A stretch of 64,000 nt of DNA from Thalia democratica (lineage: Eukaryota), in assembly GCA_965202585.1 (NCBI GenBank), contig OZ241829.1, positions 21,948,001-22,012,000 of the forward strand, written 5' to 3'. Shown one piece after another: positions 1-64,000 of this stretch. The notes beneath the pieces are model-generated. The model searched no databases. It saw nothing but the letters and a program-made list of their open reading frames with translations, and was not told the DNA's origin. How positions within the stretch are numbered: position 1 is the first letter of the stretch; each line of letters begins with the position of its first letter. A program made the translations under genes and the position numbers.

Positions 1-735
1 TTAAAAATGTATAAAAAGATTACACATTTGTATTATTTAAAAACCTTTTTTTTGTTAACAAACTGTTCAAGAAGAAATGACATTACTAATTTACTCAAAA
101 AATATATTACACATGAAAAGTTAAATTTTATTCTCTTCTCAGTATAATTTACTTAATGGTATTTTAATTATTATTTGAGGTTTGCAAGTTTAACTTACAT
201 ACAATGATATTTCTTAAGAACTTAACTTTTGGTTTGTAATACTAGAAGGTTAAGAATACTGCACTCTCTTTAATTAAAGCAAAGTTTACGTTCTACTAAT
301 TACGTACTCTTCCTATACTGTCACTTAAATCATTATTACCTAACCGTACAAAAAATTATTAAGCAACTTTTGTTGTGTTTTATATAAACTTATCTGCAAA
401 CAAGTTTCTGAAATTTTTTAAAGTGTATTTCTTAAAGTGTATTTGTTCTTAAGTATTAAAAAGATTAATTTTGCTTCGTAATTCATCATTAGTAAGATAC
501 TACACTAAAATCTTTAAGTATAGAAAAATATTAAGATTTTAAACATTACTATAATACTTACTTGTAAATAAACTAAAAAATTTCTTTTAAATCAAATTTT
601 TCTTTATTTATATATAACTAAAAATGCAGACAATAAAAACAAAGCGAAACATAGAAAAACGTTTTTCAATAAAAAGAAATGTCTGAAACATAACAAACGT
701 AAATGTGTTTATCCGAGAGATGTGTAACTGTCCAA

Positions 736-2851
736 TTACAAACAAGAGCTAACTTTAACCGCCATATCCCTCAATGCATCAAAACAGTTTTGTAGAAACT
801 TTGTTGTTTCATAGACCACCCCAATAAGCTCATCATTATCTTCTTGGTCGGCGTAAACATTGTTCATTGTCTGGTTCAATTCGTCATAGACTTTATTCAA
901 AGAGCTTAGATGGTCGTTCAGCTCTTCCTGACTTTTTCAAATTATAGTTTTGTCAGTATCTCCAGTTTGTACTGATTGTTTCAACTGGTCAAACAAACGT
1001 TTATAAGATTGTAACACCCAACTCACACCGTAGTAGAGATCTCCAACGAGGTCGAAAGGGCTGATCCCAGAATCTGAGCTACTTTCAAAGAACCTTGTTA
1101 CCAAAACACCATCATTCAAGCTGTCAGAGATCACTTGCCAATGAAACTTTTCTATTTCGTACAGCTGGTTTATAAAACCATTGCTTTCAGTACTGTCAAT
1201 ATGCTTCAGGTGATTAGTTGTGAGCGTTCCCAAAACATCCTTTGAAGGCTTATTTTCTTCTAACATTTTTCTAATAATTTCAAAACGACTGAGCATAGTT
1301 GTTTCTACATCGGTTGTAAGTTCATTTAAAAATAGCCCCGACTTTACACAATCTTTTTCAGCATCTTCTTTTGTTTTATCCTTAGGTTGATTTTCAATTG
1401 TTTTACCAACATCGCTCAAATTTTCTTTTGAGGTTTTATTCAAATCTTCATTACTATTTGCATGAGAAGTCTTTTCGTTTGTTGTTGGATTTACAGTTCG
1501 AATTAGTTTTCCAGTGTCTGGTGACGCAAAACTGTCTGCAATTTTTGTTTCGTTTGTTTCTAGGGATTCTTCTTCTGAGTCCTTTCTTTTATCAGATGAA
1601 TTTTCAGAGGCTTGTCTAATTTCATAATGCTTTGCTACTTCATTATGAATGTTATTTACGTTTTCTTCAAACAAGTTTTGTTTGTCATCCTGAACTAAAA
1701 CATCATTATTTTTGATAATCTCTGATTCAGTATTAGCTGAAGTTGCTAACAGTTTTACTTTTTCTTGATTCACAAACAGTTTATTACTTATGTTTTTGTC
1801 ACTACTATTCACAGCTAGTTGTACTCCTTTACAAGCCTGACTTTTCATCAACTTTAGATTACAAGACATATTTTTGTTATCACTAAAGTTAGGGTCACTT
1901 ACTAACTCCAAAGTATTTTTAATGGTAACAGCTTTCTTATCTTTTGTATCACAGGTAAAAGTTTTCACAGTCACTGAGGCTTCTCCTCTAATGTGTCTTT
2001 CTTCAGATAAGTTTTCAGACACTCCTTCATTTCTGTGATGCCTTGCTGTTTGATCATGAAATTTAGTTACCTTTTCTTCAATCGGGTTTTTCGTTTTTCT
2101 TTGAATCAAAATATCATTGTCATCGATAAAGTTTTTCTCAATGTTAGCTGACGTCTTAACAACTCTTCTTTTTTTGGGTTCAAAAACACATCTAATTTTG
2201 AAGTAGTGTTCAAATTTTCATTACCAGTTGCACTGGTAGACTTCTTGTTTATTGTTGAATTCACAATATTAGTTAAATTCTCACAATCCGGTGCTATAAA
2301 ACTTACAATTTGGTTTTCTTCATTTGTCACTAGGGCTTCTCCTCTGAAGTGACTTTCTTCAGATATGTTTTCAGACACTTCTTCATTTCTGTGATGATCA
2401 TGAAATTTAGTTACGTTTTCTTCAAACGGGTTTTTCGTTTCACCCTGAATCAAAATATCAGTGTCATCGATGATCTTCCCCTCAATGTTAGCCAACGTTG
2501 TTAACAACTTTTCTTCTTCTGAAGTCAAAAACAAGTCTTCACCGTTGTTTGAATTTTTGTCACTACTATTTACAGCTAGTTGTACTTCTTTATAAGCCTG
2601 ACTGTTCAAAGACTTAAGACTACAAGACATATTTTTGGTATTGTTAGGTTCACCTACTGACTCCAAAGTATTTTTAATGGAAACAGCTTTCTTACCTTTT
2701 GTATCACAGGTAACAGTTTTAACAGTTTTTGAACCAACTTCTTTGTTGTTGTAGAAAAGTAATGAAAAGCACCAACTGTCACATACAGGCCAGCAAAACC
2801 TAGAACGATTTTGCTCAAATTTACACCCAACTTGAACGAAATTTTAATCAT
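736..2851 (-). pseudogene. Family A copy 1: disrupted, chimeric signal-anchor protein gene
   Basis: ORFs 2654-2851, 2106-2666 and 937-2109 align to the intact paralog at 31235. There is a 4-nt deletion just after the hydrophobic anchor, a second frameshift near 2110, and a GGA>TGA stop at 937-939; homology continues to TAA at 736-738. Confidence 0.85.
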
Positions 2852-5800
2852 TTTACAAAATTCCTATGTCAAAGTATTAAACTTTTTATACATAACTTAA
2901 ACTACTGTTTAAGTAAAGCATTAAGGTATGTAGAGCTAAGTTTTTATTTAATACAAAATTATTTACAGTATTAAAAGTATTTTGTTTTAAGTCAAGTTAG
3001 TTAATGTGTATGATAAGAAATAAAACTTCTCTTCAATTTTTCATTTTGCTAGTGTTAATTTATTCAATTATTTCTACTTCTTTTTTTCAACTGTGCAATA
3101 AAAATTTTAAAAGTTTGTATTTTCTGCTTAGCTAACTAACCACTCCTAAAGGTAAATTAAGTTTAGTTTTAAAGGCTGTAAATAAATCAATATAAACTTT
3201 ACTTTGTCAATTTAAACAATATTTTAATAAAACAATAAGAATTTTTCAGTTTCAATTATAATACTTTTTGAGTGTAAGTCAGTGATTTTTTCATTGTTAG
3301 TTAAAATAAAAATAAGGAGTGTTTTTATCTATAAATTGAAACTAAATTATAAAATTGACCAAAATAAGACTTTGTTTTAATGTTTAAACAAAAAATTATT
3401 ATAAGCATTGCACAATAAAAAAAAATTTGATGAACAAATAATGTACAGATGTTTAAGAAATTGTTTGAATAATATTTTACATACTTAACATTAAAAACAA
3501 GAAATTGAAAACATTTCTGTAAAGAATGAAAAAAACTTCATAAATATTTAGAGAAATAAAATAATGAAATCCAAAAAATCGCCTTTACCTTATATAAGGC
3601 TGCAGAACTCTACTTTATAACAGTTTTAAAAACTAAAAAGCCATGTATCTTTAAACAAACGTTTAAAGGTAAAACGAGCCGTCAAAAAAACTAAACCAAG
3701 AAAAAAAAAACAATTTTAAGATATTTTACATTAAAAAGAACTCCCTGTTAAATTAAGTGAATTTAACAACAATGTAAAATATCAGAAACAAAACAATTCT
3801 GAACATATAAAGTAAAATGAGCTAAAGCTTTATAATTCTACAGGTAACAACAAAATGTTGAAGTAATACAAATGCTAATTTTAAATTGGTCTTAAACCTT
3901 GTACTACTTTACTTTTTTAGAAAATTTAATAATTTTTTAGTTGAAACTTATGATAAAAGTTTAAAAGCACTAACTTACTTAATGTTAAAATACACTGTTA
4001 AATTTGAGCAAAAAATACTTTGTTTATGTTTAGACATTATGATAAACTTTTTAGGTTAAATGCTATGATTCTCAAAGCTTTATAAATATAGCACAGTAAA
4101 ATACTATATAACCAGGGTTTTTAGAAAATGATTTACAAACTGTTTTTACTACTATATATTCACAATAAAATTAGCTATGAGTTTCCAATTAAAAATTGTG
4201 TAGTTATACCAAATCTAGATTTATATGTCACACAAATTAACCATAAAGTTGAATAAAAAAAGGTTATGATAACTTACTTTTCAAAACAGAAGTTCTATAA
4301 AGCTTGTAAAAATTTAGTGTTTGTTAATGGAAAATTTTTAAGATGCATCATTTTAGTTTGTACAATCAGATTAAATTTTAAGTTTCACTTTGAAAAACCT
4401 TGTTAAAGTAACAATAAAATTTTATAACAACCGTATGTTTGTTTATAAATGCTAGTTTAAAGATTTGTTTAACCTTATGTACTTGCAATTTCTTTTGAGT
4501 TTAAACGATGTTCAAAAGAGCTTACCCGTAGAAGTGAACAACTTGTAAAGCCTTTTTAATTTATAATATTATCTTGTTGTTGTAATTTATTTTGACAACA
4601 ATTAGCTATTGTGACTTAATAGTATGTTTAAACTTTTTGATTGCATTACACAATATTTATGAACTTTAAATAAATAGTAATCAACGGTTGCTAAAAAAAA
4701 AAGTATGAACGAAACAATTTATTTGAAAAAAGAACTGCATTTTAGTTTATCATCTGTTAAAACACTTTTGGAAAATCATTACAATTTTTTTACGAATGTT
4801 TAAATTTTTTTATTCAAAGTCTAATTCATATAGTGATAAACACTTTAACTTTAAAACAGTTTTCAGGGTTTTATCTTTTCGTTTTAAAACTATAGTAATA
4901 AAAAAAATATTATTTAGTTGTAGTTCTAGCCAGCTTAAAAATTAACATAAAAACACTTATTACAATTTATGATTTCAATTAACGTTAAAAAACAGCATAT
5001 TTTTGAAAAATATAGCTTGTAGAAAATTAAAAAATTAAGGAATAAAAGTTTAAACAATATTAAACAGTTTGTAAATAAAAATAAGTAAAATATTATATAT
5101 TTTTTTAAATATCAACCGAAAGTAAAAACTCAAAAGTTAGTATTAGTGTTAATATTTTGAATTAAATCTATCATGAAACTGGATTTAGAAATGAATTTTG
5201 TTTTCCTATTTTTTGTCGTCTAGCAACACTGAGTGATCACTTATATACCACTGGCTTCAGAAGTTTGAGTCTCTTGGAAGTAGGTTTTAGTGATATCTAT
5301 ATCTAAAGTACGTTTCGATAAGTTAAATTTAAAAAATAAACAACTCATGTTGACACAAGAGTTTTTTACGAAATACATGAAACTTAAAAAAAAACCTTAA
5401 TTGTTACGAAAAAAACTAGCTCTAATTTAAACCTCTTTTTCAGTTACTTTTAATTATACTATTGATTTATCAACCGAATCGTTATTGTCTACTGTTTTTT
5501 GTCTCTCAATAAACTTAACTACTAAACTGTTGTTTTTTTTTTTGAAGAGCTGAAAAACTTCGAACCGACGAAAGTTTCCGAGCACGAGTGCAGGAACTTT
5601 GGGTGAAGATCAAAAAGTGCCCACCTAATATTTCTACCTAAATTGCTTGCGGGCCGAAGTTAATTTAAATAAATTTAGTACTCAATAAAAGCAAAAATAT
5701 GATATAAGACATGCTACCATTTAGCACTAATAGTTTCATTACTAAATCAAAAGCTTAATTGTAAGTTTCCACTGCAAAAACTTTATTTTGATTTGATTAA

Positions 5801-6430
5801 AAGAGTATGTTTTTAGCTGAAAGTACATCGCGGGCTGCAGTTTGCCAACCGCTGCCTTTATACGATAATTCTAGTCTGAGCAAAAACTTAAAACCATTGA
5901 AACTAATGATTAATAATTATAACCACAAAAAATTTAGTATAATTTAAAACTGTTTATTTTCTGTGTAATATAGTTCTATTTTGATGAAATATTAAACTCT
6001 CTCTCTAGAAATATTGGCTAAGCACCTTAAAAAGGAAATATGTCTTTGAAGCAAAATAATTTTGGAGAAAATCATCAAAGGCCTTTGTTTTGTAACATGA
6101 TTAACACCCTAAAAGTTCTAAAAACCGCACCAACTTCAGCTAAGTTGATAAAGGAAATCCTACAAAAATGACATTTTTAATACAAAGTAAAATTTGTTAA
6201 AAACGTCATATATCTTACTGATTTAAGGTATACCTAATTAATAAGATATCTGATACTTTATTACAAATGTTTCAAATGCTTATACTATTTTATTTAAGCT
6301 ACATTTCACTCAAATTTGAAAAGCGATGAGAATGACGTAACAAAAGTGTTTTCTGTTTACTACTGATAATGCAACAACTTGTGACGATGCAAAAGTTAGT
6401 TTAACTACAATTTAATTTTAAAAACAGCAA
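2650..6430. repeat. Arm of inverted segmental duplication (partner about 15460-19300)
   Basis: Many collinear reverse-complement matches, e.g. gcaacaacttgtgacgatgcaaaag (about 6371) vs cttttgcatcgtcacaagttgttgc (about 15502), and gcttacccgtagaagtgaacaac vs gttgttcacttctacgggttagc. Confidence 0.9.
5645..5854 (-). mobile_element. hAT (Charlie-like) DNA transposon terminus, non-autonomous remnant
   Basis: Ends CGCGGGCTGCAGTTTGCCAACCGCTG, the reverse complement of a CAGGGGTTGGCAAAC..GCGGCCCGCG-type hAT end; subterminal gcgggccg repeat at about 5648. No second TIR or transposase found. Confidence 0.55.
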
Positions 6431-6560
6431 CTTTTATATGGTGCAGTAACTAGAACGTAAAACTGAACTGAATAATATAATTCCAGGTCACTGTTAAACG
6501 TATACTTAATCTGAAAACAAAACAAATACTTTCTATAACTGAGACTCAAATTTTTATTAG

Positions 6561-7610
6561 GTGCGATTGAAAATATTTAGGAAAAAATACTGCCATCGAT
6601 AAAAGCATGTGATATTAAAACTGAGTTTCAATGTAAGATTATTTGTTTCGATTGTTCTGTAAACGACGGGAAAAGAGATAGCATTGATGGGACAGACGAA
6701 AGTTATGTAGACTTTGAGTGCTTGGAATATGAACTCGGTTGCTTTTATAACACAACCACAGCAAACAAGACAAACAGTCAATAAAAGATGAGTTTTGAAA
6801 TGCTCAGAGATAGCAAAAGTGATTGTTACTCTAATGAAGATGAACAAATAATTATAAAAGACTGCAACCACAAAAACTTGTTTCTATGTTTGGATAAAAG
6901 CAGATGCATAACAAGAAGTCTACTTTGTGACGGTTATAACAATTGTAATGATCGGTCATGATTATTTTTGAAGTTATAAACCTAAAGTTTTGTTTTTTAC
7001 ACTTAGTCTTAACTAGTACAAAAGTATACTAGCACTAGTTCTTTAAGTTAAACCTATGTAAGTTCTAAAAAGAAAACAAAAAGAACAACCCAAAAGTTTG
7101 TTTTTAATTTGAAATGTAACTGGTACAAACGATCTAATAGACTTCAATATCAAACAGTATCTCAGCCTAGTAGCCTATTTACAACGGCTCACTGCAAAAC
7201 TCAAGAAGACAAGTGCTATAACGAAGTTGGAGAGTTAAAGTGCGTTTGACGTTTCGACAGGACAATAATTCTTAACAGCCAAGTTTGCAATGGAACAATC
7301 GACTTTCAGGATTTGTCTGAAGAATGTGCTTGCGAAAACTTCAAGGTTAAGCTTTTTTACGACGTATTTTGTAACAAACACGCTTCGAACACAGGCAAGC
7401 TCGATTTCAGCACTATTTGCAATTTACAGGACGATTTTCCTGAGGGTTGTGACTAAAAGTAAACCAAACAGTTTGTTTATTTTACAGAACAGCCATTTTG
7501 CAAACACGTGATTGTGCAAAGGGAATAGCAGCATTAGTCGTAGAGCTTATGTATTGCCAGGTAACAATGAACTTCAATTAGAGTTTTGTCAGATTTGCCA
7601 CGGCTGTTTG
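6561..7610 (+). pseudogene. LDL-receptor class A (LDLa) repeat-containing pseudogene fragment
   Basis: Plus-strand translation after ttag|6561 gives CNHKNLFLCLDKSRCITRSLLCDGYNNCNDRS, CDIKTEFQCK..DGTDES, VCNGTIDFQDLSEEC and ICNLQDDFPEGCD*, i.e. LDLa Cys/acidic motifs broken by several stops. Confidence 0.75.
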
Positions 7611-8799
7611 TATCAATATTATATATTAACTAGTTATATATCACAAAAATATTTTTTTTTTACTTTTAAGTTAACTGATATAATTCATGTTTCTTTAACA
7701 CATGAATAATAAAAAATTGTGATCGCAAAAATTTAAATCAACGTTTTACACTTATAACTTGTTGAGACTATTTTAGTAAGTATTTCTACTATTAAAAATA
7801 TTTTAGGTAAGTAAAAATTTTAATTTTTGGTTAAACGAATAAAAGAAACTACTTAATAGATTAAATATACCTGTTTTAAATGAACGAACGAAAGTAAAAA
7901 CCTATTATTCAATTTTGTAACTAATAATAACCTCTAAATTTTGTACTAAATTTTAATGTCTAGCAAAAATGTTCAAAAAATCTTTTAGGCTAATACTTTT
8001 TTTTTATATGTAATATTATAAAATATAAACAAGTTATAAAAGTTATTACCTTAAATTTTCATTTTGTACAACTTTGTTTATTAAGAAAATAAACGTAGCA
8101 TTATACATAACTTTTAAGTAGTTTTATGAATTTCCTAAGAGTATAAGGTCTTTGAGCTTGCATTAGATTTAATACTGATAAATTTTATGATTTTATACTT
8201 TCTTTAATCATACTCAAATTTTGTTTTAAGAATTCAAAAACGTACTCAGTATCGAATTTGTACTGTTAATATAGATAAAATTATCTTTGTTTAAAATTTT
8301 AAGCTACTGATTTCTTTGATCTGCTTAAACTTAGTTACCGTTTTTTTTATATCAGGTGGGTACTTTTGCATATTTTACAGACTTAAGTGAAAAAAAATTT
8401 GTAATAGTTCTGAAATAAAGTTATAAGCGATAAAATGATGCAGTTCAGAACAAACATACTTTTGCTGGCTACCATTTGTTATATTTACTTTTTAGGTTTT
8501 TTTTGGATACCGTTTACCTTATATTGTACACTCTTTTAGTTCATTTTTGCATTTACCCATTTATAATTTTCTAAACCCAATTTTGTACTCTAAAGTGGAT
8601 GCTTCTACGGTAAAAGCAATAAAAAAATTAATATTATTAGTAGAAAAGAGTTGAGAATAAAATGTAAGAACTATTGAAACAACTAGATCTAACACAGATA
8701 TGCTGGTTTTTAATTTTTGTAGTGTTTGCTTCTGTTGATATTTGAAAAATAGAGTTTTTTAATATAGATTTTTCAGATTTCACTTTACTTTATTTGTTT

Positions 8800-9330
8800 T
8801 AGCCTTATATATTGTTTGTTGAACGATAGAAAAAGCGTTCAAAAATTTTATTCTAAGGAACTGGTGTACGAATAAACCAATCAGTTATCGAGTTGTACAC
8901 CACATGCTTTTAATAATTTAATTTAAATGTGAACTGTTAAATCTTAAATAGGAAAACAACATGAAAAAAAAAAATAATAAAAAGATAAAAACTGAACGCA
9001 AATTGACTAACTCATTGTGTTTACTTAAAAAAAATTATTTATAATTTACTCTAAAACGTGTCTTGTAAGATAAAAGTTGAAAATGCTGTTTAACCCTAAA
9101 ACATAAAAAAATAAACATGGAAGAAGATGACATTTGTAGACTTAAATATTTAACTAAAATTTTATTTATTAAACGAGATAAACAATACTTATAGCAGACA
9201 TGAAAATATGCCACCACCTTTTTAAATAAGGTAAAACTGTAAAAAGTTTAATAAGTTATATGTTAAATTTTATCATATTTTATGCTAAAAGTGTATTTTT
9301 TTTATTCTAAATATATTGAAAAACTGAAAG
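8800..9330. repeat. Diverged direct repeat of about 51100-51600
   Basis: Shared blocks such as ctggtgtac..tatcgagt.gtacac.acatgctt and downstream AT-rich matches. Confidence 0.55.
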
Positions 9331-11394
9331 AAGTTAACACTTAAAAAAAAAAAATTACTTTTTAAATAAGTGAATTTGACAATAAACTCGATTTAACGTC
9401 TCAAGATAAACTTTTTAGAGTTTTTAGAAAAAACCAAGATCATAAATTTGCCTGAGCTATTCAGATAATAATTAAAGCTAAATTGACTTTACTTTTTACT
9501 AAATGCTATAGTATTCAACACTTAGAATGGTATTTGTTTTGCTAATTAATTATCGAAGGAGAAAATACGGTACAAAATCTTAATCTAACCAAAATGAAGC
9601 GACAAAACAGATAATATTAGATGTAGTAAAAAAATAGATGCTTTTTTATAGCTGTTAACTTTAAATATTTTTAATTTGTAACTTTCGAAACCTCTGAAAA
9701 CCATTACTGTACTAGAGCAACAGTATTTAACTAAATACTCAAGTTATTTTAAAAGCATATAAAATTATACCATTTATTTATTACAACTCAAGTTGAATAA
9801 ACTTTGAGTATCTGAAACAATGTTTAAAGTCTATTATTATAGCAAAAACAGAGTTTTTTAATAAGCAAGTAACATTAAGAAAACTTCAAAAGTAAAGATT
9901 TCTATACACTGAGAAAACGTTTATATGGTTTAGCTTAAAGTTCGGCAGTCGAGTAAGTAATTTACGATTTTCTCGAGTAAATCGGGTAACTACGGTTTTA
10001 TTAAAAGCGTTTTAAAACTGTTGTAATGAACTTTTTTGATTAAATTTTCAAGATATACTTTGAATAATATACTGATAGTATTTATCAGTAGTGGTTTTAA
10101 CATTTATAAATAACTAAAGTTTACAGTTAGATAAAAGAATTAAGTACCATATGGTTTTTAATTCTAAATCAAATATTATTTTCTGTCGAATGTGTTTTCG
10201 TTTAATTTACATTTTGGATTATTTCTTATCAGAACTCGCAAAGTAAAATATCTTCTAGGTGTTTAATTTACTTAAACCTCAGTAAGGTCACTCACAGGTA
10301 AGCTCAGTTCAGTTTAAAATCTTATTTTAAAAGATCAGGCTTAGTCTGTATTTTGTTTTTCTAAATTTCTTATCTACTAAGCTTATACTGTTAATTTAAA
10401 GATTTTTTACTAATAATTTTGTTTTTAACTGTGAAATAGGTAGTTTTGGTTTAAAGTTTGAATTTACGTTCGTGTTGGTAATAATTAGAAAAAAGTTATT
10501 GTTTTTTTTTGATGATGTTAACTTGAAGTTTTAAGGTTTTGTTTTGGGTAAGTTTATGGAGCTCTAAGTGCAGAAGTCTATTTTACAATAAACATGTTAT
10601 TATATAAGGTTATTATGTGCTAAGTTAAAGTTATTTTCAGCAAACATATAGATGTTGTTGATTCTTAACTTAATTGTGTAGTAAATGACTTGTGACCTCC
10701 AGGGTTTAAAGCAGTTTACATTTTTATTATTTTTCCATTTTTTAATTTTATTTTGTTAGTGTGTACTTTTGAGGAGACTGATAGTAGTATTAGTTTAACA
10801 CTGCAATGAATAATTATTCACAAAATATTCTATTGGATTTTATACATAATCATTCAAAAACAAACTGTGATCACTATATTAAATTAATATTAAATAGTCT
10901 ATACAAACTTTACTTAATGGTAACTTTAATACCATAAAATAAAAATTGTAGATATAAGTACGAAACGAGTTAGTTAACCTTTTTGAAATTTCTATAAAAT
11001 TTAAGCTACTAAAGTTGTCAACAGTATTTAAAATAGCTATCGTATTGAAAAAAGATAGTTTTAAAGAGTATAAAATTTTCAAATAATAAAGCTTAATTTA
11101 TTTTTATTAAAATAGAAGTATTTAGTTGGTACTACAGTTTGAAATATTGTAAAAATTTGAAGTTTATTTCAAAAATTAATATAGCTGATTTAGATCAAAA
11201 AGAAATTACATTATTATTTAATGGAAACTTTAGTTTGATCATTGTACCTAACTACTAACTTTAAGTATCAAAATACAACTTGAAACTAAAAAGTTTTTGA
11301 AAAGTATACTACCTTAAAATAATGAATTTGTTAATTACATTTTTTTTTTCACTTTATTTTCAGTTTCTACTACATAATAACTCAAACTTTTACT

Positions 11395-13960
11395 ATGTCT
11401 GCTACTTATAAGCTAAGAGCAAGAAAAGATCTAAACAAACCCTTGAATCCTGGGCATTACGTTGTTAAAAAGATATACGGCCGGAGAGAAAGAATATTTA
11501 GAAGCAAAAAAAGAATTGAGCATGTTGTCAGATGGAATGGGTATAGTTCGTTAGTTTATTTTAATTTAAGCTACGTAATAATTAATTTTATGTAAAGTTA
11601 TTATTTATAACTGAGTATGTTTAATGTTTTACTATGATTAGTTATTGTGTTTATAATATCCTAGTAAATAATAAATAATGGACTTTACCTCACGATCAAA
11701 AACAACAGCATCTGAGACAACCTACAACCGGTTTCGTTCTATTTAGGACTCATCAGGCAGGCATAGTCGCGAGAAACTAAATTTTTCATTCTACTCTTAA
11801 ACGGTCGCATTAGTACTTCGTGTTTAAGCTCACTTAGTTAGAGCTCAACAGCGGTATCTTGAGACTATTCCTGCCTAAGGAGTCCTAATTAGGACGAAAC
11901 CAGTTGTAAGTTGTTAACTGGTTTCTAATATCTAACAATGTCTATAAATTGTAACAGCTCGTTTTGTATATGATTTGTTTTAATTTTTTTTTTGTTATTT
12001 GATTGAAAACTATTTTATTATTATCAACTACAAGCGACTATTAAATTTACCAAGAAGTCTTTTCTGTTTATCTAGACAGTTGTGTAAACAACTGTTTTTA
12101 ACTTCAAAAGAGTAAAACATTGTCTTGTGTACTTTTATTTAACTTTTATTTTGTTTTACATCACTCATTATCAAAGTTATAAAAATATTTTCAATAAAAA
12201 GAAACTATTTATAAAAATCAATATCATTTTTATCTACATTTTTTTATGAAATTAAAAATAAAAAAATTTATTAAAGCGATGAAGATACTTGGGAGCCAAT
12301 TGAAAATTTGGAAGGTTGCCCACAAGCCCTTGATATATTTTATAGGCGTTGTGAACGAAAGATAACAAAATTGAACGATATTTCAGAACTGGTTAGGAAA
12401 AAGAATAGAACTGGTGAGAAACTAACTCTAAATGTTTTTTTAACTTAGAAATTTTTAGAAGTAAACTAGTTAACATTTATTCTAATTAAAAGCTATTTGA
12501 TTAATTAATTTATTTTTTTCAGTTTTTTAAAAAGCGTTATTAGTTTAAAATTTTAAATAAAAAAAAATAAAAACATTTACATTAATAGAGCCTTCGTAAG
12601 TGTTAATTGCAAAATTAACCTAAAGCAGTTTTTTAAGTATTTAAAACGTTTGCCTAAACTTTATAGGGTTATCTGTTTTGAAAAAAATAATTGCAGAAGA
12701 TATGACTGAAATTTCAAAGGTCAAGTTAAAAAACAAAAATACTGAAACAAAAAACAAAAGTAAGTAAATTTAGTTTCATGTCTAACACATTCAGGACGAT
12801 TGCATAAAAACTATTTCTATATGTTTATATTATAAGTATTTTCATAAATTAAAAAAAAATAATTTAAAAGTTTTTTTATTTTTCATGTAAATGTTACAAT
12901 TGTTTCTTTCTCAGGCTTGAAGCAGCTAGTTAGAAAGAAAACCAGACAAAATTTTAGGCTTGCAAAAAAAATTGCCAGTTTAAAAGAGGATACAAAAACT
13001 CTTGAAGACACAAACATGTACCTTTTAAGAAGTTTACATGAAATTGAGACAAATTACAATACAGAAAGTAAGCTACAGTTGTTTTATATATTACTGTTTT
13101 CTATGATTAATTAACGAATATTATAGGTAATGTAGTAAAAAAAAAAGTTATTGACGTGATGATATAAAAAAAAAATTAAAATTAAGACAACTTCTTTATC
13201 TAATTAACTGGTTCCGAATCTCGTTTACTTGACTTTTTGGTTTTTATTTAACCCTGAAAAGCGGATAAACAATTAAATCTAGTTTTATTTGTCTAACAAG
13301 CACTGATTTTAGGTTTAACGACCAAAGTAGTAGCCATTGCAAAAACACAGATTCCACAACAATTCGTGAAGGTTAGTTTTTTGTTTATTGTATTAAGATG
13401 AGTCCATAGTTTTAAATATAAATAATTTAGAAGGAGAAACTAAAAAAAGTCAAAAAAGAAGTCATTTCTTCTTGAAGAAAAAAAGAAACTAAAACAAGTC
13501 AGAAAGCAAAACTAGAGTGTTAAACAACGATCATATTAAAATCACATCAATTGAAGTAGATAATAGTTTGTATTTCAACACAGATGTTGAAAACTCAGAT
13601 GAACCAGAGAAGAAAACTATGGAGATAAATAAAGATCAAATGCATGTCTCATCAAATGAAGAAGATAATAACTTGCAGTCTAGTACAGTTGTAGACAATT
13701 CAGATGAGCCAGTGAGAAAGAAGATAAAGCATCCTCCTTCAGTTCGCGACATTAAGATCAAATCTGATGAGAAGCTGCAGAGGATGTCTAGTGAGGAGAG
13801 AATAGGATACTTGAAGAGAAAGCGCCAGGAGATAGCTGATGTATGGAGTCTATGGGAGCAGTATAGACTTCAGAAGAAGAAGAGAAAGCACGAGAAAAAG
13901 AAAAATTGGCTCAAGTGGAAAAAGAGCAAAATAGCAGCGAATAAAACAAAAAGACAGTAA
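11395..13960 (+). CDS. Chromodomain + coiled-coil protein, copy 1 (spliced; 3' end uncertain or frameshifted)
   Basis: Exons 11395-11549, 12277-12413, 12667-12759 and 12915-13067 join in frame with GT-AG sites: [50 protein letters not shown]. Exon 4 ends in a different phase from paralogs, so linkage to about 13313-13371 and the basic C-terminal ORF 13517-13960 is unresolved. Confidence 0.75.
11720..11762 (-). ncRNA. Minimal type I hammerhead ribozyme motif, intact core
   Basis: Minus strand reads GCCTGC-CTGATGA-GTCCT AAAT AGAAC-GAAAC-CG-GTT-GTAGGT. Helix I is GCCUGC/GUAGGU, helix II has one mismatch, helix III is palindromic ACCGGU; predicted GUU cleavage between 11726 and 11725. Confidence 0.8.
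11869..11911 (+). ncRNA. Degenerate hammerhead ribozyme motif (G5A)
   Basis: TCCTGC-CTAAGGA-GTCCT AATT AGGAC-GAAAC-CA-GTT-GTAAGT: perfect helix II and GAAA, but core CUAAGGA and a broken helix III palindrome. Confidence 0.7.
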
Positions 13961-14669
13961 AGGAGCTTTACGATTTAGAATGATGTACAAAACTATTCTA
14001 ATTAGACTGTCTTGTTTGTGTTGTATATTTAAACGTAGGTTCAAAAACATGCTTCCAAAATATTTGTTGCCTTTTAGACAATTTTGTTTAAGTGTATCTA
14101 GAATTAACTTTTATACATGCTTGACTTTGTAAAACAGATCCAATAAAATATTATTTTTAAGCATTAAGTTTGTTTTATTATTTAGATCTGTTAGAAGTTC
14201 ATCAAATATTATCTAATATTCAAATTGTTTGATTTCAATAAACTACTTCTTATCAAACTAAAGGAAAGTGATAAGATCTAAAAATTAAACTTCTTAAAAC
14301 TTATGTTTTTAAACATACTAACGTATTTTTCTTAAAGTTAATATTCGGGTTAAATTTTTTAATTACTGGTGTTTTGCAATATTTAAAATTTAAATGCAGA
14401 CTTGGCTTCAAATTTATTTGATCAAATAACGAAGAAATAATTTTTTAAGTACTTGTTGATAACAATTTTATGTGATTATATGAAATTTTGCTGTCTTTGA
14501 AGTTCAATAAAAACATGCTGGTATGTTTACTTATTAACACCTTTATCTAAAAAAATAACAATGTTAAGTTAATATACCAATGAAAACTTTTAGAAGTAAA
14601 ACAAAATCTCTAAAACAAGTTTAATTTAATATAATCATTTATATATATAAAAAATCACACTAAAATGAT

Positions 14670-15144
14670 TTATTCACAATAATTTAATAATGTTTTTACG
14701 GCGCTTAACAAGTTTTGCGTTTCCTTCCGGCGGCTTCTGCTGGCTAAATTTTGTATTCTGAAAAAAATAAAAATTATTTAAAAATATTTTGATAATTATT
14801 TTCTTATTGCAGAAATATATCTAAATAGATAATTAATCTCAATACTTGATTTTAATTTTGAAGGAAACTGTTTTAAAAGTTTGTCTGATTTTTTCTGTCA
14901 TGAAAATTAAAAAAACATATTTAAGTTTATAATATTTTATAAATTAAGATTGCCTTAACGACAGACTATATCCTAATATTTATTACTATATACATTAGTT
15001 AAAACAAAACTAACCAGAAACTTCAATTTTCCTCGCTGGGGATTGGCTGGTTTTTATCACGTGTTCAACAATTCCGTTTGTGACGACACAACTGACTTGT
15101 TTGCCGTCGTCATCACGACTGACGTCATAAGTGAATGGTTGGTT
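14670..15144 (-). pseudogene. Orphan 3' exons (second half of an Ig domain plus last exon) of the Sushi-Ig gene
   Basis: Exon 15015-15144 encodes NQPFTYDVSRDDDGKQVSCVVTNGIVEHVIKTSQSPARKIEVS, paralogous to 53856-53985. The next exon starts at 14757. No upstream exons are present; a partial tandem copy lies at about 15210-15290. Confidence 0.75.
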
Positions 15145-16043
15145 CTAAAAAATGTTTGATACTTATTAAAAAAATCATGATAAAAGAAATATTGTTCAGA
15201 ATTTTACAAATTTTAACTGTCGTCATTTTTACTGACGTCATAAGTAATTGATTTGTTCTAAAGAATGTTTGATATTTATAAAAGGAAATTCATGATATTA
15301 AAAGTGTTTTATTTTTAATTTTACAATATTTTTAATTAAAAAATGATAATTCAATATAGTAAAGTGCTAGATATATCGGTTTTGAAGACTTAAAAGTTCA
15401 GCTTAATTATAAAACAAGAGAATTCCTGATCTTCCCTTGTACTTATCGAAACTCCCCCTAATGACTGTTTTTTTTTAATTATTAAATTGTTGTTGAACTA
15501 GCTTTTGCATCGTCACAAGTTGTTGCAATACAAACAGTGAAATGGAAAACACTTTTATTATGTCATTGTCATCGTTTTTGAAATTTGAGTGAAATGTAGC
15601 TTATATAAAATAGTATTAAGCATCTTAAACATTTGAAATAAAGTATTATATATTTTATTAATTAGTTATACCCTAAATCAGTAAGATATATGACGTTTTT
15701 AACAAGTTTTATTTTGCAATAAAAAGGTCATTTTTATAGGGATTCCTCTACCAACTTAGCTGAAACTGGTGGATTTTTTATAACTTTTAGGGTGTTAATC
15801 ATGGTACAAAACAATAGCCTTTGATGCTTTTCTCCCAAATTATTTTGCTTTAAAGAAATATTTTTTATAAGTGCTTGGCCGATATTTTGAGAGAGAAAAA
15901 GTTCAACTTTTTATCAAAATAGAACTATATTACACAGAAAATAGACAGTTTTAAATTATACTAAGTTTTCTTTAGTTATAATTCTTAAAGATTAGTTTCA
16001 ATGGTTTTAAGTTTTTGCTCAGACTAAAATTATCGTACAAAGA

Positions 16044-16256
16044 CAGGGGTTGGCAAACCGCAGCCCGCGATGTACTTTCAGCTAAAATCATACTCTTTTA
16101 AATAAATGAATATAAAGTTGTTGCGGTGGAAACTTACAATTAAGCTTTTGATATAGTAATAAGAAATCGTTAGCGCAAAATGGCAGCATATCTTGTATCA
16201 TATTTTTGCTTTTATTGAGTACTAAATTTATTTTATTAATTTCGGCCCGCAAGCAA
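16044..16256 (+). mobile_element. hAT (Charlie-like) DNA transposon terminus
   Basis: Begins CAGGGGTTGGCAAACCGCAGCCCGCG; subterminal cggcccgc at about 16243; duplicate of 5645-5854. A more decayed copy lies near 34560-34600. Confidence 0.6.
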
Positions 16257-16667
16257 TTTAGGTAGAGAAATTAGGTAGACACGTTTCGATTTTTTATTAA
16301 CTTTTTGATCCTCACCCAAAATTCCTTCACTTGTGCTCGGCAGCTTTCGTCGGTTTTCAACTTTAAAAAAATAAAACAATAGTTTAGTAGTTATAGTTTA
16401 TTGAAGGTCAAAAAACAGTAAACAATAATGATTCGGTTTAAAAATCAAAAGCATAATTAAAAGTAGCTGAAAAAGAGGTTTAAATTAGAGCTAGTTTTTT
16501 TTCGTAAACAATAAAGGTATTTTTTTAAATTTTGTTTCATGTATATCGTTAAAAACACTTTTCTAAATAAGAGTTTTTTTTATCTTAATTAAGTTATTAA
16601 AACTTGCTTCAAATATAAGTATTACTAAAACCTACTTCCAATAGACTCGAACTTCTAAAGCCAGTGG

Positions 16668-16675
16668 TATATAAG
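16668..16675 (+). promoter_or_regulatory. Candidate TATA box for family A copy 2
   Basis: TATATAAG inside a locally conserved block (also on the minus strand near 5241-5248), upstream of candidate 5'UTR exons. Position-based inference only. Confidence 0.3.
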
Positions 16676-19108
16676 TGATCGCTTGGTGTTGATAGACGAT
16701 AGAAAATAGGAAAACAAAATTCATTTGTAAATCTAGCTCTACGATAGATTTGATTCAAAATATCGACACTTATACTAACTTTTGAGTTTTATTTGCGGTT
16801 GATATTTAAAAAAATATACTTTACTTTACTTATTTTTATTTGCAAACTGTTTAATATTGTTCAAATTTTTATTTCTTAACTTTTAAATTTTCTATAAGCT
16901 TAGTTTTTCAACAATATTCTGCTTTTTAACGTTAATTGAAATCATAAATTGTGTTAAATGTTTTTATGTTAACTTTTATTTCATTAAATAACTTTTAAGC
17001 TAGCTAGAACTACAACTAAATAATATTTTTTTATTACCATAGTTTTAAAACGATAAGCTAAAAACCTGAAAACAAACTGTTTTAAAATTAAAGTATATAT
17101 CACTATATGAATTAGACTTTGAGTTAAACAACTTAAGCATTCGTAAAAAAAACTGTGATGATTTTCAAAGCTGTTTTTAGCATCTGATAAACTCAAATGC
17201 AGTTTTTTGTAAATGACTTGTTTCGTCCATACGTTTTTATTTAGCAACTTTTGATTAGTATTTATTTAAAATTCATAAATACTGTGTAATGCAAACAATA
17301 AGTTTCGTAACTCACAAATCAAAAAGTTTATACATATCGTTTACTGTCACAATGGTAAATTGTTGTCAAAATGAATTACAACAACAAGTTAATATTACGA
17401 ATTAAAAAGGTTTTACAAGTTGTTCACTTCTACGGGTTAGCTCTTTTGAACATTGTTTAAAAGCAAAAGAAAGTGCGACTACATAAGGTTAAACAAATTT
17501 TTAAACAAGCTGTTTTAACAAACTTAAGGTTGTTATAAAATTTTATATTTACATTAACAAGGTTTTTCATGCGAAACTTAAAATTTAACCATACTTGTAC
17601 ATTAAAGACGCATCGTATAAATTTTCCATTAACAAAAACTAAGTTTTTACAAACTTTATAGAACTTCTGTTTTAAAAAGTAATTTATCATAACCTTTTTT
17701 ATTCAACTTTATGGTTAATTTGTATGATATGAAAATATAGATTAGGTATACCTACATAACTTTAGAAACCTCAGTAGATACTCATAGCCAATTTTATAGT
17801 AGATAATTGGTAGTAAAAATAGTTTTTAAATTATTGTCTAAATACCCTGGAAATATAGTTTTTTACTGTACCATTTTTATAAAGCTTTGAGAATCATAAC
17901 ATTGAACCTAAAAAGTTTTTCATAATGTCTATACATAAATAAAGTTGTTTTCGCTCAAATTTAACAGTGTATTTGCTTCACATTAAGTAAGTTAGTGCTT
18001 TAAAACTTTTATCATTAGTTTCAACTAAAAAGTTATTAAATCCTCAAAAAACTGTAGTACAAGGTTTATGACCAACTTTAAATCAGCATTTGCATTATTT
18101 CAAAAAAAAACCTTTTTGCTGTTACCTGTAGAATTATAAAGCTTTAGCTCATTTTAGTTTATATGTTTCAAAATTGTTTTGTTTTAGATATTTTACATTG
18201 TTATTAAAATAACTCAATTCAACAAAAAGTTACTCTTCATGTAAAATGTCTGAACATTGTTTTTTTTGTTGATTTAGTTATTTTTGACGGTTCGTTTTAG
18301 ACGGTTGTTTAAAAATACACAGCTTTAAATGTTTTTAAACTTTTATAAACTCGGCATCTGCAGCTTTGTATGAGGTAAAGGCGATTTTTCTGAATTTAAT
18401 TATGTAATTTCTGTAAACAACTATGTAATTTTTTTTTAAATTTCTTTACAGAAGCTGTTTTAAATTTTATTTTTTTAATAACAAAAGTGTACAACATCAT
18501 TCAAACAATTTCTTAAACATCTGTATTTTCTTTGCTTATCAAATTAGAAATTTTTTATCCTTTTTTACTACAATGCTTATAATACCTTTTTGTTTAAATA
18601 TTAAAACAACGTCATATTTTAATATTTCAAGATTTATTTCAAATTTCTAGATAAATAAATACACTATTTTTTTTAATGATGAAAAATCACTGATTTACAC
18701 TCAAAAATTTATAGTAATAAAACAGAAAAATCCTTAGTTTTTAAATAAAATGTTTAAAAAATTACAAAGTAAAGTTTACAATTTCTTAAAATCTAAATTT
18801 ACCTTTAGTAATAGTTAGCTAGCTAAAAAGAAAAATTTGATTTTTTTTTAGATTTATATTGCACAGCTGAAAATAAAACTAGAAATATTTGAGTAAATTA
18901 GCACTAGCAAAAGATTAAAAACATTCGAGAAGATGGTTAATTTTCTTATCTTACAGATTAATTTACGTGACGTAAAACCAACTACTTTTAATACTATAAA
19001 TAACCCTATATAGAATAAAACTTAAATCTACTTACGTTGATATTTTGTGTAAACAGTCAGTTAAGTTAAGTATAAAGTTTAACACTCATAACACAGGAGT
19101 CCTGTAAA

Positions 19109-20495
19109 ATGATTAAAGTTTCGTTTAAGTTGGATGTTAGTTTGAGCAAAATGGTTCTCGGTTTTGCTGGTCTGTCTGTGGCAATTGGTGCTTTTCATTA
19201 CTTTTCTAAACAGAACAACAAACAAGTTGGTTTAAAAACTGTTAAAACTGTTACCTGTGATACAAAAGGTAAGAAAGATGTTATCATTAAAAATACTTTA
19301 GAGTCAGTAAGTGAACCTAGCATTAGTGATACCAAAAATATGTCTTGTAGTCTGAAGTTGTTAAAAAGTCAGGTTTATAAAGAAGTACAACTAGCTGTGA
19401 ATAGTAGTGACAAAAACTCAAACAATAGTGAAGGACTGTTTGTGAATCAAGAAGAAGAAAAACTGTTAGCAACTTCAGCTAATACTGAATCAGAGATTAT
19501 CAAAAATAATGATGTTTTAGTTCAGGAAGAAAAACAAAACTTGTTTAAAGAAAATGTAAATAATATTCATAATAAAGCAGCAAAGCATGATGAAATTAGG
19601 CAAGCCTCTGAAAATTTGTCTGATAAAAGTAAGTACTCAAAAAAAAAAACCCCTAAAAACGAATGATACCAAACTAATCGACAGTTTTGCGTCATCAGAT
19701 GCTGAAAAATTAAATCATATTGTGAATCCAATAACAAACGAAAAGACTTCTAATGCAAACAGTGATGAAAAATTGAACAAAAATTCAAAAGTAGACTTAG
19801 TTTCAGATAATGCTAACGATGTTGGTAAGACAATTGAAAATCAACCGGAGGATAAAACAAAAGACGATGTTAAGAAAGAGTGTGTAAAGTTAGGACTATT
19901 TTTAAATGAACTGGCAACGTTGGTAGAGACAATTATGCTCAATCGTTTTGAATTTTTTAGAAAAACGTTAGCAGCAAGTAAGCCTTCAAAGGATGTTTTG
20001 GGAATGTATTCAACTAATCACCTGAAGCATATTGACAGTTCTAAAAGTGAAGGTTTTATAAACAAGCTGTATCAGATAGAAAAGTTTCATTGGCAAGTGA
20101 TCTCTGACAGCTTGGGTAAAGGTGTTTTGGTAACAAAGTTCTTCGAAAGTAATTCAGATTCTGGGATCAGCCCTTTTGACCTCGTTGGAGATCTCTACTA
20201 CGGTGTAAGTGGGGTGCTAAAATCTTATAAATGTTTGTTTGACCAGTTGAAACAATCGGTACAAGCTGGAGATGCTAACAAAAATGTGATTGGAAATAGT
20301 CAGGAAGAGTTGAACGACTACCTCAGCTCTTTGAATAAAGTCTACGACGAACTGAACCAGACAATGAACAGTGTTTACGCCGACCAAGAAGATAATGATG
20401 AGCTTATTGGGGTGGTCTATGAAACAACAAGTTTTCTAGAAAATTTTTTTGATGGACTGAGGGTTATGGCGGCTAAAATTAACTCTTATTTGTAA
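19109..20495 (+). CDS. Family A copy 2 (type I); single +1 frameshift in an A11 run, possibly intact
   Basis: ORFs 19109-19666 and 19587-20495 together match the 453-aa paralog. The only break is 11 A at 19639-19649, where the paralog has 10 nt (GAAGAAAGAA). Confidence 0.8.
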
Positions 20496-20939
20496 TTGGA
20501 CAGTTACAAATCCCCCGGATAAACACATTTATGTTTGTTATTTTTCAGACAGTTCATTATATTGAAATACACTTTTCTATGTTTTTATTGTCTGCATTTT
20601 TAGTTATATATAAACAAAGAAAAAGTGTTCGTGTATAAAAAAGTTTTTAATTTTTTTTTATCAAACTAATATAGTACTGTTTACAATCTCAGTATTTTTC
20701 TAAACTTAATTAATTTAGTGTAGTATCTTACTAATGATGCATTATTAAGGAAAGTTAAGTTTAACAATTAATTTATTAACTGGTTTGCAGATAAGGTAAT
20801 ATAAAACACAACATAAGTTGTTTAAAATTTTTGTACGGTTAGGGTATAATGAATTAAGAGCAAGTATAGGAAGAGTTCGTAAGTTGTTGTACTACTATTA
20901 ATAGAAAAATGTGTAAACCTATAACTGCTTTATAGACTA

Positions 20940-21850
20940 TATATCGAGTTACAAGTGAGCAAATCAATGATCGCATAAGTCCAGGTCCCTCAACCAAAAA
21001 ATTTTTGAGAAGTTTTTCTTTTTTGTTCAATAGACTACTATAACCAAATCTTTTTTTAAAGTTCTTGAAAAATTTAACAGTTATGTCTTTATAGTTTTAA
21101 ATGAATTGATAAATCAAACACATTGTGAAAGTAAATATCCAAATAATTTAAAAATAGCAGAAGTAATTCAAATATTCAAACCAGGATCAAAACGTTTAAG
21201 GCAACTAATTGGAGACCAATCTAAATTTTATCTAACTTAAAAAAAAATTAAGAAGTAATATACAATTGTTTATATAGTATTTTTACAAAAAATTATATTT
21301 TAAACTATCCGAAACTTGGTTTTCTAGAGAACCACTGTACTACCATAGCTATGTTCAAATTTGTAGAATCTGTTCTGAATAGGTATGATAAGAGAGAAGC
21401 AGTATTTGCGGAATTACTTGATTTAAGTAAAGCATTTGATAATGTTGATAGAAGGGTTTTGCTAAACAAAATAGAATGTTATAGTGCAAAATTAAATTTT
21501 AATTAATAAAAAGGGAACAGTATGATAATTTTTGTAAGTGAAGAAACGTGAAAAATAGACGTAGTAGTACCACAAGGTTCAGTCCTAGGACCTCTTTTAT
21601 TTCTTATACACATTAATGACCTATAAAACAATACTAGCTCAAGATTTTTTAAAATTTGCAGACGATACTTACATTTATACTTATAACATTTAATGAAACC
21701 ACATATTTACAAGACAGTGACAACTTTAGTTTGAATTTCAAAAAGTCTCAAATTGGTCTTAAAAATAGCTATTTGAATATAAACAAACATAGAAGTATTC
21801 TACTTCATCCAGTTAAAAAAAATTTCGAAAAGTATAAAATTTAAATTCAA
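20940..21850 (+). mobile_element. Degenerate non-LTR retrotransposon (L2/CR1-like) RT fragment
   Basis: Broken motifs LLDLSKAFDNVDRRVLLNKIECY, VPQGSVLGPLLFLIHINDL and KFADDT. Confidence 0.85.
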
Positions 21851-23328
21851 AATTGCTAAATGAATTACGTCAAAAACACATTTTGAAGTTGTCGCTGCGG
21901 AATTCTGCTTTGATGCCGATTACTTGCAAGAGTGTCTTGCTTGAAACCAACTCAGAGATGGAGAAAGACCGGCCGTTTGCAAAGTAAAATTGAAGAATCA
22001 TAATAAAAGTTTCACTAATTTATTTACAATTATTTTTAATATAGTATTCAAACACATCTTGATGTTTTTTAAATTTTGCTTTAAACTGAGCTGATACATT
22101 TGCTCAATAAAATTTTATGTCGAAACAGAAACTAAATCTGATTTGCAAATTAAGTAATTTAATTTCAAGTAACTTATTAATTTTGTTTGTATATATTTCA
22201 TTCAAAGCTTACTATTTTTTAAAACTTCCATCAAGGTTGATTACACTTTTTTATGACAACTAATTTAATCGAAGAATCGAAACTAGTATCTTAGTTATAA
22301 CTATTTATATCTAATAGGTTTAGCGTTAAACATTATAAAAAATGTAAAATTAATGTTAAAATTATTGTTATTAAATTAAATTTAATTATAGAAATATGTC
22401 TGAAAAGTAGTTACAACAACGGTATCTAAGAGTTATTTACTTTCTAATTCTACATAATATAAAACTTTATTGACCAATATAAAACTATTGAATAGATATA
22501 TGCATAATATAAAGAAAAAAAAAAACTAAAGAACAAAATATTAGTGAAACTTAATTTTTTCCAACTCAATTCAGTTTAAAAATGATACTCTGTTAGTTAA
22601 AACATATTAAAATACAATTGTTATACTTTACTTTAGATAACTTTGTCAATTATGTTAATGTTTATAATTTTATAAATGATGTTGTATAGGAGCTGTTATT
22701 AATTTCTACTTTAAAAATAACATCTAGAAAAGATTTATTATTTAGGTAAATTTTTAAACAATTGAGATTAATTTGTCTATCAAACTAATAGTGTTTATTT
22801 TTTTATTTAATAGTGCTGGTTGTACGTTTTAATTTAAGGAACAAAAATTAAAACTATTTTGGTTGACAAATGATGTAGGTTTAACATTTGTAAACAAATA
22901 CATGTTTATTTGTGTTATTTTTTTTTTAGTTTAAATAAGTCATTTACATTTAAAAAGAATTAGTTTTAAAACAAAATAGATCATCCGTTAGAAAAGACTA
23001 CCAGCAGGTGTTATATAAATATCAAAGCAGAAGTTAAAAATTTAATTTAACAAATGAAAAGTTTTCTCTATACAAACGAAAAATTTTTTTATAACAAATA
23101 TTTTTCAAGTAAAGTTAAAGGAGTAACATGCTTTATTTCCTTGATATTGCAACAAAAAAAAAAAAAAAATTAAGTAAAGAAAAATTATTTTTGAACTTGA
23201 CTCATAAAATTATTTGACAATAAATAAAATAGTCTTTAACTCCTGTAATTTTTAAATAAAACAATACTTAACTCTACCGTCTTCAATAACACTAAAAGCT
23301 AATAATAAGTTAACTACGTATAAAAAAT

Positions 23329-24033
23329 ATGTTATTTATAATACACGAACTCAGTAGAATAATTAAAATTTCAATAAACTTGGTTATTAGTTTGAGCAAA
23401 ATACTTCTTGGTTTTGCTTACTTTTCTCTGGCAGTTAGTGTTTTTCATTACTTTTTTAGAAAGAAAAACAAACAAGTTGGTTTAAAAAATGTTAAAACTT
23501 TTACATTTGATACAAAAGGTAAAAAAGATGTTGGCATTAATAAAATCTTGATCTCAGTAAATGATCCCAACTTATGTGATATCACAAATACTTGTAGCAG
23601 TCATAAGTTTTCAAACAATCAAACTTCTAACAAAGGAATCCTAGTATTAAATACTAGCGACATAAACTGTAATAGCAGTAATGAACTGTTGGTGAATCAA
23701 GAAGAAAAAAAAATATCAACAATATTAGCTCAAACTTATACAGATGTTAATAACCGTGATGCTTTGGAAGAAATGCAAAACATGTTCGAAGAAAAAGTAA
23801 ACAATGTTCAAAATGAAACAGTAGTACATAATGAAAAATTATAATTCTCTGAAAATTTTTCTGAAAGTAGTAAAGACGCCAAAAGAGAAACCCTTGTACC
23901 ATTTGAAGCAAACAAATTTGATTGTAATGTGACACTAGAGGCTAGAAACATAGAGAATATTGTGAATCTTCTTCAATGTGACAAAACTTCGAAATCTTTA
24001 TTTCTAAAAGAAACAAAAGTTAATTGCACTTAA
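23329..24033 (+). pseudogene. Family A copy 3: most divergent, 3'-truncated
   Basis: IIKISINLVISLSKILLGFAYFSLAVSVFHYF anchor with the ancestral ATG changed to ATA; in-frame TAA at 23842-23844; homology ends near 23960 with no C-terminal domain. Confidence 0.8.
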
Positions 24034-26340
24034 AATTAATTTCTACATTTAAATGAAAGTATCTGAATATTAAAACATAGTACAGTGCTTACTCATTTAC
24101 CCGGCCATATTTGGCTATTTTTGTAAGTTAGGCCGGATAAGTGCCTTTGGCCAGATAAGAACAAAACATCGTTGTTCTTATAATCTACCTAACTAATACT
24201 ATGCAATGCATATGATAAAACTTAATTATCTGTTAATTTAGCTTATTTCAATTTTCCTCAACGAAACAAAGAACTAAAACAGACGAAAAAAAAAAAAACG
24301 AAACGTTGTAAAGTTTAAAATTGATTTAACAAAAACAAACAACATCGTAAACAGTCGTACTAACATTGGGTGTTGGGACGCTTTCTTAAAAAGTAAAGAA
24401 CGGAAGTTTGTTTGACATAAATATTCTGATTCTTAACATAAGACTCTCGGAATTGGATAATTTTTGAAACACTTTCTGGTGAAGATTTTTTTCGTTTGAT
24501 CCGGCCGACTGTGTACTAATACTAAGGTATGTGTTGGCAAAATTCTAAAATACAACCCGATTTCATCGCAATCAAAACATTTTTGTTTAAACTATCCCTT
24601 GGTTTAATTTGTATTCTTATATATAAATAGCGCGAAAATATGAACTATAACATTAAGTTTTATATTTTTCTTAATTATCACGTTACTATAAACTGCTCGA
24701 TTAGAGTTATTGAAGTCAACTTTGTTAACTATTGAAGTAAAGCTTTGATTTGAGCTAGATTAAATAAACCTATTTCTCGAACAAAAAATGCGACCGAACG
24801 ATAAAGGAAGCACTATATTGATCATATTTTTAATTAATTCACACTTGTTTAAATCATCATTTTAATTTGTTACCTTAATAGCATTTTCGTTTATAATGTA
24901 TATGCAAATCAGTTTAGAGTTTCCTTTCACTAACAAACTTTTGTTGTTTAACTTTTATTGGTTTGTATTTCAAAACTAGTAACAGTAGTTCTCTAGATGT
25001 TCATTGTTTGTGATATTTAGTACAAGTTAAAGCTTATTATAAAATGCTAACCTTTTAGAAAAATTTACAAATAAGTCATTTAACATTTAAAAAATTAAAA
25101 AAAAAAGAACAAGCAGTTTTGTCAATAAAGTACCTATAATAACTTATTTAGTCAACAAAGTAAAGTTTTAGATTGAAAAATGTATTCACTTTATTTCCTT
25201 AACTGTCTTATTTTAATATATTTCTAATTTATATTACAATGTAAGCATATTCAATAGAAATTTATCCTAAAACGACTTCTTCGTTTTTGTGTGAAGATAT
25301 AAATTTTTTTGATATCTTATCTTAATCTACAGGTATCATTAATTAAAAATTATTTCTTTACATATTTATGTAAAACAAACGTACATCAGTATTCATTGAA
25401 AATTAAAAAAAAAAGCTTATTGTATTTTTCGAATTTTTATTGTTTTGATAAAACAAAAACTTTCTGAACAAATTTATATTATTTGCTATTTTCTAGTGGT
25501 AAACTATATATTTCAAACTTAATGAAGTATTTAAAATTTATTAGTTGGGCAAAGAAATGTTTTTATTTAAATTTGTCTCCACTATTGTTTTGTAATCGAT
25601 GTATTATATGCACGTAATACGCAATACAAAATGCAAAATAAAAGTTATTATAGAGTTTATAAACTAGTTAAAAGTCCCTAACTTTTTTCTATTAGTGGTA
25701 CTAAGATCTTTTTCAACATACAACTATACTCAACTAAGAAATACGTTTTAATTGTAATATAAATTTTTATATTCCTATTGTTCGACTTATATTTAACTTA
25801 AGTTTTTTACTTATGAAAATTCTTAAAGTTTAATAACTTAATTTAAGGTTTATAGCACTGATAGTTATAAAATACAGCATCTCTTTTGGATTGAAGCTTT
25901 AAGTTTTTTTCTACTATATACATACCAGCTCTTGATGTATTTGACCCTTAACACACATAAGTTTACCAAGAAAGATTCAGCAACTTTGGTTGTTTTATAT
26001 CAAATAACCTGCAAACCAGTTTGTAAAAAAAAAATTAAAGTATGAATGCTACTTGAATTTTGTTAAAAATTTTGCTTTGTAAAACATCATTAGTGATAGT
26101 GCAATAAAAACTATATTCGAGTTATTAATAGTACTGAAATATTAAACAATATATATATTATTTATGATATTAATATAAAAAACGTTTTTTATAAACGAGT
26201 TTTTTTTTATTCTTTATATAACTAAAAAGCACACAAGTAAAACAAAACAAAATATAACAGAAAAACTATCAGCAAAAAAACTAAATAGATGTATAAGCAA
26301 CTTAAATGTTTTTATCTAACAGATATGTCATTGTCCACTT
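23950..26340. repeat. Arm of inverted segmental duplication (partner about 37630-40030)
   Basis: Continuous reverse-complement match, e.g. tacagtgcttactcatttacccggcc vs ggccgggtaagtgaggaagcactgta; it extends through family A copies 4 and 6. Confidence 0.9.
24080..24520 (+). mobile_element. Possible Tc1/mariner (pogo/Tigger-like) non-autonomous remnant
   Basis: TA-CAGTGCTTACTCATTTACCCGGCC...CCGGATAAGTG resembles Tigger-type termini; matching second TIR not confirmed. Inverted copy at about 39460-39900. Confidence 0.35.
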
Positions 26341-28078
26341 ACAAATAAGATTCAACTTTTACCGCTTTAATCCTCAAATCTTCAAAAAAAATTTCTAGAA
26401 AACTCTTTACTTTGTAGACCAATTCAATAAGCTCATCGTTAACTTTTTTGTCAGGATAAACACTATTCATTTTCTGGTTCAATTCGTCGTATGTTTTATT
26501 CAAAGATTTTATGTGGTCGTTTAGCCAAAAATTACAAAATCCAATTTTAAGTTTGTCACCATCATCTGTTTCAAGCGCTAGTTTAAACTGGCCGAATAAA
26601 CACTCAACAGAAACCAATGCTTCAACCAATTTATAATAAAAATTTCGAACTAGATCAAAAGGGCTGATTCCAGAATCTGAATTATTTTCAAAGAACCTTG
26701 TTAACAAAACACCATCATTCAAGCCGTCAGAGATCATTTGCCAATGGAACCTTTCTACTTGGTACAGCTTGTTTATAAAATTGTTATTTACAGTACTGTC
26801 AATGTGTTTCAGGTGATTAGTTGTAAGTTTTTCTAGTAGGTCTTTTGAAAACTGATTTGTTTAAAAAATTTTTTTAAAAGTTTTAATACGATTTAGCATA
26901 ATTGTTTTTATCTCTGTAATATATTTGTTTGATAATGATTCAACTTTCATACAATCTTTCTTAATATCATCTCTAGTTCTATTCTTTGGTTGATTTTTTA
27001 TAGTTTCATCAACTTTATTGATATTTTCTGAAATTAGATTTAATTTTGAAGTAGTGTTAAACTTTTCATTACCAGTTGCACAAGTAGACTTCTTGTTTAT
27101 TGTTGAATTCACAATATTAGTTAAATTTTCACCATCCGGTGCTACAAAACTTACAATTTCGTTTTCTTCATTTGTCACTAGGGCTTCTCCTCTAATGTGG
27201 CTTTCATCAGATAAGTTTTCAGACTCTTCTTCATTCCTGTGATGCCTTATTGTTTGATCATGAAAACTATTTACGTTTTCTTCAATCGGGTTTTGCGTTT
27301 CACTTTGAATCAAAATATCATTGTCATTGATAATGTTTCTCTCAATGTTAGCTGACATTGTTAAAAACTTTTCTTCTTCTGAGTTCAAAAACAGGTCCAA
27401 TTTTGAAGTAGTGTTCAAGTTTTTATTACCAGTTGCTCTGGAAGACTTTTTAGTTGTTGTTGGATTCACAATATTAGTTAAATTTTCAGCATCTGGTGCT
27501 ACAAAACTTTTAATTTTGTTTTCTTCATTTGTCACAGGGGCTTTTCCTCTAATGTGACTTTCTTCAGATAAATTTTCAGACAGTTCTTCATTTTTCTGAT
27601 GCCTTGCTGTAAGATCATGAAGTTTAGTTACGTTTTCTTTAAACGGGTTTTGCGTTTCGCCCTGTATCAAAGTATCATTGTCGTCGATGATTTTTCCCTC
27701 AATATTATCCAACGTTGTTAGCAACGTTTCTTCTTCTGGGTTCAAAAAGAGTCCTTAACTATTGTTTGAGTTTATATCACTACTATTCACAGCTAGTTGT
27801 ACTTCTTTACAAGCCTGACTTTTTAACAACTTCAGACTACAAGACATCTTTTTGGTATTACTAAAGTTAGGGTCACTTACTGACTCTAAAGTATTTTTAA
27901 TGTCAACAGCTTTCTTATCTTTTGTATCACAGGTAACAGTTTTAACAGTTTTTGAACCAACTTGTTTGTTGTTCATTGTAGAAAAGTAATGAAAAGCACC
28001 AACTGTCACATACAGGCCAGCAAAACCAAGAACAATTTTGCTCAAACTTACACCCAACTTGAACGAAATTTTAATCAT
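26339..28078 (-). pseudogene. Family A copy 4 (type II) with two in-frame TAA stops and a duplicated 119-aa internal repeat
   Basis: ORFs 27755-28078, 26861-27745 and 26339-26737 are all in one frame; both stops (27755-27757 and 26861-26863) replace GAA codons of the paralog. Confidence 0.85.
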
Positions 28079-30240
28079 TTTACAAAATTCCTATGTCAAA
28101 GTATTAAACTCTTTATACATAACTTAAATTACTGTTTAAGTAAAGCATCAAGGTATGTAGAGTAAAGTTTTATTTAACATAAAACTATTTACAGTATTAA
28201 AAGTATTTTGTCTTAAGTCAAGTTAGTTAATGTGTATGATAAGAAATAAAACTTCTCCTTAAATATTCATTTTGCTAGTGTTAATTAATTCAATTATTTC
28301 TACTTCTTTTTTCAGCTGTGCAATATAAATTTTAAAAGTTTGTATTTTCTGCTTAGCTAACTAACCCTTACTAAAATTAAATTAAGTTTAGTTTTAAAGG
28401 CTGTAAATAAATCAATATAAACTTTACTTCGTAAATTTAAACAACATTTTAATAAAACACTAAGAATTTTTCTGTTTTAATTATAATTATGAGTGTAAGT
28501 CAGTGGTTTTTTCATTATAAGTTAAAACAAAAATTAGGAGTGTTTTTATCTAGAAATTGAAATTAAACTATAAAATTGACCAAAATAAGACTTTATTTTG
28601 ATGTTTAAACAAAAAAGTATTATAAGCGTTGCACAATAAAAAAAATAATTTGATAAAAAAATAAAATACAGATGTTTAAGAAATTTTTTGAATGATATTT
28701 TACATACTTAACATTAAAAACAAGAAATTGAAAACAGCACTTGTAAAGAATAAAAGAAACTTCATAAATAATTAAAGAAATAACACAATGAAATCCAAAA
28801 AATCGCCATTACCTCATTAAGGCTGCAGACCTCTAGTTTATAACAGTTTTAAAAACTTAAAAGCTATGTATCTTTCAAAAAACTTTTAAAGGTAAAACGA
28901 GCCGTCAAAAAAATTTAAAGCAAGAAAAAAAAACAATTTTAAGATATTTTATATTAAAAAAAAACTCCCTGTTAAATTAATTGAATTCAATAACAATGTA
29001 AAATATCTGAAATAAAACGATTCTGAACATATAAACTAAAATGAGCTAAAGCTTTATAATTCTACAGGTAACAACAAATTGTTGAAGTAATGCTAATGCT
29101 GATTTAAAATTGGTTTAAACCTTGTACTACTTTACATTTTTTTGAGGATTTTATAACCTTTTAGTTGAAACTAATGACAAAAGTTGTAAAGCACTAACTT
29201 ACCTAATGTGAACCAAATACACTGTTAAGTTTGAGCAAAAATTTATATTGTTTATGTTTAGACATTATGATAAACTTTTTAGGTTCAATATTATGATTCT
29301 CAAAGCTTCATAAACATTGCACAGTAAAAAACTATATATCCATAGTTTTTAGAAAATAATTTACAAACTGTTTTTACTACTATGTATTCACTAAAATATT
29401 AGCTATGAGTTTCCAATTAAAAATTATGTAGAAATACAAAGTCTAGATTTAAATGTCATACAAATTAACCATAAAGTTGAATAAAAAAAGGTTATGATAA
29501 CTTACTTTTCAAAACAGAAGTTCTATAAAGCTTGTAAAAATTTATTTTTGTTAATGGAAAATTTATAAGATGCGTCATTTTAGTTTGTACAATCAGATTA
29601 AATTTTAAGTTTCACATTGAAAAAACCTTGTTAAAGTAAATATAAAATTTTATCACAACCATATGTTTGTTTATAAAAGCTAGTTTAAAAATTTTTTTAA
29701 CCTTATGTACTCGAAATTTCATTTGCGTTTAAACAATGTTCAAAAAAGCTTACCCGTAGAAGTGAACAACTTGGAAAGCCATTTTAATTTATAATTTTAA
29801 CTTGTTTTTTAATTCATTTTGACAACAATTAGCTATTGTGACAATAAACAGTGTGTTTAAACTTTTTGATTGCATTACACAATATTTATAAAATTTAAAT
29901 AAATACTAATCAACGGATGCTAAACAAAAAAGTATGAACGAAACAAGTTATTTGAAAAAAGAACTGCATTTTAGTTAATCAACTGTAAAATCACTTTTGA
30001 AAAATCATTACAATTTTTTTACGAATGTTTAAATTGTTTTATTGAAAGTCTAATTCATATAGTGATTTTAACTTTAAAACAGTTAGTTTTCAGGTTTTTA
30101 TCTTTTCGTTTTAAAACTATAGTAATAAAAAAAATATAATTTAGTTGTAGTTCTAGCGAGCTTAAAAATTAACTTAAAAACACTTATTACAATTTATGAT
30201 TTCAATTAACGTTAAAAAACAGTATATTTTTGAAAAATTA

Positions 30241-30360
30241 CTTAATACCTGGGTATTACGTTGTAAAAAAGATATACGATCGGAGAGAAAGAGTATTTAG
30301 AGGCAAAAAAAGAATTGAGTATCTTGTCAGATGGAACGGGTATAAATTGTTAGTTTTTTT
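30241..30360 (+). pseudogene. Chromodomain gene exon 1 fragment (no start codon)
   Basis: PGYYVVKKIYDRRERVFRGKKRIEYLVRWNGY followed by intron 1 sequence. Confidence 0.85.
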
Positions 30361-30477
30361 AATTTAAGTTACGTAATATCTCATTTTATGTAAAGTTATT
30401 GTTTCTAACCGAGTGTCTTTAATTTTTAACTAATACAAGTTATTCTTTTATTAATATCTTAGTAAATAATAAACAAT

Positions 30478-30680
30478 GGACTTTACCACCGATCAAAAAC
30501 AACAGCATCCGAGACAACCTACAACCGGTTTCGTTCTATTTAGGACTCATCAGGCAGGCATAGTCATGAGAAACTAAATTTTTCATTCTACTCTCAAACG
30601 GTGGCTTCAGTACTTCGTGTTTAAGCTCACTTAGTTAGAGCTCAGCAGCGGTATCTTGAGACTATTCCTGCCTAATGAGT
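30478..30680. mobile_element. Second copy of the double-hammerhead element, truncated in the right arm
   Basis: Near-identical to 11681-11883; ends at cctgc-CTAATGA-gt, then switches to family A upstream sequence. Confidence 0.8.
30517..30559 (-). ncRNA. Minimal type I hammerhead ribozyme motif, intact core
   Basis: Same sequence as 11720-11762 (acctacaaccggtttcgttctatttaggactcatcaggcaggc). Confidence 0.8.
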
Positions 30681-31234
30681 ACTACAATGCTTATTATACT
30701 TTTTTGTTTAAATATTAAAACAAAATCTTACTTTGGTAAATTTTAACATTTGTTTCAAATTTCTAGATGAAAAAACTCTTTATTTCTTTAATTAATGATG
30801 AAAAATCACTGGTTTACACTTAGAAAGTTATAGTAATAATACAGAAAATTCCATTGTTTTTGATAAAATATTTAAAAATGACAAAGTAAAGTTTATACTG
30901 CTTTTTTATAACCTTAAAAACTAAATTTACCTTTAGTAGTAGTTAGTTAGCTAAGAAGAAAAAAATGAATTTTTTTAGATTTATATTGCACAGCTGAAAA
31001 TAAAACTAGAAATATTTGAGTAAATTAGCACTAGCAAAAGATTAAAACTATGCGAGGAGCTGTTTAATGTTCTTATCTAAAACATTAATTTGCTTGACTT
31101 AATACCAGTTACTTTTAATAATATAAATAATTCTTATGTTAGAAAACTTGACTCTACCTACGTTGATGGTTTATTTAAACAGTCAGTTCAGATATATATA
31201 AAGTTTAATACTTATGATTTAGGAATCCTGTATA

Positions 31235-32596
31235 ATGATTAAAGTTTCATTTAAATTGGATGTTAGTTTGAGCAAAATCGTTCTTGGTTTTGTTGGCTTG
31301 TCTGTGGCAATTGGTGCTTTTCATTACTTTTCTAAACAGAACAACAAACAAATTGGTTTAAAAAATGTTAAAACTGTTACATGTGATACAAAAGGTAAGA
31401 AAGCTGTTGACATTAAAAATACTTTGGAGTCAGTAAGTGAACCTAACAATACCAAAAATATGTCTTGTAATCTGAAGTTGTTAAAAAGTCAGGTTTATAA
31501 AGAAGTACAACTAGCTGTGAATAGTAGTGACAAAAACTCAAACAATAGTGAAGGACTGTTTGTGAATCAAGAAGAAGAAAAACTGTTAGCAACTTCAGCT
31601 AATACTGAATCAGAGATTATCAAAAATAATGATGTTTTAGTTCAGGAAGAAAAACAAAACTTGTTTAAAGAAAATGTAAATAATATTCATAATAAAGCAG
31701 CAAAGCATGATGAAATTAGGCAAGCCTCTGAAAATTTATCTGATAAAAGTGGGGACTCGAAGAAAGAACCCCTAGTAACAAACGAAACAAAAATTGTTGA
31801 CAGTTTTGCGTCAACAGATACTGGAAAACTAACTCGAACTGTGAATCCAACAACAAACGAAAAGACTTCTATTGCAAACAGTAATAAAAAGTTGAATAAA
31901 ACATCAAAAGTAGACTTAGTTCCAGAAAATTTGAGCGATGTTGGTAAGACAATTGAAAATCAACCGCAGGATAAAGCAAAAGACGATGTTAAGAAAGAAT
32001 GTGTAGAGTTTGGACTATTTTTAAATAAACTCTCAACCGAAGTAGAAACAACTATGCTCAATCGTTATGAATTTATTAGAAAAAAGTTAGAAGCAAATAA
32101 GCTTTCAAAAGATGTTTTTAGAAGGCTTACTACTAATCAGGTGAAGCATATTGACAGTACTAAAAGTCAAGATTTTATAAACAAGCTGTACCAAATAGAA
32201 AAGTTTCATTGGCAAGTTATCTCTGACAGTTTGGGTAAAGGTGTTTTGATAACAAAGTTCTTCGAAAGTAGTTCAGATTCTGGGATCAGCCCTTTTGACC
32301 TCGTTGGAGATCTCTACTACGGTGTAAATGGGGTACTAAAATCTTATAAACGTTTGTTTGACCAGTTAAAACAATCGGTACAAGCTGGAGATGATAACAA
32401 AACTATAATTGGAAATAGTCAGAAAGAATTGAACTACCATTTAAGCTCTTTGAATAAAGTCTATGACGAATTGAACCAGACAATGAACAGTGTTTATGCC
32501 GACAAAGAAGATAATGATGAGCTTATTGGGGTGGTCTATGAAACAACAAAGTTTCTACAAAACTGTTTTGATGGATTGAGGGATATGGCGGCATAA
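31235..32596 (+). CDS. Family A copy 5 (type I): intact 453-aa predicted signal-anchored protein of unknown function
   Basis: Single-exon ORF with hydrophobic IVLGFVGLSVAIGAFHYF flanked by Lys, an N/K/E/S-rich linker, and a conserved C-terminal region EKFHWQVISDSL..DSGISPFDLV. The last few residues are lost relative to copy 2. Confidence 0.85.
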   Translation: MIKVSFKLDVSLSKIVLGFVGLSVAIGAFHYFSKQNNKQIGLKNVKTVTCDTKGKKAVDIKNTLESVSEPNNTKNMSCNLKLLKSQVYKEVQLAVNSSDKNSNNSEGLFVNQEEEKLLATSANTESEIIKNNDVLVQEEKQNLFKENVNNIHNKAAKHDEIRQASENLSDKSGDSKKEPLVTNETKIVDSFASTDTGKLTRTVNPTTNEKTSIANSNKKLNKTSKVDLVPENLSDVGKTIENQPQDKAKDDVKKECVEFGLFLNKLSTEVETTMLNRYEFIRKKLEANKLSKDVFRRLTTNQVKHIDSTKSQDFINKLYQIEKFHWQVISDSLGKGVLITKFFESSSDSGISPFDLVGDLYYGVNGVLKSYKRLFDQLKQSVQAGDDNKTIIGNSQKELNYHLSSLNKVYDELNQTMNSVYADKEDNDELIGVVYETTKFLQNCFDGLRDMAA

Positions 32597-33339
32597 ATTA
32601 GACTTGTTTGTAATTGAACAGCAACACATCTCTCGGATAAAATCATTTACGTTTGTTATGTTTAAGACATTTCTTTTATTGAATTAATTTTTTCTATATT
32701 TTATATTGTTTTTATTGTCTGCATTTTTAGTTATATATATTATAAAAAAACTTTGTTAATAAAAAAGTTTTTATTTTATTTACAACAAATTAATATAGTA
32801 ATGTTTAAAATTCCAATATTTTTCTGTAGTTAAATATTTTAGTGTAGTATGTTACTAATGATGTATTACAAAGCAAAAATAATATTTTTAATCCATAAGT
32901 TTAACAGTTACACTTAAAAACATTTCAAAAACTGGTTTGCATATAAGTTTATATAAAACAACAAAAAGTGCTTAATAATTTAGTGTATGGTTAGGGTATA
33001 ATGACTTAAATGCTAGTATAGGATAAGTACATAAATAGTAGAACGTAAAATTTTCTTAAAAGTTAGAGTTTCAGTATTCTAAACATTCTAGTGTTACAAA
33101 CCTAAAATTAAGTTCTTAAACTTAAAAGTTAAGTTCTTAAGAATTATCATTGTAAGTAAGTTAAATTTGTAAACCTTAAATAAAAATTTAAAAAACTACA
33201 AAGTAAATCATACTAAGAAGAGAATAAAATATAACTTTTCATGTGTAACAAGTTTCGTAAGTTAATTAGTTTTGTCTTTTATCTTCTTTTACAGTTTGTT
33301 AACAAAAAATAAAGTTTTTTAAAAAATACAAATGTGTAA

Positions 33340-34330
33340 AGTATTATAGACTGTCTGCTTTATAGAGAAATATCAAGTTACCAGTGTGCAAATCGATGAC
33401 CGAGAGGTCTTTTTGCGTATCCAGGTCCTTGAATTAAAAAATTTTTGAGCGTTTTTCGTTTTTGTTGAATTGACCACTATAACAAAATCTTCTGTAAAAG
33501 TTCTTAAAAAAGTTAACAGTCCTGTCTCTAAAGTATTAGATGAATTTATTAATCAACATATTGTGAAAATAAATATCTAAAAAACTTAATATTAGCGACA
33601 GTAACTCAAATACTCAAATCAGAATCAAAAAAGATAACAGGCAACTATAGACCAATCATAATTTTATCTAACTCAAATAAAATAAATGAAAAAGTAATAT
33701 ACAATTGTTTATATAGTTTTTTTTACAAAAAATTGATATTTTAAACTGTTCGAAACTTGGTTTTCGATAGGAACCACTCTACTACCATGACTTAGTCTAA
33801 ATTTGTAGAATCTGTTCTGAACAGGTTTGATGAGGGAGAAGCAGTGTGTGAGATATTTCATGATTTAAGTAAAGCATTTGATAGTGTAGATTTAAGGATT
33901 TTGGTAAACAAAATAGAATGTTATGGTGCAAGAGGGAAAGTTGATTTGTAATTGAATTTTACTTGATTGAAAGGGAACAGTATGATAAATTTTGTAGGCT
34001 TAAACTAAAACGTGAAAAAAATAGACGTTGGAGTACCACAAGGTTCAGTCCTAGGACTTATTTTATTTCTTATACACATTAATGACCTACAAAATAATAC
34101 TAGCTCAAGATTATTAAAATTTGCAGACCATACCTTACTTTATATAACACTTAATGAAAACACGTACTTACAAGACAGTGACAACTTTAATTTGAATTTC
34201 AAAAGGTCTCAAATTGGTCTTTAAAAAAGCTATTTGAATATAAATAAACATAGAAGTATTCTATTTTATCCAGTTAAAAAATTTTTTCGAAAAGTATAAA
34301 ATTTAAATTCAAAATAGGTAAATATATTAC
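33340..34330 (+). mobile_element. Degenerate L2/CR1-like RT fragment (duplicate of 20940-21850)
   Basis: DLSKAFDSVD and VGVPQGSVLGLILFLIHINDLQNNTSSRLLKFADHT. Confidence 0.85.
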
Positions 34331-36267
34331 GTCAAGAACATTTTCAAGTTGTCGCTACGGAATTCTGCTTTGATGCCGATTACTTGCAAAAGAGACTTTT
34401 GTGTCTTGCTTGAAATCGACACAGAGATTGAGAAGGGCCAGCATAACTAAATTACATAGCCATTCAAACATTTGTTAATCCTAGTTTTTAACTTAAAAGC
34501 ATATCAGTAAGTTTCCCAAACAAAATGTTTGTTATTATTGGTTTAAAAGCAACTGATTAGCTAAAAGTACATCGGTCCCTAGTTTGCTGACCTTAGTACG
34601 ATAACTTTGTTCTGAAAAAAAACTAAAAACTATAAAAGGAAGTGATTTAAAACTATAAAAGTGTTACTTAACTCCTAAAAAGTATTTTTTGTTAAGTGTT
34701 AAACATCGTATTGATAACAATGATGTCAAATTTTATTTGTCATCAAGCTGATAGCTAATCTGCTCTACAGTTAATTATTTTCAATTCAAAAGTTTATTTT
34801 TAACAATTTTTATACGGTTTAATTTTTAAGTAACTTTTTAAAGTTATTAAAGCACCTAAACAAAACTGACCAACTTTATAATGATTACAACACTTTTTTA
34901 AGTGAGACTGAATTTAGGGTAGGTAAAAACTGAATACCTCTGTAAAGTGTGTTGTGATAAAAGTTTTGTTTTACACACAAAAAAAATTGAGCTTTCTTTG
35001 TCAATGCCCGTTTAAAATGTGGATAACTATTTTGTTAACTGCTGAGATAAGATTACACATTTCTTACATACCAATTAACTTCAGAAAATAAATTTTATTT
35101 ATTTTAAAATAATTGTAAAATTAATAAAATTTATTTTTGTTTTCAATTCTACCATCGATTTTTCAACTTTCATTGTTTTAATTTTTAGATAACTTTTTAT
35201 ATACTTTATTCCCCAACAATAGATCACCGTTCTTATTATTTCTGTTTTACTAAGGACGCACAACGCTAGTTTCAAAAATTTTAGCTATTAAAAAAAACAG
35301 ATATACTCAGAAGTATTTAAAAATCCAAACAAGTTTTAGTATTATGCTCAACTATACTCTTTTAGTTTGAAAATAATAAATTAAAATGGCTTTACTTTGA
35401 AACAAATTTATATACTCATTATTAAAGCTGTTGTAATCTTATCGAAAAAAATAGATGAAAAAAAACTATGTAGAACATATCAATAGTTTTAGTAACTTTT
35501 TAGACTACTGTGTTTATTCTTAGTCAAATAAAAGTACTTATTTTTTGTTTAAAATGCTATTTGTACTATTTAGATTTAATAGAATAATACAAGTATTTTT
35601 TAGTTGATAAAGATTAATATGCAGTTTTATATAAATGCTCTTTCTAGTTTGTTTTTTCTATTTATGAAATAATAAGCCATGAACTTTAAAAAATACTTCT
35701 TTTGAAATAATTGACCTCATAAGTATACAGAAATTAAGAGGTTTAACTGAATTCATAAAAAAAAGTTGTAGATTAAAATGGATTAATAAAAATGTCTGTT
35801 CACAAAAAAAAAATCTTAAACTATAATTGAGTAAAAATGAAATAATTACATACGTAAACACGTTCATTAAGTACACTTTACAATATTAATATTAATAAAG
35901 CAATTTCAAGTTCAGTTTTTGTTATCCAACACAGTTTTTCATGCGTTATACAATGATTACGAACTAAAAAACTCTACAAAGCAAGGCTGACAAAGCTATA
36001 TATGTAATATTAGTTGTTTTTAATTACTGCATGTTACAATGAAAGTATAGCTTATTGATCAAATAAACTTTAAAAAAAAATTAAAAATCAAGGATATGCT
36101 ATATTTGAACTATAAAAACAACTTTACTTGACCAATAAATAATTAAATGTTTAACTACTAATAACGTAATCATGAAAACGTTTCTATCTGTATCATTAGT
36201 AATTTATAACAACTAGTTTAATTATGTAACTTGCTTTCAAATAATCATAACACATGAATCCTGTAAA

Positions 36268-37630
36268 ATGATTAAAGTTTCGATTAAGTTAGGATGTAAG
36301 TTGGATGTAAGTTTGGTTCTTGGTTTTGCTGGTCTGTTTGCGGCAGTTGGTGTTTTTCATTACACTTCTAGAATAAGAACAACAAACAAATTGGTTTAAA
36401 AATTGTTAAAACTGTTACCTGTGATAAAAAAGGTAAGAAAGCTGTTACCATTAAAGATACTTTGGAGTCAATAAGTGAGCCTAACTTTAGTGATACAAAA
36501 AATATGTCTTGCAGTCCGAAGTTGTTAAAAACTCAGGTTTATAAAGAAGTACAACTATCTGTGAATAGTATTGACAAAACATCAAACAACAGTGAAGGCC
36601 TGTTGTTAAGAACGTCCGCAAAGATTGAGGGAAAGAATATCGATGACAATGATATTTTGGTTCAGAGTGAAACGAAAAACCCGACTGATAAAATAGTAAA
36701 TAGTTTTCATGATCAAACAGCAAGGTATCACAGAAATGAAGAAGTGCCTGAAAACTTATTTGATGAAAGCCACATTAGGGGAGAAGCCTCAGGGAGAAAT
36801 GAAGAAAACCAAATTCGAAGTTTTGTAGCACCGGATGCTGAAATTTAAATAATGTTCTATATCCAACAACAAACGAGAAGTCTACTTTTGCAACTGGTAA
36901 TGAAAACTTTGACACTACTTTAAAATTAGATCTAGTTTCAGAAAATTTCAATGAAGTTGATAAAACTGTTGAAAATCAACCGAAGAATAGATCAAAAGAT
37001 GATATTACGAAAGATTGTATGGAAATTGGATTATTATCAAACAAATATATTACAGAGATAAAAACAATTATGCTAAATCGTATTAAAACTTTTAAAAAAA
37101 TTTTTTAAACAAATCAGCTTTCAAAAGACCTACTAGAAAAACTTACAACTAATCACCTGAAACACATTGACAGTACTGCAAATAACAATTTTATATACAA
37201 GCTGTACCAAATAGAAAAGTTTCATTGGCAAATGATCTCTGACAGCTTGAATGATGGTGTTTTGATAACAAGGTTCTTTGAAAACAATTCAGATTCTGGA
37301 ATCAGTCCTTTTGATCTAGTTCGAAATTTTTATTATAAGTTGGTTGAAGCATTGGTTTCTGTTGAGTGTTTATACGGCCAGTTTAAACTAGCGCTTGAAT
37401 CAGATGATGGTGACAAACTTAAAATTAGATTTTGTAAGTTTTGGCTAAACGAACACATAAAATCTTTGAATATAATATACGACGAATTGAACCAGAAAAT
37501 GAGTAGTGTTTATCCTGACAAAAAAGATAACGATGAGCTTATTGAAGTGGTCTACAAAGTAACGAGTTTTCTAGAAAATTTTTTTGAAGATTTGAGAGCT
37601 AAAGCGGTAAAAGTTGAATCTTATTTGTAA
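36268..37630 (+). pseudogene. Family A copy 6 (type II), frameshifted
   Basis: ATG at 36268; frameshift right after the anchor (43-aa product); further break near 36848; same in-frame TAA as copy 4 (ATT TTT TAA ACA AAT); C-terminal ORF 37232-37630. Confidence 0.85.
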
Positions 37631-40030
37631 GTGGACAACGACATATCTGTTGGATAAAAACAATTAAGTTGGTTATACATCTATTTAGTTTTTTTGCTGA
37701 TAATTTTTCTGTTATATTTTGCTTTGTTTTACTTGTGTGGATTTTAGTTATATATAGAATAAAAAAATACTCGTTTATATTAATATCATAAATAATAGGT
37801 ATATTGTTTAACATTTCAGTACTATTAATTCTTTGAATATTGTTTTTATTGCATTAATTACTAGTGATGTTTTACAAAGCATATTTAAGTTTAACAAAAT
37901 TCAAGTAGCAATTAAACTTTTATTTTTTTTTACAAACTGGTTGCAGGTTATTTGATAAAAAACAACCAAAGTTGCTTTCTTGGTAAACTTCTGTGTGTTA
38001 AGGGTCAGATACATTAACTGCCGGTATGTACAAAGTAGAAAAAAAAACTTGTCGCTTCAATCCAAAAGAGATGCTGTATTTTATAACTATCAGTGTTATG
38101 AACCTTAAATTAAGTTATTAAATTTTAAGAATTTTCATTAAAAGTAAAAAACTAAAGTAAAATATAAGTCAAACAACAAGAATATAAAAATTAATCTTAC
38201 AATCAAAAGTATTTCTTAATTGAGTATAGTTGTATATTGAAAAAGATCTTAGAAAGTTTTAGTAGTACCACTGAAAGATAAACATTTTACTACTAAAAGA
38301 AAAAGTTAAAGACTTTTAACTAGTTTAAAAATTCTTTAAAAATTTTTATTTTGCATTTTGTATTGCGTACTACGTGCATATAATACATTAATTACTAAAC
38401 AACAGTGAAAACAAATTAAAATAAAAATTTTTTTTTGCCCAACTAATAAATTTTAAATAATTTTTTATTAAGTTTGAAACTTATAGTTTACCACTAGATA
38501 AGAGCAAATAATATAAAATGGTTCAGAAAGTTTTTGTTTTTTCAAAACAATAAAAGTTCGAAAATACAATAAGCTTTTTTTAATTTTCAATGAAGACTTA
38601 TGTACGTTTGTTTTACATATGTGTAAAGAAATAATTTTAAATTAATGATACCTGTAGATTAAGATAAGATATCTAAAAAATTATATTTTCACACATAACG
38701 AAGAAGTCGTTTTAGGTTAAATTTCTATTGAATATGCTTACATTGTAATGTAAATTAGAAAAATATTAAGCTAAGACAGTTAAGGAAATAAAGTGAATAC
38801 GTTTTTCAATCTAAAACTTCACTTTGTTGACTAAATTAGTTATTATAGGTACTTTATTGACAAAACTGCTAGTTCTTTCTTTTAAATTTTTTAAATGTTA
38901 AATGACTTATTTGTAAATTTTTCTAAAATGTTAGCATTTTATAATAAGCTTTAACTTGTACTAAATATCACAAATAATGAACATCTAGAGAACTACTGTT
39001 ACTAGTTTTGAATAACAAACCAATAAAAGTTAATTAATAAAAGTTTGTTAGTAAAAGGAAACTCTAAACTGATTTGCATATACATTATAAATGAAAATGC
39101 TATTAAGGTAAACAAGTTAAAATGATGATGTAAACAAGTGTGAATTAATTAAAAATATGATCAATACAGTGCTTCCTTTACCGTTCGGTCGCCTTTTTTG
39201 TTCGAGAAATAGGTTTATTTAATCTAGCTCAAATCGAAGCTTTACTTCAATAGTTAACAAGTTTGACTTCAATAACTAAGGGAGCAGTTAATGTAACGTT
39301 ATAATTCTTAAGAAAATAAACTTGAAGTTATTGTTCATATGTTCGCGCTATTTATATATAAGAATATAATATAAACCAAGGGCTAGTCCGAACATAAATG
39401 TTTTGATTGTGATGAAATCGGGTTGTATTTCAGAATTTTGCCAACACATACCTTAGTATTAGTACACAGTCGGCCGGATCAAACGAAAAAAAATCTTCAC
39501 CAGAAAGTGTTTCAAAAATTATCCAATTCCGAGAGTCTTATGTTAAGAATAAAAATATTTATATCAAATATACTTCCTTCTTTACTTTTTAAGAAAGCGT
39601 CCCAACATCCAATGTTAGTATGACTGTTTACGATGTTATTTGTTTCGTTAAATAAATTTTAAACTATACAACGTTTCGTTTTTTTTTTTGGTCTGTTTTA
39701 GTTCTTTGTTTCGTTGAGGAAAATTGAAATAAGCTAAATTAACAGATAATTAAGTTTTATCATATGCATTGCATTATATTAGTCAGGTAGATTATAAAAA
39801 ACAACGATGTTTTGTTCTTATCTGGCCTTAGACACTTATCCGGCCTAACATACAAAAATAGCCAAATATGGCCGGGTAAGTGAGGAAGCACTGTACTATG
39901 TTTTAATATTCAGATACTTTCATTTAAATGTATAAATTAATTTTATGTGCAATTAACTTTTGTTTCTTTTAGAAATAAAGATTTCGAAATTTTGCAACAT
40001 TGAAAAAGATTCCCACAAAATTTGTTGCAT
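37630..40030. repeat. Arm of inverted segmental duplication (partner 23950-26340)
   Basis: Reverse-complement collinearity with 23950-26340. Confidence 0.9.
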
Positions 40031-40329
40031 TAATTTTTCTTTTGACATTTGATTAAGCTTTAAGTTCTGAATACTAAACTTAACTATTACCTAACTGCTA
40101 TTCTAGCTCTTTGACCACATTATTACTTTAGTAGTATTATATAATTTTATTAAAACTTAAAATCTAAATAATTAAAGAATTATATCACTATAGCGCTTAA
40201 AAATACTCAAGTACTATCAATTCGAGAATTATAAAATTTTACCTTTGTAAAAATTTTATTAGTAGATAATCGTTTAAACTTCCGGTAAATAATTTTCTCG
40301 AGATATCTATAAAATTAAGGAAAAAAAAA

Positions 40330-41000
40330 TCAAAGATTAAGAAAAAAATAAAATATCACTTCAGGAATGTCACTTGATAATGGTTAAAGTGAACAATTTT
40401 ACTACCAAAATTTACAATAAATCATCTAATACAGACGTTTAATTAAACTTTAACTCTTGCACCCTGTAATCATGGAAGGAAAACTTGATTAGATATATAC
40501 TCATCAGAAACGAGTATCAAAAGAACGAGAGAACAAAAAAAAAACAAATACAACAAAGGATGTTCTCTTAAAAAACGCTTATCCAATAGGAACTAAATCT
40601 AAAATATACCTTCGAAACTAAAAGTATTTAACATTACCTTAGATTAAAAATATTTCATGAAAAATAAGCAGAGATATAACTATAATGTTTGAGACAGTAG
40701 GAATTGATAGTAAGTAGCGTTCAGAAAAAAAAAAGTTGAAAACTACTTCTCATTAAAAGATCAAATCAACAAATTATACAGAAGTTGCCTTGTTTATAGG
40801 TTTCAATGTCCAGGTGAACTGGAAACCCAATATCATTGTGAAATGCACTAGGACAACTGCTAGTTAAAATTTAAGAACACTTTAGGGCCTCGGCCAACAA
40901 GTAGTGCAGTATTCTTGCATATTGAACAATGTCTATCAAAATTATGCATAACTTTAAATTTTTTAATTATTTTATGTAAGTAAATTTTATAAAAAAAGAA
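40330..41000 (+). mobile_element. Highly degenerate Penelope-like element (RT C-terminus + GIY-YIG remnant)
   Basis: Fragments NFTTKIYNKSSNTD, KDVLLKNAYP, SCLVYRFQCPGELETQY and PRPTSSAVFLHIEQC resemble PLE RT thumb and GIY-YIG motifs. Confidence 0.6.
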
Positions 41001-41527
41001 GTAGTTTAATAGCAGTTAAAGCAATTACGATTAAAAAAATCGATCCACCCAAAACTTTATAATCAACTGGGTCCTGATGAAATATCAATAATTACTCTTA
41101 CCGTATTCAAATAATCAATTTTTGTTTTTGTTCTAATTTTGTTCAATTTTCAGTTTTTGATTTTAGTTTGATTAATTTTCTATTGATTCATTTTAAATTT
41201 TACTCGTTTTTTGTTTGATTAATTATTTTAGTGAGTATTTCCTTTGTTTTGAAAGGGGATTTAGATAAACATTAAAAGCAGTGCTCAATAAAGTTGTTAG
41301 GGATGAAACGTTGTCATTTGCAATTAAATGGTAAATTTAAAATAAGATTTAAAATCAAGTATATGTTTATCCTTACGTAGTAAATAGAACTAAAATAAAC
41401 TGCTTTGAACAATGAAAATGTGTTAATTAGTAAAAAAAGCAGAGAAATAGGTTTATAAAAAATACTTAGTTTAAATAAGCCCTCATCAGAAATTTAATTC
41501 AGCTAATTTATTAACTATAAAATATAT

Positions 41528-41968
41528 TTACAAGAAATCTAGTGGACCACTAAATTCCTCATCATCGCTTTTGATGTCGAAACAGTCTTCATATTGATCA
41601 TCATCGATTGGAAATCTCAAAATTGCGGCAATCCCTGTAAACTGAGAAAGTTCTTCTACCGTGTCGTCAGCTTTTAACCTCTTTACATTCCCGCCTTTAC
41701 TCTTCACCCCATTTTCTAGTTTATCAATTTCTTTGCAAAATTTAATTATTTTTTCCCGTGCAAGATTTTGGGAGCTTACATAGTCTCTAATAATTAAGAG
41801 CGTTTCGATTGCACAAAACTCTTGAGCTTTTTTAACGTGTTCTAGGCCGTAGCAGATCTTTTTAGGGTATAAACGTATCATCGTTTTGAATTTTCTTATA
41901 GCATTTAACTCTTTTGAGTGCGGTAAACGCGGTGGGTAGTTGGTCAAAGCTTTGGGTAGTTTTTTCAT
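41528..41968 (-). CDS. Stand-alone Pelota/eRF1 domain-3-like protein (about 146 aa)
   Basis: ELNAIRKFKTMIRLYPKKICYGLEHVKKAQEFCAIETLLI...EELSQFTGIAAILRFPIDDD plus an acidic tail mirrors the Pelota/Dom34 C-terminal domain (YG..HV..A....AI.TLLI; E.L.Q.TG.AAILRFP). ATG at 41968 follows a tttcag acceptor-like site. Confidence 0.75.
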   Translation of the reverse strand: MKKLPKALTNYPPRLPHSKELNAIRKFKTMIRLYPKKICYGLEHVKKAQEFCAIETLLIIRDYVSSQNLAREKIIKFCKEIDKLENGVKSKGGNVKRLKADDTVEELSQFTGIAAILRFPIDDDQYEDCFDIKSDDEEFSGPLDFL

Positions 41969-43637
41969 TGTTTTTTTATTGTAAAAGCTGAAAAACAACG
42001 ATTGATAAAAAGGAAAAAAATACATGTTTAGTTTTTAATTCATAATCACAATTTTTTCAATTTTTAATTGAAAATATTTCAGACAAACTACAACCACACA
42101 AAGTTAATTACTGTTGTCCTTTTACAAAAAAACTATAAAACATTAAAAAAAATAACTGACACTACCGAATGCTTGTTTTTTTTGAATAGCTAAAACAAAT
42201 TGTTTGGCTGACAATAAAAAAAAGATAAATAGCGTAACATAAGATCAGAGTTAGTTATTTCAGAATAGAAACGTTGTGGGTTATAGCTTAACATTAACTT
42301 GTACAGTTTGTTACAACATCTTTTTAAGTAAGTTATTTTTCTATAAACAAACATAGCTCCACAGACCTGTAGCAAGTAAGTAGTAATAATTATGTACTTA
42401 CAGTTAATAGTTTACACTGTATTTCATGCACAAGGAATGATCACAATATAAAACACTATAAAACAAAATTGACACAAATAAATATTCTCTTACTATATAA
42501 TATTTATTAATTCTTAATATTGTTATTTTTAGTTTGTGGTTGTAGTTTTACTAAAACTTTCTAGTAAGAATTAGCTAAAAACTAAAAAAAAAAAATCAAA
42601 AATTTTGTTTTTTATTTAAATTAAACTGTTTTAAAAGGGTCAAACTTGTCATGTGTAGTTTTTAAAAAGATAAAAGTACAAAAGGTAATTAACAATTTCT
42701 AAGCAATAGAAACAATACTTCGTTAAATAAAATTATTTTTATTTTTAAACAATAATACTTATTTGTGAGAATTTGTTATTTTACTTTTCATTTAAAACTG
42801 TTATTATTCAATTTTACTTAGATCACACAATTTAACAATAAGAGGCATGAGATCAATCAAGTATACCTTAGAATATCATAAACTTGCTATCTTTCAACAA
42901 TAATTTAAATAATAAGTTTTTTATAACTTTGGTGAAAAATATTTAGAATTTTAACAACTAATATAATGCGTGGCTTACAATTAATTTTAAACAAAAAGAA
43001 AAAACTGTAAAACAATTCAAACTTAGCGAGTAAAAACCCATTAAAGAATAAAATGAACACAAACTAGTTTAAACATGTTGGAATTTTAAAATGTTAGAAT
43101 TTTTTTTTAATTGGTTAGTCGGAATACTATAAACAAATAGTTAAAAAATCACTAAAAACTTTAGACGAACATTAAATATTTTAAAACAAAAAAAGTTTAT
43201 GATCGTTTTAAAGACACTTTAAAAGCAATCTTGGCTATTTTGAAATATACTATATTTAATTAAGTATGTTTTATATACTGTGCCCGAATTAAAGTTGAAC
43301 AAAGTTATGAAAATTTTAACACATAAAGACAACTTTTAAGGATACATTTGTATGTAACATTGAAGTACTAGTGCTGAAAATTTGAAGAATGTTGAAAAAC
43401 TAGGTTTTTCAAAAGTAAAAGAGGAATTAAAACACAAAAAAAGTAACGTTGAAAATTTTAGTTGCTTTCAATATCTAAATAAAATACAAAACCTGAAAAA
43501 CAACAAATAAAACATTTAAAATGTAAATTGCTTTTAGAACTTTTAAGCAGTACATGTTTACAACTTTTTTTTTAATTAAGCATAAGAAAGGTTATTTGTT
43601 TTAACAGGTTTATTTTCTCCCGTCAGAGTCTTTTACG

Positions 43638-45650
43638 TCATTCAAATCTACTATTTATGAGTTCATCAGGTGATGAACATTCAGCATTTGTGTTTCCAGA
43701 CTGTGCTACAACTTCTGAAAAATTGATTATATTTACGATTAAATACTAATTCTTATAAAATAAATAACAAACAAACCTTCATGATTGGTTGTAGAAACTG
43801 CATTTTCACACTGACTGTTATTTTGATCGTGTAACCTAAAAAACAGTGTTAGTTATTAAATAAAACAATATAAAACTGTTATTACATGTTAAGGAAAAAA
43901 AATAAAATAACAAAATTGATAAGATATGAAAAGGGATAAAAAAATATATAAGTTTATATTTAGGTTAACTTATTTCCACTCATCATAAAATATTAAATGT
44001 TATTATTTCTTATACAATATAAGATACAAATAAGATACTAATACAAGTAGTTTCATCCCTTATAAAATGACTTAAATAATAATAAAAACAATTGTAGTTA
44101 ACTTTTTGAGTACTGTTTTGTAGTTTGTCTCCATGTCATCTAAGCATCTTAAAAGATTCACACTTGTGTCTTTAAGAGTTTTTTTATCCTCTTCTAAGCT
44201 GGCAATATTTTTTCTAAGTTTGATGTTTTGTCTTTTTTTCTTTTTAACTAGGTTTTTTAAGCCTGGAAAAAAATATGTATTACAACTTCATAAAACGTTA
44301 AAAAAAATGCTAAACTCTTGATTTTGATACAACGACGAACCTAATTTTAGAGCTAAAAATAAGCCACGAATATAAAAACATTTTAAGTATTATTTTTCTG
44401 AATGATTATATTGTAAAAAAAAGTTCAACTTACCATTGTTTTTTGTTTCAGTTCTTTTGCTTTTTAGTTTAAGCTGTGAAATTTCCGACATCTGCTCAGC
44501 AATTATTTTCTTAAAAACAGAAGAATCTGAAAATTTAAGGCAAATATGTATTAAGTACTAGAAAAAACTGCCTTTGAGAGCTTTCGCTTAAAATAATTTC
44601 AAAGAATCTTTCAATTTCACTTTATTAATTCTTATACTTATAAAATACATTAATAACTGTTTTCACAAATTTAAAACAAAAGGAAAAGTTTACATTAAGA
44701 AAATGGTTATATTATTAATAAAAATTTTAAAATTGTCTAATTTTAATCAAATTTTTTAATAAAAAATCTGTAAAGTTGTTTTCTGACCATTATTTTTATT
44801 AACTGCCTCAGTGGTTTTCATTTTCTTTCTCTCACAGCGCCTTTTATATCTATCAAGTGCTTGTTGGCAACCTTCCAAGTTTTCTGGTTGTTCCCAAGTA
44901 TCTTCATCGCTATAATTTAAATGGTTTAATATTACAATAAAAAATTTGTTCATAAAGACATTTATTATTTTTGAATATAGTTTTGAGTCAATTAAAAAAA
45001 AAACTTAACTGTCAGTCTCTTTTTACTGCTAATATGTTTGTAAATTTTCGTAAATAGTTGTGTTTTTTAACATAAACTTATTGAAATCAAAATAAAAGTA
45101 TTTAAAACAATGCGTCAATTTTTTTGAAAAAAAAAAACGTAACTAGATAAAACTAGCCTTGTTTAAAAAACCTAGAAATGCTTTTCAGTAAATTAATTGA
45201 TTATTTAAACAGTATAGATTAAAGTAATATACAAAAAGTTCTTTAACAGCTGACTAACTTGAATTAATTAGAAAATGAGTTGTCACCTTTTTTTAGGATT
45301 TAATTTATTTTATGATTTGAAAATAAATTAATTTTAATAGCAAAACATTAACAACAATCAGTTGACAAAAATAACCTTATATTAAATAAAACATATAAAA
45401 TATAACTATAAAAATATATAAATAAAATAAATATAACTATATAATATATAAAAATAAATATAAGTAGTATATATGGATAAATTAAAAAAACATACACATC
45501 AAATCCCTTCCATCTGACAGCATACTCAACTATTTTTTTGCCTCTAAATGTTCTTTCTCTCCTGTCGTATATCTTTTTCACAACATAGAACCCAGGATTC
45601 AGGGGTATTTTCAGATCTTCCCTTGCTCTTAGGTTATAAGGGGGTGACAT
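43638..45650 (-). CDS. Chromodomain + coiled-coil protein, copy 2 (6 exons, 221 aa, apparently intact)
   Basis: Exons 45650-45496, 44909-44788, 44526-44434, 44262-44103, 43835-43777 and 43714-43638; all GT-AG with matching phases, total 666 nt ending in TGA. Chromodomain YVVKKIYDRRERTFRGKKIVEYAVRWKGFDVDEDTWEQPENLEGC. Confidence 0.85.
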
Positions 45651-48313
45651 AGTAAAAGTTTTAGTTATAATGTAGTAGATACTGAAAACTGAGCATAAGA
45701 AACTGTTAACTACAACTTGTGATTAAAAAAAAAATCAAAAACTAACTAGTCTGAATTTATATTTTTATGGACAAAATGAGTATAAAGTTGTGCAACATAA
45801 AAGTACAAATTAAGGTTACCAAAAAAATATGTAATTATTTTATAAATCCAAATCTTCTACATTAATTGTTGAATATAATTCTAAATTATTACAATATTTA
45901 AAACTATAGAAGCAATTAATAATTTTTTTCTTAAAAAATATATGCTTTTTATTAATTTTTCATACTTGATCAAAGTTTCTTTCTTTGAGCTGTAAGGTAG
46001 CACTTTAAAATTGTTTTAACCATCACATTGACTTTTTAAATTTAACAGAAGTTAAAAGAAATCACTAAGTTTATTTTGTATTTCACATCTATGAAACTGT
46101 CTTTTTTAGCTTTTTTAAGTTACAACTAACTAATGTTTGTACATAAAATTAATTTCAAAATTAGTCTGGTGATCACAGTTTAGTGTTAAAGTTACCAAGT
46201 GTTTAAAATTTAGAAAAAAAATAAATATAAAACTCAAAACATGCCAATTAACAAAATAAGGTTATAAGTATTAAAAAAAAAACAAAAAAAATCAACTTAA
46301 CCCAACATAAAATTAGTTTAAATAATTACAAGGTCATTGTATATTAGACCTCTACACCAAATAAACCATTAACTTCATTATATATCTGAAAACAAAACTG
46401 TTGACCCTATCGTACAAGTATATAAACTATGACCAACATAAACCTGTTTAGTATTGAAAACTCAAACAAAAAATAATAATTTGTCAGTTAAATATTTAAA
46501 CTCACTAAAAAACCATCACCAAAAGCATAACACTTTTTTTTTAATACTACAAAGATATCTCTTCAAAAACTAAAAAAGAAAAAAACAGTTGTTTAAAAAC
46601 TAGGTTCTAATTAGGCCTGTCCTTTTCAGATATCTTTTTAAGCTGACCTTAGAATGGCCTTACTAAATTAAAACTAAATTGAACATGTAGGTCTTTGAAG
46701 GACTCTTTGTTTGCAAATTCTCGTAGGAGAAAAGCCAGAATGTTAATCGTACCAAAATGGACTTAGTAACAAACAAAACAGGATTTAATAATAAAAAAAA
46801 GAAGCTAGTTTTTTATCTAACTACTAATTTAAGCTATCTATAACCTGATGATTTTGAAAACTTTGAGAACCACTGCTAACTTCTGTATTAGAGCAGCTAG
46901 GTTTGATTAAATATTCAAGTTAAGTCATCTAACAATTTAGTTTTTTTTTACTTTAATTTAACAAGCTTTGAGTACAAAAAATTTTAAAGTTCTTTTATCA
47001 TACTAAAAACATATTTTTTAACCCTACTGCAATAATCTTTAAGTATTAAAAAGGGTTGTCAAAAATTCAGAAATAAAGATTTCTGAATACAGAGTAATAG
47101 TTTCTACGTGTAATTAAAATGTGATCGTCGAGTTATTAATTAGAGATTTTCTCAGAGAAATTTCCAGGAAGCATTTAAATTACTTCTCATAAATACTTTT
47201 AACTTTTATATATGTATAGTTAAGTACTGTACTGAGTATAGTTGAATAAAAATTAAATTACAAAACTAACAACAAAATTATGTGATATAATTGTTTGGTA
47301 TAATATGTGGTGTAATAAAACTATCCGATATAAATTTATAATATGCAAACGAAAAATACTGTGCTAATTGCAAACTTTATGACTAAAGAGGTTAGAAAAG
47401 TTTTCAAGTTTGTTGTTACTACTAACTAGTACAATTTATATAATTTAATTAAGCGCTATTTATTGTAGTAAATTATTTTAACAACAAGTATAAGTAATTT
47501 GTAAAATACATGTCTTTATTGTTTATTAGTTCTTTTTAAATAGTTTTTGTATTTTTAACTTTATTAAAAACAGAAATTTTTTTTAAACAACATAGATTAA
47601 TAAAAACTTTAGTATATCTTAAAATAAAAGGATTTAAATTAATTTCCATTGTTTTCATTTTATCTTGTTAGTGTTAGAGTGTACATTTGGAGAGACTGTT
47701 ATTAGTGTTAGTTTAACAAAACTTTGAAAAATAATTTGTAAAGTTTTCTAAAGGGACTTTACACATGATCATTCAGAAAACAAACCGTGATCACTATATT
47801 AAATTTCAATTAAATACTGAATACAGACTTTATTTATTTGTAACATTAAATATCATAAAAGATAAAATTGTAGATGTAAAGTACAAAATAAAGTAGTTAA
47901 AGCATTATTGATTGATTTAAAACTTATTAAGCTAAAAAAGTTGATAAGATCACTATATGTAGCTATATTGTAACAAAATATTTAGTTTTAATTAGTATAA
48001 AAATTAAAGACGATGGAAATTGATTTATTTTTTTAAAGGATAGAATTGTTAGTTGTTACTACAGTTTGAAGTATTGTATTAATTTGAAACTAATTTCAAA
48101 AACTGATAAACCAGGGTTAGATAAAAAACTGTTGAATTATTTTTATGTTAACTTTAGTTTGATCATTTCGCACAACCACAAACTTTAGGTATCAAAATAC
48201 AAATTGAAGCTAATTATTTTTTTAAATACTTTCTTAAAATCACAAGTTGTTATTTAACATTGTCTAATACTCTATTTTCAATCTTCTACTACGTTACTGC
48301 TTAGATTTTTACT

Positions 48314-61254: not shown

Positions 61255-62330
61255 AATGACAACAGTCTAGTTCGAATAATGAAGTTTACTGTCAATTAAA
61301 CAGCGTATCTATGCGATCACCTTTAGGCCCAACACTTGCAACCTTTTTGTCGGATGTTTAGAATTTAAGATTGTTGAAGAATTGTTGTCACAGGTTGCCT
61401 ACGTTACATACGTTGATGATTGTTTAGCTTTATCCAAAACAGAAAATGAAAACAAAGCTATATTTTAAAAATTAAGTAACTGGAAGAAAACAACCAATTG
61501 CTATTCTAAGATATATTGAATTTTAAAAATGAAACAAAACTTTTAACGAATGACTATAGTAAAAAAACTATCAATGGGGAGTATTTACACTAACAATCTT
61601 TTTGCAGTAGGAAGAAAAAAGTAAACTTAATAAAAACACTATACCATAGAGCTTACAAGTTTTGCTCTAAAGAACTGCTTCGTTCTAAGGTGGAGAAAAT
61701 AAAAGACACTCGAATAAAAGATGGATACTCACCAGATTTGATAAAGAGGGTTTTAAAATCACACGATAAATACTTAAACATACCTAAGTCATACGGACCA
61801 GAAAAGTTCCCAGCAGTTTTGAAACTACTATAAATTGGAAAAACATCACGTTTGTATTAGAATAGAGTAATAAACTTAACAAAACAACGTACAATCAAGT
61901 TAATTTAAGAATTATGTTTGTCTCGAAACCAGTATTAAAAGTGCAGTTGAAGGACTCGATACCAGATTTAAGCAAAAGTTGTATGGTATACAAACTCAAT
62001 TACTGCTGTGAAAGAAGCTAAATTGGTTAAAAGTCAAGACGTATTAAAACCAGGATCAAGAAACATTTCTCGCATGCGTGATGAAGTTAATAGAAGAATC
62101 TGAAATTAAGACGGCAGCAACCAAAAACGCAGCTAAAATATCTTTAATTGCAAAACATTTAATAGATAGTAGAGATTGTGCTTAGAAATATGAGACACCA
62201 TGATTTAAAATAATTGATCACTGTAGTATTGTTTTTTACCGCGTGAAGTTAGAGGATATCTTTATATTATTAAATAAACAACAATAGTGTAAAAAGAGTT
62301 TGATTACAAAGTGTCTATTATTATTTTATT
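61255..62330 (+). mobile_element. 5'-truncated degenerate Penelope-like element (RT + GIY-YIG endonuclease)
   Basis: NNEVYCQLNSVSMRSPLGPTLA, VAYVTYVDDCLA, RKKVNLIKTLYHRAYKFCSKELL, KDGYSPDL, SCMVYKLNYCCERS..RIKTRIKKH and IAKHLID. Confidence 0.9.
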
Positions 62331-62749
62331 ATTGTTGTTATTATACTGTTTATTTTGCATTTTGGACTTAGCCATCAAAACCTGAGCAACTTATACAAGA
62401 CACACAATGAGAATAACAAAAGTAAAAACATTTATATTCAATACAAAATAAACAAAACATCAAACATAGTTGAATTTTTCAAAACTCATCAACAAGGTTA
62501 AACTTATTTGATTGATATAAAAGGCGGTAACTTAGTACACACAAAATCATTTGTACGAAAGTAGTTATACTAAATTAATATTCTGTCAGGGAGGAGGCGT
62601 AGGGAAATAAAACTAATTAAAATTACAAATAGGAAAATGAAGAAATCGGTAGCTAATATAAATTACATAAGTATTATAGAAATCTTTATTTATTGTTTTC
62701 TGTACTGTTTTTGTGAAAATTTGATGATTTTTACTGATATTTATACTAT

Positions 62750-62864
62750 TCAAATTGAATGTTTTTAGTTTTAATCGAACATGTTCTACCCTCTCACACG
62801 ATACTACATCATGTGGTAATTTGAGCCACACAGTCTCTACTCTTTGAAAAAATGAACCTTGCAA
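62750..62864 (-). mobile_element. Possible 3' end fragment of a CR1/L2-type LINE ORF2
   Basis: FFQRVETVWLKLPHDVVSCERVEHVRLKL resembles the FF..RV...WN.LP..VV.......FK..L C-terminal motif. Confidence 0.45.
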
Positions 62865-64000
62865 CTAACTATTCTTAAAATTATTTTTACGTTTTATTTT
62901 TTTGCTATTTCCTCTTAATTGATGTTTATTATGGGAAAAACTGAAAAATATGCTTAAAAAAGCGTTTTATTTCCCATTAATAATTTCGTACAGCATAAAT
63001 AAATCAAATTCATACTTTCTATAATCTATACTCTAGAGATCTCAATCCGAGTTTAACCAATCTTTCATTATATGATGAATGGGATATGTTACAACGACTA
63101 CATATCAAACGGGTAAAAACCTTTGCACAGACTCAATTTTTTCAATATCTTTTTTTTTTTAAAGTGACCAATTTTGTATGTCGTATTCAAGTTTGGGACG
63201 GACGTATAATTTAAAAAGCTTTTTTAGAATAGTAGCTGAGTTAGTTTTAAAACTTTTAATATTTGATAGGATGAAACTTGTGCAACATTGTATAAAAAGT
63301 TTATGTGTTCGTCTCATTTTAAATTTTTGGAGATGTAAATTCCTAAATCCTTAAAAAGTTTTACTGATGGTATCGTAGTTTTATTGAAAAATAGGACAAT
63401 CGGGTCAAACAATTTGTTTTTCTTAATAGTTAGAATCTTACACTTGGTAGGATTTAAATCGAGTTTTCTGAATTTCAACCATTTGTAGATTTTATCTAGA
63501 GTATATTGTAAAGAGATATTTGAGTCACTAAAGATTTTTGTATTGTCTGAAAAAAAATCATATCACTTAGATATCAATGTTTGAACTTATGTCATTAATG
63601 TAAATAAATATACATACATATAAATATAATTGTTATATACTTAAACTAGATAATTTTTCTACCTTAAGTAGTATCTTAGTTTAAATAATGATTACTTTAC
63701 ACTGATTATTTATTACTCTTACTTAATACTTTGTTAATTGTTATTAGTAAGAGCTGTAATAGACTGCTGCATATAACTTGCATTATTTATTGTTTAAGTC
63801 AACCCTGAGTACAAGAGCCAGACAAAAAAGTGCCATATTCGAACACTGATGCAATGTTTCTTAAGAAACAAAACAAATATACATCTTGATGTTTTGCAGT
63901 TAGTGTGTTCAGCTGGGGAGAAGTAACTACAGTAAGAATCTTGTATAAAATATAGTTGTTGTAATAGTATATAGATGTAAGTATTGTTTAAATACAAAGT

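Follow-up and report, generated by a model that had tools for sequence, protein, structure and literature searches.

A 64,000-nucleotide stretch of the Thalia democratica genome (the window) carries six related genes, of which only one is uninterrupted. We asked what kind of protein these genes encode, whether the family is confined to this locus, and whether any of the local copies is likely to be functional.

The six copies and their state

A tblastn search of the window with copy 5 as the query returned six copies in both orientations, all at the positions given by the initial annotation. Five of them retain the conserved C-terminal region that had been described there, here approximately 200 aa long. 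The tblastn matches themselves run over 19109-20474 in copy 2, 26360-28078 in copy 4, 31235-32593 in copy 5 and 36268-37609 in copy 6. The copies are as follows.

Copy 1, 757-2851, reverse strand: chimeric type II/type I pseudogene, recovered by tblastn as pieces in three frames
Copy 2, 19109-20495, forward strand: type I, complete except for a single frameshift
Copy 3, 23359-23991, forward strand: N-terminal fragment, residues 1-212, 43% identity
Copy 4, 26339-28078, reverse strand: type II pseudogene
Copy 5, 31235-32596, forward strand: type I, 453 aa, the sole uninterrupted copy
Copy 6, 36268-37630, forward strand: type II pseudogene

A seventh, badly degraded copy lies 2.4 to 3.3 kb before the start of the window.

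Each broken copy carries its own set of lesions. Copy 1 consists of two parts, and self-blastn of the window placed the switch of homology between them at 1969/1970: part A, a type II-like anchor and stalk, runs from 2851 down to approximately 1970, and part B, which is of type I and covers residue 45 onwards, runs from 1968 down to 757. Three lesions interrupt this chimera: 4 nt are deleted near 2749, the frame is broken near 2106-2190, and there is a TGA at 939. Copy 2, which shares 89.6% nucleotide identity with copy 5, flanks included, has a single frame-breaking indel, a surplus A in the run of 11 at 19639-19649, that leaves two overlapping ORFs (19109-19666 and 19587-20495) and may be either a true lesion or an assembly error. 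Copy 3 has lost its ATG and the AG upstream of it, and contains a TAA at 23842. Copy 4 is interrupted by TAA codons at 27757 and 26863, and its stalk is internally duplicated, residues 108-228 being present twice. Two frameshifts and stops at 36369, 36397, 36839 and 37106 disrupt copy 6; the last of these, a TAA, is common to copy 4.

Family members have a single coding exon, in agreement with the earlier description of the coding sequences as intronless. Two elements adjoin that of copy 5.

31221-31234, forward strand: splice-acceptor-like TTTAG-G plus a 12-nt leader, directly before the ATG
32758-32763, forward strand: AATAAA, downstream of the gene

In each of the 35 members whose upstream sequence was long enough to inspect (36 were listed), a YAG precedes the ATG by 12 to 27 nt, and the metagenome relative L031 has the same YAG upstream of its ATG. 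Within the window it is present in copies 1, 2, 4 and 5 and mutated in copies 3 and 6, the AG of copy 6 having become AT. A splice-acceptor-like site at this distance predicts either a 5′-UTR intron or spliced-leader trans-splicing. Because it is common to the family and close to the ATG, it is also a direct handle for finding family transcripts. At the other end of the genes, an AATAAA lies approximately 127 nt past the stops of copies 1, 4 and 6. With its common stop codon, its chimera and its loss of acceptors, the window displays the death of an array.

Relatives elsewhere in the genome

The initial annotation described the family as locally expanded. This part of the description did not hold. 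Out of 401 candidates in the genome, 150 were scored against a profile of the 45-residue N-terminus (A3), and all 150 matched. The expansion is thus not a specifically local one: anchor-bearing copies number at least 150 and are distributed over more than a dozen clusters. The genome-wide search revealed approximately 58 open frames of at least 400 aa, and each of the 20 further loci that were fetched contains an intact ORF (442 to 823 aa). Copies 2 and 5 are the best matches to A3 (E = 4e-24 and 8e-24, respectively), and copies 1, 3 and 4 match it too. Copy 6 (at approximately C5:21984268) is absent among the 150 matches listed; in the tblastn alignment one can see its MIKVS... start. At C5:72.2-73.7 Mb, the matches to A3 have E values of 1e-10 to 1e-14. 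A family with at least 150 genes, whose proteins combine an invariant targeting tip with a head that cannot be recognized, is among the larger lineage-specific inventions visible in the genome. Salps are ecologically important chordates whose genomes have scarcely been explored; the genome of T. democratica is AT-rich. A search of this genome for the GH6 domain, a tunicate marker, returned nothing, and neither did the control genomes.

In the family tree, the local copies form a clade that stands alone on a long branch. Copies 4 and 6 group together (100/100), apart from copies 1, 2 and 5, which bears out the division into types I and II that had been proposed. Type I copies are 78-81% identical to one another and 50-54% identical to those of type II; copies 4 and 6 share 87% identity. 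Heads of the copy 5 type also occur at C5:67.45 Mb, at C5:77-79 Mb, on C4 and in metagenome proteins. At least four sequence classes are represented among the heads of the other clusters, and since the links between these classes are weak (hhalign E = 1e-4 to 1e-3) we do not claim one origin for all heads. The match between the copy 5 head and the heads of the arrays at C5:72-73 Mb is also weak (hhalign probability 39%, E = 3e-4, 104 columns). The arrays around C5:72.7 Mb have the N-terminal module, the single coding exon and the upstream acceptor in common with the local cluster, as well as a variable stalk, a helical head and a mixture of intact and dead copies. In contrast, their heads belong to a different sequence class, and the local cluster is a separate, long-branched clade that is almost wholly pseudogenised.

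The reading that we favor, with a probability of roughly 0.6, is that the local genes are a largely dead sub-cluster of a lineage-specific, single-coding-exon superfamily, whose proteins combine a putative membrane-targeting module, a disordered stalk and a six-helix head.

Protein plan and relation to membranes

The product of copy 5 can be divided into three regions.

Residues 1-33, 31235-31333, forward strand: conserved N-terminal module
Residues 34-244, 31334-31966, forward strand: N/K/E/S-rich stalk, predicted to be disordered
Residues 245-453 plus stop, 31967-32596, forward strand: all-alpha head

The N-terminal module is composed of 14 residues alternating between hydrophobic and polar, followed by a hydrophobic helix containing Gly and Ser; AlphaFold2 (AF2) places a helix at residues 10-33 of copy 5. 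Its pattern is MIK-x-S-x-K-x-D-x-S ... G-x-x-G-x-S ... G-A-x-x-Y-x-S, and M1, K3, K7, G18, G21, S23 and Y31 are invariant in the A3 alignment. In the full-length AF2 model the pLDDT of the stalk is below 30 throughout; residues 245-452 form helices, and their block-mean pLDDT values are mostly 61-85, dipping to 45-49 at 334-350. Modeled by AF2 on alignment A1, the head has six helices (pLDDT 72.6, pTM 0.75). In the plan suggested by these features, the 33-residue module would target the protein to a membrane, either by acting as a signal anchor or, possibly, by serving as a signal peptide that is cleaved off; the disordered, repeat-prone stalk may serve as a spacer, and the head of approximately 200 residues may be a binding module.

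The C-terminal domain, which had not been recognized in the initial annotation, has no relative in Pfam, the PDB or five fold libraries, and none of these resources produced a confident match to a housekeeping or transposon protein. With copy 5 and 15 other members or relatives, no Pfam entry scored above its cut-off. One candidate, DUF6756 (PF20541; 15.7 bits, E = 0.015, 49 residues), was rejected as it falls below the gathering cut-off of 27 bits. A profile search of PDB sequences returned designed coiled coils only, a feature search of the ESM Atlas gave no usable match, and Foldseek (pdb, afdb_clusters and viral), VIA-align (48,161 chains) and a search of the atlas by shape yielded only generic helical bundles. 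Being all-alpha with long antiparallel helices, the head resembles generic up-down bundles (PhoU-like, BAR-like and designed) and the surface bundles of Borrelia and trypanosomes. However, the best fold matches (VIA-align Z of 9.5, where the tool's own meaningful level for helical bundles is approximately 13; Foldseek E = 0.03-0.08) remain below the meaningful level, with no match standing out from the generic bundles and no sequence signal.

Homologue searches were similarly restricted in what they returned. Metagenome fragments were the only matches of word-indexed searches that used copy 5, P0012 and alignment A4 as queries, and an HMM search against 1.84 billion representatives yielded 11 metagenome fragments, all of them short. 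Ten family proteins had no exact entry in a collection of 15 billion proteins, an exact look-up placed copy 5 on no recorded contig, and the family is absent from all annotated proteomes searched. A term search of the Salpa genome paper found no mention of such a family; the Salpa genomes measure 742-901 Mb (PMC10686999).

The N-terminus contains the only hydrophobic segment of the protein. As described in the initial annotation, this segment is moderately hydrophobic and flanked by basic residues: its Kyte-Doolittle mean is 1.6-1.9 over 19 residues, and lysines are present on both sides. The N-terminal flank has a net charge of +1 to +3, and that of the 15 residues following the helix ranges from 0 to +4 depending on the member. 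By a simple Hessa sum (+0.8 to +3.9 kcal/mol), the segment is marginal for membrane insertion. The hydrophobic core comprises 12 to 15 residues; it is followed by the conserved Gly27-Ala28 and preceded by a 14-residue region with a conserved Asp. As this Gly-Ala is also compatible with cleavage by signal peptidase, "anchor" is a putative label. The mitochondrial outer-membrane or ER anchor that had been suggested is compatible with the hydrophobicity and charge of the segment, which could equally well be a cleaved signal peptide or a type II anchor.

If the segment is a cytosol-facing signal anchor in the outer mitochondrial membrane or the ER, inserted in an N-out, C-in orientation, the stalk and head would act as an organelle-surface adaptor in the cytosol. 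We hold this version tentatively, as a reasonable candidate. It agrees with the moderate hydrophobicity, with the lysines and the charge just past the helix, with a charged, E/K/N-rich stalk whose content of Pro (2.3%) and of Ser plus Thr (18%) is not mucin-like, and with a head that has one invariant Cys only and is devoid of a conserved N-glycosylation sequon. However, the two sides of the helix differ little in charge, and by an amount that varies among members, and the first 14 residues, with their conserved Asp and their alternation of hydrophobic and polar residues, are to our knowledge unlike known Tom20- or Tom70-type anchors. The family shares with Tom20/Tom70-type proteins a moderately hydrophobic N-terminal helix followed by basic residues and a bulk located C-terminal to it, but it differs from them by the conserved 14-residue stretch, with an acidic residue, before the helix and by the absence of sequence or fold similarity.

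If the N-terminus is cleaved off as a signal peptide or acts as a type II anchor, the stalk and head would be extracellular and the family would be secreted or displayed at the surface, which we regard as possible but somewhat doubtful. The shortness of the hydrophobic core and the Gly-Ala that follows it fit this topology, as does an N-terminus that is far more conserved than the remainder across at least 150 copies. Synonymous divergence differs among anchor, stalk and head; of the four other clusters sampled, three have a lower value in the anchor (0.1-0.36) than in the heads (0.6-1.1), as in homogenised signal regions. Pathogen surface helical bundles also figure among the weak top fold matches, none of which is significant. 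On the other hand, an Asp-containing region of 14 residues precedes the core, the mature part is Cys-poor and has no conserved sequon, and the stalk is not rich in Pro, Ser and Thr. A conserved signal joined to a hypervariable mature region is typical of conotoxins, amphibian antimicrobial peptides and the trypanosome mucin/MASP families. The present family resembles them in its near-invariant N-terminal targeting segment, diverged remainder, large tandem arrays and many pseudogenes; it differs by a putative mature part of 400-800 aa that is Cys-poor and helical, and by pairwise dN/dS ratios below 1.

A role in conflict, immunity or the germline, as proposed in the initial annotation, is purely conjectural. 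A more specific idea, which we consider improbable, is that targeting or oligomerisation is the task of the N-terminal module, a lineage-specific device presenting well over 100 divergent heads of at least four classes at one membrane surface. The superfamily might then represent a new repertoire of pelagic tunicates for self/non-self, pathogen or gamete recognition, varied by duplication, by recombination among paralogues (cf. the chimeric copy 1) and by gene death.

Selection, decay and duplication of the array

We calculated dN/dS ratios pairwise. Neutral evolution of all copies was not observed, since the ratios of type I pairs are 0.39-0.52; those of copy 5 with copies 1 and 2 are 0.45-0.52. 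The comparison of type I with type II heads gave 0.33-0.49, the stalk of copy 5 gave 0.58-0.65, and the pairwise values are 0.3-0.5 for heads and 0.1-0.6 for anchors. Ratios below 1 indicate purifying selection; diversifying selection is not demonstrated by them. The ratio is 0.9-1.13 between copies 4 and 6, which have drifted neutrally since their split, and approximately 1.0 between copies 3 and 5.

These values bear on the view that the window is a gene graveyard, in which all copies are non-functional and copy 5 is a recent survivor whose frame is still open. Of the six copies, five are broken, and the local clade is solitary in the tree. Copy 5 itself ends with a TAA where copy 2 has AAA, six codons ahead of the ancestral stop; the ancestral C-terminal hexapeptide is kept in copy 2, and copy 5, without these final residues of the family, is possibly impaired too. 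In addition, nine of the ten variants detected in its coding sequence are non-synonymous; half of the variants match copy 2 and may thus result from cross-mapping. However, an open frame of 453 codons has a chance probability of approximately 9e-19 at the local base composition, where 8.8% of random codons are stops; over this stretch, the five remaining reading frames contain 20 to 64 stops. The dN/dS ratios of copy 5 with copies 1 and 2 also contrast with those near 1 obtained for the copy 4/copy 6 pair and for copy 3. Finally, the frame is intact in DNA contigs from three sequencing runs under two organism labels, with no indel or stop in the coding sequence. Coverage in these runs is even over genes and spacers, as expected of DNA, and the copy 5 coding sequence has an ordinary read depth with no high-copy spike. 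We regard a graveyard as unlikely, if still a contender. Repeats of very high read depth flank copy 5, together with hammerhead ribozymes.

Self-blastn of the window indicated how the array grew. The duplicated blocks are the following.

27174-30238 with 1970-5011: 89.6% identity, the 5′ part of the gene and approximately 2.2 kb of upstream flank
20-1969 with 33339-31366: 84.8% identity
23956-27368 with 40022-36602, inverted: 89.8% identity
18566-20882 with 30680-33034: 85% identity

Direct and inverted segmental duplication that included 3-4 kb of flanking sequence, rather than retroposition, probably built the array. Retrocopies are very unlikely, as the blocks run 2 to 4 kb past the coding sequences and the upstream acceptor is conserved. 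Cargo or relics of transposons or viruses are very improbable: intronless coding sequences in an intron-rich genome, high copy number and the repeats and ribozymes beside copy 5 would suit them, but we reject such an origin because the flanks are co-duplicated, read depth over the coding sequence is ordinary and no transposase, integrase or reverse-transcriptase ORF is present in 1-40 kb, and there is moreover no match in the viral fold library or Pfam and no poly-A tail remnant seen directly after the stop codons.

The birth-and-death turnover proposed earlier is evident in the family. In the favored reading of a mostly dead sub-cluster, the array would have expanded by segmental duplication, inversion and recombination among paralogues and would now be decaying. 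A near full-length protein could still be made from copy 5 only, and copy 2 would be separated from such a product by a single homopolymer base.

A decaying cluster around one open copy

The window (~26% GC, no N) spans C5:21948001-22012000 in an assembly of 802 Mb. A tblastn search with the copy 5 protein recovered all six copies of the family, on both strands, where the initial annotation had placed them, and an additional one lies outside the window on the same contig (C5):

31235-32596: copy 5, one long ORF of 453 aa, the tblastn query
C5:21944706-21945642, minus strand: seventh copy, heavily degraded, 2.4-3.3 kb before the window start

The seventh copy shows ~40% identity to copy 5 and at least 6 stops. 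Copy 5 alone among the six window copies has an uninterrupted frame. At the base composition of the window, where 8.8% of random codons are stops, the probability that 453 codons stay open by chance is ~9e-19; each of the other five frames of this stretch contains 20-64 stops. The coding sequence was free of indels and stops in three sequencing runs under two organism labels, the runs being of unrecorded kind but DNA-like, with even cover over genic and intergenic DNA. Its TAA stop (AAA in copy 2) precedes the ancestral one by six codons, and this early stop removed the C-terminal hexapeptide kept in copies 2, 4 and 6.

Identity values and a phylogenetic tree upheld the proposed division into type I (copies 1, 2 and 5) and type II (copies 4 and 6), with copies 4 and 6 grouping together (100/100) and the five copies that bear a head forming one clade (100/99), the head being the C-terminal domain, predicted to be helical. 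Copy 2 shares 89.6% identity with copy 5, counting the flanks, and differs from it in frame only by a single added A within an 11-A run (19639-19649), which may be a true lesion or a homopolymer assembly error. Judged from its alignments, copy 1 is a chimera of copy 4-like and copy 5-like parts: between its ATG at 2851 and ~1970, and on through the flank upstream as far as 5011, it shares 89.6% identity with copy 4 plus flank, and from 1969 downward it matches copy 5 at 84.8%, beginning at residue 45. It is further damaged by a 4-nt deletion directly after the anchor (the N-terminal module), a frame break, and a TGA at 939. Of copy 3 only an N-terminal fragment is left, lacking its ATG and the upstream AG; its dN/dS against copy 5 is ~1.0. 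Several stops or frameshifts interrupt both copy 4 and copy 6. As they share a TAA at copy 5 residue 286 (GAA in copy 5), and their heads differ by a dS of 0.05 with a dN/dS of 0.9-1.13, type II was dead before its last duplication. The local cluster is nearly dead.

A genome-wide superfamily under purifying selection

The family had been described as locally expanded, but the local cluster is a minor offshoot of a very large genome-wide superfamily. Copy 5 matched dozens of intronless ORFs elsewhere in the genome through its first ~100 residues, and a 45-residue N-terminus profile, A3, matched all 150 candidates scored out of 401, giving at least 150 members, ~58 of the 150 with open frames of at least 400 aa. 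The matches form clusters on contigs C1, C2, C4, C5 and C9; C7 and C8 have one place each, and more lie on several small contigs. Intact ORFs of 442-823 aa were present at all of 20 additional loci examined. By sequence, the heads can be sorted into at least four classes. That of copy 5 recurs at C5:67.45 Mb, at C5:77-79 Mb, on C4 and on one small contig, and the remaining classes align to it weakly (E of 1e-4 to 1e-3).

The genes were correctly called intronless in their coding sequence. In the 100 nt upstream of the ATG, a pyrimidine-rich tract ending in YAG lies 12-27 nt before the start in 35 of 35 members, every head class being represented, one locus with too little upstream sequence being left out; it is also present on the metagenome contig encoding the closest outside relative. 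Within the window, copies 1, 2, 4 and 5 keep it, copy 6 has AT for AG, and copy 3 has lost it. The simplest reading of this motif is a putative 3' splice site, serving either a 5'-UTR intron or spliced-leader trans-splicing, a process that tunicates are known to use. AATAAA occurs 127-161 nt past the stops.

Nei-Gojobori pairwise dN/dS was 0.45-0.52 for whole genes among type I copies; for heads it was 0.39-0.48 inside type I and 0.33-0.49 between types. In copy 5 comparisons it rose from the anchor (0.10-0.36) through the head (0.42-0.49) to the stalk, the middle part predicted to be disordered (0.58-0.65). Intact paralogues of four other clusters gave a largely similar picture, with 0.24-0.56 in the anchor, 0.28-0.66 in the head and 0.63-0.86 in the stalk. 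The family is under moderate purifying selection, and none of these pairwise values suggests diversifying selection. We found no direct support for the conflict, immunity or germline role proposed initially. In three of the four other clusters, synonymous divergence was 0.1-0.36 in the anchor versus 0.6-1.1 in the head, so anchor invariance may stem partly from gene conversion or head exchange.

The clusters at C9:43.69-44.22 Mb, C1:39.09-39.19 Mb and C5:72.2-73.7 Mb (loci L034-L072) show this climb in dS from anchor to head, the first with 0.31 in the anchor, 0.23 in the stalk and 1.09 in the head, which points to 5' gene conversion or to head exchange between paralogues. Opposite the stalk of two C4 members runs a 353-aa antisense open frame with 'TEDL'-like repeats (L070:226-1284 and L022:1626-2684, both minus strand), probably a by-product of the tandem-repeat stalk.

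Protein architecture and the search for relatives

The only hydrophobic segment, residues 10-33, has a mean Kyte-Doolittle value of 1.6-1.9 and scores +0.8 to +3.9 kcal/mol in a simple Hessa sum, marginal for insertion. It is preceded by a conserved 14-residue stretch of alternating hydrophobic and polar residues and followed by lysines; Gly18, Gly21, Ser23 and Tyr31 are invariant, Gly27 and Ala28 nearly so. The N-terminal module could with about equal likelihood be a cytosol-facing anchor, or else a type II anchor or cleaved signal peptide that would place the protein on the exoplasmic side or secrete it. AlphaFold2 predicted for copy 5 a helix at 10-33, no confident structure at 34-244 (pLDDT <30), and six helices making up the head at 245-452; a model of the head by itself, built from nine sequences, reached a pLDDT of 72.6 and a pTM of 0.75. 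The stalk is rich in N, K, E and S and poor in Pro, with an internal duplication in copies 1 and 4.

At the C-terminus of many members stands a short conserved tail (-SYL, -SLI or -SYF; others -NLL) resembling a class I PDZ-binding ending; in copy 5 the early stop has eliminated it:

20478-20495: conserved C-terminal tail, copy 2
26339-26359: conserved C-terminal tail, copy 4
37610-37630: conserved C-terminal tail, copy 6

The head, unrecognised in the initial annotation, has stayed so. Pfam had no hit over its cut-off in any head class, and a PDB profile search returned designed coiled coils only. Generic helical bundles were all that came from Foldseek (run on the PDB, on AlphaFold clusters and on viral models), from exhaustive VIA-align (best Z 9.5, where ~13 is advised for such bundles) and from the ESM Atlas. 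None of ten family proteins was present in a public protein collection. Searching 5.8 billion clusters and 1.84 billion representatives by sequence retrieved one relative of full length (P0001) and 11 short fragments (P0002-P0012), every one traced to or listed under ENA assemblies. P0012 is a remote head homologue (hhalign probability 89%, E 2e-6 against the head profile), encoded on a 988-nt contig (L052, ENA ERZ27289397) of much less AT-biased composition. This match and composition indicate that the head exists in at least one other organism; no anchor is visible on this short contig.

Array formation and neighbouring repeats

Self-comparison of the window revealed a patchwork of duplicated blocks, some direct and some inverted, extending 2-4 kb past the coding sequence; 1-40 kb of the window contains no transposase-like or reverse-transcriptase-like ORF, and read depth over the copy 5 coding sequence is ordinary, with two short flanking repeats at ~45,000-fold. 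These flank-bearing blocks, the lack of a mobile-element ORF in 1-40 kb and the ordinary depth argue against retroposition or transposition and for growth of the array by segmental duplication, inversion and paralogue recombination.

Two ribozyme matches scored just above the Rfam gathering threshold:

11720-11762, minus strand: type I hammerhead ribozyme, 34.9 against 34 bits
30517-30559, minus strand: type I hammerhead ribozyme, 34.9 against 34 bits

They lie inside the two copies of a ~440 bp repeat (11449-11887 and 30248-30684, 89.5%), the second of which is ~700 bp upstream of copy 5. The bin holding the second match has ~45,000-fold depth, marking a very high-copy ribozyme-bearing repeat, retrozyme or SINE-like. 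Other depth spikes flanking copy 5, at 33322-33518 (~45,000), 28988-29184 (~3,000) and 33716-33912 (~1,800), mark further high-copy repeats.

A second set of paralogous blocks, 10732-15208 versus 43693-54051 (66-78% identity, both orientations), sits between copies 1 and 2 and recurs past 43 kb. It includes an ORF at 13517-13960 and indicates another duplicated gene family interleaved with the array; 43638-45650 had been annotated initially as a chromodomain gene.
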